DNA of 64,000 nucleotides, taken from positions 56,730,001-56,794,000 of the forward strand of contig NC_090331.1 of NCBI RefSeq assembly GCF_035084215.1, given 5' to 3'. The notes beneath the pieces were generated by a model. That model saw only the letters and a list, made by a program, of their open reading frames with translations. It made no database searches and was not told the origin of the DNA. Positions 1 through 64,000 of the stretch are shown piece after piece; the first letter of the stretch is position 1, and every line of letters starts with the position of its first letter. The DNA is from Heptranchias perlo (Eukaryota). The translations under genes and the position numbers were made by a program.

Positions 1-381
1 TTTATGACAATCTTAAGGGCAATTTTGTTTTCTTTCAAATAGCCGTATGCACATTTTCTTCAATTTTTATACTAATTACACAACAATAAAGTACAAATTA
101 ACTGATTGTAATCAGACTTCCACAATTAAACAAAAACCTTCTCTAAAAGATGGGGAACAACACAAACAAACACATACAAAGAGACCTAAATTCATGCAAC
201 AGTTTGGCAAAAATCAATAAATAAAAGACACTGAAATAAATCATAGTAATTATAAAAGAAAAAGAACAATTACAAAGGAGGGATTATTTAAAGAAAAAAT
301 TTATAAAGAATAAAATGATAATAGCACAGATCACAAAAATCACACTTGTTAAAAAACACAAGGTTCCATTCATTTCTGTAC

Positions 382-447
382 CTTTTCTGACATAAACTTC
401 CTCTTCAAAAGAAACATGTTCAGTAATCTTCGTGCGAGCCTCAGTAA
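382..447 (-). CDS. TTN: Probable titin PEVK-region exon (66 nt)
   Basis: ttttaaag|...[23 protein letters not shown]|gtacag; phase 1-1, long pyrimidine tract. Confidence 0.7.
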
Positions 448-3400
448 CTTTAAAAAAACATTTTTATTTTACACCACTATTACTTCAGTTAAAAAAATAT
501 GAATCTTGCAGAAAAAGTGCATTTAAAAAATGCGAATGAAAGCCTATAACGTGCTGATCCTGTTTCAGTGAATTGACCAAATAAAAAGCACTGAACGGGA
601 GATTCCTCCCAAAAGTACGATGAGTGTCAAGGGCACCCACTTAAAACAGGCGTTAGGCACCTTGAATATGCTAATCAAGTGCCTAATGCCTTTTTAAGGA
701 CCCCAATACTCTGCTCAGTTTTCAAGGGTCCACAGTGGCCTAACCAGCAGTGTTTAAATAGACCACTGAGGGCTGCTGAAGAAAAGGCAAGTTTTATGTT
801 TCTTTACTTGCCTTAATGTGGAGCCAGAAGGGGCAGCAGTGCTTCTCCTGGATTCACAGCAATGCTGCAGGCCAATGTCAGCCTGTGCTCACCCCCCTCC
901 AGTTTGCCTCACCCCGACTGAAGAACTTGCATGACGGTTGGATACCCATTGGAGCCTGCTGAATTTTCCAGGGCCCGACCTGTGAGCTGCATTGGGACGC
1001 TCGATAGACGTCTACAGCTCGCCCGTTTTATGTAGATGAAGCCCGATGTCCAATTTCTGGTGAGCATCAGTGTCACAGTGTGGTATAAGCTGAAAACAGC
1101 CCAGAAAAACTACAATTTTTCCCACAACTGCCGATTTTTAATTTTTGCTGGTGGTGGAAAAGTAGCAGTAGCGGATTGGCCGCCCATTATACACCCCACC
1201 TGACTAAAGTCAATGGGAAAGAAAATCGGGGGGTGGGGGGGAACGGGCAGCCCATCCGGCACCTGGAGTTCTCCATTACCCACAAAAGTAAAAATTACTT
1301 CTGAATACACAGTATTCACAGTATAGACAGTACAAATATTTCTATTAAAGGCACACATCTTATGCAGACATGCTGTTTATAAAAACATTATGCTGTAAAT
1401 GTTATTACACATTTTGATAGAGGAAAACCATTCTTAATGACACATGAAACTTTTCAGGTGCAGTTGACTAGACAACTTCAGAAAGTCTAAATTTGTTTTT
1501 ATGGAACTGGCATAACATGAAGAAATTACATAGTCAAAGTATGTTTCCATGATGCTGTTTTAGAATGCTGGAATATTTAAGATTTAGTTAGCTCCTTAGC
1601 TTATTAAAACACAAAGGATATAAATATGTTACCTCTTTCTTCTATCCATTCTTCTTCTATAACAGAGATGAGGAAAAATATGTAAATAACAAATAATTCT
1701 TGCAAATTCAAGGAAGATACATTTATATAGCTTACTAAAAAGATCACAACGAAAGACACAGGACAGGAAGGAACTTCAAACATTCAGCTAAAAGGTGTGT
1801 ACATGAATCCAAAATGTGATTTTGATGAATAAACAATAATTAATTACAATTTTCATTTTGCAACTCTTTTGGCAAAAAAAATGAAATCTATAGATTCTAC
1901 AATTGAACCAATACCCTTTTGATAATACATTCCTAAGCTAACTGCTCTTTTACCTGTAAATGGCATTTTTTCAACTTGAATTCCAATATCAGGAACATCT
2001 AAAGAATTACAAAAGGAGGAATAATTATTTTCGATTCATTCTTCCTGAGGACCCATTTTCTTACTATTTTATTGAACAATTTAATGCAAGAAATGAAATG
2101 AAATTTCTAACCAGTATTTTAGATTTTAAAATCTGACCTACATCTTGAGAAAATGTAAAAAAAATATTACCATCAATGACAAACAGTAATGTTAGAGGCA
2201 GCTTTTAAATTACTGATCACCAGTGAATCTTGTGCGTGCATACTGTTTTAAAGTTAAAATAAAGAAAAAAACAAATACTAGCTTGTTTTAAATATTTTTG
2301 TAATATAAGTTATTTAATACAGCCATCGTTTACTATTGCTTAACAAAGTTCTGATATTTTAACTAAAAGACGAGATGAAAACAGTTAGTTCTGCTTATAC
2401 TTTATTGCAATATTAAGGAAAATTTAAGAACTGGAATATAAGATTTTTAACAGATTACACACCAGGTTTCCTGGGCTGTAAGATGATTTCTGTAAACAAC
2501 AGATTTTAGCATTAGTGAAAATTAATAAAACAATAAAGGAAATGTTTTTGTTTCATTAAAAAAGTGCATTAATTTCAAATGTACCTACCTTGGCTTGATA
2601 CACAAAGTTCTGCAGTACTTTTAGCTTCACCTCTTGGCTCAAGTTGAGCAATTACTGAATAAACCCCTGAAAAATAGAATTTTGTACTGCTGTATTTACC
2701 TTTACTTTATTTGAAATAAGTACTACATAATATTTGCAGCACATAAACAGGCCATTTGGCCCAATAGGTCTATGCCGGTGTTTATGCCCCACACGAGCAT
2801 CCTCCCACCTTTTTCACCTCACCCCTTTCAAAGTATCCTTCTATTCCTTTCTCCCTGCTTATCGAGCTTCCTCTTAAATGCTATTCACCTCAACTACTTC
2901 ATGTGGTAGCAAGTTTCACATTCTAACCACTCTCTAAGTAAAGATGTTTCTCCTGAATTCCTAACTGGATTTATTAGTGGCTATCTCATATTTATGATCC
3001 CTAGCTTTGGACTCCCCCACAAGTAGAAACATCGGGGGTGATTTTAAACCGCAAGAACGGGTGGGTTGGGGGCGGCTGGGAGTTGAAAATAGTTGTTTTT
3101 TTGGGTCACAACCGCAAGATTTTTGGACTTGGATTCCCAGTGGAAAGCCTGTACTTTTCCGTGCCAACATTAAACCCGGAAAAAAAGCCGAGTTGCAGTT
3201 GTGACCCAAAAAACGACTATTTTCAACTCACACCCGCCCCCAACCCACCAGTTCTTGGGGTTTAAAATCGCCCCCATCATCTCTACATCTACCCTATCAA
3301 ACCCCTTCATAATTTTAAAGACCTCTATCAGGTCATCTCTCAGCCTTCTCTTTTCTAGAGAAAAGAGCCCCAGCCTGTTCAGTCTTTCCTGATAATTATA

Positions 3401-6400
3401 ACCTCTCAGTACTGATATCATCCTTGTAAGTCTTTTTTGCACTTTCATCCAGTGCCTCTACATCCTTTTGTAATAGACCAGAACTGAGCACAGTACTGTG
3501 TGTGGTCTAGCCAAGGTTCTATTTAAGTTTAATATAAATTCTCTGCTTTTGAATTCTATTCCTCTAGAAATTAACTTTGTTTGCAGGTAGATAAGTAAGA
3601 TAGATAGATAACTACTGTAATAAAAAGAACACATTTGGTGACTACACTAAATGCACCTTCATCTTCTGTTGTGACATTATGGATAGTCATAAAATTTCGG
3701 CGCCCATCTCTTCTGAAGCTGTATTTTGGGCTTTCTTTCAGCACCATTGTATCTTTAAACCAAGTTACAATGGCATCATCAAAAGACACTTCACATTCAA
3801 ATACAGCTGACTCATGTTCATTCACCACAATATCCTGGATTGCCTTCGTGAATTCAATTGGCTGAGCTATAACACACAAGAGCAAAAACAATTCAATACT
3901 TAATACTTAATAATACTTCATAAAACCTAATCAGCATAATACTTAATAAAACCTAATCAGCAAAGTACAATTCGGTTAAGACTTTTTGATAGAACTACAA
4001 ACCTTCAACAATTAGATCAGCAGATGTTTCAAGACCTTCATAACTGCAAGTAAATCGGCCTTGATCTTCTGGTTTCAAGTCACTAATTGTGACTTTCTGC
4101 AATTTATCCACAACATCTATGGAATATCTGCCTCGTCCCTCAATCCTGTTACCATTTCTAAACCACTCAGTTTTCAGGTTTGGTAGGGAGAACTGGCAAA
4201 CCATGATGCAAATATGACCTTCCTTACCGGAAAGATTCTCAAGGTGTTGTTCAACTATAGGTTCTGGAGAACACAAACAAATGCAAATGAGTTAGATGAG
4301 TTAAAAAAATGGAAACAACATTCAGAATTAAAAGTATAAATACTGCTTACCAACAACAGTCAGTTTTGCACTAGAGATGTGTGGGCCACAGACAATGCGG
4401 AAGTTGCCTTGATCTTGCAGTGCACAGTTTTTGACCTTTAGGCGATGAATATCACCATCAATGCTAATTTCATACTTGTTATTTGATTCCAACTTTTCAG
4501 TCCCTTTATACCAGGAAAGCTTGATTTCTGGATAGTTTATCTTTATCACACATTCAAACACTGCATCTACATTTGTACGTACAATTTGATCTTCAATATC
4601 TTTGATTAATTGAATGGGCTGCAGAGAGGACAAACATTTTTGTAAATATTTATTTCAAACAGAACACTGTGAAACACAACACTGTGAACACAACTTGTGG
4701 TCACTATTATTTTATCATAGAACAGATCTTACCTCAACCCTTTCTATTCTTTGCTGAATATACTGGATTAGTTCATTAAACTCATCTTCTTCAGGGCCTC
4801 GCTCATACTCTTCCAACTCCTTAATAAAGCACCAAAAAATTAAAAGCAGTGACAAAAAAGCCCAGCATAATAATCATATAAGATTTTTATTCTGCATAAA
4901 ATCTATAGCTTGTTCCACTGTACTAGTACACATAGAAATAATCATAAAGTTACTCACCACTCTGTGAGTTTCATCCCCTTTGCTGGCTTTCAGTTGTTCA
5001 ATGGCTTGAAGAAGACCACGGAAATCAGTAATTCTATACATACGGGCATACTTTTCATATTCCTTAGGATCGACATTCCTTAGAAGTTCTACAATGTCAA
5101 TATCCTTGTCTAATTCTTCTTCCTTTTGCTTGGAAGGTGTTCTTTTAAAATAAACAGCAAATATTAATGCCTTTTAACTGCATTTAAAATAAAATGTACA
5201 TTTAATAAAATTTATAAATTAATGGACCAAAACTAACATCAATAAGAAGTATTACTGTGAAATTAATTTTTTCTTCCAATCATTACATAAAATAGAATAA
5301 ATAATCAAGAACAAAGCTGCCAAACTAAAGAAAAAGATTCAGTTACATTAAGCTTTATAAACATTCACATTCTTTTCTGGCAAACAGGTGAAATATTCAT
5401 AAAATGAAAAACACTACTTTTAAATATCATCTGCTCACTCATATTTTGAATCAGAACTTTATCAATCTTATTTAATCTAAAATACTTACTTCTTCAGTTT
5501 AGCTCTGAAGTCTGTTTCAACAATAATTTCCTTCTTCTCCTCAATTTCTAAGTTTGCACTGCTTTCAATTTCACCAAATTTGTTAGATGCTACGCATCTG
5601 TACTGTCCAGAGTCAGTTTTTACCACTTCTTTGATTTCCAGTTTGGCTTCTTGTCCCTTTTGTTGTACAATAACTCGGCCACCATGGTTCATCTGCTTCC
5701 ATTTGCCTTTCATCCATTTAACATTTGGAATTGGGTCACCACCAACCTTTGCAATAAATGTTGCTATACCCTCTGGAATGCAAAATATAATCAAGAACAA
5801 TGATAACTACTTTAAAACTTTTACTCTCCCTATTTTCTCCTGCCAAAAACCTATGCCCTAATTCTTTGCTGCTCTCTTTAATTGGGAAATTGGATACAGC
5901 TCCAACATTTTAGTTAACCCTTTAGGTGGTGCACAGTAATGAAATCCTGTAAAGTATTCTCTTCCTTCCAGAAGATCCGTGAAGCTTTTTTTCTCAAGAA
6001 GCTTGTGTGTAAATTTACTTTCAGACTGAAATTCAAACTAATACCTTCTAGCTGACAGTCAAATGGTATAGCATTGTAATTATTTGGCCATTTTTGCTTT
6101 AAAATATTTTGCATCTTTCAGAAATGTTTCTTTTTAACAAACATTACACATTAGAGGAACTATTCCACAGTGGACTTACTTTCTGGTACTTTCATATTCT
6201 TTGGTTTCTCAATGAAGAAGATCCTGTCCCGCTGTGATGGAGAAACTGCTTTCTTTGCGACAGCTTTTTCTAAACCAGAACAATTTAAAAGAATTTCAAA
6301 TGTCAGAATTTTAGTATTTAAATGTCAAATTTCTCACAAGTAAACAAGCTGAATGACTAAGCAGAGTGTACATAAAAAGAAACATCAGTAATTATTTATT

Positions 6401-9400
6401 TTATTGTCAATATTAAAAACAACAAAAATCTTCATGAAGACGTAATATTCTGGCAAAGCATTGCAGGGTGCATTTACACTACAGGTTTGACCTCACCACA
6501 ATGTAGTTTTCACTATATGTGATGTAAATCTGGAGATAGGGTCTAATCTGACTCTACAGTGGAGCAGCAAGACACCATCCTCCAGAGTCTCCTTCCACTT
6601 AGCTCTGCAGTCAGGTCAGGTCTTGAGTCTAAATTTAGGCTGCATGAACTTATATTTCATCAATGCCACCAATATTAAAAAGCAGCAACACTTGATCAGA
6701 GAATTGCATCTGATACTTTGTGGCTTAGTGCAGTTCTTCCTGACCCCAAATGAATTCAACAATCAAGGTGGGGTAAAGTTTGTGTAGAGTGCGATATATT
6801 TAGTCTATGTGGAGGTTGTAGGGGGTGTCTTTATATTTCATCCCATTTCTCTTTAGTGAATGGATGGCTTGAACCTCATTTGCAGGACAAGCTTTTTATT
6901 TTGTCTGTTCACATAGAGATAACAGTGGTACATGGTGTTGAGCAGCTGCAGCTCCACAACAGTATGAGTTGAATCTGTGGTGTCACTGCATCTTTGAGAA
7001 AATGCCAGATATGAAAACATTGGATCAAGTTGAATGAAATGAAATGTAATTTTTCAGCTAACTCAAAATTCATGATCTGGCCCTTGAGGAAAACATGGTC
7101 TAGCCTGGTGATGCCTTTCTTCTGCTAGGTTTTGAATCTACTCGGCAATTGATAGTAGCTCAGTTGCTAAATTTAAATGAGATAGATAGCTTTTTGGCAA
7201 CCAAAGGTATTAAGGGATATGGGCCAAAGGCAGGTATATGGAGTTAGATCACAGATCAGCCATGATCGTATCAAATGGCGGAGCAGGCACGAGGGGCTGA
7301 ATGGCCTACTCCTGTTCCTATATTCCCATGTTCCTATGTTACTCAAAGTGATTGTGGGATTTTTTCCGCCTGATATACACTTCTCTCCAGCTGATAACAT
7401 CAGAACAACTGTGGGGTTTCCTCTAGTCTCTTCAAAGTGTCTATGAAAGGCAATCTACCATTTGGGTCTGGGGAGTTGAAAGTGGACATTAATGCATCAA
7501 TTTAGATATCTAAAGCCTGCTTCCAACCACACAAAATGGATGAATTAGAAATAATAAATCTGTGAAGAAGTTCCATTAGCACCTCTGTATTGACAATATA
7601 CAAGAAACTTTCATCTCTTTACCCAGCTGTGGGTGTTGTGGGGAGACCATGTTGCAGGACATGGTTCCTCAAGGTTGGGTTGTTGAGAAGTAGAATGAGG
7701 CTTGGGAGCCTGTAGATGACTGAGATGTATTTGTGGTCGCTTGCTTGCTACAGGAATTTTGAGATGTGCTTAGTAAAGTCCCAGAATTGCTTCATTGGTC
7801 GGACCTCTGGCAGGTGTGCCATTGGTCAGTCCTCTGCAGTGTGTACCATCCACAGGATGCACAGCAGCAACTCGCCAAGGCTTCTTCAACAGCACCTCCC
7901 AAACCCGCGACCTGTATCACCAAGAAGGACAAGGGCAGCAGGCACATGGGAACAACACCATCTGCACATTCCCCTCCAAGTCACACACCATCCTGACTTG
8001 GAAATATATCGCCGTTCTTTCATCGTCGCTAGGTCAAAATCCTGGAACTCCCCACCTAACAGCACTGTGGGAGAACCTTCACCAGATGGACTGCAGCGGT
8101 TCAAGAAGGTGGCTCACCACCACCTTCTCAAGGGCAATCGGGGATGAACAATAAATGCTGGCCTTGCCAGCGACGCCCCCATCCCATGAGCGAATTTTTA
8201 AAAAGGCACCATTTGGAAGAGGGGAGGTGGTACATTCACGCTCACTGACTTTTCCCTTTCCAAGAGTAACAGGCTGCTCCATATGGTAAGGTCAGTGTGT
8301 TTGCTTGGGAAGCAGAGTGAAGTTTCTATTGTACAGGGTTGAAAATGGATATTACTATATCAATTGAGATATCTGAAGCCTGCTTCCAACCATGCAAACA
8401 GATGTAGATTAGATATGATAAACCTGTGAAAGAGCTCAAATAAGAACATAAGAACATAAGAAATAGGAGCAGGAGTAGGCCAATCGGCCCCTCGAGCCTG
8501 CTCCGCCATTCAATAAGATCATGGCCGATCTGATCCTAACCTCAAATCTAAATTCATGTCCAATTTCCTGCTCGCTCCCCGTAACCCCTAATTCCCTTTA
8601 CTTCTAGGAAACTGTCGATTTCTGTTTTAAGTTTATTTAATGATGTAGCTTCCACAGCTTCCTGGGGCAGCAAATTCCACAGACCTACTACCCTCTGAGT
8701 GAAGAAGTTTCTCCTCATCTCAGTTTTGAAAGAGCAGCCCCTTATTCTAAGATTATGCCCCCTCGTTCTAGTTTCACCCATCCTTGGGAACATCCTTACC
8801 GCATCCACCCGATCAAGCCCCTTCACAATCTTATATGTTTCAATAAGATCGCCTCTCATTCTTCTGAACTCCAATGAGTAGAGTCCCAATCTACTCAACC
8901 TTTCCTCATATGTCCGCCCCCTCATCCCTGGGATTAACCGAGTGAACTTTCTTTGTACTGCCTCGAGAGCAAGTATGTCTTTTCTTAAGTATGGACACCA
9001 AAACTGTATGCAGTGTTCCAGGTGCGGTCTCACCAATACCTTATATAACTGCAGCAATACCTCCCTGTTTTTATATTCTATCCCCTGAGCAATAAAAGCC
9101 AACATTCCGTTGGCCTTCTTGATCACCTGCTGCACCTGCATACTAACTTTTGATTTTCTTGCACTAGGACCCCCAGATCCCTTTGTACTGCAGTACTTTC
9201 CAGTTTCTCGCCTTTAAGATAATAACTTACTCTCTGATTTTTCCTGCCAAAGTGCATAACCTCACATTTTCCAATATTGTATTGCATCTGCCAAATCTCC
9301 GCCCACTCACCCAGCCTGTCTATATCCCCCCGTAGGTTTTTTATGTCCTCCTCACTCTCCACTTTCCACTTTCCCTCCCATCTTTGTATCATCTGCAAAC

Positions 9401-12400
9401 TTTGATATGTTACACTCGGTCCCCTCCTCCAAATCGTTAATATAGATTGTAAAGAGTTGGGGACCCAGCACCGACCCCTGCGGAACACCACTGGCTACTG
9501 GTTGCCAGTCCGAGAATGAACCATTTATCCCAAATCTCTGCTTCCTGTTAGATAACCAATCCTCCACCCATGCCAGAATATTACCCCCAATCCAGTGATT
9601 CTTTATCTTGAGCAATAATCTTTTATGTGGCACCTTGTCTTCTGGAAGTCTAAATACACTACGTCCACTGGGTCCCCTTTATCCACCCTGTACATTATGT
9701 CCTCAAAGAACTCAAGCAAATTTGTCAGACATGACTTCCCCTTCGTAAAGCCATGCTGACTTTGTCCTATTAAATTATGTTTATTCAAATGTTCCGCTAC
9801 TGTCTCCTTAATAATAGACTCCAAAATTTTACCCACCACAGACGTTAGGCTAACTGGTCTATAATTTCCAGCCTTCTGCCTACTACCCTTTTTAAATAAG
9901 GGTGTTACATTAGCAGTTTTCCAATCTGCCGGGACCTTTGCCGAGTCCAGAGAATTTTGGAAAATTATTACCAAAGCATCCACAATCCCTACTGCCACTT
10001 CCCTCAAGACCCTCGGATGTAAGCCATCAGGTCCAGGGGATTTATCCGCCTTGAGTCCCATTATTTTACTGAGTACCAATTCCTTAGTGATTTTAATCGT
10101 ATTTAGCTCCTCCCCCCCTCGAGCCCCCTGTTTGTCCAGTATTGGGATATTCTTAGTGTCCTCTACCGTAAAGACTGAAACAAAATATTTGTTCAGCATT
10201 TTTGCCATCTCCATGTTTCCCACCATTAATTTCCTGGTCTCATCCTCTAAGGGACCTACGTTTGCCTTAGCCACCTTTTTCTTTTTATATAACTATAGAA
10301 ACTCTTGCTATCTGTTTTTATATTTTTTGCTCATTTATTTTCATAATCTATCTTCCCTTTCTTAATCAATCCTTTAGTTACTTTTTGCTGTCTTTTGAAG
10401 ACTTCCCAATCTTCTATCCTCCCACTAAGTTTGGCAACTTATATGTCCTTGTTTTTAGTCGGATACTGTCCTTAATTTCTTTACTTAGCCACGGATGGCT
10501 GTCATTTCTTTTACACCCTTTTTTCCTCAGTGGAATATATATTTTTGAAAGTTGTAAAATAACTCCTTGAATGAACACCACTGCTCATGTACCGTCTTAC
10601 CCTTTAATCTATTTTCACAGTCCACTTTAATCAATTCCGCTCTCATACCATCATAGTCTCCATTATTCAAGCTCAGTACGCTTGTTTGAGAACCAACCTT
10701 CTCACCCTCTAATTGGATATGGAATGTAACCATGTTATGGTCACTCATTCCAAGGGGATCCTTAACTAGGACATTATTAATTAATCCTGGCTCATTACAC
10801 AGGACCAGGTCCAAGGTTGCTTGCCCCCTTGTAGGATCAGTTACATACTGCTCAAGAAATCCATCCCTAATACACTCAATAAACTCTTCCTCAAGGCTGC
10901 CCTGCCCAATTTGATTTGTCCAGTTAATATGATAGTTAAAATCCCCCATAATTATTGCTGTTCCCTTATTACATGCCCCGACTATTTCCTGATTAATACT
11001 TCTTCCAGCAGAGTTGCAACTATTAGGAGGCCTATATCCTACGCCCACTAGTGTTTTTTCCCCTTATTATTCCTTATCTCTACCCAAACTGTTTCATTAT
11101 CCTGATCCTTTGTCCCAATATCATTTCTCTGTATTACAGTGATTCCTTCGTTTATTAACATAGCCACCCCACCTCCCCTTCCTTCCTGCCTGTCCTTCCT
11201 GATTGTTAAATACCCTGGCATATTTAATTCCCAGTCGTTGTCACCCTGCAGCCATGTTTCTGTAATGGCCACAAGATCATACCCATACGTAGTTATTTGT
11301 GCCGTTAACTCGTCCATTTTGTTACGAATGCTACGTGCATTCAGATAAAGAAGTTTCAAATATGTTTTGTGACACTTAGTTCCTGCTTTTTCCTTTTTTA
11401 ACACTTTACCTTTTACTCCATACCTTCTGTCCCTTCCTGACACGCTTTCCTCTGTCTCCCTGCTCAGGTTCCCAACCCCCTGCCACAGCTTTGATGCTGG
11501 GTTACTCGCCTTACGCCTTCTAGTTTTTATTTTTTCTGTCGTGCCTAAAGTACACTTTCTTTCCGCTGCTCTACGCTTTTCCCTTTCACTTGTTCTTGAA
11601 CAACTGTTTGTCCTATTTGTATTGTAGATTTCCCCTGGGTCTTCCCCTCTCTTGCTGCTCTCAATTTTATTCCCTTCTGACTCCCCGCTCAGGTTCCCAT
11701 CCCCCTGCCACTCTAGTTTAAACCTTCCCCAACAGCACTAGCAAACACCCCCGCGAGGACATTGGTCCCGGTTCTGCTCGGATGTAACCCGTCCCGCTTG
11801 TACAGGTCCCACCTTCCCCAGAACCGGTCCCAATGTCCCAGGAATCTAAATCCCTCCCTCCTACACCATCCCTGCAGCCACGCATTCATCCTGTCTATTC
11901 TCCTGTTCCTATACTCACTAGCACGTGGCACCGGTAGTAATCCTGAGATCACTACCTTTGAAGTCCTGCTTTTTAATTTATCTCCTAACTCCTTAAATTC
12001 GCCTTGCAGGACCTCATCCCTTTTTTTTACCTATGTCGTTGGTACCAATATCGACCACGGCTACTGGCGGTTCACCCTCCCCCTCCAGAATGCCCTGCAG
12101 CCGCTCCGTGACATCCTTGACCCTAGCACCAGGGAGGCAACATACCATCCTGGAGTCACGTTGTATTGACATCTCCAATATGCTACAATGTTTACAAAGC
12201 ATGCTAGCAAGTCTACTGGTGGAAAATTTATGCTGACTATCTTCTTTTTATTACATACTTAAAATTGCAGTATTCCTCTCTGTGTCTTTCTATAACTAAC
12301 ACAGATTCAGTTGTAATATCTCATCTCTGTGGGATTTGCTAATAAAACTTTCCAGGGAATCATGACAAGTAAGCATTGCAATCATTAAAAATTCAGAGAG

Positions 12401-15400
12401 GATGCTGTTAAGATATTATTTCTTGGCAATAAGGATAACTGTATCGTAACACATCCACATGTTTGCTTCCAGTGAGCAATGGCTGGAAAGTGCCTATTTT
12501 CAGTGCATGGTGAATATGCATATGCACCCAGAATCATAGGAATTCCCAAGTATGTGGCCATTTGACCAGTTGTGCTTGTGCTTCTGCCAGCTCCCCACAT
12601 CCCATGCATTACCACTGCATTCTTGGAAGAAGAAAGTACTGGCCAGAGCTGCCTCCATGTTTTACAAACTTAAGATGTTATGCTCCTACCCTCCAATTAT
12701 TTTGATTATATCATTAATAGTATTTTGAAATTTGCGCATAAAAATATGCAGACCACTTACCTATAGAGATCATTTAACAAGATGGAACAAAAATGGTTAC
12801 AGACCAAGATGCAGTTTTGGTACTATGAACAAACTATAAAAGTCTTTATGCACATGATGCATCTTCACTCTCCAAATTACATTTCAATTAATAATCTGTT
12901 ATTACAGCATCATCAGCTTAAGAACAATTTAACACTTGTACCATATTTACAAAACAAAAACAATACATAAGTTTATTTAGTATTGTGGCCAAAGGCACCT
13001 GGAATAAAACTTCAAAATGAGGAACTTTTGGCAGCATTTGAAACAAAGTGGTGATGGTACAGAGCACTGCAATGAACAGAGCTAGAATTAAATATTAATC
13101 TAAAATTTCTTTTCTACACAGTCTGAGATATGAAATACAGTTATTTCAGTATAAAACAGCAGTGGCTATCTAACTGCAAGAAGCAGTGATTTAAAATCAG
13201 AACCAGAATTTTACATTTTGTTTAATTTTTTTGTTTAAGAATTCGAAATTAAGATGCAACTTTCTCTTTTTTAAGAAAACTACCATGGCAAGCTCAGCAA
13301 GATGGGCTTGATCCGAGCAGTTACATGATCTGTGAGAACACATTTAAATCTTTGAACCCTGGGGTAGAACTTTTGACTCACAAAAAAAATACTATTGGCA
13401 GCTTGGGGCACTGCTAATGGTTAATCTAGCCATTGGCTAGTTGTTGTTCCAACCATCCAGTGTCAGCTATATGGCTCAGTGGACCTCCTCAGTCCCTTTC
13501 TGTACTTCAAGTTAAAGATTTCTAGGCAGCACTGATTAATCTTATTGCAGAAAGGGAACAAAGAAGTTGGAAAAGCCAAACAAAACATTATTAATAAGAG
13601 CATTTAGCATCCTTATATTGCTCACATAACAATGGCAATCCATTTCATATCTACCCCATACCTTGGATTGTTAGTTTGGCTTTGCAAGAGTCACTTCCAG
13701 CCTCATTTGTGGCTTTACATAGGTAATCACCGCTATCTGCTTTAGTAGCTGCTTTACTTTCTAGGGCAGCTGTACCATCCATGAAGCTTATGTTCAATTT
13801 TTCAGATGGTTTTATTTCTTTTCTGTCTTTAAACCATTGTATCTTAATTGGCTCAGATCCATGGAAATGACAACTAAGCTGCAAGATCTCTCCTTCGGTT
13901 ATTGTCATTGGTTTAAGTGGTATATCACAGACAGGAGGCTTTTTAAGCTCTAAAACAGCAAAAAAAAATAAATGTCAGTATTTAAAATGGAAAATCTGCC
14001 ATCATCAAACATCAGATCGAAGATTCTTTTAACTATTTATTTTACCCAGTCCATACCCCCTCCCCCTTTGAGGTTACCCGTTGCTGCATCCCATCATCAC
14101 ATTTCCTCTTTCATCCAGGAGAGTTTAGCAGTCTGTGCTGCATTGGACACTTCACATGTATGAACAGCAGAATCAGTAAGATGTGCTCTCTTAATGTTCA
14201 ACACTACTACATTATTTTTAAATGACATTTCATAATTTTCAGTTTGCAGGATCTCTTGTTCATCTTTGAACCAGTTTACAGACATTGGTTGTGAACCAGA
14301 AACACGAGCTTCAAGTTTTATAGATTTTCCTTATGTATCCTGCATTGTTTCAAGAGGTTTTTTAGTAAAGCTTGGTGGAATTTTACAATCTGTAACAGAC
14401 AGGTATAGCAACATGAGTTTAATATTACAAATACCCAAAAGATATAGATATATTTTTCATTTCTTCAGTGATGTTATGTTTCCACTAGAGAAATCCTTTA
14501 AAAAGTGCCTGGAGAAATGGGTGGTAGATGTCTAAAATGAAGAGCTGTTGATAAGGATTATAAAGAATTTCACCACCTTTGATGTTATTTTTCAGTTAAG
14601 ATTTGTTTTTAAATAATTGACTTTCCTAAATATTTTACTGGCAAAAGAAGAACTCCACACAGATAATATAACACAAACTGAACAAGTAACTAGAAAACAA
14701 TCATAATGAAGAAGCAAAACTAATAAGTAGCAAAACTAATAAGTAGCAACATTCTTCTTCCAAATGAATAAAGCTTCGCCTGGAATGCTGTACCAGAGGA
14801 AAAGAATAACTGACATTGAGCAATACCTTTTACAGTCACTTGTGTTTTGCAAGAGTCTTTTCCAATATCATTGCTGCCCTCACAGATGAACTGGCAAGAG
14901 TCTCCCTTGTCTGCTTTTAGAATTGTCAGGTGAGGTGTATTTTCCGCACAGGTTATCTTGTAATTGCCACTTGATCGGATCTCTTTGTCATCCTTCAGCC
15001 AAATGACTTTAATTGGGGGAGAGCCAATTAAATGGCATTCAAGTTCTACACTTTGCCCAGTGGTAACTTCCACTGGTTCTAGTTTTTTGTCAAATACAGG
15101 GGCAACTCTAGGCTCTAAAAATATAACAAGAAAGGATTATTTTCTGCTGTAATACTATCAATAGTAAAGTAATAGCATCTAGCAATGACATATAAAAGAA
15201 GCAGATATCAAAGTGTAAATATTACAGAATTAGGGTAAAAGATAATAAAGTCAAAAAGCTGAAGATAATAAGTGCATATTTAACCCAACAAACCTTTCAG
15301 AGTTAGTTTGGAATCACATGAAACATCTCCAACCATGTTGGAAGCTTTGCAAGTGTATTCACCAACATGATCCATCTCAATGTTAAGAATGTTAAGTGTT

Positions 15401-18400
15401 GCTTTGTTCTCTATGAAAGATATAATTAAGTTTTCTTCACTGACCAATTTCATCCCATCTTTAAACCAAGAAGTTTCAATGGGAGCTGAACCAGAAATAC
15501 AACACTCAAATGTCACTGGAAGACCAAGAGTTCCTTCCATATTCTTAATTTTTCTTGTGAAAGAAGGTGCAGATTTAAGTTCTGTAAAATAAAGAGTTAT
15601 GGAATGAGTTCATCAAAACTATGATTACACAGGAAATGATTTTTAACCACAACAAAAAGACTAAAATATCCTCACAACGAAATGTATGACATGCAGACAT
15701 ATATCAATCTGTTAAGCACAGACATTGATTAATCTGCCAAGCAATGTCACCTTGAACAGTAAGCATGGCCTTTGATGAACAGGCCCCTATTTCATTTGCA
15801 GCTTTGCATATATATTCCCCACTGTCGCTCATGGTTACTTTCTTCAGTTCCATTTTTGCAATGTTGTTCACAAACTCCATTTTGCAATTATGGGTGGCTC
15901 TCAGTTTTGTGTCTCCTTTGTACCAAGCCACTTTAATTTCAGGTGTTCCAGTGAGTGTACAGTCAAAAGATCCTGAGTCTCCTATTGTTATTTCCAGAGG
16001 CTCTAAATGTTGGACAATCGTTGGTGGTTCTAAGGTATAATCAATATATGTCAGCAATGAAAGAATATGCATGTATACACACACAAAAAGAAAGCAAAGA
16101 AACAGAATGTTGATGTAAAGTCAGTGACTGAAAGAAATCAAAAGTTAACAAACCTAATATTTTCACTTCAGCATGACAAGTGTCCCTTCCAGCATCATTT
16201 TCTACCTCACAATGGTATTTTGCACCATCGTCTCTAATACTGTTGAGAATTTCCAAAATACAAGATGTTTCAGTAGTAGTTATTAAATATTTTTCAGACT
16301 GGGATATTTCAAAACCATTCTTCTTCCAGATGACTTTGATTTCTGGGGTACCAGCGTATGTGCAGTCTAGACAAACTGACTTCCCCAGTACAACACTAGA
16401 ATCCTTCAATTTCTTCTGGAATACTGCTGGTTCTGATAAAGATACATATGAAAACAGTTGTCAAAAAAATCCTAACCACTCAAGCAAAATTTTAACTTAC
16501 ACAGATGTTCTGTTTTTTAATCTGTACTTTACAAACCTTTCACAGATAATTTTGTTGTACAGGAATCTTTGCCAGCTTCATTACTGACTTGGCAGATATA
16601 GTCTCCACTTTGGGAAGGTTCCACGTTTAGTAGCTCCAGTACTGCTGTTGAGTCACTTAAAGAAATTAGACATTTCCTTCCCATTACCAGTTCAGTGCTA
16701 CCTTTAAACCATTTCACTTTCAGTGGAACTGTTCCAGTAACAACGCTTAGAAATCTTGCTGTTGAACCAGGTAAAACTTCCTGAGGATCAGGTTTGCTCA
16801 CAAATGAGGGTGGTTCTAAAGGGGTCAAAGCAAAATGGTGTAATATAACATTAAGAACATAAGAACATAAGAAATAGGAGCGGGAGTAGGCCATATGGCC
16901 CCTCGAGCCTGCTCCGCTAGGAACATAGGAACAGGAGTAGGCCATTCAGCCCCTCGTGCCTGCTCCACCATTTGATAAGATCATGGCTGATCTGTGATCT
17001 AACTCCATATACCTGCCTTTGGCCCATATCCCTTAATACCTTTGGTTGCCAAAAAGCTATCTATCTCAGATTTAAATTTAGCAATTGAGCTAGTATCAAT
17101 TGCCGTTTGCGGAAGAGAGTTCCAAACTTCTACAACCCTTTGTGTGTAGAAATGTTTTCTAATCTCGCTCCTGAAAGGTCAGGCTCTAATTTTTAGACTG
17201 TGCCCCCTACTCCTAAAATCCCCACCAGCGGAAATAGTTTCTCTCTATCCACCCTATCTGTTCCCCTTAATATCTTATAAACTTCGATCAGATCACCCCT
17301 TAACCTTCTAAACTCTAGAGAATACAACCCCAATTTGTGTAATCTCTCCTTGTAACTTAACCGCTATTCAATAAGATCATGGCTGATCTTCGACCTCAAC
17401 TCCACTTTCCCGCCCTATCCCCATATCCCTTGATTCCCTTAGTGTCCAAAAATCTATCGATCTCAGTCTTGAATATACTCAATGACTGAGCATCCACAGC
17501 CCTCTGGAGTACAGAATTCCAAAGATTCACAACCTCTGAGTGAAGAAATTTCTCCTCCCCTCGACCCCTTGTCTTGAGACTATGATCCCTGGTTCCAGAC
17601 TCTCGAGCCAGGGAAAACAGCCTCTCAGCATCTATCCTATCAAGCCCTCTAAGAATTTTATTTGTTTCAATGAGATCACCTCTCATTATTCTAAACTCCA
17701 GAGAATATAGGCCCATTCTGTGCAATCTCTCCTCACAGGACAAGTCTCTCAGCCCAGGAATCAGTCTAGTGAACCTTTGTTGTACCCCCTCTAAGGCAAG
17801 TATATTCTTCCTTAGTAAGGCGACTAAAACTGTACATAGTACTCCAGGTGTGGTCTCACCAAAGCCCTATATAATTACAGCAAGACCTCCTTAATCTTAT
17901 ACTCCAATCCCCCTTGCAATAAAGGCTAACATACATTTGCCTTCCTAATTGCTTGCTGTACCTGCATCTTAACTTTAAGTTATAAATTTACTAGAGATTT
18001 AAATTTAAGACTAAAATACCTTAATTTTTTGCTCGAAATAAAAACAAAATCAGTTTTTCTCTTTTTTTCACAATTTTTACCCCTTTGTCACCTTCTTTCC
18101 TGACAGATAATCTGCAGATAATACCAGCCTTCCAGTACCTCACCCAAGTGGCCATTCTTAGTGTCTAAGTGTGGAAGGTCGGCATCAGCAGGCCATTTGA
18201 CCATGAAAATGATCATTGATGAGCCTGATTCTATCCTGATACAACACCCACATCTGTGCACTTTCAAGCTGGGGTCCCTTGAAAGTGACAGCAGGAATGC
18301 TGGTCGATATTTTCCCACTGCCTATCTGAGGACACGGAGGCCAATTGTAGTGCACCCGATCGCCGACTTACATCAAATTACATAAAATGTACAGCACAGA

Positions 18401-21400
18401 AACAGACCATCCGGCCTAACTGATCTGTGCTGGTGTTTATGCTCCATACAAGCCTCCTCCCACCCTACTTCATCTAACCCAATCAACATATTCTTCTGTT
18501 GCTTTCTCCCTCATGTGCTTATCTAGCTTCCTCTTAAATGCATCTTTGCTATTCGCCTCAACTACTCCTTATAGTATTGAGTTCCACATTCTAACCGCTC
18601 TCTGGGTAAAGAAGTTTCTCCTGAATTCCCTATTGGATTTATCAGTGACTATCTTATATTTATGGCCCCTAGTTCTGGTCGCCCTTGCAAGTAGAAACAT
18701 CTTTTCTATGTCTACCCTATCAAACCCTTTCATAATCTTAAAGACCTCTATCAGGTCACCCCTCAGTCTTTACTTTTCTAGAGAAAGGAGCTCCAGCCTG
18801 TTCAATCTTTTCAGAAAGGTACATCCTCTCAGTTCTGGTATCATCCTTGGAAATCTTTCTTGCAGACCTTTTTGCTATACAAGGCTCAGTGCCATGTCAC
18901 ATGGTAACATTTACACACTCGTAGACCAGTGGAGCACCAAACAAAAATCATTTGGAATACAGCAAATGATAAACATAATTTATATACAAAGAGAGTACAC
19001 AGGAGCAAGAAAAATACTGGTATCTTCATTAAGAAATAAACTGACCTTTCACAGTCAAGACACCACTGCATTCATCGCTTCCTGCAGCATTCGTTGCTTT
19101 ACATGTATAACTGCCGGCATCTGACATTGTCAATGTATTTACTTTCAAATCACATGTATTATCTCCAAATGCAAGATGATATTTTTCTCCGTGTACAATC
19201 TCCTGTCCATCTTTGAACCAAGACATAGTAATAGGTGGTGATCCTGACACCTTGCACTCCATTTGGATGGGAGAAGCCAAGATACCATCCATTTTCTTTA
19301 ACTTGCTTGTAAATGTTGGTGGAATAATTCGATCTGTTTAAGTTACACCAATAAACCATGATTATAAAGAGATTTGAAAAAAATATTTTAAAATCCTGAA
19401 GAAAACAGTATGAAGAAGAAAAAGCAGTAAACCAAACCTAGAACGCTGACTGATGCTTTGCAGCTGCTGCTACCGACATTATTCTGGACTTCGAAAGCAT
19501 ATTCACCACTGTCTGCCTGCACTGCAGACAGAATTTTTAGTCTGGCAATTTTGTTTAGAAAGCTGATCCTATATTTTATGCCAGATGCTAACTCTTGACC
19601 ATCTTTCAACCATTTCGCTTTTAGTTCTGGTGTACCTGTAACAATGCATTCCAAAGTTGCTGGATCTCCCGCAGTTACACTGATAGATTCTGCTTTTTCC
19701 ACTATTGTGGCAGGTTCTATAAGAAAAAAACCTCCATTTACAAAATATTCTTGATAAACACTGGCAAATAAAATAATAGTCTGTAATCCTCTCAAATATG
19801 AATTAAATTCTATAAACATCTAGTATATTGATATTAGGTTACTGACCCAGAACTACTACAGTAGCAGTGCATTCTTGCATTCCAGCATCATTTTTGATTT
19901 GGCAAGTATACTTTCCAGCATGAACTGGTTCTAATTTTGCAATATGTAAAGTAACAATGTTTTGTTCATAGGTAATAGTCATGTACTCATTATCTTTCAC
20001 TTCTTCCTTTTCCTTGATCCATGTTACATTAATTGGTTCTGAGCCTTTAATGGTAGATTGTAAAGTTACAGACTCTCCAGGCACAGAAGAAATGTCTGAA
20101 AGTTTCTTCACAAATGCTGGTGGCTCTGAAGAATTAAAGAAATATTCCTTTCATGTGAAACATAACCTTAAAGAAATGTTTTCCTAAAATTATAACAACA
20201 GTAAAATTTAAATGTACAATTTGGAAAATTTACCAACCTTTTAGATTTAAGGTGCCAATACAATTGTCACTTCCCACATCATTCTTGGCCATGCACATGT
20301 ATTCCCCTCTGTCTGGCGTCTCTACTTTAAGAATATGAAGACCTGCTACATGGTTTTCATAAGTAATTTTATACTTTTTACTTGCTCGGATTTGCCTTTT
20401 GTCTTTATACCAGGTAACTTCAAAAGGAGATGTACCACTGAATTCACACTGCAGTATGACATCAGAGCCTTTCAGTACATCAACTGCCTCAAGTGTTTTA
20501 CTGAAAATAGGAGGTTCTGTAAGAAGATCATAATTTGTCTCATTTATGCATTCATGAAGAAAAGATACTTGCTTTATAACTTTGACAGACTTTTATATAT
20601 GCATCTGAAAAAAGCTACCTACCTTTGACTGCAACAGCTACACTGCAACTGACACTGCCAGCTTCATTTTGAGCTTCACAAATGTAATCACCGCTATCTT
20701 CCAAATCAGCATCAATAATTTCAAGAACTGCTACAGAATTATCAAAATGCATTTTGTATTTGTTACCAGCACTAATTTCAGCATCATTCTTGAACCATGA
20801 AACCTTGATTTCAGGCGTGCCAATCACTTTGCACTCAAAATGTGCTGATTCACCCTTCTTCAGTACTTTGGATGGTTCCAGCTTCTGAATGAAAGATGGG
20901 AGCTCTGGGAAACCAAAATAGAGTACATTTAGTGCCAGGGTTACAGGAATGTTACATTTTGGAATAATTGGAATTGTGAAATATGTGGAAAGAAGTGGAC
21001 AAAGTAAAAATTGCATAAGAGAATGTTATAAATTCTTTTAAAAAGACAAATTATAAATCAATTATAATTTTTTTAATGTTATAGATAATAAAAAGCATAC
21101 AATAGAATTGTTGTAATGAAGAGTATAAGATGATAATATATCCTTGAGGCAATGAAGAGTATAAGAAACTAATATAGAATTGATGTGATAAAGAATATAA
21201 GATAACATACAATTGATGTCATGATGAACACAATATGTTAACATAGAACACAGATAAGAAAGAAGATTCGAATATACTGAGAATACTCAGCAACTTAAAG
21301 ACATTAACAACAAATAAAAGACAAACAAGATGCTGATAACATATACCAACACAACATAAAAAATGCACACCTGTCACAAACAATTTTGCTGTGCAAGTAT

Positions 21401-24400
21401 CTGTGCCAACATCATTGGTGACGTGGCAAGTATAGTATCCTGTATTAGAATGTTTTACTGAGTACAGTTGTACAAAACTGGATGAACCTTCCGTCACAAT
21501 GCAACATGTAGCATCAGAATTTAGTTCCTTGTCATCCTTAAACCATTTGAAAGACAGGGGAGGTGTTCCTTTCACATCACTCTTGAACTGTACTGCAGAA
21601 TAGGGGGGCACCTCCTGTGACAATGGTTTTACTATAAATCTTGGTGGTTCTAAAATTCATTGAAGAAAAAATATATTTGTCGCAATAAAGAGCACATATA
21701 AAAAGATTCATCAACTTTTGTGTTATAAACTACATAACTAATAAATTCAGAGTAATTATTTCAAACTTTCAAGAAATTCTGGCAAGGTTAAAATATGATA
21801 TGACTGACAAGTACCATGTTAAGAAATTGAGCAGAAACAGTAAGACAATATTTCAAACCTTTCACAGTTAGTGTGCCACTGCATTCATCACTTCCTGCTA
21901 CATTTGATACTCTGCAAGTATAAATTCCACCATCTGCGATTTCTAGTTGATTAATCTCCAAAGATGAAGCGTTATCTCGCTGTGATAGTTTATATTTGTT
22001 ACTATCTGATATCTCTTTCCCATCCTTATACCAATCAATGCTCATTGGAAGAGAAGCAGATACTTTGCACTCCATGGACATGAAAGACCCTAATACAGAG
22101 CCCGTATCCTTTAATTTTTTCGTAAATGTTGGAGCAACTAATCGATCTGTACAATACAGAGCACAACCTGTAAGCTTAAAGTGTAAAAGTAGCCTAAAAC
22201 ACCTGCTTTGTTTTCATGCTTTAACTGCAATCCTTTTCACATCCAAATCTCTCAATACATTTAAAATACTAACCTAATACTGTCAAGGAAGCTTTGCAGC
22301 TGTCGACTCCAAACTCATTCTGGACCTCAAAAGTATATTCACCACTACTCGCCTTCTCTACGGATAGAATCTTTAGACTGGCCATGTTTTTCTCAAAGGT
22401 CAATTTGCATTTTCTGCTGGATGTGAGCTCCTTTCCATCCTTAAACCATTTAACTTTTAGGTCTGGTGTACCAGCTACAGTACATTCCAAAATTGCTGGA
22501 TTTCCTACAGTTACACTGCATGATTTTATTTCCTCAACAATTTTTGCAGATTCTGTTAAGAAAAAATACTCTGCTGAGTAATGTTGTCAGTATGTTTAAT
22601 ATTTTAATGTGGCCTTCTTTTTCACATTAGTATGATAAACAAATATGAATTTGGCAGTAACTGACTTTTACATGTTAGTCAATCATGTTTCCTACCAACC
22701 TGTTACTATCAACGTAGCAAAACATTTCTCAATCCCTGCATCATTTTTGGCCTGACAGATGTATTTCCCACCATGTTTTTCTTCAACAGTTGTAATTTGT
22801 AGGATAGAAATATTGTTTTCAAAAGAAATTGCTGTGTTATCATCTTCTTTGATATCATCATTATCTTTCATCCAACTTATCGATAAAGGTTGTGAGCCTT
22901 TTACAAGGCATTGAAATATAGTAGAATTTCCAGCAATTGTTGTAACATTTTCAATCTTCCTTATAAATGATGGGGGTTCTGGTTCAAGGTAAATAGGCAT
23001 ACAAATAAATATGAGTAATTTGCTCTGTCCTCTTTAATGATTATAATAAAATGGCAATACATACTGTATTTGGAACTATTCCCTAAAATGTCAACATTAC
23101 ACGTTAGCTGCTAAAACTGTGCTATGTGATGAAGGTAAAAGTATTTTCTTATTACAATGTAACTAACCTTTTAAATTGACACCACAACTGCAGGAGCAGC
23201 TTCCCACATCATTTGTTACTATGCATTTATAGTCACCGACGTCTGAAACATCCAACTTCAAAATATGAAGACTAACTAAAGAGTTCTTAGTGAGCATCTT
23301 GTATTTTTCACTAGATGGAATTTGTTTATTGTCCTTATACCACATAACGTCAAAGGGACCTGTGCCAGCCATCTCACATTCAAGAGTGACACCACTGGCT
23401 TTTACTACCTCAGCAGATTGAAGTTTCCTTCTAAAACTGGGAGGTTCTATAAAGTAATCACAATAAAGAAATCCAAATCAACCAAAAAGCAGAAACTAAC
23501 AGTATCCCTCCTCAAGAAACTAACATATATATTTTGTTACCAAATTAAAGAAGACATTATTACAGACCTTTAACTTCAACTTCACTGCTGCAGCTGTCAC
23601 TACCAGCTTCATTCCGTGCTTCACAGATGTAGCATGAACTGTCATCCAAAATAACATCAATAATCTCAAGAACTGCCACGGAACTATCAAATGACATCAT
23701 ACACTTGTCACTGGCTATAATTTCATGGCCGTTTTTGTACCAAGTAACTCTGATTTCAGGTGTGCCAGTTACAATGCACTCAAAACGTGCTGAGACTCCT
23801 TTCTTTAGTATTGTTGAAGAATCTAGCTTTTTAATGAAGCTAGGAGGTTCTAGAAGCCAAAATATTACAAACTTCAATATACATTTAAAGGATAATCAAA
23901 AGCAATTCAAACTAATATTTAGATATAAATAATTGGCTACATAACATTTACAGACTAAATTTATAATTTTTTTAAAAACTTAGTTTAAAACTCAAATAGA
24001 GCTCTGTGTATGGTAAAGTAAACTGCATTTCCTTTTTCATATGCTATCGGGTTCCGTAATTGCTGCCTCCACCAAAATAGTTCTTCCTTCCATAGGAGGG
24101 GTGGGGCATTGTCGGCTGTGAAAGTCCTCAAAATTGACATCATTATAAGTTTACGATCAGATGATACCAATCAATTTTAGTGAGACTGTTGGTTTTGCCA
24201 ATTCTTCTTTGAATGGAGACAGAATTCTCCACCACTACATGATGCTCCACCAAGCAGTTAATGATAAATCATCGAGTCTAACTGTGAGACCAGACTTGAA
24301 TGCCAGACGATTATCACTGCCCCCTCTCCCTGGTTGGGAGTGTGAAGTTCTACCACTAGAGTTCACCAACCATCAAATAAACAAATTGTTGTTTCCAAAC

Positions 24401-27400
24401 TTTTAAAATAGCAAAGCAGAGAAAACAGTTTTATATAAAATAGAACTGCAGCAAAAATACAGAAATGCACACCTTTAACAAACAATTTTGCAGAACAGGC
24501 ATCTGTGCCAACATCGTTGCTAACTTGGCAGGTGTAACTACCCGCATCAGATACTTTGGATGAAAACAGCTCTAACAAATATGTTGAGCCTTCATTCCAC
24601 ATAGAATATGTCACACCAGGCATCAATTCCCTGTTCTCTTTGAACCATTTTGTAGACAGTGGTGTGGTCCCTTTCACAACACTCCTAAACTGCACTGTAG
24701 AACCAAGTATAACATCCTGGGACATTATTTTGGCTGAAAAGCTTGGGGGCTCTAAAATTCACACAAAAAGAAAACATTTAATGAGCTCAGATGTACATAC
24801 AAGTTAGAAGAGCTGATCAGAGTAAAGACAACTTTATGAATAACACATGCTAACATATCCATTAAAAACCTAAGAACACTTAAGAAAATGAAGATAGAGA
24901 TGGCCTATCAGTTTTGGTTACTTCACTATCGCAGCAAAAACAAATAGAAACTGTTTGGCTAAGAAAACAAGTATTTGTTTATAGTACTGAAGAGAAAGAA
25001 ATATAGCAAAGCAATGTTTCAAACCTTTTACACTTAAGACAGCACTGCATTCATCCCTTCCTGCTGAATTTGCTGCTTTGCATGTGTAAATTCCACCGTC
25101 TGAAAAGTCTAACTCATTGACCTCTAAAGACACCATGTTGTCTTGAAATGACATCTTGTATTTGTTACTAGCTGATATTTCTCTGTCATCTTTATACCAA
25201 GAAATGCTCATTGGAATGGAACCAGAAAGTTTGCATTCCATTCGTACCAAAGATCCTAAAGTACTGCCCATTTCCTTTAGTTTTCTTGTAAACAATGGAG
25301 CAATTATTTGTTCTGTCCAATATAAAGAAAAAAAATCACAATACATCAATAAAAGTATTATAACTTTGTGATAAACTTTGGTTTTAAAATAAATGCTTGA
25401 TGAAATCAAAGCCATCGACACTAATTAATCACTGACCTATCACTGTCAAAGAAACATGGCAGCTGTTGGCTCCAAACTCATTCTGGACCTTAAAAGTATA
25501 GTCACCACTGTCAGCCATTTCAACAGAAAGAATTTTTAGACTGGCCACCTTATTCACAAAACTCATCTTATATTTTCTATTTGATTCCAGTTGCTTTCCA
25601 CTTTTGAACCATGCAACATTTAATTCTGGTGTACCAGCTACAGTACATTCCAAAATGGCTGGATTTCCTGCAGTCACTGTGAGTGGCTCAGTTTTCTCTA
25701 TAATATTCGCAGGTTCTGTGGGAAAAATTAGATATTTTACATCAGGAGAACTATGTAATATTTATGGTAGGATTGTTATTTTAAGAAAATAAATTTGGGG
25801 GCATGGACTGCACAACGGGTTTGATATCGCATGGACCTGGGTTCAAATCCAGTCAAGACAGCTGCAATAAAAATCTCATCTACATGCTTGCTGTAAGTGT
25901 TCCATGTGAAATTAGTTTGGGCAGTCTCAATATAGCTCCCAATGGGTTTGTGCATAAACTGTCTCTCAGTGGGCATTAAGTTAGAAATCTCATTCAGAGA
26001 CCTCGCAAAATAGATGGGGTGGGAAATGGGAAAATGACACACAGATACAGTGGAAATGCTCTTCTGAGGATGTGCAAGAGGCACATTTTTGGGGCAGAAT
26101 AGAGGGAGCTATACCCTGCATTTAACTGCCACACCGGAGTGCTTGATCCTGACAATGGTTGCACGACATGGAAAATGTCCCCTTTGTCAGTAATAGCATT
26201 CCTCACCTTGATGATCATAAATTAATTTAAAAACATTCAAATAATTTTACTGTGGAAAAGTAAATATTATGAAACAGAGATCAATAATTTGTGGACAATA
26301 CATATGCTCATTACTTCCTACTAACCCATTACGGTCAACGTGGCAAAACATTTTGCAGTTCCCGCATCATTCTTTGCCTGACAAATATAATTTCCACTGT
26401 GATTTTCTTCAACCTTAATAATCTGTAATGTGGCAACATTGTTTTCAAAGGACATTTTTACATTATCATCTTCTTTGACATGTTTGCCATCTTTCTTCCA
26501 GTTTGTAGATATAGGAACTGAGCCTTTTACAAGACATTGAAATACAGCAGAATTTCCAGAAAATACTGTTGCATTTTCTATTGTTTGTACGAAGGTTGGT
26601 CGCTCTAGTTTAAAGAGAATATACTCTGTTATAATTGACAATTATACAACCAATCTTCAATTATTGCAAATATTGTGCTTCAAGACATTCAATAACACCT
26701 AACAGGAAGATGACAACAAAGCAGATACCACACAACATCCAGGTAAAATCACTTACTAGAACTGGATTGTAACTGACCTTTCAAATTGACTGTAGAACTG
26801 CAGGAACAACATCCCACATCATTTTTTACTGTACACTTGTATTCACCAACATCTGAGCTATCAGACTTTAGAATGCAAAGACTGGCTAAAGAATTCTCAG
26901 AGACCATTTTGCATTTTTTACTGCGTCGAATTTGTTTATTGTCCTTATACCACATAACGTCAAAGGGACCTGAACCGGCCACCTCACATTCAAGTGTGAA
27001 ATCACTGGTTTTTACTACCTCAACTTGCTCAAGCTTCTTCGTAAATGTGGGAGGTTCTAAAGAGTAAACACATTAACATGGTTTACAAATCACAGCCACT
27101 AAATTCAATTTCTGCACAGTGTCTCCCAACAATAATCATTAACACCAAAAAATATTTCCGTGATCTTTAATTGAATGTGTGATGGCTAATCATGGACGAC
27201 AAACCAACACACAGATGTTTTCTCCTCCAGCTTATTATTTAATGCACATCAGTCAAATACTTCAACAAATACCATTCACATTTTTTCTTTTATACATAGC
27301 TACAATTTTCAATGGCATTATCAGCCCTCAACGTTAATAATTTAGCCTAGATGCACGTGACTTTAGCATGTAAAAAAGGAGGAATTTTAATTCCCCTGAT

Positions 27401-30400
27401 CAGCAGGAACAAAGAGGGGGAGCAGTTAAAACGGAGCGTCTCCATTTGCCGCTCTGTTCCCGTCACTTCCCTATTTTAGCACCGCTGGTTTTGGCGGCGG
27501 ATGTGGCGACCACTGGACTGCATCAGGAGCTGCACTAATAAATGCAAATCGGGGTCCCATAACGTACATGGAACGCAAGTGGCATTTTAACGTTCTCCTG
27601 AGCGAGATGGGCGGCACGGCTGCCCCGACAGGTAAAGTTGTCAGGGAGTCAGCGAGGGTACATTAAGAATGCATCCATAATGGGACCAGGAAGAGCACGA
27701 GAGCTACTCCGGACCCCACAGAGATATTCTGGGCCTCTATTGCTCTGGGCTTCCCCCCTCCTCAGTAATGAGACCCTCACAACACAGCACCACCAACCCC
27801 CACCCCACTCCCAGACTTACCTTGCTGCCGGCAGCCTTCTAGGTGCCAGAGCTTGGTCTTCAATCATTCCCCCCCCCCCCCCCCCCCCCGCTGCCAGCCA
27901 TCCCCCCAGCCAGCCAGCTGCCACTTTCGCTCGAAACAGATGAGCAGCTGAAAAGCGGCATTTAAATTAGGCCAAGCAGTTAATATCTGCCGGAGCCTCT
28001 GATGAAGACTCCTGCATGGCCTGGTCCTGCCAGCTTCCCACTGGAAATTAAAATCAGTCCTTAGGAGTCAACTTAAAAATGTACGAGTAAAATGTTTACA
28101 TTATGTTTCATAAATCAATTTGAGAGAAGGAGCTGGTGGCAAGTGAATAATAATTGTTATTAGCCAATTATAAAACAGCTATAAAACCAGGCTGATGAAG
28201 TCAAGGCTCCCAAATATTCTATAATTAAGCACAAGACACTTGCAACATTTTCGGAAAGACCCATTAGCTTCTGATGGAAAATTTAACTTGGAATTTTTAC
28301 ACACCTTTAACTGTAACTTTAATATCGCAAGATTCACTGCCAGCTTCATTTTGTGCTTTACAGGAATAATTCCCACTGTTATCCAGGCTTATATCAGCAA
28401 TCTCAAAGATTGCCACAGAATCAACAAATGACATTCTGTATTTTTCACTGGCTCTAATTTCACGATTATTGCTGAACCAAGTGATTTTGATTTCAGGTGT
28501 GCCAGTTACTTTGCACTCAAAATTTGCTGTCTCTCCTTTTTTAAATATTGCCGTAAGATCTAACTTCTTAATGAAATATGGAGGTTCTAGAGAAGAAAAT
28601 GTAGTAAATTTAAATATAAATGCAAAAGTCTGAAACAAACCCATACAACATAAAAAGGAACAATGAAATGCATGCAACATATAAAGGAATTAAGGAAGAC
28701 AACACACCACACAATAGCAACATCAAAAATAAGAAATAAGAGATAAGTATGTAACAATCCAAAGAAAAATAACTTTACAGACATGTAAACTTTTGAAACT
28801 GGAACACATCAGAATTTTAACTATGTTCCACAATGGTTTAAAAAGTGAACCTAAAATGCACACCTTTGATAAATAGTCTTGTCGTACAAGTGGCGCTGCC
28901 AACCTTGTTGCTGACTTCACAAGTATAGTCACCCATGTCAGAAACTTTAGCTGAAAACAACTCTAGTAAACTTGTTGAACCTTCACTTAAAATGAAACAA
29001 TCAGCTCCAGACATCAGTTCCCTGCCATCCTTCAGCCATTTTATAGATAGTGGAGCAGTTCCTTTCACAACACTTCTAAACTGCACTGCGGAACCAGGTA
29101 GACTTTCCTGGGCTACGGGTTTTTCTATAAAACTTGGTGGCTCTAAAAGTCAGGTGAAAAAAAAATAGAATTGGATCCCTGTAGGACTTAATTTACAATG
29201 TGTAAGATATCAACAAAAATAAAATGGCAGAGCTAAAATTAGAACTTACTATAAATTGCATAACAAATTTTAAACACTATGTAGTGATCCTTTTTAGGGC
29301 AACAAGCAAAAATCAGAAACTGCTGAATAAGTGCAAATTATATGCAAAAGCTATAGTAGGAACTGAAACAAAGCAAGCTCATCTTTCAAACCTGTTATAT
29401 TTAAGATACCACTGCATTCATCCATTCCTGCTGAATTGGTTGCTTTGCAAATATAAGTTCCATGATCTGAAATCTCCAGTTGATTAACTTCCAAAGTTGT
29501 TTTGCTATCTTGACATAATACTTTGTATTTTTCACTAGTTGTTATTATTTTGTAATCTTTAAACCATGAAAAGCTCATTGGAAGAGAACCAGAAACTTTG
29601 CATTCCATATGTATGAAAGATCCTAAAATACTGTCCATTTTCCGTAATTTTCTTGTAAACAATGGGGGAATTATTTGATCTGTCCAAGATAAAGTGACAA
29701 AAGCACAGCCAATCAACTTAAACAGCAAATATTTGCAAGTGCTTTAAATGAATCAAATCCACTGTGATTGTTTACAATAAGACTTAATGATTTCAAAAGT
29801 GGAATTTTCATATTTATTAGGATGTTCTTTCTGAGACCATTCAAAACAAAACTTATTTTAAAACTCTCAACACAGCTAATCTGCCGACTCTCATCATTAC
29901 AACAAACAACTTGCATTTATATAGCAACGCGCGTCACAGGTGCGTAATCAAACAAAATCTGACATTGAGCCACGTAAGGAGATATTAAGACTGGTGACAT
30001 AGGTTTTAAGGAGCGTCTTAAAGGAGGAGAGAGAGGGAGAGAGATGGGAGTTTTAGGGAGGGAATTCCAGAGCTTAGGGCCTAGGCTGCTGAAGGCACGA
30101 CTGCCAATAATGAACATCATAACAATAAGAGACTTTATATATGTTTATGGTTGATGTGATCAGGATTTCTTTATTTGCAAGCAAAATTTTCAAATGACAC
30201 TGGATATTTAAATTAGTCAAATTCTAAATGCAAATAAAACACTAACCTAGTACTGTCAATGAAGCTTTACAACTGCTGGTTCCAAATTGATTCTTGACCT
30301 CAAAAGTGTATTCAGCACTATCATCATTGGAAACAGAAGGAATCTTTAGGCTGACCACATTATTCTCAAAGCTGATTTTGTGTTTTCTGCTAGGTACCAT

Positions 30401-33400
30401 TTCATTTCCATCCTTAAAACATTTAATTTTTAGTTCTGGTGTACCAGTTACAGTACATTCCAGATTTGCTGCATTTCCTGCGGTCACACTGAGTGACTGT
30501 GCTTGTTCTGTGATTTTTGCTGGTTCTATGAGAAAAAAAAATCTCTTCAATATATCAAAAGCAAAATACTGCGGATGCTGGAAATCTGAAATAAAAACAG
30601 AAATTGCTGGAAAAGCTCAGCAAGTGAGGCAGCGTCTGTGGAGGAAGAAACAAAGTCAATGTTTCAGGTCGAAGACCTTTCATCAGAATTGGAAGATGTT
30701 AAAGTTTTTGAGCAGGTACAGAGCCAGGGAAAGGGGAGGAAAGGACAAAAGGGAAGGTCTGTGATAGGGTAGTGGGCAAGAGTGATTAAATGTCAAAAGG
30801 GATGATGGTGCGAGGCAAGGAAGGTGGTAATGGGACAGGTTCAGAAACAAAAGATTGGTCAAGAGTAGCTGTAAATGGCAACAGCAGAACCATTACCAGC
30901 AGTTGCTGTCTGAAAAAATGGAAGCAGTGGTTATGAACTGAAGTTATTGAAATCAATGTTGAGTCCAGAAGGTTGTAAAATGCCTAATCGAAAGATGAGG
31001 TGCTGTTCCTCGAGCTTACATTGAGCTTCATTGGAACAGTGTAAGAGGCCGAGGACAGAGAGGTCAGTGTGGGAGCGGGGCGGGGAATTAAAATGCCAAG
31101 CGACCGGCAGGTCAGGGTCACGCTTGTGGACAGAATGGAGATGTTCAGGAAAGCACAACCAATCTGTGTTTGGTCTCCCCAATGTAGAGGAGACCACATT
31201 GTGAGCAGAGAATACAGTATACTAAATTGAAAGAAGTACAAGTAAATCGCTGTTTCAACTGGAAGGATTGTCTGGGGACCTGGACGATGGTACATCTGCA
31301 ATATATTACTGGTATGAATCTCATTTTAGTTGATACATGATATAGAATATGAACCCACTTGTAACTAGCAAAAACTTTGGAGTGGAGAGTACTAATAAGC
31401 TAACAAATATCCTACTGACCTGCTACCGACAATGTGGCAACACACTTCTCAGTTCCTGCATCATTCTTGACCTGACACGTATATTTCCCAGCATGATTTT
31501 CTCCAACAGCATTTATTTGAAGAGTAGCAATATTATTCTCAAAAGACAATGTAATATTACCATCTTCTTGGATATCATCTTTATCTTTCATCCAAGTTAC
31601 ATACATAGGCTTTGAGCCTCTCAATAGACTTTGGAATACAATAGAATTCCCTGACAATGTTGTTATATTTTCAATCTTCTTTATAAATCCTGGGGGTTCT
31701 AGTTTAAAACAAATGATAATATGAATATTTGAACATTTTTCATAGCTCTTCATTATGGTTCTTAAAATGCTTTAATGTAAAAGGTAGAAGGCTTCCACAT
31801 ATAGCTTGGCAATGCATTCTCTAATGGAGAACATAGATAACAAAAATGGCACTATAAATAGTGGAAGAAAAATAGGTTCTGACCGCACACTATAACTGAC
31901 CTTTCAAACTGACTATAGAAGTGCAGGTACAACTCCCCACATCATTTTTTACAGTGCACTTGTATTCGCCAACATCTGATACATCAGAGTTTAGAATGCA
32001 AATGATAGCTAAAGAATTCTCAGAGATCATTTTGTATTTTTTGCTGCGTCGAATTTGTTTATTGTCCTTATACCACATAACGTCAAAGGGACCTGTGCCA
32101 GCCACCTCACATTCAAGAGTGATATCACTGGTTTTAACTATCTCAGCAGATTGAAGTTTCCTTCTAAAACTGGGAGGTTCTATAAAGTAATCACAATAAA
32201 GAAATCCAAATCAACCAAAAAGCAGAAACTAACAGTATCCCTCCTCAAGAAACTAACATATATATTTTGTTACCAAATTAAAGAAGACATTATTACAGAC
32301 CTTTAACTTCAACTTCACTGCTGCAGCTGTCACTACCAGCTTCATTCCGTGCTTCACAGATGTAGCATGAACTGTCATCCAAAATAACATCAATAATCTC
32401 AAGAACTGCCACGGAACTATCAAATGACATCATACACTTGTCACTGGCTATAATTTCATGGCTGTTTTTGTACCAAGTAATTCTGATTTCAGGTGTGCCA
32501 GTTACAATGCACTCAAAACGTGCTGAGACTCCTTTCTTTAGTATTGTTGAAGAATCTAGCTTTTTAATGAAACGAGGAGGTTCTAGAAGCCAAAATATTA
32601 CAAACTTCAATATACGTTTAAAGGATAATCAAAAGCAATTCAAACTAATATTTAGATATAAATAATTGGCTACATAACATTTACAGACTAAATTTATAAT
32701 TTTTTTAAAAACTTAGTTTAAAACTCAAATAGAGCTCTGTGTATGGTAAAGTAAACTGCATTTCCTTTTTCATATGCTATCGGGTTCCGTAATTGCTGCC
32801 TCCACCAAAATAGTTCTTCCTTCCATAGGAGGGGTGGGGCATTGTCGGCTGTGAAAGTCCTCAAAATTGACATCATTATAAGTTTACGATCAGATGATAC
32901 CAATCAATTTTAGTGAGACTGTTGGTTTTGCCAATTCTTCTTTGAATGGAGACAGAATTCTCCACCACTACATGATGCTCCACCAAGCAGTTAATGATAA
33001 ATCATCGAGTCTAACTGTGAGACCAGACTTGAATGCCAGACGATTATCACTGCCCCCTCTCCCTGGTTGGGAGTGTGAAGTTCTACCACTAGAGTTCACC
33101 AACCATCAAATAAACAAATTGTTGTTTCCAAACTTTTAAAATAGCAAAGCAGAGAAAACAGTTTTATATAAAATAGAACTGCAGCAAAAATACAGAAATG
33201 CACACCTTTAACAAACAATTTTGCAGAACAGGCATCTGTGCCAACATCGTTGCTAACTTGGCAGGTGTAACTACCCGCATCAGATACTTTGGATGAAAAC
33301 AGCTCTAACAAATATGTTGAGCCTTCATTCCACATAGAATATGTCACACCAGGCATCAATTCCCTGTTCTCTTTGAACCATTTTGTAGACAGTGGTGTGG

Positions 33401-36400
33401 TCCCTTTCACAACACTCCTAAACTGCACTGTAGAACCAAGTATAACATCCTGGGACATTATTTTGGCTGAAAAGCTTGGGGGCTCTAAAATTCACACAAA
33501 AAGAAAACATTTAATGAGCTCAGATGTATATACAAGTTAGAAGAGCTGATCAGAGTAAAGACAACTTTATGAATAACACATGCTAACATATCCATTAAAA
33601 ACCTAAGAACACTTAAGAAAATGAAGATAGAGATGGCCTATCAGTTTTGGTTACTTCACTATCGCAGCAAAAACAAATAGAAACTGTTTGGCTAAGAAAA
33701 CAAGTATTTGTTTATAGTACTGAAGAGAAAGAAATATAGCAAAGCAATGTTTCAAACCTTTTACACTTAAGACAGCACTGCATTCATCCCTTCCTGCTGA
33801 ATTTGCTGCTTTGCATGTGTAAATTCCACCGTCTGAAAAGTCTAACTCATTGACCTCTAAAGACACCATGTTGTCTTGAAATGACATCTTGTATTTGTTA
33901 CTAGCTGATATTTCTCTGTCATCTTTATACCAAGAAATGCTCATTGGAATGGAACCAGAAAGTTTGCATTCCATTCGTACCAAAGATCCTAAAGTACTGC
34001 CCATTTCCTTTAGTTTTCTTGTAAACAATGGAGCAATTATTTGTTCTGTCCAATATAAAGAAAAAAATCACAATACATCAATAAAAGTATTATAACTTTG
34101 TGATAAACTTTGGTTTTAAAATAAATGCTTGATGAAATCAAAGCCATCGACACTAATTAATCACTGACCTATCACTGTCAAAGAAACATGGCAGCTGTTG
34201 GCTCCAAACTCATTCTGGACCTTAAAAGTATAGTCACCACTGTCAGCCATTTCAACAGAAAGAATTTTTAGACTGGCCACCTTATTCACAAAACTCATCT
34301 TATATTTTCTATTTGATTCCAGTTGCTTTCCACTTTTGAACCATGCAACATTTAATTCTGGTGTACCAGCTACAGTACATTCCAAAATGGCTGGATTTCC
34401 TGCAGTCACTGTGAGTGGCTCAGTTTTCTCTATAATATTCGCAGGTTCTGTGGGAAAAATTAGATATTTTACATCAGGAGAACTATGTAATATTTATGGT
34501 AGGATTGTTATTTTAAGAAAATAAATTTGGGGGCATGGACTGCACAACGGGTTTGATATCGCATGGACCTGGGTTCAAATCCAGTCAAGACAGCTGCAAT
34601 AAAAATCTCATCTACATGCTTGCTGTAAGTGTTCCATGTGAAATTAGTTTGGGCAGTCTCAATATAGCTCCCAATGGGTTTGTGCATAAACTGTCTCTCA
34701 GTGGGCATTAAGTTAGAAATCTCATTCAGAGACCTCACAAAATAGATGGGGAGGGAAATGGGAAAATGACACACAGATACAGTGGAAATGCTCTTCTGAG
34801 GATGTGCAAGAGGCATATTTTTGGGGCAGAATAGAGGGAGCTATACCCTGCATTTAACTGCCACACCGGAGTGCTTGATCCTGACAATGGTTGCACGACA
34901 TGGAAAATGTCCCCTTTGTCAGTAATAGCATTCCTCACCTTGATGATCATAAATTAATTTAAAAACATTCAAATAATTTTACTGTGGAAAAGTAAATATT
35001 ATGAAACAGAGATCAATAATTTGTGGACAATACATATGCTCATTACTTCCTACTAACCCATTACGGTCAACGTGGCAAAACATTTTGCAGTTCCCGCATC
35101 ATTCTTTGCCTGACAAATATAATTTCCACTGTGATTTTCTTCAACCTTAATAATCTGTAATGTGGCAACATTGTTTTCAAAGGACATTTTTACATTATCA
35201 TCTTCTTTGACATGTTTGCCATCTTTCTTCCAGTTTGTAGATATAGGAACTGAGCCTTTTACAAGACATTGAAATACAGCAGAATTTCCAGAAAATACTG
35301 TTGCATTTTCTATTGTTTGTACGAAGGTTGGTCGCTCTAGTTTAAAGAGAATATACTCTGTTATAATTGACAATTATACAACCAATCTTCAATTATTGCA
35401 AATATTGTGCTTCAAGACATTCAATAACACCTAACAGGAAGATGACAACAAAGCAGATACCACACAACATCCAGGTAAAATCACTTACTAGAACTGGATT
35501 GTAACTGACCTTTCAAATTGACTGTAGAACTGCAGGAACAACATCCCACATCATTTTTTACTGTACACTTGTATTCACCAACATCTGAGCTATCAGACTT
35601 TAGAATGCAAAGACTGGCTAAAGAATTCTCAGAGACCATTTTGTATTTTTTACTGCGTCGAATTTGTTTATTGTCCTTATACCACATAACGTCAAAGGGA
35701 CCTGAACCGGCCACCTCACATTCAAGTGTGAAATCACTGGTTTTTACTACCTCAACTTGCTCAAGCTTCTTCGTAAATGTGGGAGGTTCTAAAGAGTAAA
35801 CACATTAACATGGTTTACAAATCGCAGCCACTAAATTCAATTTCTGCACAGTGACTCCCGACTATAATCACTGGCATCAAAAAATATTTCCGTGATCTTT
35901 AATTGAATGTGTGATGGCTAATCATGGACGACAAACCAACACACAGATGTTTTCTTCTACAGCTTATTATTTAATGCACATCAGTCAAATACTTTAATAA
36001 ATACCCTTCACATTTTTTCTTTCATACATAGCTACAATTTTCAATGGCATTATCTGCCCTCAATGTTAATTAATTAGCCGAGGTGCACATGACTTCAGCA
36101 TATAAAATAAAGGGATGAGGAATTTTAACTCTCCCTTATCAGCAGGAATGAAGAGGGGGTGCAGATAAAATGGAGTGGCTCCATTTCCTGCTCTGTTCCC
36201 GCCAATTCCCCATTTTAACACCGTTAGTTTTGGCGGCAGATGAGGCGACCACTGGACTGCGGCAGGATCCGCACTAATAAATGGAAATCGGGGTCGCAAT
36301 TCGTACATGGGACACATGTGGCATTTTAATGTTCTCCTGTTTCAGCTGTCCGCCAGTTAAAGTTGTAGGGAAGCTAATGAGGCCTTCGTGATCAATTAAA

Positions 36401-39400
36401 AATCTTTCCTTTGTGGGATCAGGAGGAGCTCAGGTGGTACTCCGGGCCCCGCAAAGAAAGTCTCGGCTTTTCTGCCCCGGGCTTACCCTCTCCCCACCCA
36501 TGCAACGCTTGCAAAACTTCCCCTCCCAGACTAACCTTACTGCCAGCATCCTTCTCTTGGTGCTAGAGGGCAGCCTACATTCACTCCCCATCACCCTGGC
36601 AAGCCAGCTGCTGCTTTCTGCTCGAAATGGACAAGCAATTGAATGGCGGCATTCGAATAGGGCCGAGCAGTTAAAATCTGCCGGGGCCTCCAATGAAGAC
36701 TCCTGCACAGTCTGGTCCTGCCAGCTTCCCGCCGGTAATTAAAAGTTTAAAATGTACGAGTAAAATGTTTGCATTATGTTTCATAAATCAATTTGAGAGA
36801 AGGAGCTGGTGGCAAGTGAATAATAATTGTTATTAGCCAATTATAAAACAGCTATAAAACCAGGCTGATGAAGTCAAGGCTCCCAAATATTCTATAATTA
36901 AGCACCAGACACTTGCAACATTTTCGGAAAGACCCATTAGCTTCTGATGGAAAATTTAACTTGGAATTTTTACACACCTTTAACTGTAACTTTAATATCG
37001 CAAGATTCACTGCCAGCTTCATTTTGTGCTTTACAGGAATAATTCCCACTGTCATCCAGGCTTATATCAGCAATCTCAAAGATTGCCACAGAATCAACAA
37101 ATGACATTCTGTATTTTTCACTGGCTCTAATTTCACGATTATTGCTGAACCAAGTGATTTTGATTTCAGGTGTGCCAGTTACTTTGCACTCAAAACTCGC
37201 TGTCTCTCCTTTTTTAAATATTGCCGTAAGATCTAACTTCTTAATGAAATATGGAGGTTCTAGAGAAGAAAATGTAGTAAATTTAATTATAAATGCAAAA
37301 GTCTGAAACAAACCCATACAACATAAAAAGGAACAATGAAATGCATGCAACATATAAAGGAATTAAGGAAGACAACACACCACACAATAGCAACATCAAA
37401 AATAAGAAATAAGAGATAAGTATGTAACAATCCAAAGAAAAATAACTTTACAGACATGTAAACTTTTGAAACTGGAACACATCAGAATTTTAACTATGTT
37501 CCACAATGGTTTAAAAAGTGAACCTAAAATGCACACCTTTGATAAATAGTCTTGTCGTACAAGTGGTGCTGCCAACCTTGTTGCTGACTTCACAAGTATA
37601 GTCACCCATGTCAGAAACTTTAGCTGAAAACAACTCTAGTAAACTTGTTGAACCTTCACTTAAAATGAAACAATCAGCTCCAGACATCAGTTCCCTGCCA
37701 TCCTTCAGCCATTTTATAGATAGTGGAGCAGTTCCTTTCACAACACTTCTAAACTGCACTGCGGAACCAGGTAGACTTTCCTGGGCTACGGGTTTTTCTA
37801 TAAAACTTGGTGGCTCTAAAAGTCAGGTGAAAAAAAAATAGAATTGGATCCCTGTAGGACTTAATTTACAATGTGTAAGATATCAACAAAAATAAAATGG
37901 CAGAGCTAAAATTAGAACTTACTATAAATTGCATAACAAATTTTAAACACTATGTAGTGATCCTTTTTAGGGCAACAAGCAAAAATCAGAAACTGCTGAA
38001 TAAGTGCAAATTATATGCAAAAGCTATAGTAGGAACTGAAACAAAGCAAGCTCATCTTTCAAACCTGTTATATTTAAGATACCACTGCATTCATCCATTC
38101 CTGCTGAATTGGTTGCTTTGCAAATATAAGTTCCATGATCTGAAATCTCCAGTTGATTAACTTCCAAAGTTGTTTTGCTATCTTGACATGATACTTTGTA
38201 TTTTTCACTAGTTGTTATTATTTTGTAATCTTTAAACCATGAAAAGCTCATTGGAAGAGAACCAGAAACTTTGCATTCCATATGTATGAAAGATCCTAAA
38301 ATACTGTCCATTTTCCGTAATTTTCTTGTAAACAATGGGGGAATTATTTGATCTGTCCAAGATAAAGTGACAAAAGCACAGCCAATCAACTTAAACAGCA
38401 AATATTTGCAAGTGCTTTAAATGAATCAAATCCACTGTGATTGTTTACAATAAGACTTAATGATTTCAAAAGTGGAATTTTCATATTTATTAGGATGTTC
38501 TTTCTGAGACCATTCAAAACAAAACTTATTTTAAAACTCTCAACACAGCCAATCTGGCTACTCTCATCATTACAACAAACAACCTGCATTTATATAGCGC
38601 CTTTAATGTCGAACGTACCAAGGCGATTCACAGGAGCGTTGTCAAATAAAATTGCCATTGAGCCAAATAAGGAGATATTAATACAGGTGACCGAAAGCTT
38701 GGTCGAAGAATTAGGATTTTAGGAGGGTCTTAAAGGAGGAGAGAGAGTTAGAGCGGCGGAGTGGTTTAGGGAGGGAATTCCAGAACTTAGGGCCTAGGCT
38801 GCTGAAGGCACGGCCACTAATAAGATCAATAATGAATATTATGACAATAAGAACCTTTATATATATTTATGGTTGATGTGATCAGGATTTCTTTATTTGC
38901 AAGCAAAATTTTCAAATGACACTGGATATTTAAATTAGTCAAATTCTAAATGCAAATAAAACACTAACCTAATACTGTCAATGAAGCTTTACAGCTGCTG
39001 GTTCCAAATTGATTCTTGACCTCAAAAGTGTATTCAGCACTATCATCATTGGAAACAGAAGGAATCTTTAGGCTGACCATATTATTCTCAAAGCTGATTT
39101 TGTGTTTTCTGCTAGGTACCATTTCATTTCCATCCTTAAAACATTTAACTTTTAGTTCTGGTGTACCAGTTACAGTACATTCCAGATTTGCTGCATTTCC
39201 TGCGGTCACACTGAGTGACTGTGCTTGTTCTGTGATTTTTGCTGGTTCTATGAGAAAAAAAAATCTCTTCAATATACTACGGATATGAATCAATAGTTAG
39301 TTGATACATGATAAAGAATATGAACCCACTTGTAACTAGCAAAAACTTTGGAGTGGAGGGTACTATAAAGCTAACCAATATCCTACTGACCTGCTACTGA

Positions 39401-42400
39401 CAAAGTGGCAAAACACTTCTCAGTTCCTGCGTCATTCTTGACCTGACACATATATTTCCCAGCATGATTTTCTTCAACAGCATTTATTTGAAGAGTAGCA
39501 ATATTATTCTCAAAAGACAATGTAATATTACCATCTTCTTGGATATCATCTTTATCTTTCATCCAAGTTACATACATAGGCTTTGAGCCTCTCAATAGAC
39601 TTTGGAATACAATAGAATTCCCTGACAATGTTGTTATATTTTCAAGCTTCTTTATAAATCCTGGGGGTTCTAGTTTAAAACAAATGATAATGTGAATATT
39701 TGAATATATTTCACAGTTTTTCATTATGGTTCTTAAAACGCTTTAATATTCCACAAATAGCTTAGCAATGCATTCTCTAATGAGGAACACAGATAACTAA
39801 AATGGCACTATAAACAGTGGAAGAAAAATAGGTTCTGACAACACTCTATAACTGACCTTTCAAACTGACTGCAGAACTACAGGAACAACTCCCCACATCA
39901 TTTTTTACTGTGCACTTGTATTCGCCAACATCTGATACATCAGATTTTAGAATGCAAAGACTGGCTAAAGAAGTCTCAGAGATCATTCTGTATTTTTTGC
40001 TGCGTCGAATTTGTTTATTGTCCTTATACCACATAACGTCAAAGGGACCTGTACCGGCCACCTCACATTCAAGAGTGATATCACTGGTTTTAACTACCTC
40101 AACCGGTTCAAGTTTCTTTATAAATGTGGGAGGTTCTAAAGAGCAAACACAACAATGTGGCTTAGGAAACAATCAAATGCCAAAAGCTAAATCTCTCTTT
40201 AAGCATATCTGATATTATTTTACACACCTTTAACCTGGACCACAAAGTTGCAGCTATTACCACCAGCTTCATTTTGCGCTTCACAGGAATAATCCCCACT
40301 ATCTTCCACAATTACATCAGCAACCTCGAGAACAGCCAATGAGTTTTGAAATGATATGCTGTATTTGTCACTGGTTCTAATATCATGGTTATTTCTGTAC
40401 CATGTGACTGTGATTTCAGGTGTACCAGTTACTTTGCTCTCAAAATGTGCAAATTCTCCCTGTTTCAGTACTGTTGAAGGAGATGGCTTCTTAACAAAAC
40501 TTGGAGGTTCTGGGAAAATTAAATGCAATAAACCTGAATACTGCAAGTACAAAGTAAAGTTAGGGCACATGAAGAATAGATTAGTAGACAAGTGACTAAA
40601 AGACACCTTCAGATAAATGTTACTCAACTTTGATTTTAAGAAAACTAAGGAAGAAATATAACACTGTTAAAAATGTTGCACAAAAATCATTTCTAATAAG
40701 ATTTACAAGAAAAGCAAACCTTTGATGAATACTTCTGCAGTACTGGTGATTGAACCAGCTTCATTGCTGAGTTGGCAGTTGTAAACACCAGCGTCAGAAA
40801 CTTTAGTTGACATTAGCTCAAAGAAGTGTGCTGCTTCTTCATTCCAAATGGAACATCTTGCACCAGGCTTCAATTCCCTATTATCTTTGAACCACTTGAC
40901 AGACAGTGGAAGAGTTCCTTTCACAACACTCTTAAACTGCAGTGTCGATCCTTGTGCAATTCCTTGGGACATTGGTTTTTCTATAAAGTTCGGTGATTCT
41001 ATAATTCATTTAAGAAAATGTTTTTTTATTAAGGTCAGATAAAGTAAATATAAAAATAATACTTCTAAAATTAATTACATAACTCTAGCATTTTACTACT
41101 GATCACAACATGTTAAAATATTTCAGGAAGTGGAAATACATACAATTTATCTAGGCATTCTACTGTTGCAGAAAAGAAGAAATAGAAAATGTTACAACTG
41201 GAAAATCAGCATTTGATGCGTCTTAAAATAGAAGTGGATTGGAGTAAAGAGATCTTCAAACCTTTTAAAGTTAAGAATCCACTGCATTCGCTACTTCCAG
41301 CAGTATTTGTTGCTTTGCAAGAGTAATTTCCACCATCTGTGATTTCAAGTTCTTTAATCTCCAAAAATGCTGTATTTTCTTCAAATGATATTTTGTATTT
41401 GTCACTAGTTATTATCTCTTTGTTATCTTTATACCAAGAAATGCTGATTGGAAGAGAACCAGATACTTTGCACTCCATGTGCATCAAAGTCCCCAATATG
41501 TTATTCATTTTCTTTAAACTTCTTGTAAAGGATGGAGCAATTATTCGATCTGTCCAACACAGAACAACGAAAATAGTTTGTCAGCTAAAATATCAAAGGG
41601 GAGATTTAACTCACTCTACTCAGTGGAAACGAGGTGGTAATGTTGTTAAAATGGAGGTGCTGGACTTTCTGCTCCATTCCCACTCCACTATTATTTTTCC
41701 CGGGACCTTCTGCTTGGCGGCTGATGGGCACACCGGAAACAAGCAGGAGCCTCATTAATCTATGCAAACTGTGGCCTTATGTACGTCTTATGACATACTT
41801 AGGACTTTGATGCAATTTTATGGCCTACCACGCTGGACGTGTGCCTTGCATGCCTCTGCTCAGTAAGACCTGGTGGTACAGCAGAAAAGGCCCAAAAAGC
41901 TAAGTGTGAAAATTATTTTTATGGGGCCAGGAGGATCAATGGTGCTTCTCTGGGACTTCACACGAAGAAAGTAGGATGCTGCTGCACTGGGATCCCCCCC
42001 TCCACGATTATATCCTCCCCTCCGGTCCTACCTTTCTGCCGGTTAGGTCAGCCTACAGGCCACCTGACATTGCACTAGCCCTGAGCCAGCAAGCTGCAGT
42101 AGGACTGAGTGTAATGTATCCAAGTTTGCTGATGATACAAAGCTAGGTGGGAAAGTAAGCTGTGAGGAGGACAAAAAGAGTCTGCAAAGGGATATAGACA
42201 GGTTAAGTGAGTGGGCAAGAAGGTGGCAGATGGAGTATAATATGGGGAAATGTGAGGTTATTCACTTTGGTAGAAAGGATAGAAAAACAGAATATGTTTT
42301 AAATGGTGAGAAACTATTAAATGTTGGTGTCCAGGGAGACTTGGGTGTCCTGGTACAAGAAACACAAAAAGTTAGCAGGCAGGTTTTTGTGACTGGAAGG

Positions 42401-45400
42401 TTGTTTCAAGTGGGGTTCCGCAGGGCTCAGTACTAGGTCCCTTGCTTTTGTGGTATATATTAATGATTTGGACTTAAATGTAGGGGGCATTATTAAGATG
42501 ATACAAAAATTGGCCATGTGGTTGATAGTGAGGAGAAAAGCTGTAGAAGATATCAATGGACTGGTCAGGTGGGTAAAAAAGTAGCAAATGGAATTCAATC
42601 TGGAGAATTGTGAGGTAATGCATTTGGGGAGGGCAAACAAGGCAAGGGAATACACAATAAATGGGAGGATACTGAGAGGCGTAGAGGTAGTGAGGGACCT
42701 TGGAGTGCATGTCCACAGATCCCTGAAGATAGCAGGACAATTAGGTAAGGTGGTTATGAAGGGATACTTTCCTTTATTAGGCGAGGCACAGAATATAAGA
42801 GCAGGGAGATTATGCTAGAACTGTATAAAACACTAGTTAGGCCACAGCTTGAGCACTGCATACAGTTCTAGTCACCACATTACAGGAAGGCTGTAATTGC
42901 ACTAGAGAGGGTACACTGGAGACTTACGAGGATGTTGCTGGAGTTGGAGAATTTTAGGAATATGAGGGAAGATTGGATAGGCTGGGGTTGTTTTCTTTGG
43001 AACAGAGGAGGCTGAGGGGTGATTTAATTGAGGTGTACAAAATTATAAAGGGCCTAGATGAAGTGGATAGGAAGGACCTATTTCCCTTAGCAGAGAGGTC
43101 AATAACCAGGGGGCACAGATTTGAAGTGATTGGTAGAAGGATTAGAGGGGAGCTGAGGAAAAAGTTTTTCACCCAGATGGTGGTAGGGGTCTGGAACTCA
43201 CTGCCTGAAAGGTTGGTAGAGACAGAAACCCTCATCACATTTAAAAAGTACTTGGGTATAGACTTGAAGTGCCATAACCTACAAGGCTATGGACCAATTG
43301 CTGGAAAGTGGGATTCGGCTGGGTGGCTCATTTCCAGCCGGCGTTGACATGATGGGCTGAATGGCCTCCTTCTGTGCCGTAAATTTTCTATGATTCTATT
43401 ATTCTGGGTACAGCAGGCAATTAGGAAATTAAATAGCATGTTGGCCTTTAATGCAAGGGGGTTGGAATATAAGAGTAAGGAAGTCTTACTACAGTTCTAC
43501 AGGGCTTTGATGAGATCACCCCTGGAGAACTGCGTACAGTTTTGGTCTCCTTATCTAAGGAAGGATATACTTGCCTTGGAGGCGGTGCAACAAATGTTCA
43601 CTAGATAATTTCCTGGGATGAGAGGGTTATCCTATGAGGAGAGGTTGAGTAGAATGGGCCTATACCCTCTGGAGTTTAGAAGAATGAGAGGTGATTTCAT
43701 TGAAACATATAAGATTCTGAGGGGGCTTGACAGGGTAGATGCTGAGAGGTGGTTTTCCATGGTTGGAGAGTCTAGAACTAGAGGGTATAGTCGCAGGATA
43801 AGGGGTTGGCCATTTAAGACTGAGATGAGGAGGAATTTCTTCACTCAGAGGGTTGTGAATCTTTGGAATTCTCTACCCCAGAGGGCTGTGGATGCTGAGT
43901 TGTTGGGCATATTCAAGGCTGAGACAAATAAATTTTTGGACTCTAGTGGAATCAAGGCATATGGGGATCGGGCAGGAAAGTGGAGTTGAGGTTGAAGTTC
44001 AGCCATGATCTTACTGAATGGTGGAGCAGGCTCGAGGGGCCGTATGGCCTACTTCTGCTCCTATTTCTTCTGTTCTTATGTTCTTAGGGCACTGGTTTGG
44101 GGCCTGCAGCACACTAGCGGCATGAAAATGAGGCCTGGCACTTGAAATGGACTGTGAGGGATTGGGCAGCTGGCCCGCTCACCCAACAACTGGCCACCCG
44201 ATAGTTAAAATTCACCCTTAAAATTTTGGCATGTTTTCCTTAAAGGCCCTGTAATATTCTACTAGCTGCTCAAGGCATGAAGATAATTATTACACAACCA
44301 TGAAGGAACTGAAGATGTTACTAAGAAATTGTCTCTAACCAATTGCACACATTTAGAAGATGGTATGATGACATGAAAACACAAATATGATTTCAGAACA
44401 TTTAAAATATACTTTTCTCATTCTAATTATGTTAAAATTATATTGGGCCTTTCCCTTTCAGCTTCTTTTTTGAGAGGCACAATCAAAGGTTTCAACACAT
44501 TAAAAAAAACACCAACCTAGTACTGTCATAGAAGTTGTGCAGCTGCTGTGTCCAAACTCATTCTGGACTTCAAAAGCATATTCCCCACTATCATCTTTAT
44601 CAACAGAAAGAACCTTTAGGATTGCCACCTTATTCACAAAAGTCATTTTATATTTCCTGCTTGATGTCAACTCAGCTCCATTCTTGAACCATCTAACTTT
44701 CAGTTCTGGGGTACCAGCAACAACACATTCCAAAATTGCAGGGGTTCCTGAAGTAATACTTAATGGCTCTGGCTTCTCTATAATTTGTGCAGGTTCTGCA
44801 AGAAAAACCATACTTCCTCAATAGATGAATTTAAAAAAACTGTTTGCATACTTGACACTTTACTGAAATTCACAAATGTCAAGTGTCTCATACTAACCTG
44901 TTACTAACAAGGTGGCAAAACACTTCTCAGTTCCTGCATCATTCCTGGCCTGACATGTGTACTTTCCACTGTGATTTGCTTCAATAGAAGCAATTTGCAG
45001 TACAGCAATACTGTTCTCAAAAGATATTTTAATATTGTCATCTTCTGTGATTTCATCTTTGTCCTTCATCCAAGTGACAAATATGGGAGCTGACCCTTCT
45101 ATTTGGCTGTCGAAAGTGGCTGGATTTCCAGATAATGTTGTAATGTTTTCAAGCTTTTTCACAAATGAAGGGGGTTCTGATTTAAAGTTAAAAGTCGTAT
45201 GAATTAGATATAAGATCAAACACTCAGTATTCTTTCATGCTAAAGTAATAATCCCATGTAAGAATGAATTGCAAAATGGGATTATTGAAAATGTCAAAAA
45301 AGAAAATGATTGGCATTTGATAACTGACCTTTTAATCTGACTCCAGCAATGCAAGAACAACTTCCCACATCATTTGTTACTTCACACTGGTATTCACCAG

Positions 45401-48400
45401 CATCTGAATTATCGACCTTTTGAATAAAAAGACTAACTAAAGATTTTCCAACGGTCATCTTGAATTTTATACTAGATTGAATCCGCTTATTGTCCTTATA
45501 CCAAGTGACATCAAATGGGCCTGTACCGGCCATTTCACATTCAAGACTGATATCACTGCCTTTTACTACCTCAACAGGTTCGAGTTTATTTTTAAAAGAA
45601 GGAGGTTCTAAAAAAAAAAGCAAAGTAAAGCAAAAGAATTTAGAAACTGTCCAAACTGGAAAAACATTTAAAAAACAAATTGTCAAAATTGGTTCCATTA
45701 TTACATTTTACGGCTACACACCTTTAACTGTAATTGTAACATTGCAATTTTCAAAACCAGCTTCATTCTCTGCTTTACAAGTGTAATGTCCACTGTCTTC
45801 CACAATGACATCAATAAATTCAAGGACTGATATAGAATCAACAAATGACATCCTGAATTTGTCACTTGGCTGAACTTCACTTTCATTCTTGTACCAGGTA
45901 ATTTTGAGCTCAGGTGTGCCAGTTACTGTACACTCAAGACATGTTGAACTTCCTTTTTTCAATAATATTGTACGATCTGGCTTTTTAATGAAGACTGGAG
46001 GCTCTATAAAACCAAAATGTACTGAATTGAATGAGAAGAAAACCAAAAGATTTTATGTGCACTCAACTGGGGGTAATGGATATGCTAAAATAAATTAGTG
46101 ATGACTCGTATGACCTCTAAGTCATTACAAATATAAAATGGAGAAAACACTTTATCTGTTATTGATTTCGATCGACCTTATTTTAAACAGCATAATATGC
46201 AATTCATTGAACACTTCTGTAAATGCCCTAAAAATTACACTTTAACTACTCAGTCAATATTTGATATCAAACTCATCACATAGCTATCATACGATGTACC
46301 ATTACGACATCTTGGAACATCAAGAAATCACATTCATTCAAATATGCTAGTCGCTTTTTTACAAATAGAGCCAAAGTTAGCTCCAAAAATGTTTAAGTTA
46401 AAATAATCTTGTGTAAAAATAAATTGTCTGTTAGGTTACATTCACGCATTACCTATATTTGTGTAACTGTCTTCTCACGTATTTACAGACATATATCTAT
46501 CCATAATATATTAAAATGCAGCACTTGACTTTCTGTTGTTATTTTTTCCCCATACTTTGTGTCAACTTTTTCCATTATAAATTCTGATGTTTGCCTATGT
46601 AAGCTAGTCACTCTGTTTGTGTAATCCGGCCACTGGGTTCCCACAATTCTCTCAAAATGTATTCTGAATCTTTTTTCAGCAGTCATTTTTTTCCTCAGTA
46701 ACTAAAATTTCCAATGTCTAAACTTAGGGTTCAAACAAAATGTTAAAAAATCAAAAATTAAATATTTATAGAATCATAGAAAGGTTATAGCAAGGAAGAA
46801 GGCCATTCGGCCCTTCGAGTCCGTGCCAGCTCTCTGCAAGAGCAATCCAACTAGTCCCACTCCACCACCCTATCCCTGTAGCCCTGCAAATTTTTTCCTT
46901 TCAAGTACTCATCCAGTTCCCTTTTGAAAGCCATGATTGAATCTGCCTCCACCACCCCTCTGGCAGTGCATTCCAGATCCTAACCATTCGTTGTGTAAAA
47001 AAGTTTTTCCTCATGTCACCTTTGGTTCTTTTGCCAATCACTTAAATTTATAACCTCTGGTTCTTGACCCTTCCGCCAATGGGAACAGTTTCTCTCTATC
47101 TACTCTGTCTAAACCCTTCAAGTTAGTTAAACATGATTTGCGTTTAACAAATTTCACAATAACATGATTGAATTTATCAATTGAATTGTCTTTTGTGTCT
47201 TTTAACGCTTTCATTAAAGTTTTCACTTGAAGGCCTCAGCCTCTCCCAAAAACCTGGGCTTAGAATTGGTATTTGTGCCTAGACCCGTGACACTAAGCAG
47301 AATTTGGATTATGCAGTCTGAGTATATGGAGTGTACCTAGTTTTCTAGTATGCATCAGTATGTTCAATCAGCTCTACTGATGCAATATTTTTCTTCAGCT
47401 TCTTCAACTTTCTGCTTAGTAGCTTTCCTTTAAATAATTTTGAAAAACAAGAGAACAAATTTCAAAAGCTTAATTGAGATCAAATTTATATTGTTTTTTT
47501 CTCAAAACAGCTGGCCCCAAAATTCTGCAGGGGTTTTGCAGTAAATCCAGGTGCACCAAGCCTCTGCCATTTCTGGGGTTTTCTGGTCCCTTATAAGACA
47601 AATGTTGTCAGGGGATGCAGCCCTGCTTTCTGAGCTCATTCTGGCCCCAGGGAAATAGTGGTGGTCAGTATGTCAATGAGGTGAGGCATACCAATCTCTA
47701 GGTTGGTGGAAGTGGACCTCACCCAAGTGACCTGGACTGATGAAGAATGTTAAGATTTATATTTTTAAAAAATTGATTGGCCCCCTTAAGGGGACATGGC
47801 TGAATAAGGCATTGGAGGGGCAGGTGCCATTGATGCACTCGTATTGGTGCTTGTACGCACCTGCCACGTTCAAATTAAGTGCCCTACCACTGACCTCACA
47901 AACGTGGTAGCGAGAGAGAGATAAAGGGTATTAAGAGAGACTAGGGTTCAGAGAAAGGCAGGTTGAGAGAGGAATTTGAGAGAAAAGGGTTTGAAAAAAG
48001 GGCATTTGAGAGAAAGGGGGTTCAGAGGGAGGCGGATTGAATAAGAGAAAAGGGGTTGAGATGGAGGGTTGAGAGTTGGGGAAGTTTAAGAGCGAGGATC
48101 TTGAGTGAAAGAGAGAGAAATGGGAATTGAGAGAAAGAGAGAGAAGGTGGTGTAATTACAGAATGACAAGTTTACATAGGCAGTTTTCATTATAAATGCA
48201 GACACAGGAACTTATGGAAATATTAAAATAAGGACAAAATCAATGGCTATCAAATTATGTATGTGTACTTTGGACCAATTATTGCTCCCCCCACCCTGAG
48301 CCTCTAAACACACTTCATAACTGACTACATAACTGACTACATAAAACTACATTAGATCTTGACTCCCTGTGTGCAACACCATAGCAGAATGACTAGTAAC

Positions 48401-51400
48401 ATTTTAAAATATCTTATGTCTGCATGCACTTCCTGTCAGTTTTTTACATTATAAATTCCTATGTCCATGTTTATAATGGAAACTGTCTTTGTTAATTTGT
48501 CACACTCTAATTACACCCTCCTGCCAATTAAGGGGGTGAAGCAACACCAATGCTGAGAGGGTGTAATTACAAAGTGACAAGTTTATGCAAGCAATTTCCA
48601 TTATAGATGTAAATATAGTAATTTCTATAATGGAAATATAAAAATAAGAGCAGAATGCATGACTTTAGAATTACATCTGTGTACACTGGTCCAAGTATCC
48701 CTCACCCTCTGACTCAGCTTCATCTGAAGACAACACTTGGTCTTAACTACCCATGTGCAATGTCATGGAACATTGATTAGTTATTATGGCCCTAAAATTC
48801 CACGGGGTTCAATCAGTCTCCTATCGTAATTCCTGTGGGAGACCAGCGGAACTCCATGGAAATGGTGCAAATGGCCGTTTTCAACTGTTTACACCATTTT
48901 GCTGGGGTTCTGCTAGTCTCCAGTCATGTGTTCAGTAGGTAACAGATGGAACCCCTGTGGAATTTCAGGGGTTAATAACTACTGGATCTTCCACAGGGAC
49001 TGACCACCAGGTACACTCAGCTTGTTCCTGACTACTGAAGTTGTGCTCACATTAGAAGAAAATAGCACCAAAGAAGAATATGGCTTTATCCTGCCACTTT
49101 CTCAAAACCAAAATAAAGATTACATCATCAAATTTAATCTTTAAAAAAAAATTAGCTAGGGCTATATTTTACAAATAATTAATTGTTAATTGTTCTGTTT
49201 GCATTGAATTCAGTGGACAAAAAATAGGTGTAAGCAATATTGTTGCAGATGATTTCTTATAATGTGATCCTATTAGGGGAGCAAATGAAAACTGGCCAAT
49301 CACATCGCACCTGTAATAATGTTCTTTTCACACTTCTCAAGTAGCTAAATTGTCATTTAATGATGAGTATTTCATTCATCCATTGTTGGAGAATGCAGAA
49401 ACTTTTCCAAAATGGTTCAAAGAAGGTTAAAGAAAGACCATTTCCCTGGTTAGTACATGAAGATCATGTTTGAAAAACACAATGAACTCTTTTGGGCTGG
49501 AAAGATTGAGGGGTTGCTAACAAAACTACATTAGAGACAAAGAACTTGACAGTTTATGAACTGCTACATGAACTCAAGATCAACCATTGTGAGGACCATG
49601 GAGCAAGCCTGGAAAAATTATCATAACTTAAAAAGGAGCACAAAGAGCTCAAAATAGGTGATACATCTATGAGTTGTTAAAGATATCGATGAACAAAAAC
49701 AGTATTCTCACAGACAAATGAATGAAATGCCACATATGAATTTGGATTCTTTTAACGTGATAATGGATGTATATGGGCAAGAATTTAAAAACCAGAGTTA
49801 TTAAACACAAAAAGTGTTGCACTAACTCAGAGAAACGGTAAGAAGGATATAGCAAGGAAGGCGACTGCAAATTACATTACGCTCACCAGGGTGGCAGAGA
49901 GAATGTACTGTTGGAAGGGATTTACATGGTTCAAATTACCCTGCCTAAATTCACATTGTTCTCATATTTAATAGGTAAAGTTGAAAAATACAGAAAGGAC
50001 CAAATAGATGGTAGTCCCTCACAGCAACAGTATTTTGCCGATGAAAAGAAAATGATCAAATTGATAGGAAGGGAGGCTCTCACTGTGACTGGTCCTCTGG
50101 AACTTGCAGGGCAGCAAGGACCACTTGGGATACAGCATAATAATGGAGGGCGCTAGTGACCTTTACTGTCCCTGCAGCACAACATGGGCAAAACAGCACA
50201 CCTGAGTCACACCCTTCCTACTTGGCCAGGGCAATTCATGCATTGCTTCTAGTGAGGTACAGGTAGCTGCATCTATTGTGGTAGACCTGGAGTTGTATGT
50301 TCTGTGAATGATACATCTTCTTTGTTCATGATATAAGAACATAAGAACATAAGAAGTAGGAGCAGGAGTAGGCCAATCGGCCCCTTGAGCCTGCTCCGCC
50401 ATTCAATAAGATCATGGCTGATCTGATCCTAACCTCAAATCTAAATTCATGTCCAATTTCCTGCCCTAACTTGAGTTAACCAGCAATGTTGGGGAATTAA
50501 AAGTTTGGTATTTACTTCTGTCAGTATTGTGAAAATTAGAAATCTTGCCATTTCTTTTTACAACTAATTCATGGATCTGATACTAAACTTAATTTTCATG
50601 TTTATCTTGCTCTGCATAAATTTCTCAAGACTGGTTTTAACAAGACCTGAATACTCCATAGCAAGCTAATTTGTGCTCCCCCATAGTCATCATTTTGCAT
50701 GGGAGTAATACTCATGGTAGTTGTAAAAATAGAAAGAAATCTGTGACTGCTTTCTACTGGTCTTGCTCACGCTTATGCCTGTCTACTTCCTTCTAAAACT
50801 ATCACTAGTTATTAAATTGTTCACCTATTGCTCTTCCCACCATTTTCCAGTGATGCCTCTCCCTTTCTCACCAATGCTAATCTCAGTCCATCCTTTCCGC
50901 TTGTAGATCTCTTCATTTAAGTTCTCCCACTCTCTTATGATCTGTTTTGATATTTCACCTACACTTCAGAATATTTTTCACTGTTTTTCTCTCCAGGTGC
51001 CTGCTTCTTAGTCACTGTATCCTTAGGATTCTTGCTGATCCTGTAGCCTTTTACTTCTCCATTTCAATTCTTTTCTACCCACCTTCCCTTTCACTGGGTG
51101 TACTGTATCCTGGCCTACCACATTGTATTTTTTCCACAGCACAATCTAGCATCTCAACAGAAAAGCATAATACTTACATTCAGTATCATATCTGAATTAT
51201 GCCGCCATACTATCCACTACTGCAACAGTAAATATGCTTCATGATGCTCATTTGTAATATTCCATCTCAAAGCTACACATATAGATAAGATAGTTACCTA
51301 ACATAAACCACATAATCCAGTCACCTCTTGGGATTATGGTTCATGCAGACTGATATCACCCAGGGATTTTTTTTAGTAAAGCACTGCCCACTGCTATCTT

Positions 51401-54400
51401 TCCTAACAGGAGTCTCAATATTTTGTCTTTGAGGAGCACTTACACGAAAGCCACATATAAAGTTTAAATTAATTTTGGATCTATGCCAAGCTACTAGCAA
51501 GCTAACAGATCAGGGTATTCAAATCTAGGATTTATCCACCAATAAGGGAGTAGCAATGAGAAACTTTTCTAAACCTCAAGACCTGTGGAATTCAAACAGG
51601 AGGAACCAGCTAAATAAGAAAAATAAGCATAAATAGAATATTTCCCCAGATCTCACAAAGCTGCATATAGCTCACGTGGCTTAGTTTGGCCACCTCAGTT
51701 CAAATATATATTTAAACCAAATAAATAATTAAAAACCTGAACAAGAATCATTGTGGCCTACTGTCACATCATGATATAAAAACCCAAACCATTGGAAACA
51801 AAAAAAAATTACACGTTTCATTGCTCTGAGAAAAATAAGACAAAGAAATTAGTATTAATGTTGAAGGTAGATTCAGATTGATCATAAATTGAAATGAATA
51901 AAAATAAAGACATAATATATAAACTACAGAAACTGAAAGAAAGCTATAAGGGAAAAGGAGCTATCAAATAAAGATTTACAATGTTATTAAGAAACATAGT
52001 AAAATAAAACTCTGTGTACAATGTTATGTAGAAACATTATTAAGAAAATCCACACCTTTGACAAAAAGATTTGCAGCACACGATTCTGTGCCAACTTCGT
52101 TGCTGACTTGACAAGTGTAGTCACCCGTATCAGAGACTTTTGCTGAATGCAGTTGTACCAAACTTGTTGAGCCTTCTTTTGAAATGTAACATGAATTACT
52201 AGGCATCAACTCCTTACTGTCCTTGAACCATTTTATAGTCATTGGAGGTGTCCCACTCATAACACTCCTAAACTGTACTTTGGAACCAGGCACAACATCC
52301 TGGGACAAAGGTCGCACAGTAAAATACGGAGGCTCTAAAATTGCCAGAGGAAAATTGCAGTCATTATGGCAAGAACATAAAAGAAAAATAAATACAGTAC
52401 TTTTCTTTCAAAAGGTAAGCCAAAATAAGTGAGTACAAGAATATGTAAGTATAATGTACGGTATTCGCAGTATGTTTGTTAATGTAGCAAACCAAGAAGG
52501 ATAACAAGTAATGCTTGTGATGACTAAAAAGAAGATATTACCATAACTAGTTAACTCTTGTAAGCAATTAAGAGGTTGATAACAACATTTCAAACCTTTC
52601 ACAGTTAAGACACTGCTGCTCTGGTCAGTTCCAGCAGCATTTGTTGCTCTACAAGTGTAAGCTCCACCATCTGTCATCTCTAGTTGATGAATCTCCAACT
52701 GCGCCATGTTATCATGATAAGAAAATTTATATTTTTCATTTGCTGTTATCTCTTCATCGTTCTTATACCAGAGCACACTCATTGGAAGAGAACCAGTGAT
52801 CTTGCATTCCATCTTAATAAAAGAAGCTTTGACGCCATCCACATTTTTTAATTTTCTTTTAAATGACGGTGGAACTATGCGATCTGTCCAACACATAGTA
52901 GGAAAGCAAAGGCTATAATTTCTTTCAAAATAATCGCTGAACTATGTTGCTGTTTCTTTTAAATATGGCAGTAAATGCAATGAAATGGAAGAGTTAGAAT
53001 ACCAACCCAATACTGTAATAGAAGCTTTGCAGCTGCTGCTACCAACATCATTCTCGACCTCACAAGTAAATTCACCACTGTCCTCCTTCTCGGTAGACAG
53101 AAGCTTTAAACTTGTAAGCTTATTTGTAAGACTGATTTTATATTTTCTACCAGTCATCAGCTCTGTGCCATTCTTAAACCATCTGGCTTTAATTTCTGGT
53201 GTTCCTGTAAAACTGCAGTCCAGTGTTGCTGGCTCTCCTGCAGTTACACTAATAGAGTCTGCTTGCTCTATAATATTTGCTGGTTCTGTGACAAAAAAAG
53301 AATATTAGAACATAAGAATATAAGAAATAAGAAACGGCCATTTTGGCCCACCTAATTCGCTTTCCCTGAGCCAAGCTATTGATACATATTTCCACAACCT
53401 CTATTTGTAAAACTATACCATTCATTTGTGCCTTAGCCTGCCTTTCTCAAGTTCTGGAAAATTCTGCCTGTGCAACCGTTTAATTTCTCATTTAAAAAAG
53501 ACTCATCCAATTCCTTTTTATTTAATTAAAAAAATGTATTAACTGCATGCATTGCCAATTTTACAATTTTACACCTGTGTGCATTAAGCATCCATGCCTA
53601 AATTCTTTCAGAGTTATTCTTTCTTTTGGTCACAGTTCTAATACCTGTTTCAACTTAACATCAATTTAATCAGTTATTCTCATGATTCTAAAATATTGTA
53701 GTACTATATTCTTCTTCTATTTTCTCTATTCTAAGGAGAATTGGCCCAGAAATTGCTGGAGCGACACATCTCGCACCGAGCCACATGAATTCGATTTTTT
53801 TCCTCACCCTTCAGATCGTATTATTTTTGCACCACAAATTACTGAAAATGCGAATTGATAATGGCGCGGTGATGTCAACGTGGCAACTGGGACCTCCTGA
53901 ACGTCGGGTCCAATGGTCTATCTCCTTAACTAAATAAATTTAAATATAGAGAAAGAAACAGAGCGAATGACAGAGAAGGAAATAGGGTGAATTATAGTCA
54001 AATTCGATATAGAAAGAGAAATAAAGAGAGGGAAAGAAAGATTGTATTAAAGAGGAAAAAGAGTCAGTAAAGATAAATAAGAAAAAATGTTGAATTTAAA
54101 AAACCTCTGGTTGTTCCCTTTCTAAGAACATAAGAACATAAGAAATAGGAGCAGGAGTAGGCCATACAGCCCCTCGAGCCTGCTGCGCCATTCAATAAGA
54201 TCATGGCTGATCTTCTACCTCAACTCCACTTTCCCGCCTATCCCCTGGGCCTCCAGGGTTGAGTTTCATGTCAGGTCGATAAATCACGTCATTAAAAGGG
54301 TCCTTATGACATGAGATACCAGCCTTAAATGTCTGCAGCGAGATTCATTCATATTTACGGTGCAAATCCAGCAATTTCTTGACACTCATGGGGAGGTTGA

Positions 54401-57400
54401 TGGTGAGCTCCCATTTTTGCCAGGCTAATGGCGGAACAGTACAAATCGTCCAGCAATATGTGGTGATTCGCAACTCATGGCATATCTCTTCCTCGACACA
54501 GATTGTTGGGCTTTTTACGCAAGAATAATGGTGGATGTGTGAACTCGCCATTATTTTTCCAGCAATTTCTAGGCCAATAAAAATATTTTAGACTTTCTTT
54601 ATGGTCTAACCATTCCAGCAAGTACTGGGTATTATTTGTTTCATCTGCTTTAAAACAGCCATTATGAAATTAAAATAACTTAAAACATTTAGAGCAGTTC
54701 CATTTTAAAAATAAGTGAAGTTGTAACACACACGTTAATAATTTTTAGACCAACCTTTCACTACCAAGTTTGCAATACACTTTGTGATTCCTGCGTCATT
54801 CTTTGCCTGACAAAGGAACTTCCCACCATGATGTTTCTCAACAGAACCAATTTGCAGTGTAGCTCTATCCTTCTCAAAAAATATTTTAATGTTATCATCT
54901 TCGGTGATATCATCTTTATCTTTTTGCCAGGTTATAGAAATAGGGCTTGAACCTTTCACAGTGCTTTGAAACATAGCAGGAGCTCCCAAAAGCACAGTAA
55001 TATTTTCAATCTTCTCAACAAATGATGGAGATTCTGTTTTAAAATGAAATATTATGAATAAAGAATTTCTCTGAATATTCATTACAAACTCACCTGATAA
55101 TTAGTGTAAAACAAAATTAATTTATAATGTAATATAATGGAACAGAAACACTTGCTAAGTCTTTACTAACCTTTCAAAGTGACTGCAGAACTGCAGAAAC
55201 AACTTCCCACTTCATTTGATACCTTGCATTGATATTCACCGACATCTAAGGTATCAAATGTAAGAATATGTAAACTAACTAAAGAGTTTTGACAGACCGT
55301 CTTGCGTTTTTTGCTAGGCCTAATTTGCTTATTGTCCTTATACCATGAAACTTCATATGGGGCTGTACCAGCCATTTCACACTCAAGAATGATGTCAGAG
55401 GCTTTGAGCACCTCAAGAGATTCAAGTTCTTTTCTGAAAGATGGAGGTTCTAAAATGAAGAAACAACAAATTCAATCTAAAACATGCTCTTTATCACTTA
55501 GATCCAAAAATTTGCAGCTGCAGGTATCTTGTAAATGCAGCCTAAATTCGTAAAATTAGAAGTAAGATATCTTCACAGACCTTTAACTGTTACAGTAATA
55601 CTGCAACTCTCACTACCAACTTCATTCTGAGCTTCACAACTGTATTCTCCACTGTCTTCCACATCACCATCAAGAATTTCAAGAACTGGCACACAATTAA
55701 CAAATGACATTCTGTATTTGTCACTGGGATGAATTTGCTTGTCTTTCCTATACCAGGTAACTTTAATTTCAGGTGTGCCAGTCACTTCACATTCAAACCG
55801 AGCTGAATCACCCCTTTTCAGTAATGTTGATGACTCTAGTTTCCGGAGAAACACTGGTGGTTCTATAAAAATCAAGATGTCATAAAGAATATATTTAAAA
55901 GATATTCATAAAGGAAGACAAAGAAGATGAAAACATCCACGCCACTTCACAGAGAAGATAACTATAGCCCCTCCTATTAATAAAAGTATACTTTACAATG
56001 TTAGAGACATTTTAATAGAAAGAACATAAAAAGTGATAAGAATATTGAATAACACTAAAGAGAATATATATAAAAAAGAATCACCTTTTACAAAAAGGTT
56101 TGTTGTACAGGAAATTGTCCCAGAATCGTTGCTGATTTCGCAAGTGTAGTCACCCATGTCAGACGGTTTCACTGAAAAAAGCTCAAGAAAAGTTGCAGAA
56201 ATGTCCTTCTTAATGAAACAGGTGCCACCAGTCACAAGCTCTGTGTTACCCTTGAACCATTTCATTGACATTGGAGGTGTGCCATTCACAACAGTCTTAA
56301 ACTTCACCGTTGAACCCGGTAGAACTTGCTTTGATGCAGGCTTTGTTATAAAGCTCGGAGGCTCTAAAAGACATTCAGAAAAAAAACATATGAATTATGC
56401 ATAATGAATAAATATATGGAGCAAGTAAGCTTTCTCCTTATTTTCTTTCTTCCATTCCTATATGCAGTGATTTACCCTAGGGTACAGTTTCATGGCTCTA
56501 GCAGTCCACTGGTACCTCAGCTAACTGAGATCAGGTAACTCAACACATTCTAGCAATTAACTCTGGGACATTCCAGGGATTCCCCTGATGGCTCAGCAAG
56601 TTTATCTGGCAAGTGGCTAACTAATACAGACCAGCAACATACAAGGTTCAATTGCTAATATGTGCTGAGTTAGCTGATCTTAGCCAGGGCAGCTGTTGTT
56701 CCACTACAATTGGTCTGAGCATCATGGTTCGAGAGAGAAAAATTAAACATAGTTCCCATTCCCAATCTCTGGCTAGAAGTATGTGCATATGGACATTGAG
56801 CAAAGACAGGATCCGGCTTTGCAGAGATGACCGCTGCAGTTAAATATCCCACCGACATTCTCCATCAAGCCTCACATATGAGTGGAATGAAGCTTTGGTA
56901 AGGAATCAACAACTTCAAGAGAGGAAGATAGCAAAGAAAAAATGGCCAAAAAAGGCCTGGGAAGATGCTGATCCATACGATTTAATACTATACACTTATT
57001 GCATTTATATATCGAGTCATCGGAGAGTAAATGGAAAACAAATGCATTAAAAAGTTGGCCAAACTTGAACACACTTACCAATGAAGAATATGCTTTACAT
57101 GAAAATAAAATGGGTTTGCAAAAGGTCTGGATTGAAAATTGAAACAGCAAAAGAAAAGATATAATTGCAGAAGCAGAATGAAATTAATTGTTGAAACCTT
57201 TTACACTTAAGACTCCACTGCATTCATCAGTTCCTGCAGGATTAGTAGTTTTGCAGGAGTAGGTTCCACCATCTGCAATCTCTAGTTGATTAATCTCCAA
57301 AGCAGCTGTGTTGTCTTGACATGATATTGTGTACTTTTCATTAGCTGATAACTTTTTGTCATCCTTATACCAAGAAATCCTGATTGGGATAGAACCAGAG

Positions 57401-60400
57401 AATTTGCATTCCATGTGAAAGGAAGCACCCAAGATGCTGGTCATTTTCCGTAGTTTTTTGGTGAAGGATGGAGCAATCATACGATCTGCCCAAGACAGAG
57501 TAACAAATCAATGAGATTACTGGAACTAAATTAAAAGCATGCTTTGAATTACAATAAGCAAAGGAAATATAAAAATGAAATTAGATAATTCTATACTAAC
57601 CCAGTACAGTAATAGAGGTTTTGCAACTGCAACTGCCCACATCATTTTTGATCTCAAAAGAGTATTCACCACTATCCTCCTTTTCTGCAGAAAAAATCTT
57701 TAAGCTGGCGACCTTATCTGAAAGAGTTGTTTTACATCCTCTACTGGATATTAGCTCCTTGCCATTCTTGAACCATTTAGCTTTTAGTTCTGGTGTACCA
57801 GCTATTATGAATTCCAAAGTTGCTGGGTCCCCTGCAGTCACACTAATTGGCTCTGCTTTCTCAAGGATATTTGCAGGTTCTGTGGCAAAATGAAATGGTT
57901 ACTATTAACAAAACTTAGTAATGTAAAGCAGCGTCATTTCATAAAATATGAGATTTGCATAAAATGAGCCAATACATTCTCAAACTAACCTTTCACAATC
58001 AGCGACGCCAGACATCTTTGACTTCCTGCTTCATTTTCTGCCTGACAAATGTATCTCCCACTGTTGTTCATTTCAACAGCAGCAATTTGAAGAGTACCAA
58101 TATTGTTCTCAAAAGTCATTTTGATATTATCACTCTCTGTGACAACATTTTTATCTTTCAGCCAAGTTAAAGTGATAGGAAGTGAGCCTTTTATGCTGCA
58201 TTGAAACACAGCTGAGCTTCCCAAAAGTGCAGTAGTATTTTCAAGCTTCTTCACAAATGATGGTGGCTCTAAATTAAAATGAACATACAGATGACAGAGT
58301 ATGTATTTTATGGTCCATCTATTAAATGATCTTTGTCAAATTTTTAACATCTATTTATGAAAGTAGGTTATGAATATATTTCTCTCACTTTCTAAAAACA
58401 TCACTAACCTTTCATCTTCACTGTTGCACCACAGAAACATTTTCCTACTTCATTAGAAACTGTGCATTGATAATCACCGACATCTGAGAACTCAAAGAAG
58501 CTAATATGGAGATAAGCACGAGCGTTTTGGAAGATCACCTTGAACTTCTTACTACTTCTTATCTGCTTTCTGTCTTTTTGCCAGATAACTTCAAATGGAG
58601 TTGTACCAGACAATTCACATTCAAGAGTGCAATTGAATCCTTTTACTACTTCAGTAGGTTCAAAAGCTTTGATAAAAGAGGGAGGCTCTACAAAGGAACA
58701 CATAAAAATCTCAGACTAAAATTCAATTTCAAACTGTCATTTTTTTCCAAAAATGTTAAAGACGGCAACAAAGATGGTGCCTAATATGAAACCAAAGTCA
58801 ACATCGTACAGACCTTTGATTGTAATGACAGAGCTGCAGCTATCAGTACCAGCTTCATTCTGTGCTTCACACACATAATCCCCACTATCCTCTACATTTG
58901 TATCATTAATCTCAAGGACAGCTGTAGAATCAATAAATGATATCTTGTATTTTTCTGAGGAATTGAGAATCTTATTGTTCTTGTACCAGGTAACACTGAT
59001 TTCAGGTGACCCTTTCACTTGGCACTTCAAGTGTGCTGGATCACCTTGTTTCAACAGCAATGATGGTTCTAGCTTCTTAAGGAACGAAGGTGGCTCTGAA
59101 GAAAGGTTTGAAGAAACATTTTAAGAGACGTCAAAGAAAGGGCATTTACAAAAAGAGAACTGTGATAACGCAAAGACAATTTTTAAAGAAAAGATGTAAC
59201 ACAAAGTATTGCAATCGACAAATGAGAAAATGTTAAATTCTTAAGCTTAGCAATTTTTTTCAACAACAAATCAAAAAGGCAAAGAAAAAATAACATCTAT
59301 TTTTATGCACATATATATAGCTAAATAAAATTGTTAAATTGAAGGCAGATATAAAGCAGCAATTGAATTGGTGGGACTCTGATAACATTTTAGGTCACGT
59401 GGGCTTTGTTTTCATAATTTATGTGATCAACAGAACCCTTGATTTAATAACTGCTTTGTATCTTGCTTCCAGACATTTACTTTTTTTATATGTAATGATT
59501 TTCTATTGTAAAGTTCAATTAAATAAAAAGAGGTAAGCAAAGGATAAGAGAAACACAAAGAACCTGTTTGTCTATCACCTTCAGAATGAGACCAAAATCT
59601 TTATGTACGTTATGTAAATAACTGAATCCAAATGAAAAGAATTATGTCACAATCCTAATCGCACAATAATTTTACAGTCAGCTTGAATGTATTGAAAGAG
59701 CAGCTGACTAATTCAGGTATAGATTCCACTAATTCACATTGCTAACTTGTCCTTTTTACTCAACATCTCTCATTATACTATGGGGCAGATATTTAATCAA
59801 GGTCAATAGAATCATAGAAAATTTATGGCACTGAAGGAGGCCATTCAGCCAATCATGTCCGCGCCAGCCGAAAATGAGCAACCCAGCCTAATCCCACTTT
59901 CCGGCAATTGGTCCTTAGCCTTGTAGGTCACGGCACTTCAAGTGGATATCCAAGCACTTTTTAAATGTGATGAGGGTTTCTGCCTCTACCACCCTTTCAG
60001 GCAGTGAGTTCCAGACCCCCACCACCCTCTGTGTGAAAATTCTTTCCTCAACTCCCCTCAAATCCTTCTACCAATCACTTTAAATCTATGCCCCCTGGTT
60101 ATTGACCTCTCTGCCAAGGGAAATAGGTCCTTCCTATCCACTTCATCTAGGCCCTTTATAATTTTGTACACCTCAATTAAATCACCCCTCAGCCTCCTCC
60201 GTTCCAAAGTAAACAACCCCAGCCTATCCAATCTTTCCTCATAGCTAAAATTCTCCAGTCCTGGCAACATCCTCGTAAATCTCTTCTGTACTCTCTCTAG
60301 TGCAATTACATCCTTCCTGTAACGTGGTGACCAGAACTGTTTGCGGAACTCAAGCTGTGGCTTAACTAGTGTCTTATACAGTTCTATCATAACCTCCTTG

Positions 60401-63390
60401 CTCTTATATTCTATGCCTCGGCTAATAAAGGGAAGTATCCCGTATGCCTTCTTAATCACCTTATCTACCTGTCCTGCTACCTTCAGGGATCTGTGGACAT
60501 GCACTCCAAGGTCCCTCACTTCCTCTACATCTCTCAGTGTCCTCCCATTTATTGTGCATTCCCTTGCCTTGTTTGCACTCCTCAAATGCAATACCTCACA
60601 CTTCTCTGGATTGAATTCCATTTGCCACTTTTCTGCTCACCTGACCAGTCCATTGATATCTTCCTGCAGTTTACAGCTTTCCTCCTCACTATCAACTACA
60701 CGGCCAATTTTTCTATCATCTGCAAACGTCTTACTCATGCCCCCTACATTTAAGTCCAAATCATTAATATATACCACAAAAAGCAAGGGACCTAGGTCTG
60801 AGCCCTGCAGAACCCCACTGGAAACAGCCTTCCAGTCACAAAAACACCCGTTGACCATTACCCTTTGCTTCCTGCCACTGAGCCAAATTTGGATCCAACT
60901 TGCCATTTTCCCTTGGATCCCCTGGGTTGTACTTTTTTGACTGCCAGTTTTTCAAGAGACAAATTAAAAACCTTCCGGTTTTGAGAAACAGTGGATATTT
61001 AAGATAAATGACCGTTTAATTAAAATGATCATAAGGACAGATTTCACTGCATTCAAAATATATCTACTGGGTATATGTTTAGTTATTAGAAGAAAAGCAT
61101 AAAATACCAATGCTCCATAAAGTGATACATATAAAGCATACTAAATTTATTAGTTCTACAGAAATTGCAATTACTTGAATATTGCATTTGACAAAATGTA
61201 AAAATATCTTTAAGTAAAGATATATAAAAAAATGGCTGAATACAGCTTCCAAAAATGATGAAAATGAGATAATCATAAATAAGAAGCAGCTGTTTTAGGA
61301 AACAGTCTTTAATCAGGATGTTTTAATCAAAGTACTATGCAATAAATATGATTACTTTTATGCAAAATATGCAAACCAAGATTAAGAAAAATATTCTTTG
61401 AATTAACAAGAATTAGGCTAACAAGAATTTAGAACTATCTAACCCGTAACAAGAAACATTGCCTCTACTAAAAGCTTTAAAAGCTATCACTAGTTTTATG
61501 TAAAGTAACCATCAGTTTTGCTTACCAGCAATTTGCAATATTATAACACTCCTTACCTTTTACTGTTAATGATGCTGAGCAAGAAACACTTCCAGCTTCA
61601 TTTGAAGCTGTACATTCATAATTTCCTGCATCTTTCAGTTTGGTTTTCAAGATTTCTAGAACTGCTATCTTGTCTTCAAATTTCATTTTATAATCTTTGC
61701 TAGAGCGAAGTTCTAATCCATCTTTTTTCCATGATATTTTTACTCCTGTGTCTTCGACTACTTGACATTCAAGATGTGTACTGCTATTAATTATAGTTTG
61801 GGTAGATTCAAGGCTCCTGGCAATGTGTGGTTTGTCAAGTACTATCAGGTCAGCTGTGCAGATATCAGTGCCACAGTCATTGGTCACTTTGCAAAAATAG
61901 GTTCCTTTGTGCTGAACCTTTAAGTTATTAATTTCTAAAACACGCTTGTTGTCTTTAGTTGATATTTTGTAGTTCTCTTCATCAGTAACATCAACACCAT
62001 TCTTTTGCCAAATGGTATGGATCACAGGTGATCCAGCCACTGTGCACTCAAGTCTTGCAGTTTTACCCACAAATGTCGTAACTGACTCCGGTCTAGTTAT
62101 AAAGCTTGGTGGGGAAAGTTCTACAAAAGAAACATCTTAGTTAGGATTTTCATTTACTGAAGGCTTTGAGAAAGTACTCATTTAGGACTGGTATGTTGCT
62201 CTAATTTACTTAAAGAAAATAATTGTAAACAATTTTACAACACCAAGTTATAGTCCAACAATTTTTATTTGAAATCTACAAGCTTTCGGAGGCTTCCTCC
62301 GTCCTCAGGTAAATGTCACATTTACCTGAGGAAAGAGGAAGCCTCCGAAAGCTTGTAGATTTCAAATAAAAATTGTTGGACTATAACTTGGTGTTGTAAA
62401 ATTGTTTACAATTGTCAACCCCAGTCCATCACCGGCATCTCCACATCATAAAGAAAATAAGAAAGACAAAAGAAAACAGATGACATTGATATTCTTAGCT
62501 GCATTTGTTGCAGCATTTAGATAGCTTACCATCAAAAAATTAAAACAGACTCATTTTCAAAACAATTTTATCTGGGTAGCAAAATTGGTTACTGTGAGGT
62601 GACTGAAGGAACATTTGAATTCAAAGTGAAATATTTTTCTTATAAAGGTGAAGTAATATATATGGAGGGACAAAAATCTTCTTGTAGTATAATTTCAAAG
62701 TTCATAAATCTTTCAAAAAATAATATTACACCAGTGAAACAGCTATAGAAACCTATTGCAGTAATTTGTTGCAATGGTTTGTTAATGCTTTAGACACATT
62801 TTGTTTCATAAGTGAAGCAGAACATTTTTGTCAGTGTAAGAAAAAGCAACAATGGTTTTATAAAAACAAAGTCTAAAAGATGGTGGGCAAAATTATTATA
62901 TAGTGAAACACCTTTGCAAAATGTAAACATTTTTGATAATTAAACTGTGTAAAAATGTCAAAAAGTATATTGTTACTTTTGGAAGTGAGCAGTCATTTTG
63001 GGCAGATGTAAAGTAACTATAGATGTGAAACCATTCAAACTTTTTAAGAGCAGTCAAATTGAAAATTAATTGTTAAAATTAATCAAAACAATTAGAGCAT
63101 AACCTACTTACCAGTCACGATCAATTTAGCTGTGCTGCTTACACTGCCGCTCTGGTTTGATGCTCTGCAGGTGTATTCACCACAATCAATTAGCTGAGGC
63201 TTCAAAAGTTTCAAGGTGGAGATATATTTCTCGTTCACAATGCTGTACTTTTCACTATCACGAAGTTCAGCTCTTGCTCGGAACCACTGGAACCTCACAT
63301 CAGGAATAGGGTCAACCTCACATTCAAACTGAGCAGCATGTCCAACTATCACCTCCAGTAATTCAATCTTCCTCTTGAAAGATGGAGGCA
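382..63390 (-). CDS. TTN: Titin (connectin), partial multi-exon gene: I-band middle Ig segment, N2A element and start of PEVK; gene continues beyond both window ends
   Basis: More than 70 GT-AG exons on the minus strand encode I-set Ig domains (PPxF...C...W...D.G.Y.C...N..G). The N2A sequence is recognisable: [65 protein letters not shown]. Confidence 0.98.
1633..1656 (-). CDS. TTN: Probable titin 24-nt glutamate-rich micro-exon
   Basis: ttatag|AA GAA GAA TGG ATA GAA GAA AGA G|gtaaca = EEEWIEER; phase 1-1. Confidence 0.62.
1954..1998 (-). CDS. TTN: Titin small exon at PEVK entry (45 nt; possible 84-nt form to 1915)
   Basis: [15 protein letters not shown]; donor CAG|GTAAAA; a second in-frame donor AGG|GTATTG lies at 1914. 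Confidence 0.72.
2463..2489 (-). CDS. TTN: Titin 27-nt micro-exon after I83
   Basis: acag|AA ATC ATC TTA CAG CCC AGG AAA CCT G|gtgtgt = EIILQPRKP (human EIKLELKPP as recalled). Confidence 0.8.
2589..2666 (-). CDS. TTN: Titin N2A exon, I83 second part
   Basis: 78 nt; [26 protein letters not shown]; donor GTAGGT. Confidence 0.9.
2725..3570 (-). mobile_element. CR1 3' fragment interrupted by a MITE
   Basis: [28 protein letters not shown]; same family as 18377-18870. Confidence 0.85.
3034..3275. mobile_element. Foldback MITE (PIF/Harbinger-like)
   Basis: Long imperfect terminal inverted repeats GGGGGTGATTTTAAAC.../...GTTTAAAATCGCCCCC; apparent 3-bp target duplication ATC inside the CR1. Confidence 0.75.
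3657..3866 (-). CDS. TTN: Titin N2A exon, I83 first part
   Basis: 210 nt; [15 protein letters not shown]...[14 protein letters not shown]...[10 protein letters not shown]. Confidence 0.9.
4003..4263 (-). CDS. TTN: Titin N2A exon, I82
   Basis: 261 nt; EPIVEQHL...[16 protein letters not shown]...LETSADL. Confidence 0.92.
4351..4618 (-). CDS. TTN: Titin N2A exon, I81
   Basis: 268 nt; PIQLIKDIE...[19 protein letters not shown]...[12 protein letters not shown]. Confidence 0.93.
4733..4819 (-). CDS. TTN: Titin UN2A C-terminal exon
   Basis: 87 nt, phase 0-0; [29 protein letters not shown]. Confidence 0.9.
4958..5141 (-). CDS. TTN: Titin N2A unique sequence (UN2A) exon
   Basis: 184 nt (phase 2-0); [51 protein letters not shown]; donor GTGAGT. 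Confidence 0.93.
5490..5772 (-). CDS. TTN: Titin N2A exon: I80 and start of UN2A
   Basis: 283 nt (phase 1-2); [19 protein letters not shown]...DFRAKLK. Confidence 0.93.
6180..6269 (-). CDS. TTN: Titin N2A exon: linker and start of I80
   Basis: 90 nt; [29 protein letters not shown]; donor GTAAGT. Confidence 0.88.
7143..7339 (+). mobile_element. CR1 3' fragment with (TTCCTATG)n tail
   Basis: Reverse-complement match to 16920-17105; typical gaatggcctactcctg terminal motif. Confidence 0.85.
7832..8203 (+). mobile_element. 3' end of a CR1/L2-group LINE
   Basis: [19 protein letters not shown]...[10 protein letters not shown] is an RT C-terminus; followed by AATAAA and a short A-rich end. Confidence 0.7.
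8442..12162 (-). mobile_element. Near-full-length CR1-clade LINE, 5'-truncated within ORF1 and frameshifted
   Basis: ORF1 SGNH-esterase motifs ([22 protein letters not shown]). ORF2 APE motifs (YLNARSI, ITETWL, SDHN) and RT motifs ([22 protein letters not shown]). 3' tail (TTCTTATG)n at ~8442-8460. Confidence 0.93.
13662..13949 (-). CDS. TTN: Titin exon, I79-like Ig
   Basis: 288 nt; [28 protein letters not shown]...[16 protein letters not shown]; donor GTATGG. Confidence 0.9.
14097..14389 (-). pseudogene. TTN: Disrupted titin Ig exon (I78-like pseudo-exon)
   Basis: Acceptor at 14390-14391. Reads [34 protein letters not shown]... with an in-frame TAA at 14331-14333. The C-terminal strand is degenerate and runs into TGA at 14097-14099; no donor at the expected position. 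Confidence 0.85.
14827..20904 (-). CDS. TTN: Titin 10-Ig super-repeat (6-Ig core plus four extra domains; ten exons)
   Basis: Exons 20623-20904, 20238-20516 (absent from the ORF track; hand-translated and intact), 19847-20125, 19438-19716, 19046-19333, 16537-16815, 16154-16432, 15751-16029, 15294-15581, 14827-15114. Confidence 0.9.
16853..17975 (-). mobile_element. Nested CR1 3' fragments (inner copy 16920-17360)
   Basis: Outer tail (TTCTTATG)n, inner tail (TTCCTATG)n; 6-bp duplication CCGCTA at 16914-16919 and 17361-17366; [18 protein letters not shown]. Confidence 0.88.
18377..18870 (-). mobile_element. CR1 3' fragment
   Basis: Aligns by eye with 2725-3570 lacking the MITE; CR1 ORF2 C-terminal remnants. 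Confidence 0.82.
21371..23849 (-). CDS. TTN: Titin 6-Ig super-repeat 8 (six exons)
   Basis: Exons 23568-23849, 23168-23446, 22700-22978, 22274-22552, 21859-22146, 21371-21649. Confidence 0.92.
24473..28586 (-). CDS. TTN: Titin 6-Ig super-repeat 7 (six exons; near-identical to repeat 5)
   Basis: Exons 28305-28586, 26778-27056, 26326-26604, 25437-25715, 25025-25312, 24473-24751. Confidence 0.9.
25797..26215 (+). mobile_element. tRNA-derived SINE, LF-SINE-like (duplicate at ~34529-34947)
   Basis: B-box GGTTCAAATCC; core segments ATGTGAAATTAGTT and GAGGCACATT...GGGGCAG recall LF-SINE. Confidence 0.5.
27380..28062. mobile_element. GC-rich non-autonomous TIR-type element (diverged paralog ~36117-36742)
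   Basis: GC-rich island with ends GGAGGAATTTTAA / TTAAAATCAGTCC resembling the other GG..TTTTAA-ended elements here. Confidence 0.5.
28864..32582 (-). CDS. TTN: Titin 6-Ig super-repeat 6 (six exons; includes the chimeric junction exon)
   Basis: Exons 32301-32582, 31901-32179, 31420-31698, 30247-30525, 29392-29679, 28864-29142. Confidence 0.9.
29898..30110 (-). mobile_element. L2-type 3' fragment or derived SINE tail (paralog ~38571-38825)
   Basis: [15 protein letters not shown] motif; ends in GCTATATAAATGCAAGTTGTT. Confidence 0.7.
30556..31297 (-). mobile_element. Penelope-like element fragment (GIY-YIG end plus pseudo-LTR)
   Basis: [17 protein letters not shown] and EH...PVAWHFN...LQPSGLN; direct repeat CAATATAT at 30548-30555 and 31298-31305; absent from duplication copy R. 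Confidence 0.85.
33206..37259 (-). CDS. TTN: Titin 6-Ig super-repeat 5 (six exons)
   Basis: Exons 36978-37259, 35510-35788, 35058-35336, 34169-34447, 33758-34045, 33206-33484. Confidence 0.92.
37537..40509 (-). CDS. TTN: Titin 6-Ig super-repeat 4 (six exons)
   Basis: Exons 40228-40509, 39857-40135, 39391-39669, 38969-39247, 38065-38352, 37537-37815. Confidence 0.92.
40720..46003 (-). CDS. TTN: Titin 6-Ig super-repeat 3 (six exons)
   Basis: Exons 45722-46003, 45329-45607, 44898-45176, 44517-44795, 41262-41549, 40720-40998. Confidence 0.92.
41598..44218. mobile_element. GC-rich TIR element split by a CR1 nest
   Basis: Ends GGGGAGATTTAAC and GTTAAAATTCACCC; interior interrupted at ~42099-44086. 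Confidence 0.5.
42099..44086 (+). mobile_element. Nested CR1 LINE fragments (inner copy ~42385-43405)
   Basis: Outer copy: KFADDTK...ETQKVS continues as VQQAIRK at ~43407, tail TTCTTATGTTCTT. Inner copy has tail TTCTATGATTCTAT. Confidence 0.88.
46768..47120 (-). mobile_element. CR1 3' fragment
   Basis: [22 protein letters not shown]; TTCTATGA-type tail. Confidence 0.8.
48147..48785. repeat. Cluster of related AT-rich inverted and direct copies (foldback-like)
   Basis: GTGTAATTACA.A.TGACAAGTT... forward at ~48150 and ~48560, reverse complement ending at ~48517. Confidence 0.65.
48788..48972. mobile_element. Short hairpin MITE
   Basis: CCCTAAAATTCCACGGGGTTC / GAACCCCTGTGGAATTTCAGGG termini; internal TGGTGCAAA/TTTACACCA symmetry. 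Confidence 0.65.
49457..50110 (+). pseudogene. Decayed Myb/SANT-like (Harbinger accessory, NAIF1-like) coding relic
   Basis: KHNELF...[26 protein letters not shown] with stops, then [14 protein letters not shown]...[10 protein letters not shown] after a putative intron. Confidence 0.5.
50335..50465 (-). mobile_element. Very short CR1 3' end, same subfamily as the 8442 element
   Basis: Nearly identical to 8442-8572. Confidence 0.85.
52056..55862 (-). CDS. TTN: Titin 6-Ig super-repeat 2 (six exons)
   Basis: Exons 55581-55862, 55171-55449, 54755-55033, 53007-53285, 52596-52883, 52056-52334; same length pattern. Confidence 0.92.
53742..54577. mobile_element. Non-autonomous TIR element containing a CR1 3' end (54123-54247)
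   Basis: TGGCCCAGAAATTGCTGGA / TCCAGCAATTTCTAGGCCA termini. Confidence 0.7.
56085..59095 (-). CDS. TTN: Titin 6-Ig super-repeat 1 (six exons)
   Basis: Exons 58814-59095, 58409-58687, 57990-58268, 57601-57879, 57198-57485, 56085-56363; lengths 282/279/279/279/288/279, all phase 1-1. Confidence 0.92.
56580..56900 (+). mobile_element. Degenerate tRNA-derived SINE
   Basis: TGGCTCAG A-box-like and GGTTCAAT B-box-like motifs; TGCTGAGTTAGCTGATCT core with an inverted partial copy at ~56520-56546. Confidence 0.45.
59808..60940 (-). mobile_element. CR1 LINE 3' ~1.1 kb
   Basis: [42 protein letters not shown]; same subfamily as 42385-43405. Confidence 0.9.
61557..62120 (-). CDS. TTN: Titin exon encoding two Ig domains (I28-I29-like)
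   Basis: 564 nt open frame, acceptor ttgtag, donor GTAAGG; [11 protein letters not shown]...DKPHI...HLECQV. Confidence 0.93.
62221..62448. mobile_element. Penelope-derived palindromic element with hammerhead motifs
   Basis: 96-bp arms 62221-62316 and 62318-62413 with 2 mismatches; flanking direct repeat TAAAGAAAATAA at 62211-62222 and 62449-62460. Confidence 0.8.
62274..62314 (-). ncRNA. Minimal type-I hammerhead ribozyme motif (mirror copy on + at 62320-62360)
   Basis: AUUUAC-CUGAGGA-C-GGAGG-AAG-CCUCC-GAAA-GC-UU-GUAGAU: CUGANGA and GAAA core, 5-bp stem II, 6-bp stem I. Confidence 0.62.
63112..63390 (-). CDS. TTN: Titin exon, I27-like Ig (first middle-Ig exon after N2B in human)
   Basis: 279 nt, acceptor ctatag, donor [30 protein letters not shown]...[10 protein letters not shown] resembles human I27 as I recall it. 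Confidence 0.93.
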
Positions 63391-64000
63391 CTATAGATTT
63401 AAATAAAAAATATTGGATTGTAAAAAGATTGTAACAGTAAACTGTATTTTTTTAGCACAGGGCTTAGACGTGGCCCCCTGAAATTCAAGGATGGAGGAGG
63501 GAAGGGTGACAGAAACTAGCAATCCAAGGAGTGACTGTGGAGAAGAAATGATTGTTAAAAGATGTTAGCTGACCAGTAGTTGTGCTCAACGCAGTAAATG
63601 GTAACATTTCAATGAATGAAATTCAAGATTTACTGACATGTGTGGTGCCCATTGAAGCATGCAAAGTAATTGGTACATCTATGAAATGTTTTTTCCTAGA
63701 AAAAAAGTAGATGACAAAAAGGTGATATTAAGTTTTAGGAAGAAATGCAATGTTCAGTTGTCTTTTCGTTATGACAAAGTGGTGATAATGATAAAAATCT
63801 AGCAATTCCTCAAATGTGGATATGGGGATGAAAGCAATATTAAATATTCTGTTAGTAGAAACTTACAAAAACATGGCTGATGTTAATCAGTAGTTAATGT
63901 TAAAGTACAAGAGGGCAAAAGAGAATAATATATTCACAGTAAGTTTCAAACATAGCATTAAGTTTTAAAGGCTAATTATTATCTTTAAAATTATCTGCAG

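Follow-up and report, generated by a model that had tools for sequence, protein, structure and literature searches.

According to PMC12241362, the human middle-Ig segment of titin contains 53 domains in super-repeats of two sizes, three of 6-Ig and three of 10-Ig (3x6+3x10), zebrafish connectin-a and the inferred gnathostome ancestor have 3x6+1x10, and the elephant shark (Callorhinchus milii) has 6x6+1x10. The whale shark (Rhincodon typus) segment consists of super-repeats, eight of 6-Ig and one of 10-Ig, and, with three N-terminal and two C-terminal domains beside them, comprises 63 domains (w27-w89; PMC12241362). For the duplication of 6-Ig blocks, the same paper proposes a transposon route without a test, and none of the words 'conversion', 'crossing', 'recombination', 'pseudo' and 'concerted' occurs in its main text. 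Human TTN and NEB carry segmental duplications with recurrent copy-number change, as described in PMC9142044, and the human PEVK triplication is cited in PMC12241362 as 1-3 million years old.

Architecture of the Heptranchias perlo middle-Ig segment

The window, a stretch of 64,000 nucleotides of Heptranchias perlo DNA, contains the titin middle-Ig segment on the minus strand, to which all exon coordinates below refer. The segment is an ordinary elasmobranch middle tandem-Ig spring of the 8x6+1x10 type published for the whale shark. It encodes 63 Ig domains from I27-like to I79-like (3+54+4+1 broken+1), 62 of which are intact. The I27-like exon (63112-63390, 279 nt) has AG/GT ends and an open frame and is followed by a 564-nt exon (61557-62120) that encodes the I28/I29-like pair and is the exception to one Ig per exon. 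From 59095 downward, the exon lengths 282/279/279/279/288/279 recur in nine exact cycles. Cycle 1 (56085-59095) is built from exons 58814-59095, 58409-58687, 57990-58268, 57601-57879, 57198-57485 and 56085-56363, and is followed by cycles 2 (52056-55862), 3 (40720-46003), 4 (37537-40509), 5 (33206-37259), 6 (28864-32582), 7 (24473-28586) and 8 (21371-23849). Cycle 9 and four extra exons of 279, 279, 288 and 288 nt (16154-16432, 15751-16029, 15294-15581 and 14827-15114) form the 10-Ig super-repeat (14827-20904). The 288-nt I79-like exon (13662-13949) is present in both the exon table and an RNA contig. All 60 tabulated single-Ig exons have AG/GT ends, an open frame and a length that is a multiple of 3, each phase-symmetric exon encoding one Ig. 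Slots are lettered A, F, E, D, C and B in transcript order, so that c4F denotes slot F of cycle 4. The labels I27, I28, I29, I78 and I79 are putative and are assigned by position, on the numbering of PMC12241362.

Amino-acid identity between domains averages 31-34% when they lie one to five places apart in the chain (lags 1-5), and reaches 57% at lag 6 and 65% at lag 12. Five of the six slots form starred clades (96-100/86-100) in a 60-domain tree that omits I28, I29 and the broken exon; slot A takes two changes, solely owing to x7, an extra domain on a long branch that falls inside it. All groups together need 7 changes compared with a shuffled mean of 40.9, and none of 200 shuffles was as low. 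The four extra domains of the 10-Ig unit find their best matches in x7-x10-like domains of other vertebrates. The 6-Ig/10-Ig scheme of PMC12241362 thus fits the segment, with domains clustering by slot and a 10-Ig unit of six slots plus four distinct domains. An earlier note on this DNA had described nine six-length cycles followed by four different Ig types and 63 domains including the broken one, and had named slot clustering as a check; the exon table, a recount and the tree bear it out in each respect.

By count, H. perlo matches the whale shark in its super-repeats and its 63 domains, but the exon of its penultimate domain is dead and skipped. The elephant shark has the same slots, with c7B-c8B orthologues 74-79% identical. 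The translations of two primers from PMC12241362, i60 and i64, correspond to Callorhinchus domains that match c8A and c8C; therefore, cycle 8 of the window corresponds to the elephant shark's sixth cycle (e60-65; 74-78% to Callorhinchus P0003). By the count in PMC12241362, the elephant shark is without the second copy of a 12-exon block described below. The human and elephant-shark states that the earlier note had given agree with PMC12241362, as does its remark that removal of 12 exons yields the elephant-shark state. Compared with zebrafish connectin-a and the gnathostome ancestor, the H. perlo genome has five more cycles.

Window domains were compared with proteins of up to 2000 aa (17, 96 and 66 matches) and the best 150 representatives, among which there was no full-length chondrichthyan titin, and the chondrichthyan data consist of fragments from five named species. 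A match above 70% was found in 8 of the 302 proteins compared (2 H. perlo, 4 Mobula, 1 Mustelus and 1 Callorhinchus). Titin-like fragments of Mobula and Mustelus are 71-89% identical to window domains and those of Callorhinchus 74-79%; Mobula birostris P0023 matches c2C and c2B at 80-81% and cycle 3 at 74-89%. RefSeq XP_067843002.1 is 100% identical on c4E and c4D, and XP_067843000.1 ('titin-like', H. perlo) on c6E, c6D and c7A. RefSeq splits the H. perlo stretch into separate 'titin-like' and 'CAVP-target protein-like' models. Domain c4D carries a Trp-to-Cys change in the C strand.

A duplication joint in exon c6F

Twelve exons, c4F to c6A, are present twice. The upstream copy starts at c4F (39857-40135), includes cycle 5 and ends with c6A; the downstream copy runs from c6F onward and includes cycle 7. 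The F-slot exon c6F (31901-32179) is chimeric and contains the duplication joint. At its 54 informative sites, the first 8 match c8F and, of the 46 that follow, 40 match c4F; a pattern this extreme occurred in 0 of 2000 permutations, and the switch lies between 32146 and 32136. Because c8F is still matched at 6 of the 46 sites to the right of the switch, later conversion appears to blur the joint. The 5' intron of c6F is identical to that of c8 and the 3' intron is 90% like that of c4; at 121 and 202 nt, both introns are short, and no repeat is found at the switch point inside c6F. The position of the joint within c6F points to unequal crossover and not to the transposon of PMC12241362. The F exons of cycles 4-8 have perfect runs of 45-52 nt in common, compared with at most 32 nt in other slots, and these runs are a plausible recombination seed.

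Divergence mosaic between the two copies

The two copies form a mosaic of near-identical tracts and diverged patches. Tract A (32150-35788, paired with 23417-27056) contains 10 mismatches in 3639 positions and tract B (36800-38550, paired with 28127-29877) 8 in 1751, so that long tracts differ by 0.3-0.5%; identical runs reach 912 bp. Divergence is 9-21% in the patches and in the repeat-free c4F-c4E intron. Intronic patch 1 (36050-36745, paired with 27320-28055) has 145 mismatches in 676 positions (21.4%), intronic patch 2 (38600-38860, paired with 29930-30140), a high-copy repeat, has 32 in 208, and a third diverged stretch has 18 in 187. The dispersion of mismatches is 27.3 versus at most 2.2 in 2000 shuffles. 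CpG decay was rejected as the cause of the patches, as patch 1 is still 15.4% diverged without CpG transitions. The downstream copy alone carries a high-copy insertion of about 750 bp (30545-31295), flanked by a short target-site duplication. The two diverged patches derive from repeats, and ectopic exchange with other repeat copies may have changed them. Several introns carry high-copy repeats that are LINE-like by their ORFs.

Copies in rays and other relatives

In the ray Mobula hypostoma, a D-C-B-A run occurs in each of two proteins whose accessions are consecutive and whose longest-contig size is the same. These copies are identical at 300 of 372 positions, a distance equal to that between ray and shark (79-81%; 294-300/372), whereas the H. 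perlo copies, with 369 of 372 identical, are closer to each other than to between-species orthologues. Identity between the ray copies over six domain pairs is 92, 71, 80, 87, 86 and 69%, where two of the pairs compare two Mobula species and the upstream/downstream order follows from neighbours and accession order; the H. perlo copies are 97-100% alike over the same pairs. Eleven single-copy domains are 74-89% identical between ray and shark. The Mobula data are protein fragments that cover exons other than the junction exon.

In a D-C-B-A tree, copies cluster within species (window 98/97, starred; ray 92/90, not starred), and a single clade of upstream copies is rejected (p-AU 1.7e-6). The clustering of the ray copies is also expected under independent duplications. 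Mustelus and Mobula group together to the exclusion of the window (99/97, starred; shark clade p-AU 0.008); this was discarded as proof of a duplication before the split, since ultraconserved elements yield the same topology as a species tree (bioRxiv 10.64898/2026.02.13.705779).

Contigs of a relative, organism B, differ from the window by 9-10% over the block (120/1386 and 88/892), less than the patches differ between the window's own copies. Their depth is 33-34 over the block and 15-21 on five single-copy pieces; a near-identical pair of copies has probably collapsed in these contigs as well, contig depth being a hint only. In contig set X1, from the likely source sample, collapsed block contigs have a depth of 19-23 versus 13.5-17, which is not a clean twofold difference.

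The 8x6+1x10 state looks elasmobranch-wide. The earlier note's proposal of independent lengthening in this lineage is not supported, as the whale shark also has 8x6+1x10 and Mobula proteins contain two copies of the duplicated domains. The contrary case that it had named, 8x6 as the general chondrichthyan state, largely holds for elasmobranchs and does not extend to holocephalans.

Origin of the duplicated block

The combination of tracts differing by 0.3-0.5%, patches differing by 15-21% and ray copies 69-92% alike argues for an old duplication homogenised by conversion. The block probably doubled before sharks and rays parted, by a crossover between F exons, and was later homogenised by conversion or unequal exchange within the published 8x6+1x10 spring. 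The doubling would postdate the chimaera split and predate the parting of hexanchiform sharks from rays, which is put at about 250-290 Ma (bioRxiv 10.64898/2026.02.13.705779). A crossover between misaligned chromatids would have joined the F exons of cycles lying 12 exons from each other. Two complete 6-Ig units would thereby have been doubled, both register and reading frame being kept, and no transposon would be needed. Overwriting of the copies by gene conversion or repeated unequal exchange would have gone on since then, to a strong degree in hexanchiforms and in patches in rays, but would have left untouched the edge beside the joint and the intronic repeat insertions. The fuller version has about even chances: a single doubling in the shark-ray ancestor by F-exon crossover, with about 99.6% identity kept for some 250 million years by conversion in hexanchiforms, drift in rays and possible copy-number variation, within a cartilaginous-fish cassette of 30 exons whose removal by splicing can restore the ancestral 3x6+1x10 spring.

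Independent duplications, with a recent one in the Heptranchias line and older, separate ones in rays and the whale shark, are unlikely but the most credible of the other readings. F-exon homology would make the event recurrent, as is copy-number change in human TTN and NEB (PMC9142044); the copies cluster within species (98/97, starred, and 92/90), and the exons and most introns are near identical (99.6%). A recent event is hard to reconcile with 9-21% divergence in the patches and the repeat-free c4F-c4E intron, which is too high even without CpG changes; organism B seems to own a near-identical pair, and the same block would need to double at least twice. An assembly artefact with two haplotypes in tandem, or a heterozygous copy-number variant with a 6x6 or mixed species state, is improbable. 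Single-copy allelic differences of 3/3277 and 3/3663 are far from the 9-21% patches and the 750-bp insert, an X1 contig matches the junction-side intron at 31800-31829, and the whale shark and Mobula also have the extra copy, although the X1 depth ratio over the block is only about 1.2-1.7, copy-specific X1 contigs have a depth near 10 and none of the contigs listed spans the crossover point. Least credible, and very improbable, is the route that PMC12241362 suggests for 6-Ig blocks, duplication driven by a transposon. LINE-like high-copy repeats do occur in several introns and the route has been put forward in print, but the switch lies within a coding exon free of repeats at that point, and the short introns around c6F follow the two parent loci.

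Under the favoured ancient doubling, the block resembles the human TTN PEVK-exon duplication and the NEB triplicate region as a highly identical multi-exon block in a giant sarcomeric gene that would be open to unequal exchange and copy-number change (PMC9142044). It differs in consisting of 12 Ig exons in two copies and, compared with the PEVK triplication, in an apparent age of hundreds of millions of years. Crossover that stays in register inside homologous exons offers a testable answer to why titin grows by whole six-domain blocks. This mechanism matters more than the architecture, which is already published for the whale shark and extends the 2025 result by one species; a literature search, with subscription journals and figures outside its scope, gave PMC12241362 as the only prior description of 8x6+1x10. 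The joint in a chimeric exon, the old conversion-homogenised duplication, the dead I78-like exon and the relative's short-form RNA were not found in print. Near-identical titin repeats are undatable by identity and mislead domain trees and assemblies.

Dead I78-like exon and RNA contigs

The I78-like exon (14130-14389) is dead and is skipped in RNA. It contains a TAA at codon 19, its 3' end is replaced, and no donor is found where a 285-, 288- or 291-nt exon would end. RNA contig X5 record 12 joins 14827 straight to 13949. DNA contig X1 record 1 covers the exon, with three differing letters, all listed outside it, and a relative retains the I78-like exon. The exon represents a natural loss of the I78-like domain that is tolerated through in-frame skipping.

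Sets X5 and X11 are presumed to be RNA, as their exon-to-exon contigs support, and both contain exons of the 10-Ig super-repeat. The added cycles are minor in the two RNA contig sets examined, and the main RNA contig of a relative, organism C, fits 3x6+1x10 by length. It appears that splicing treats cycles 4-8 as an optional cassette. One Ig domain contributes about 4-5 nm of chain length, so 12 domains contribute roughly 50 nm, and the extra domains would lengthen the chain only in isoforms that include them. The lengthened spring of the earlier note stands as genomic capacity only, given the minor share of the added cycles in those RNA contigs. In X5, depth over cycle 8 and the upstream cycles is near zero (0-7 in bins free of repeats); this was discounted, as no contig joins across.

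Architecture of the middle-Ig segment

The minus strand of the window encodes part of titin (connectin); most introns between its Ig exons are short, and some are large and filled with repeats. The Ig exons belong to the titin/connectin middle-Ig segment. Two Heptranchias perlo RefSeq proteins are 100% identical to its domains, one to c4E and c4D and the other to c6E, c6D and c7A (cycle number in transcript order, followed by the slot; A, F, E, D, C and B in each cycle), so that the source is this sevengill shark or a species that cannot be told apart from it. All 60 tabulated single-Ig exons have AG/GT ends and an open frame. The exon lengths cycle nine times through 282/279/279/279/288/279, followed by 279, 279, 288 and 288 and then 288. 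Adding an I27-like exon, a 564-nt exon that encodes two domains and a broken exon brings the total to 63 domains, of which 62 are intact; human I-numbers are assigned by position. Five of the six slots are recovered as starred clades in a 60-domain tree, and the slot A clade is disrupted solely by the long-branched x7, the first of four domains (x7–x10) that extend cycle 9 into a 10-Ig super-repeat. The length series, exon count and slot tree thus confirm the 8×(6-Ig) + 1×(10-Ig) arrangement, the total of 63 and the clustering by slot proposed in the earlier note. An Ig remnant was sought by tblastn in the 6052-bp c2B–c3A intron (46004–52055), and none was found.

In its available text, Hanashima et al. 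2025 (PMC12241362) describes 3×6 + 3×10 in human, 3×6 + 1×10 in zebrafish, 6×6 + 1×10 in elephant shark and 8×6 + 1×10 in whale shark (w27–w89, 63 domains), and concludes that the segment lengthened in cartilaginous fishes by 6-Ig blocks, independently of mammals. The earlier note is therefore a correct rediscovery of a published result, and the 8×6 state, which it attributes to independent lengthening in this lineage, is not special to it. The note's derivation of the elephant-shark state by removal of 12 exons is sound, as the primers labeled i60 and i64 in PMC12241362 translate into domains of the Callorhinchus fragment P0003 that match c8A and c8C. Neighboring domains are at most 47% identical, below the ∼70% co-aggregation limit for adjacent domains cited in PMC12241362, and the near-identical copies lie 12 positions apart. 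To the published picture the present analysis adds a mechanism that is plausible and a minor loss specific to the lineage; no description of a chimeric joint, copy homogenization or I78 loss was found in the literature searched, and the passages of PMC12198301 that were consulted contain nothing further on shark repeats.

A chimeric exon at the joint of a 12-exon duplication

Exons c4F–c6A are repeated ∼8.7 kb downstream as c6F–c8A. The exon at the joint, c6F (31901–32179), is chimeric. The first 8 of 54 informative sites match c8F, and 40 of the 46 following sites match c4F (0 of 2000 permutations as extreme); two additional sites match neither parent. On its upstream side, c6F has the same intron sequence as c8F; on its downstream side, the intron resembles that of c4F at 90% and that of c8F at 49%. 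This pattern, from which the event is inferred, is the expected product of an unequal crossover between same-slot exons 12 apart, which, at the F slot, would double whole cycles in frame. The F exons of cycles 4–8 share perfect runs of 45–52 nt, compared with at most 32 in other slots. PMC12241362 suggests transposons for the 6-Ig block gain without a test, and its main text, as available, lacks the terms "conversion", "crossing", "recombination" and "concerted". The shark block would work like the segmental duplications of human TTN and NEB described in the consulted portion of PMC9142044.

The F exons examined start at 39857, 35510, 31901, 26778 and 23168. c4F and c5F differ at 25 of 279 nt, whereas most F pairs differ at 65–114 and, in the remaining slots, the pairs formed between cycles 4 and 5 at 63–85. 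Judged from sequence, this low divergence is attributable to putative extra conversion between neighboring cycles at the F slot.

Age and probable homogenization of the copies

The two copies combine near-identical long tracts (10/3639 and 8/1751 positions differ) with diverged intronic patches (145/676 and 32/208) and a repeat-free edge intron (18/187). Without CpG transitions, 15.4 and 13.5% divergence is left in the patches and 8.6% in the edge intron. The mismatches are clumped (dispersion of 27.3 versus ≤2.2 in 2000 shuffles), and one copy alone carries a 750-bp repeat, which has a target-site duplication. In Mobula hypostoma, the D-C-B-A run occurs in each of two proteins whose accessions are consecutive; these are identical at 300 of 372 residues, compared with 294–300 between ray and shark and 369 between the shark copies. 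Over six pairs, two of which pair two Mobula species, ray copies are 69–92% alike, compared with 97–100% in Heptranchias. Plain orthology of the upstream copies is rejected (p-AU 1.7e-6). In contigs of a relative, organism B, the block is 9–10% different from the window at a depth of 33–34 versus 15–21 for single-copy sequence, roughly twofold, although depth does not equal copy number; this hints at a pair of near-identical copies in organism B as well.

The best reading of these comparisons is that the duplication is old rather than recent: a single event before the shark–ray split would have been followed by concerted evolution of both copies. The available part of a preprint (bioRxiv 10.64898/2026.02.13.705779) places the Hexanchiformes split at 278–288 Ma and that of other elasmobranchs at 256 Ma. 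Against one old duplication, the ray copies also cluster with each other (92/90), the joint is known from the Heptranchias window alone, the diverged patches are repeat-derived, and depth over the block in X1, a DNA contig set from the likely source sample, is 19–23 versus 13.5–17. X1 possibly carries a heterozygous copy-number variant of the block, consistent with a depth of ∼1.2–1.7 times single-copy over 22700–40135 and copy-specific contigs near depth 10.

Heptranchias falls outside Mustelus + Mobula in a titin tree of c5D–c6A units (99/97*). This grouping speaks neither for nor against an old duplication, because the preprint, in its available part, recovers it as a species tree; there, the disputed topology comes from ultraconserved elements, not from exons.

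Splicing and spring length

The added cycles contribute length only to isoforms that include them, and the longer spring claimed in the earlier note is limited accordingly. The main contig of a second relative, organism C (depth 75.5, 11789 nt), runs past c9A into a non-c8 cycle, with 65 differences to c8 at the F exon, and covers neither c8B nor c7F. The contig is as long as three cycles plus I27–29 (11759) with 30 letters more, the overlap expected for 31-mer contigs. By elimination, in this one run, the three cycles would be cycles 1–3, a zebrafish-like 3×6 + 1×10 form. In a minor contig (depth 8), c7B runs on into c8A. In elephant shark, skeletal muscle skips only i36–41 and heart skips i28–i69 (PMC12241362, available text), so inclusion of middle-Ig domains is tissue-dependent.

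Loss of the I78-like exon

The broken exon is I78-like, starts at 14389 on the minus strand and loses Ig likeness near 14130; it has a stop at codon 19 and no donor at the expected place. X1 record 1 spans 13600–16876 with three differing letters (14485, 15806 and 16002) and agrees across the dead exon, so the lesions are present in reads. In record 12 of X5, a contig set of the same sample taken as RNA, 14827–15114 is joined directly to 13662–13949 (record positions 2507 and 2506), and the exon is thus skipped in frame. Record 9 of organism C has 289 letters between the flanking exons, and its bin depth of 22.6 is the value predicted if the exon is covered, which indicates that this relative retains it.

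Core substitutions, introns and annotation

Both c4D (38969–39247) and c6D (30247–30525) carry Cys where Ig cores typically have a C-strand Trp. The Mobula birostris orthologue (P0122 residues 59–150) also has Cys at this position; the change is therefore old and conserved, and it may weaken the domain or permit a different disulfide. Core substitutions, Trp to Ser and Cys to Phe, occur in Mustelus P0022 (D and the last F domain) and Mobula P0002 (C domain), a hint of relaxed constraint on added cycles in other elasmobranchs.

RefSeq splits the titin stretch into separate genes (XP_067843002.1, XP_067843000.1 and XP_072118274.1), with pieces named 'CAVP-target protein-like', 'titin-like' and 'peroxidasin homolog'; this splitting is a mis-annotation. 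Decayed LINE-like elements with reverse transcriptase and endonuclease fragments occupy titin introns at 8400–12030, 16900–19100, 41800–44100 and 59800–60950, and the segments 42383–43400 and 59805–60845 are inverted and 88.5% identical. Downstream, exons at 3574–5806 encode an Ig domain, unique sequence and three more Ig domains, which we take to resemble the N2A element, the first Ig being I80-like.

Follow-up and report, generated by a model that had tools for sequence, protein, structure and literature searches.

A block of 12 Ig exons, together with its introns, stands twice in tandem in the middle-Ig segment of a titin gene of elasmobranch type, encoded on the minus strand of the Heptranchias perlo DNA that we analysed (64,000 nucleotides, hereafter the window). 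Our results suggest that this is neither a recent event nor an assembly error but an old duplication whose copies gene conversion has kept alike, a reading to which we give a probability of roughly 0.7. Specifically, a single unequal crossover, joining B exons from 6-Ig super-repeats that lie two units apart, duplicated 12 exons at once, and the join is a chimeric exon that stays in frame. Short-tract nonallelic gene conversion between copies 8-9 kb apart may then have maintained near-identity over long unbroken blocks, introns as well, whereas pairing would have been interrupted at mobile elements, at a private insertion, and at the edge of the array, leaving these to diverge.

Architecture of the titin segment

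The original prediction placed the repeat in the I-band Ig segment of titin, and structural matches bear this out: the best PDB match for the Ig segment is titin 3B43 (E 9e-104), and the unique segment of the N2A element matches titin 7NIP. The N2A element fixes the place of the repeat within titin. The super-repeats are orthologous to known titin, positioned between I27-29 and the 10-Ig repeat and N2A. The main features are as follows.

21371..59095, minus strand: eight 6-Ig super-repeats, SR1-SR8 (48 exons), of the middle-Ig segment
14827..20904, minus strand: single 10-Ig super-repeat, whose G-J domains match 10-Ig units of alligator, turtle, arowana, bichir, and elephant
14118..14389, minus strand: broken Ig exon equivalent to I78, with an in-frame stop (14333-14331) and its 3' end lost
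3571..5806, minus strand: N2A element, seen as ORFs (a unique segment between domains that we take to be I80 and I81-I83)
32143..40100, minus strand: upstream copy (5' in the transcript), 7,958 bp, with the 3' part of SR4B, SR4C-F, SR5A-F, SR6A, the 5' part of SR6B, and introns
23410..32142, minus strand: downstream copy, 8,733 bp, with the 3' part of SR6B, SR6C-F, SR7A-F, SR8A, the 5' part of SR8B, and introns
31901..32179, minus strand: chimeric junction exon SR6B, whose first ~34-43 nt and preceding intron match SR8B, the remainder following SR4B
32137..32145, unstranded: crossover interval of the unequal exchange, between the last SR8B-type site (32146) and the first SR4B-type site (32136)

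The segment has a clear six-domain periodicity, with a mean identity of 63% at lag 6 vs 30% at lag 1 and 30-33% over lags 1-3; adjacent domains are at most 39% identical. Each of the 59 middle-segment exons examined is a multiple of 3 in length and free of stops, AG/GT ends flank all 26 exons from SR4A to SR8B, and each symmetric exon carries one I-set domain, detected by Pfam in the three Ig exons scanned (3/3).

The duplication itself was recovered in two ways. Self-BLAST aligned 22690-30554 with 31410-39276 in a single long tandem match at an offset of ~8.7 kb, carried on by 31295-32584 vs 39266-40511, and global alignment of the two units gave 7,628 identical bases among 7,884 aligned (96.75%). 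Each unit comprises 11 whole exons and one split B exon, with introns likewise common to both, and encodes 3,372 nt, or 1,124 aa, in 12 I-set domains; the frame is kept and the splice sites are intact. The predicted in-frame addition of 12 domains, with exons and introns shared, is thus what the window contains. The 11 whole exon pairs share 97.5-100% of their DNA, vs mostly 62-78% for other super-repeat paralogues. Two points go beyond what had been predicted: identity is very uneven (divergence runs from 0.27% to 20.5%), and the junction exon is chimeric.

Such a chimeric Ig exon is the signature of unequal crossover in which paralogous exons, lying at a distance of two super-repeats, recombined. 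At informative sites in SR6B, the first 8 of 8 match SR8B, after which most match SR4B. Exon offset puts the outer ends of the units at 23404-23412 and 40093-40101, and the predicted ends of the duplication (23410, 32142/32143, and 40100) all lie inside the breakpoint intervals drawn from informative sites or offset. The breakpoint falls within exon SR6B, with no retroelement present, and the product is a full-length I-set domain (Pfam I-set, 72.9 bits). Placing SR6B residues 15-92 as sister of SR8B was rejected (p-AU 1.9e-5); pairing SR4B with SR6B, which the tree leaves as a polytomy, had a p-AU of 0.47. SR4B and SR6B differ at 8 of 78 residues, vs 14-16 of 78 between SR5B and its orthologues in Mustelus and Mobula.

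Divergence between the copies

Divergence between the copies is a mosaic, ranging from 0.3-0.6% over kilobase blocks through 7-10% in unique intron to 13-20% in two intronic mobile elements. The zones, none of which is stranded, are as follows.

23410..27090 (pairing with ~32143-35822): homogenised block A, 10 mismatches in 3,680 bases
27091..27374: unique intron beside TE1, 23 mismatches in 284 bases
27376..28062: TE1 in the downstream copy, GC-rich, with 20-nt terminal inverted repeats (arms 27376-27395 and 28043-28062)
36107..36742: TE1 twin at the matching intronic position of the upstream copy, with a deletion of one terminal repeat
28071..29870: homogenised block B, 10 mismatches in 1,800 bases
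29894..30104: TE2, truncated 3' end of a retroelement, with a twin at ~38567-38826 sharing both of its ends; 28 mismatches in 220 bases plus indels
30556..31306: insertion of 751 bp present in the downstream copy alone, with an 8-bp target-site duplication on its flanks

The remaining zones carry 4/391, 19/451, 26/351 (edge), and 37/289 (TE2 and flank) mismatches. TE1, which appears to be MITE-like, has a GC content of 55% vs 34-36% in its flanks and differs from its twin at 126 of 615 bases. TE2 is presumably L2/CR1-like, and we take the private insertion to be Penelope-like; a Pfam search of the ORF in that insertion returned no family.

This unevenness is not confined to mobile elements. 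Within unique intron alone, mismatches number 5 in 1,923 bases in block A vs 23/318 and 18/187 elsewhere (Fisher p about 1e-15 each). The longest run of matches is 1,207 bases, against a permutation mean of 184, and none of 10,000 permutations reached it; with both elements removed the mean rose to 355, and again none of 10,000 did. Divergence climbs toward insertions or indels and toward the edge of the array, although beside TE1 the climb is one-sided. In theory, conversion ends at insertions and large indels, as stated in the account of PMC3924837.

Purifying selection on the protein was considered as a source of the identity and rejected, because introns and 4-fold sites are as identical as coding sites. 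In block A, introns (5/1,923) and exons (5/1,723) match equally well, and between the copies only 3 of 404 4-fold sites differ. A second pattern in the locus gives an independent view of conversion: SR4 and SR5 share 91% identity in their B exons vs 70-78% in their A, C, D, E, and F exons, and this homogenisation is limited to the exon and about 30 nt.

The event would date to roughly 70-200 My ago on a crude internal clock (39 of 112 four-fold sites, JC 0.47, interval 0.32-0.65, set against a split of ~420 My taken from an abstract), which is qualitative only, since the epaulette-shark pedigree rate gave 5e7-2e8 generations, more than any plausible age. The pedigree rate was therefore set aside.

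Alternative explanations

Among the alternatives, a recent duplication fares best, although we consider it unlikely. In that case the duplication would be a few My old and specific to the lineage, and the diverged patches would be mobile elements that either mutate fast or were overwritten by other members of their genomic families. Blocks A and B do differ by only 0.27-0.56%, or 2-5 My on the internal clock, the greatest divergence lies within GC-rich repeats, and across the 11 whole exon pairs 14 codons differ nonsynonymously vs 6 synonymously, which looks unfiltered by selection. Yet intron free of repeats has diverged as well, there is no closer donor for the B-C intron within the locus, and whale shark has an equal number of units (PMC12241362). 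Nor can the divergence of TE1 be attributed to CpG decay, because only 18 of its 126 differences are CpG transitions and 54 are transversions.

It is quite improbable that the duplication is old and real but that consensus building or polishing during assembly produced the near-identity of its long blocks as an artefact. Identical runs of 912, 827, and 676 bases are indeed where reads cannot be assigned to either copy. Nevertheless, scattered private differences persist (10 in block A and 10 in block B), divergence grades upward near the elements and the edge, and the homogenisation of B exons at 86-91% shows old biological conversion.

The original prediction also proposed that the array may be variable in copy number; in an actively variable array, repeated unequal crossover, cycling between one and three copies, would have homogenised it. 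Blocks of kilobase length that are more than 99.4% identical, along with symmetric in-frame exons, would make any exchange viable, and copy number changes recurrently in human TTN and NEB repeats by the account in PMC9142044. However, cycling of this kind, with exchanges falling in blocks A and B, would wipe out the intervening TE1 island, which is 20% diverged, and the unit count equals that of whale shark. The survival of diverged islands argues against frequent expansion and contraction, and we regard such cycling as very improbable.

Finally, the divergence of block A (0.27%) resembles allelic diversity in a shark (pi of 0.002 in epaulette shark, as given in PMC10587355), but a false duplication, in which two haplotypes of a single-copy region were joined in tandem, is scarcely credible: alleles are not expected to differ by 20% over 615 bases or by 7-10% in unique intron, the 3' part of SR6B shows 15 mismatches to its twin over about 235 bases and keeps an intact frame, the window has no N, eight units are published for whale shark (PMC12241362), and the mosaic divergence and private 751-bp insertion together argue strongly against a haplotig, an artefact that the original prediction had named.

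Comparison with other cartilaginous fish

Whale shark titin has eight 6-Ig super-repeats plus a single 10-Ig one, whereas that of elephant shark contains six 6-Ig units (PMC12241362). Elephant-shark domains map one-to-one onto SR1, SR2, SR3A-B, SR5/7F, and SR8. The duplication accounts for the two extra units, raising their number in the middle-Ig segment from the six of elephant shark to eight, where we infer the SR4/6 part of the mapping. The duplication was predicted to be a lineage-specific lengthening of the spring. The lineage is probably that of sharks or elasmobranchs broadly rather than of the species, given the eight 6-Ig units of whale shark and the 7-20% divergence of unconverted patches. 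The match in unit count with whale shark may also be an independent gain.

Twin domains share 96-100% of their amino acids, vs 75-87% with Mustelus and Mobula, whose fragments cover one copy each. A search of one exon against proteins of 162-2,000 aa matched 3 of 37 candidates (Mobula, Mustelus, and Callorhinchus), again with one copy each. Among the matches listed for the Mobula fragment against 1,580-4,510 aa (best 120 of 414), Callorhinchus was the only cartilaginous-fish titin, and with the Callorhinchus region as query, proteins of 4,868-5,000 aa yielded 28 of 378 matches with no named shark. Searches of the 90% collection for lengths up to 5,000 aa turned up no shark or ray protein with both copies; the 50% representatives, with at least 150 unnamed matches at 23-37% mean identity, were left unused. 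Shark titin models may collapse or skip duplicated exons.

Domain trees covered classes A, B, C, and F. The window's domains fell outside Mobula plus Mustelus in classes A, B, and F, while class C was unresolved. We know of no accepted species tree that predicts this placement, which warns of rate artefacts.

Implications for the titin spring

The window appears to catch a mechanism by which the Ig spring of titin grows, in which one exon-to-exon unequal crossover adds two super-repeats. In the sole published account, by Hanashima et al. 2025, duplication proceeds in six-domain blocks with a transposon as the proposed trigger (PMC12241362); here, in contrast, the last gain came as a single event of 12 exons whose breakpoint sits within an exon. 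The word "conversion" appears nowhere in that text, and near-identical units are unmentioned. Our literature search did not find a single 12-exon event, a chimeric exon, or conversion in the Ig segment of titin.

Parallels exist elsewhere. As predicted, the near-identical repeat of human TTN lies in PEVK (exons 172-198 and 203-204, by the description in PMC9142044). Like the shark repeat, this block (exons 172-180, 181-189, 190-198, and 203-204) and the NEB triplicate are intragenic, multi-exon tandem repeats with introns, near-identical and in frame within a giant sarcomere gene. They differ in consisting of PEVK or nebulin sequence, whereas ours has two copies in the Ig segment, an exon-to-exon breakpoint, and an apparently old, mosaic history. 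The PEVK duplication is described as 1-3 My old and LINE-1-associated (PMC12241362, PMC6469411) and as copy-number variable (PMC9142044), and our unit of 8-8.7 kb is just below the 10-300 kb given there for segmental duplications. The red and green opsins of primates, as outlined in PMC3924837, are also an old tandem pair with homogenised introns and local divergence peaks, but their peak is a selected exon, while in titin divergence peaks at intronic mobile elements and at the array edge, and the two titin copies form parts of one reading frame. Near-identity of titin repeats need not mean recency.

An Ig domain contributes a contour length of ~4.5 nm. The 12 extra folded domains, about 50 nm of contour, would make a somewhat longer and softer spring in long skeletal-muscle isoforms. 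In elephant shark, most middle-Ig exons are included in skeletal isoforms and skipped in heart isoforms (PMC12241362). The mechanical effect is probably modest: for mice with nine Ig domains deleted, PMC4001778 describes the expected direct change in passive stress as minimal. Because twins lie 12 domains apart, neighbouring domains would stay dissimilar (less than 40% identical), which fits the idea, discussed in PMC12241362, that similar adjacent Ig domains are avoided.

More tentatively, the 12-exon duplication could be more than 100 My old and common to sharks, perhaps rays, with conversion keeping twins more than 99% identical in each species, intronic mobile elements acting as barriers, and occasional in-frame alleles gaining or losing 12 Ig domains. 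If duplication is old and conversion ongoing, such alleles would form a natural series for testing Ig number against titin slack length and stiffness.

That sharks have a longer spring has been published before, and the 6-Ig/10-Ig architecture is not new. The layout is that of whale shark, with three N-terminal Ig, eight 6-Ig, one 10-Ig, and two C-terminal Ig positions (PMC12241362), except that one C-terminal Ig exon is broken in the window.

Titin identity and gene layout

By sequence, the minus-strand gene in the window is part of titin. An exon query from the duplicated region had titin 3B43 as its top PDB entry (E 9e-104), and the N2A unique segment matched titin 7NIP. Among named proteins in the matches listed, the titin-like fragments nearest to one exon came from Mustelus (87%), Mobula (83%), and Callorhinchus (70%); in the class A tree, Callorhinchus fell outside the group holding the window's gene. 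These matches identify a cartilaginous fish and make an elasmobranch most likely. Together with exon mapping, these matches place the repeat inside the titin Ig spring, as originally predicted. Domain numbers (I27, I78, etc.) follow standard usage or PMC12241362.

63112-63390 and 61557-62120, minus strand: three N-terminal Ig domains
Minus strand: 48 exons forming eight 6-Ig super-repeats (SR1-SR8), each with exon classes A-F
Minus strand, past SR8: a single 10-Ig unit, then a broken Ig exon, a final Ig, and N2A

Origin of the duplication

The predicted 12-exon tandem duplication is real: 23410-32142 and 32143-40100 are identical at 7,628 of 7,884 aligned bases. The expected in-frame gain of 12 domains also held, with one unit comprising 12 exons and 1,124 aa, all 59 of 59 exons preserving frame without stops, canonical splice ends in all 26 exons from SR4A to SR8B, and 14 residue differences in total across the 11 whole exon pairs.

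The copies meet in a chimeric exon.

31901-32179, minus strand: junction exon SR6B, with an SR8B-like start and SR4B-like remainder

Its first informative sites (8/8) are of SR8B type and those thereafter mostly of SR4B type, with the switch located between 32146 and 32136; the preceding intron is identical to its SR8B counterpart (121/121 bases). A tree of residues 15-92 rejected SR6B as the sister of SR8B (p-AU 1.9e-5), and there is no mobile element at the breakpoint. This is the footprint expected when homologous exons lying two super-repeats from each other cross over unequally, an event that would have created SR6B and kept the frame by construction.

Elephant-shark domains map to SR1, SR2, SR3A-B, SR5/7F, and SR8 at 66-87%; we infer a link to SR4, which is absent from the elephant-shark fragments found. 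Without one unit the gene would have six 6-Ig repeats, and with it eight, the numbers given for elephant shark and whale shark, respectively, in PMC12241362, where the eight-unit architecture is already published. The likeness to whale shark is one of unit count rather than of breakpoint, and it would say nothing about age were the window itself whale-shark DNA. The shark repeat belongs to a known kind of event, the duplication of several exons within a giant sarcomere gene.

Probable gene conversion and age

Divergence between the copies is strikingly uneven. Two long blocks (23410..27090 and 28071..29870) carry 10/3,680 and 10/1,800 mismatches, and unique intron patches 23/318 and 18/187. 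TE1, a terminal-inverted-repeat element common to both copies, differs at 126/615 positions (CpG decay accounts for 18 of the 126), and TE2, a truncated retroelement that has the same two ends in each copy, at 28/220. A 751-bp insertion accompanied by a target-site duplication occurs in one copy only. Divergence rises as uninterrupted blocks shorten (0.27, 0.56, 1.0, and 4.2%), and identical runs far exceed random placement with or without the elements (0/10,000 permutations). Introns and four-fold sites match coding sites in homogeneity. A distant third TE1-family member (62-64%) lies at 41581-41812.

Such uneven divergence is the pattern expected of gene conversion, which acts on long homology and halts at insertions (PMC3924837); conversion would keep long blocks alike, and insertions would block it. 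The copies look young but are most likely old and conversion-maintained, a case for concerted evolution drawn from one sequence. No second species with both copies appeared among the shark and ray protein matches listed.

As an internal clock, we used SR5 versus SR8 (39/112 four-fold differences), separated by at least ~420 My since both have elephant-shark orthologues (split date from PMC6238376). Roughly, unconverted patches date to about 70-215 My and the blocks to 2-5 My, on a clock limited by the small number of sites, by conversion that may have touched its calibrators, and by the faster change of repeats. Dating by pedigree rate overshoots.

Copy-number variation of the repeat is plausible; frequent cycling is opposed by the intact TE1 island. 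That the duplication is old and real but its blocks were made near-identical by assembly consensus or polishing strikes us as improbable.

Besides the probable conversion between the copies, a second, separate conversion in six-exon register is visible in the B exons.

39857-40135, 35510-35788, 31901-32179, and 26778-27056: B exons of SR4, SR5, SR6, and SR7

These are 86-91% identical in that register (neighbouring classes, 70-78%), and the likeness ends ~30 nt beyond the exon. B domains of ray and houndshark share a clade with theirs, and the conversion may therefore be an old one. Literature searches, covering few subscription papers, found no paper describing conversion in the titin Ig segment; the word "conversion" is absent from the available text of PMC12241362, as are "concerted", "conversion", and "unequal" from that of PMC6469411.

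Likely consequences for the protein

Given the length of an Ig domain, twelve extra domains would make the tandem-Ig spring about 50 nm longer, less the contribution of one broken Ig exon. Skeletal muscle would probably be modestly softer as a result. In elephant shark, most of the middle-Ig segment is present in skeletal isoforms and skipped in heart isoforms (PMC12241362). For a mouse lacking nine Ig domains, minimal passive-stress change was expected; passive stress rose 30%, accompanied by altered splicing (PMC4001778).

The B domains are cysteine rich (5-7 Cys across SR4B-SR8B), and SR5B and SR7B (26778-27056) differ solely by Tyr/Cys. This may bear on how Ig unfolding is tuned by redox state.

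Other features of the locus

14118-14389, minus strand: I78-equivalent Ig exon with an in-frame stop, 3' end and donor gone
8440-12170, 16850-17980, 42100-44090, and 59800-60950: large decayed LINE-like retroelements in titin introns

Compared with the domain at this position in alligator, arowana, bichir, and elephant titin, the I78-equivalent shows 51-59% identity; it is probably a skipped pseudo-exon, one Ig lost that elephant shark and whale shark reportedly have. We take the retroelements to be LINE-like from reverse transcriptase- and endonuclease-like ORFs judged by eye; 42383-43400 and 59805-60845 form an inverted pair (88.5%). In a titin-like protein of the turtle Terrapene (P0004, residues ~2981-3165), the third 6-Ig unit apparently lacks E, with D directly before F, which may be an annotation gap.

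Follow-up and report, generated by a model that had tools for sequence, protein, structure and literature searches.

The content of the window, i.e., the whole 64-kb stretch of DNA that was analysed, is a cartilaginous-fish titin gene on the minus strand, and the two features that organise it are as follows:

13654..62136, minus strand: titin (connectin) middle-Ig region, one Ig domain per exon
59095 down to 21371, minus strand: eight super-repeats of six Ig domains each (SR1-SR8)

Based on count and position, a 10-Ig repeat probably follows SR8. AG/GT ends and open frames were found in all 54 exons examined, profile searches of the Ig domains returned Pfam I-set matches at an E-value of 2e-20, and the top PDB match was titin (3B43). 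In protein searches, chondrichthyan titin fragments matched with 73-77% identity, and fragments from Callorhinchus, Mobula, and Mustelus were placed in the same order (66-89%) on SR1-SR3, SR4_1, SR5/7, and SR8, i.e., the domains correspond one by one to those of chondrichthyan titin. Mean identity between domains was 0.59 at lag 6 versus 0.31-0.34 at lags 1-3, with adjacent Ig domains at most 47% identical and near-identity reached only at lag 12. Contigs from one sequencing run guessed to be RNA contained introns of the locus, and a search against Rfam yielded no match over 22000-41000. Among 18 other vertebrate titin fragments, 16 held no Ig pair of at least 90% identity; three 100% Ig pairs occurred in the other two and may be double calls.

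Twelve exons of this array are present twice in tandem, and the two copies meet within an in-frame hybrid exon:

23409..32141, minus strand: copy L, lying 3′ in gene direction, 12 exons in 8733 bp
32142..40096, minus strand: copy R, lying 5′ in gene direction, 12 exons in 7955 bp
31901..32179, minus strand: hybrid junction exon SR6_2, in frame, with informative sites
32051..32095, minus strand: 45-nt core, identical in SR4_2, SR5_2, SR6_2, SR7_2, and SR8_2

The 5′ ~38 nt of SR6_2 are SR8_2-like and the remainder is mostly SR4_2-like; in a letter survey, the T at position 32141 was present in one of nine type-2 exons. Both breakpoints of the unit lie inside exons. For the other five exon types, the identical stretch common to SR4, SR5, and SR8 does not exceed 9-14 nt. 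SR4_2 and SR5_2 share 91% nucleotide identity (70-78% for the other five types), which may be taken as an independent sign of short conversion. A tree of the type-2 domains (18 rows) had good support at 3 of 15 inner branches and was not used as evidence. None of the six chondrichthyan-type fragments mapped in protein searches spans the L/R junction, and they are thus uninformative on the presence of the duplication in those species.

L and R were compared by global alignment, with substitutions counted per aligned column (coordinates in L are given against those in R):

23409..27091 against 32142-35823: homogenised tract T1, 10/3682 (0.27%), one 1-nt indel, introns included
~25790..26230 against ~34520-34960: multi-copy repeat within T1, homogenised, 99.3% identity
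27092..27373 against 35824-36105: low-copy intron flank, 23/282 (8%), changes on both copies
27374..28069 against 36106-36742: GC-rich interspersed element, 133/619 (21.5%), 11 indels, core most diverged
28070..29876 against 36743-38549: homogenised tract T2, 10/1807 (0.55%)
29901..30105 against ~38574-38820, minus strand: 3′ fragment of a LINE that we take to be L2-like from a translated motif, in both copies with equal ends, 14%, large indels
30146..30551 against 38868-39273: third near-identical stretch, 4/406 (1%), holding exon SR6_4
~30555..31300, minus strand: retroelement fragment of ~740-750 nt, presumably Penelope-like, in copy L only
31313..32140 against 39284-40096: right end of the unit, diverged by 9-10% in introns and by 2.5% and 6.3% in exons

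The near-identity that the first-pass annotation had described over ~23410-27100 and ~28075-29880, introns included, was recovered as T1 and T2. The third near-identical stretch is an addition to these two. Its description of the GC-rich block as diverged holds for the element itself, but the first 280 bp of that block are ordinary low-copy intron at 8%. Likewise, of the last two exons, both given as diverged, the exon part 31901-32140 is so (15/240), but exon 31420-31698 differs at only 7/279 sites; the introns there differ at 10/107 (31313-31419) and 18/187 (31699-31900). The L2-like fragment is diverged as described, with 37/268 differences and 5 indels when its edges are included (29877-30145), and the Penelope-like insert is indeed missing from R in the alignment. 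Together, the three non-repetitive intron pieces differ at 51/576 sites (8-10%), and the two repeat islands at 14-21%. That identity is non-uniform was upheld by the longest identical run of 1207 columns, which exceeds the maximum of 425 in 20000 permutations and that of 928 obtained with both repeat islands removed. The contrast between the tracts and the non-repetitive diverged introns (Fisher p = 3e-38) is descriptive only, because the segments were picked by eye. GC-biased conversion was rejected, its direction being inconsistent between tracts (T1 7 vs 2, T2 1 vs 6).

The diverged islands are the indel-rich repeats. Within the GC-rich element, whose degenerate relative lies at 41583-42099, the core reaches ~22-36% divergence per 50 columns; CpG decay was rejected as the sole cause since only 19 of the 133 differences are CpG transitions. 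The L2-like fragment had no Pfam match, and its family is extremely abundant. For the Penelope-like insert, a weak GIY-YIG match (E 0.09) fell below the Pfam cut-off. Tract ends had been placed near transposons, which applies to the GC-rich element, the L2-like fragment, and the Penelope-like insert, but it fails as a rule for every repeat in the unit, as the ~25790-26230 repeat, over which depth is raised in all four runs, lies inside T1. Because this repeat is homogenised, repeats as such do not end tracts, and heterology predicts tract ends better than transposon identity.

The assembly was checked on contigs built from public sequencing runs of the same organism, in which depth is contig depth and not copy number. 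These data represent one individual, and contigs drop variants. Depth was 27.5-32.2 in stretches shared by L and R versus 11.2-18 in unique or diverged ones (T1 27.5, T2 30.9, unique flank 12.3). Differences of the contigs from L matched the L/R difference counts (11/11, 4/4, and 5/7), and the alternative letters in run X1 were exactly those of R at 29 of 31 compared sites. The L version of the GC-rich element was found at single-copy depth with 0 differences, and both versions of the right end were found. The L/R junction was bridged by 31 letters of a contig, and the long tract contigs contained no third version. The duplication is real and two-copy. Mis-polishing, which had been raised as a possible source of the identical tracts, is not supported, since doubled depth, a bridged junction, and the lack of a third version argue against polishing error as the cause.

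Evidence from relatives was taken from one contig lay-out, with 40 of 987 letter rows and 15 of 640 joints listed. Organism E is a relative, 7-12% diverged. Two of its contigs stop at the same position, 23444: one of 1029 nt from the flank, at depth 4.8, and another at depth 5, whose T at 23408 is the hybrid-specific letter. From 23414 onward a single contig takes over at depth 8.5, and those further into the unit, likewise collapsed at about twice the flank depth, range from 8.9 to 11.1. This merge point is the same left boundary as that of the unit here. Among the 15 of 640 joints listed, the L/R junction joint was absent for both E and organism B; the link to E's junction consists of one letter and the geometry. 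In B, flank depth was 19.7, five tract contigs ranged from 27.5 to 33.9, and two contigs at 28380 summed to 37.8, although the tract-to-flank ratio was only 1.4-1.7 with ~55% of the run read, and two contigs inside the unit were shallower than the flank (0.72 and 0.96 times its depth). Judged from contig topology, which speaks less strongly in B, the duplication probably predates the split from these relatives.

E differs from L at 184/1827 and 86/893 sites where L and R differ at 4 and 3. Over five T1/T2 intervals, L/R divergence is 0.07-0.35% versus 6.8-10.1% for E, and in T1 E differs from both copies by 9.6-10.1%, with 0.2-0.3% between L and R there. Paralogs here are therefore ~30-45 times closer than orthologs, a comparison that depends on the duplication predating speciation; if it does, concerted evolution follows. 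The initial suggestion, an older duplication whose copies were homogenised tract by tract, is thus supported by the left boundary, the approximately doubled depth, and the divergence in E. Letters at 24710 and 26076 common to L and R are missing in B and E, one E contig lacks the L2-like insert shared by L and R, and the Penelope-like insert is missing from an E contig. In the flank 27092-27373, 8 sites are listed, and E agrees with R at 5 of them and with L at 3; over 27122-27291 and 30118-30358 it agrees with R at 9 and with L at 7 of the 16 listed. At the tract sites it has L's letter at 7 of 11 listed, so that those L letters are not errors. An E contig runs unbroken through the GC-rich element, hence the barrier there is either not permanent or lineage-specific, and E appears to be homogenised over another map than here.

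We consider it probable that 12 exons were duplicated by a crossover before the split, and that repeated tract exchange followed, with indel-rich stretches escaping. Unequal crossing-over between type-2 Ig exons that lie two super-repeats from each other would have doubled 12 titin exons in frame and left the hybrid exon that is observed, and the contig topology would place this event before the split from relatives that have since diverged by 7-12%. Across the 8.7 kb separating them, the copies would since have undergone repeated kilobase exchanges, whether through non-allelic gene conversion or through double unequal crossover, resetting exons and introns alike to ~0.3%. Where indels or insertions have accumulated, as in the GC-rich element, the L2-like fragment, and the Penelope-like insert, pairing would be poor; such stretches would escape exchange and shelter adjacent intron, which could explain its drift to 8-10%. 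The predicted consequence for the protein is that its I-band spring in skeletal muscle is likely longer by 12 Ig domains. The copies have probably been kept near-identical by repeated copying since before the species split, and look far younger than their real age.

Multi-copy repeats make up the blocks of highest divergence, with an extremely abundant L2-like family among them, and this could also reflect a recent lineage-specific duplication whose islands were later overwritten, through ectopic conversion, by other members of their own repeat families; the doubled depth in E would then be due to noise or to a separate duplication arising in the same recombination-prone type-2 exon. The core of the GC-rich element is more diverged than the orthologs (9-12%), with few CpG transitions, type-2 exons look exchange-prone, and repeat-by-repeat replacement has been documented for Alu (PMC6598467). 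We nevertheless regard this as unlikely, as both copies have changed in the three low-copy intron pieces, the repeats have matching ends in the two copies, and E has the same boundary and the hybrid-specific letter. Very improbable is one old duplication followed by one large recent event (expansion to three copies and contraction, or a long conversion), after which the process may have stopped: T1 and T2 are similarly diverged, with no age difference (p = 0.32), but one continuous event would not skip the 1-kb island between them, differences within T1 cluster (p = 0.003), the third stretch has a slightly greater age than the tracts (p = 0.04, uncorrected), and E is seemingly homogenised over a different map.

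An assembly artefact, i.e., falsely doubled haplotypes or letters copied between copies by polishing, retains the faintest probability and is largely refuted. X1 may be the assembly's own sample, and its collapsed contigs show one letter at most tract sites, so that several L letters are not seen directly. Depth is doubled in the tracts, however, both diverged versions stand at single depth, the junction is bridged, no third version turns up among the long tract contigs, transitions make up 14 of the 20 differences in the tracts, and E carries L's letter at most of the tract sites listed.

The mechanism of repeated exchange between tandem copies is itself textbook knowledge. Human alpha-globin duplication units consist of homology blocks split by Alu-containing non-homology, and homogenised blocks are likewise interrupted here by repeat-bearing diverged ones, although alpha-globin is a whole-gene duplication. 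A survey of intragenic repeats found units more alike within than between species, as here, but the phenomenon was described as rare, with enrichment in host-parasite and similar functions, titin was mentioned 0 times, and, unlike the surveyed repeats, titin neighbours are dissimilar with identity only at lag 12. Primate red/green opsin genes are an example of tandem duplicates that evolve in concert by non-allelic gene conversion, which according to a review goes on until substitutions, transposon insertions, or large indels break pairing (PMC3924837). Adjacent tandem copies, homogenised introns, and paralogs closer than orthologs are common to both cases, whereas the titin unit is a multi-exon block in one gene and its divergence peaks in intronic repeats, not in selected exons. 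For cartilaginous-fish connectin/titin, six 6-Ig super-repeats are given in elephant shark and eight in whale shark (PMC12241362), i.e., the same region and unit, with eight repeats also here. The accessible sections of that paper treat growth as six-domain block duplication on protein trees without DNA identity analysis. They mention neither a 12-exon unit nor a hybrid exon or homogenisation, and they name transposons, as a speculation, as the driver of duplication; the breakpoints here, by contrast, are both exonic. As no chondrichthyan fragment found spans the junction, the eight repeats of whale shark may have arisen independently. The triplicated PEVK block of human titin and those of other mammals (PMC6469411) are also multi-exon tandem duplications with repeats nearby, but of PEVK and not Ig exons, and are attributed to recent LINE-1-mediated events; that text uses neither “conversion” nor “concerted”. 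No report of concerted evolution of titin Ig super-repeats was found in open-licence PMC and bioRxiv, although figure 4 of PMC12241362 might show whale-shark domains in pairs.

An age read from L/R identity would be ~30-fold or more too low. Because assemblies can collapse near-identical tracts of 4 kb, shark titin super-repeat counts may need checking, as may spring-length conclusions drawn from published counts. Unequal exchange in a recombination-prone exon class would provide a route for growth of the Ig spring that keeps frame and six-domain register with neighbouring domains staying dissimilar, consistent with the idea that neighbouring domains diverge to avoid misfolding (PMC4660218). 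The locus also lends itself, as a compact case, to testing what terminates conversion tracts: indels, or the presence of a transposon in itself. More tentatively, the duplication could be the same event as that behind whale shark's eight repeats and ancestral to many sharks, with near-identity kept per lineage and lineage-specific barriers arising abruptly when a repeat in one copy is overwritten by a foreign member of its family; we think this possible, though on balance doubtful. If true, shark titin would offer a natural series in which to measure the onset, end, and recovery of conversion tracts around repeats, with 24 spring domains evolving as though they were 12.

On the minus strand, the window carries tandem titin Ig domains, one exon each, of which 54 were defined (59095 to 16537); AG/GT ends and open frames were present in all 54, with lengths of 279, 282 or 288 nt. 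A test exon was an I-set domain (Pfam) with titin 3B43 as best solved relative, and the closest named proteins were titin fragments of Mobula, Mustelus and Callorhinchus (73–77%). Domain similarity has a period of six; eight 6-Ig super-repeats (SR1–SR8) were counted, followed by what is, from count and position, a probable 10-Ig repeat. The accessible parts of PMC12241362 give six 6-Ig repeats for the elephant shark and eight for the whale shark, and describe most of the segment as spliced out in heart and mostly retained in skeletal muscle. Short public gene models of cartilaginous-fish titin (P0002, P0003, P0004, P0016, P0133, P0216) end or start within SR3–SR8, possibly because this part of the gene is difficult to annotate or assemble. 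The type-4 domains at 38969–39247 and 30247–30525 have Cys at the core Trp position, where the other seven have Trp, and are possibly less stable.

Two super-repeats (twelve exons) are duplicated head to tail as copies L and R, listed here together with five type-2 exons:
23409–32141, minus strand, copy L
32142–40096, minus strand, copy R
39857–40135, minus strand, type-2 exon
35510–35788, minus strand, type-2 exon
31901–32179, minus strand, type-2 exon, hybrid
26778–27056, minus strand, type-2 exon
23168–23446, minus strand, type-2 exon

The junction lies inside the hybrid exon, whose first eight informative sites are those of SR8_2 (type 2 of super-repeat 8) and most later sites those of SR4_2. 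Judged from sequence, it would be the product expected if two type-2 exons, twelve positions from each other, had crossed over unequally without loss of frame or register. The type-2 exons, more alike than neighbouring exons, look exchange-prone on their own account: SR4_2 and SR5_2 share 91% of nucleotides and 79/92 third positions (other five exon types, 70–78%), and a 45-nt core is identical across all five listed, suggesting that exchange confined to the exon also takes place at lag 6. Protein searches and mapped titin fragments yielded no junction-spanning protein in other cartilaginous fishes; hence, the link to the whale shark's eight repeats is one of matching count only.

The mosaic of near-identical and diverged stretches described in the first-pass annotation was recovered. 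L and R differ at 10/3682 positions in tract T1 (L coordinates 23409–27091), 10/1807 in tract T2 (28070–29876) and 4/406 in a third stretch (30146–30551), versus 23/282, 10/107 and 18/187 in low-copy intron pieces, 133/619 in a GC-rich element and 37/268 around an L2-like fragment. None of 20000 permutations gave an identical run as long as the observed maximum (1207), whether or not the repeat islands were included. Tract introns (8/2910) are as alike as exons (10/2573), so that the identity is not explained by selection on the protein. The 10 coding differences in T1 and T2 cause 8 amino-acid changes (including Tyr to Cys in SR7_2); these counts, small as they are, give hardly any indication of purifying filtering, a pattern in line with polymorphisms or mutations of very recent origin.

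Two possible artefacts were checked, mis-polishing and a false duplication of haplotypes. Contigs of four public runs were compared with L and its left flank at 85% likeness, depth serving as a rough guide. Run X1, possibly from the very sample that was assembled, contains 0.90 of sampled words. Its unique flank had a depth of 12.3 and 0 differences, and its tract contigs depths of 27.5, 27.5 and 30.9, with 11, 4 and 5 differences from L (L/R differences there: 11, 4, 7). The first tract contig reaches 31 letters beyond the left boundary, so that it spans the L/R junction. L versions of the GC-rich element (depth 11.2) and last intron (depth 18) occurred with 0 differences, and X5, from the same sample, contained the right end of R, which lacks the Penelope-like insert. 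Letters were compared at 39 sites among the 40 of 987 rows listed (30773, in the L-only insert, was dropped); X1 had a non-L letter at 31/39 and R's letter in 29/31, both remaining letters lying in multi-copy repeats. Because collapsed X1 contigs carry a single letter at each site, part of the L letters did not show up directly. Depth, junction and letters together leave neither artefact supported.

The proposal of an older duplication homogenised in tracts was supported by a related organism, E (run X14), which differs from L by 6.7–12.5%, depending on segment. In T1, E and L differ at 184/1827 and 86/893 positions, L and R at 4 and 3 (~45- and 29-fold less). E's flank contig (1029 nt) has a depth of 4.8 and further contigs 9.13, 8.86 and 11.1, 1.8–2.3x the flank. 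At 23408, the depths of E's contigs add up to 9.8, and a contig with T at this site, 36 letters short of its end, contributes 5; among the nine type-2 exons of the window, T occurs at this position in the hybrid exon only. A contig of depth 8.53 begins at 23414, and 23414+30 equals 23408+36, a 30-letter overlap as between the next two contigs. This graph is the expectation for a tandem duplication sharing the left boundary. Heterozygosity at one site would not halve the depth along a kilobase of flank, though a second flank contig may have been filtered out. Organism B (run X6, ~55% read), where depth relative to the flank is 1.4–1.7 in five contigs but 0.72 and 0.96 in two others, is compatible with the duplication, more weakly than E. 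Letters common to L and R at 24710 and 26076 are absent from B and E.

Both the L2-like fragment and the Penelope-like insert are missing from E's 3788-nt contig. Should the duplication be older than the split, the L2-like insert would have had to spread from one paired copy to the other or be lost from both, and exchange would have left a direct trace here. This contig is continuous across the GC-rich element, where X1 contigs divide into single-depth versions; E thus seems homogenised over a different map. In B, a contig joins 29321 to L2-like sequence via 31 other letters, which suggests a separate insertion of that family in the unit. The L2 and Penelope labels are our assumption from translated motifs, with weak or absent Pfam support.

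The suggestion that tracts end near transposons held in part: three barriers carry indels of 8–27 nt or an entire insertion, but a multi-copy repeat (~25790–26230) lies within T1 at 99.3% identity. Divergence in the GC-rich element climbs from the left flank to the core (11–18 differences per 50 columns) and drops sharply at ~28076; in the core, L/R divergence exceeds ortholog divergence. CpG decay covers only 19/133 differences, and either longer isolation or overwriting of one copy by another family member would account for the core; overwriting is described for Alu in the consulted part of PMC6598467. L's element has a ~21-C run (27868–27889), absent from R, where reads are apparently cut. 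A third, degenerate family member lies at 41583–42099, in the intron between SR3_5 and SR3_4 (nhmmer E ~1e-22 to 1e-25). Repeat fragments at 42383–43400 and 59805–60845 form an inverted pair (88.5% over 1044 bp), with relatives at 7143–9422, 16852–17976, 43407–44086, 50333–50464 and 54123–54245.

Among the rows listed, where E polarises the differences, E matches R at 9 and L at 7 of 16 sites in diverged or edge sequence, and L at 7 and R at 4 of 11 tract sites; both copies have changed. For the low-copy flanks this agrees with each copy drifting on its own, and less with replacement of a single copy. The copies, 8.7 kb apart, would have undergone repeated non-allelic conversion or double unequal crossover, ended locally by heterology; according to the accessible text of PMC3924837, conversion goes on as long as pairing is not disrupted by substitutions, large indels or inserted transposons. 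With good confidence, we regard the duplication as real, and probably old and homogenised. Tandem duplicates that evolve in concert, with barriers associated with repeats, are already known; for titin Ig super-repeats, no such description was found in the open-licence literature covered.

Follow-up and report, generated by a model that had tools for sequence, protein, structure and literature searches.

A titin array of Ig super-repeats in Heptranchias perlo

The window, by which we mean the whole 64,000-nt stretch of contig NC_090331.1 from Heptranchias perlo that was analyzed, carries on its minus strand the middle-Ig array of titin (14827..59095). Six-frame and splice-site scans of the window located this array as successive Ig exons of 279-288 nt. 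Its first 48 exons form eight 6-Ig super-repeats, which run in gene order from 59095 to 21371 and each contain the slots B, A, F, E, D, and C; the 10 exons after the sixfold slots form one 10-Ig super-repeat (20904 to 14827). All 58 array exons are bounded by AG..GT, are open, and have a length divisible by three, with one Ig domain per exon. Adjacent domains share 22-47% identity, and domains six apart mostly 45-70%. Exon by exon and in the same order, the array matches titin-like entries of Mobula, Mustelus, and Callorhinchus, its closest proteins, with 66-89% identity. Protein and representative searches did not retrieve a full-length shark titin; the chondrichthyan pieces are P0001, P0002, P0003, P0009, P0083, and P0213, and none of these six covers an orthologue of the exons A4 or A6 described below.

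Some features of the array stand apart from its repeat structure. The core Ig tryptophan is replaced by cysteine in only two of the 58 exons, E6 (30247-30525) and E4 (38969-39247), which possibly reflects relaxed constraint or infrequent use. The largest intron within the 6-Ig array, C2-B3 (46004-52055), measures 6 kb, and P0083 of Callorhinchus shows an 86-residue gap between its D2 and C2 matches. An Ig exon following the 10-Ig repeat (14118-14381) gave no fit in the AG..GT boundary search and could differ from the standard in splice site or length. A titin intron holds, on the minus strand, a near full-length LINE-like element (8557-11737), which we take to belong to a CR1-like family and whose endonuclease- and reverse-transcriptase-like frames are broken; shorter related pieces lie at ~17400-17870, 43400-44090, and 60060-60640.

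Exon A6 is a hybrid of A8 and A4

Three exons of slot A, all on the minus strand, are central to the following analysis: A8 (23168-23446), A6 (31901-32179), and A4 (39857-40135). Each is 279 nt long, bounded by AG..GT, and open. In the genome as a whole (3.25 Gb), A6 has eight matches, all of them inside the window. The first-pass annotation had described A6 as resembling 39857-40135 on its left and 23168-23446 on its right, with the change at about 32137-32145, and both motifs that it quoted were found where it had placed them. An alignment of the exons and their flanks, combined with a maximum chi-square test, recovered the same switch of nearest neighbor along the exon. Informative sites were defined as positions at which A8 differs from A4 and A6 agrees with one of them. 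A6 is A4-type at 40 of these 54 sites and A8-type at the other 14, including all of the final eight (32146-32170). The last A4-type site is 32136 and the first A8-type site to its right is 32146, so that the present switch interval comprises 9 nt that are identical in A4 and A8 (32137..32145). The maximum chi-square of 26.8 was equaled in one of 100,000 shuffles (permutation p 2e-5).

The flanking introns agree with this pattern. Right of the switch, the A6-B6 intron shows no substitution in 121 positions relative to the A8-B8 intron; compared with the A4-B4 intron, 18 of 81 aligned sites differ and six gap runs are required. Left of the switch, the F6-A6 intron is colinear with F4-A4 (18 of 165 sites differ, one gap run) and aligns poorly with F8-A8 (26 of 142 sites, 16 gap runs). 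Divergence across the seam is unequal, with 0.3% on the right and 9-11% on the left. Read in gene order, the first 34 nt of A6 (~11 codons) are A8-type and the remainder is mostly A4-type: A8 is the donor of the 5′ end and the upstream intron, A4 that of the 3′ part and the downstream intron. The switch is in frame and without an indel, and the order 5′ A8, 3′ A4 is the orientation expected of a duplicating unequal crossover.

A unit of twelve exons is present in two tandem copies

The hybrid exon joins two copies of a larger unit, both on the minus strand. Copy 1 (23409..32141) spans 8733 nt, of which 3372 nt are exon, and consists of the 3′ part of A6, the exons F6, E6, D6, C6, B7, A7, F7, E7, D7, C7, and B8, and the 5′ part of A8. 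Copy 2 (32142..40097) consists of the 3′ part of A4, the exons F4, E4, D4, C4, B5, A5, F5, E5, D5, C5, and B6, and the 5′ part of A6. The unit thus contains 12 exons, exactly two super-repeats, in tandem and in direct order, and the two copies meet in register within slot A. Such an arrangement, with a hybrid seam lacking any indel, is one that NAHR would leave. If one copy is removed, six repeats are left, the same count as in the elephant shark. The earlier proposal of recombination between same-slot exons two super-repeats apart stands to this extent: the unit equals two 6-Ig super-repeats, both partners occupy the same slot, and the frame is kept. Its further claim, that this is how super-repeats grow in general, goes beyond a single event, and comparisons at periods 6, 12, and 18 gave no clear signal of an older duplication period outside the duplicated block.

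We compared the two copies by BLAST and by alignment of 12 segments, the borders of which were chosen by eye. With these borders, divergence along the unit amounts to 0.3, 8.1, 20.7, 0.4, 13.9, 1.0, 11.5, 8.2, 0.8, 10.9, 8.7, and 3.3%. The copies are 99.0-99.7% identical in long tracts, but identity drops to 79-92% within or next to mobile elements and to the left of the seam. The first homogenized tract (32142..35823) differs from 23409-27091 by 10 substitutions in 3682 nt. Only five of its 1958 intron sites differ, indicating that the near-identity is not due to selection. This tract is followed by a 284-nt flank in which 23 sites differ between the copies and by an insert, confirmed as a dispersed family, that occupies the same site in both copies (36108..36748; partner 27376-28075) and differs at 128 of 619 aligned sites. 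The second homogenized tract (36749..38549) shows eight substitutions in 1801 nt relative to 28076-29876. It ends at a further same-site repeat-like patch (38550..38865; partner 29877-30143; 37 of 266 aligned sites differ), which is presumably SINE-like. Copy 1 alone carries a mobile element of ~740 nt (30555..31297), flanked by a 12-nt target-site duplication with one mismatch; copy 2 has the empty site. The best 39 other genomic copies of this element are 86-89% alike, corresponding to a family diverged by 11-14%, and a 99% tract terminates at the edge of the insertion. Divergence accordingly falls on the two same-site repeat-like inserts, the one flank, and the stretch from the seam to the 740-nt element.

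Two smaller observations concern exons within the copies. A 240-nt tract covering most of exon F (31481-31720 vs 39452-39691) is 99.2% identical, while both its flanks are 8-11% apart; it is a small conversion tract centered on the exon. In the ten exon pairs lying wholly in homogenized tracts (23409-30554 vs 32142-39276), 10 changed codons are nonsynonymous and three synonymous, which is close to the neutral ratio.

A single event should leave even divergence. The unevenness of the copies, together with patchy identity that includes introns and ends sharply, as is typical of concerted evolution, would therefore suggest an older duplication followed by gene conversion that stalls at heterology. 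The same-site repeats in both copies and the copy-1-only insertion, at the edge of which a 99% tract ends, likely speak for a duplication that is old and homogenized. The unconverted introns differ by 8-11%, which is low for a split of shark-ray age unless earlier rounds of conversion are assumed.

A probable unequal crossover in slot A and the position of the original exchange

Based on these observations, we consider it fairly probable that the 12-exon tandem duplication arose by an unequal crossover between A4 and A8, that it is old in the shark/ray lineage, and that its copies have been re-homogenized patchwise by gene conversion. In this model, A8 would have mispaired with A4 two repeats upstream, and a crossover in the 5′ half of the exon would have turned six repeats into eight. 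With every exon of phase 1-1 and an in-register exchange, splicing and translation of the product would require no further change. Later exchanges between the copies would then have removed differences in tracts of 0.2-3.7 kb bounded by mobile-element sites and indels, besides shifting small patches among the slot-A exons. The switch of 9 bp seen today would mark where the youngest A8-A6 tract stops, close to the original crossover or coinciding with it. Directly observed among these elements are the direct order of the copies, the in-register seam in slot A, the kept frame, the patchy identity, and a twofold read depth (see below).

A mosaic of patches within slot A limits how precisely the exchange can be placed. 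Between the parent exons, the longest perfect homology is a core of 46 nt (32051..32096) that is identical in A4, A6, and A8 and has one or two differences in A5/A7. From its 5′ end, A6 reads A8-type (nt 1-34), A4-type (44-75), A8-type (80 and 83), core, and again A4-type; the second A8-type stretch is a small patch at 32097 and 32100 inside the A4-like part. At the protein level, Mobula and Mustelus have a close version of the core (GPFDVMW) in A8 that is absent from their A5/7, which makes it likely that the core spread from A8 in this lineage. Exon A5 (35510..35788, minus strand; twin A7, 26778-27056) is 91% identical to A4, whereas the other five slots of the A4 and A5 repeats are 70-78% identical, which we read as the trace of a period-6 exchange confined to slot A. 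Same-slot exons have thus likely swapped patches repeatedly. Because of the later homogenization of the copies (0.3% to 21% divergence), the extra A8-type patch, and the shared core, the site of the original exchange can be narrowed down to the 5′ half of the exon (32051-32145) but not to 9 bp, and the first-pass view of the 9-bp switch as a direct trace of the crossover does not hold; the switch may be a conversion edge close to the true crossover.

The same evidence bears on a related scenario, in which homologous or non-homologous joining first placed the seam nearby, either in a flanking intron or where the 46-nt core ends on its 3′ side, and conversion later moved it to 32137-32145. Conversion is rife between the copies, and the patch at 32097/32100, the probable spread of the core, and the similarity of A4 and A5 are all of the kind that such a shift would produce. 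Both introns flanking A6 are wholly of single-parent type, however, and the erasure of an intronic seam would have to cross poorly alignable DNA. In addition, A4-type letters at 32097/32100 account for a depth of 89.1 out of 102.9 among the pieces listed for organism D (run X8), suggesting that the patch postdates the duplication. We therefore regard a displaced seam as unlikely. The crossover between A4 and A8 itself has to accommodate that these exons are, in their present-day state, 80% identical overall, with a longest perfect run of 46 nt and only 9 nt at the switch. By the standard of mammals, a perfect run of 46 nt is short for homologous crossover.

The duplicated block in other cartilaginous fishes

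In Mobula hypostoma, two gene models, P0001 and P0213, contain an E-D-C-B block of the duplicated type; P0213 stops at the B exon. The two blocks are identical at 300 of 372 residues (81%), compared with 369 of 372 (99%) for the copies in the window, and identities across species range from 288 to 300 of 372, those between the window and Mobula or Mustelus from 294 to 300. The two copies in the window are therefore closer to each other than to their counterparts in other species, which indicates concerted evolution only if the duplication is shared. In a phylogenetic tree, the two Mobula blocks group together with a bootstrap value of 96 and site patterns of 9:2:3, and in the AU test this tree was the best of five, the four alternatives tried being rejected. 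The pairing of the Mobula blocks fits an early conversion in rays and a separate ray duplication equally well. The same tree groups Mustelus with Mobula and not with Heptranchias perlo. P0083 and P0003 of the elephant shark (Callorhinchus) together cover repeats 1-3 and the array from C7 onward, with A4 and A5 outside this coverage. In RefSeq, the region is divided among separate "titin-like" models in Mobula and Mustelus.

Assembled reads provided further material from two other organisms. Organism D (run X8) has a contig over 32164-32600 with 37 differences in 436 nt relative to the window and a depth of 27.9; its repeat 3 has a depth of 19.6 (both among the pieces listed). The contig shares 30-letter overlaps with two contigs on the right (depths 15.1 and 17) and two on the left (16.1 and 18). 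Among the pieces listed, depth sums to 70.9 at 32136 and to 87 at 32141. The difference of exactly 16.1 indicates that the contig of depth 16.1 lacks the A8-type letter at 32136 yet continues into the A8-type intron. Read from contig ends and depth sums, this fork would match two copies with a shared hybrid exon; alleles, or an A4-type identity of the contig of depth 18, may still explain it.

Organism F (run X15) fits this picture less well. An F4/F6-type intron is joined there to an exon piece with an A5-type 5′ end, a further sign of period-6 exchange confined to slot A; the piece after the B exon differs at six positions over 32106-32179, as expected of A8; and the pieces listed include none of A6 type. 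Spliced contigs of this organism show F4/6-E4/6 and C-B6/8 junctions, which indicates some use of the block in organism F. Record 9 of run X15 (matching window 31646-32571) is a spliced titin contig of 11.8 kb that runs through the B-A-F trio of another repeat and extends ~6.9 kb further 3′; no close A6, F6, or B6 piece occurs among those listed. This suggests a main isoform in organism F that skips the duplicated block. Run X16, presumed RNA from the same sample as run X1 (see below), yielded a single contig, a spliced piece of repeat 1.

These comparisons raise the question of how often the block was gained. If slot A were a crossover hot spot, this shark lineage, the rays, and the whale shark could each have acquired the block independently, and the 99.7% tracts would reflect a younger event with later unequal exchanges. 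The sister position of the Mobula copies would fit such recurrence. In nebulin, super-repeats have arisen independently on many occasions (PMC7754682), and the duplicated blocks of human TTN and NEB vary in copy number (PMC9142044). Against it, one young event cannot account for same-site repeats that differ by 14-21% and introns that differ by 8-11%, and a ray and likely organism D carry this block twice as well. The count in H. perlo also equals that of the whale shark: PMC12241362 gives eight 6-Ig super-repeats for the whale shark, six for the elephant shark, and three for human and zebrafish. Recurrent gain thus appears improbable to us.

Absence of mobile elements at the seam and support from reads

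The involvement of transposons in the 6-Ig repeats has been suggested in PMC12241362, which leaves the idea untested and contains no transposon analysis. The unit does hold three mobile-element-like inserts. The seam carries none of them, nor do the outer borders 23409 and 40097, which are exonic, and the insert closest to the seam lies 840 nt away and is missing from copy 2. We consider transposon-mediated duplication very improbable for this block, and favor the crossover between A4 and A8 instead.

Reads of DNA run X1, possibly from the source sample and thus independent of the assembly though not of the animal, bear on the reality of the duplication. Among the pieces listed, one contig matches 32111-32700 without a difference and extends 31 letters to the left of 32142; it carries A4-type letters together with the A8-type end. 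Copy-specific pieces have depths of 9.7, 10.7, and 11.5, and pieces common to both copies 20.1, 20.2, and 20.9 (8 of 19 pieces listed). Judged by intron spacing and flank sequence, further contigs belong to the unduplicated repeats 3 and 1, and have depths of 12 and 14.6, again among the pieces listed. This pattern rules out a false duplication: an assembly artifact, whether tandem placement of two haplotypes or a wrong join between similar exons, could draw on the allele-like divergence of the long tracts (0.3-0.4%) and on the possible origin of run X1 from the source sample, but tandem haplotypes predict depths of ~6 and 12 instead of a roughly twofold value on shared and an unduplicated-like value on copy-specific parts, the hybrid letters occur in a read-derived contig, and patches 8-21% apart are unlike alleles, so that such an artifact can practically be dismissed.

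Relation to known systems and implications

Hybrid genes formed by unequal crossover are well known from hemoglobin Lepore and from opsin and glycophorin hybrids. As in these cases, in-register exchange in homologous coding sequence would have given an in-frame hybrid and a change in copy number; the difference is that the partners here are exons of one gene with 80% identity and that the product lengthens one protein by 12 domains. Within titin of cartilaginous fishes, the closest description is that of PMC12241362, which deals with the same region, one exon per Ig, and eight 6-Ig repeats plus one 10-Ig repeat as in the whale shark. That paper maps no breakpoint, contains no match to "breakpoint" or "chimeric exon," and proposes transposons, whereas the seam found here is exonic and the step comprises 12 exons rather than six.

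Near-identical multi-exon blocks that are prone to copy-number change also occur in other giant sarcomere genes or gene parts, namely the segmental duplication of human TTN (PEVK exons) and the triplicate region of NEB (PMC9142044 and PMC6087456). Those blocks consist of PEVK or nebulin repeats and are young, the TTN duplication being dated to 1-3 Myr with LINE-1 as the proposed agent (cited in PMC12241362); the block in H. perlo consists of Ig exons, is likely far older, and owes its identity likely to conversion. Its pattern resembles long-term concerted evolution (e.g., PMC2720389), with paralogues closer within a species than orthologues and with patchy tracts. Here, the exchange takes place between blocks of one gene, the tracts end at mobile-element sites, and the process has apparently stopped in the ray. 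We found no mapped breakpoint of a titin Ig super-repeat in the open-licence PMC and bioRxiv literature, and the accessible part of PMC12198301 contains nothing on breakpoints. The mechanisms are textbook; what is new is this seam of a titin super-repeat at base level.

More tentatively, it is possible that the step from six to eight repeats was a single slot-A crossover in the common ancestor of sharks and rays, that the resulting 8-kb blocks have been held at 99.7% identity in this lineage by conversion stopping at mobile elements while they diverged in rays, and that slot A is a lasting, transposon-free exchange hub that seeds changes in copy number.

The number of Ig domains in the I-band helps to set passive muscle length and stiffness. 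A step of 12 exons leaves neighboring domains only 22-47% identical and thereby avoids the similarity of adjacent domains that is named as an aggregation risk in PMC12241362. Arguments on how super-repeats multiply have so far come from domain trees, and the role proposed for transposons is untested (PMC12241362). A seam without an element is a testable correction to the transposon idea for the 6-Ig repeats, and a base-level seam can be sought in every shark and ray genome, so that the question of transposon versus exon homology becomes testable. Finally, super-repeats that are nearly identical need not have duplicated recently, although this was assumed for nebulin (PMC7754682).
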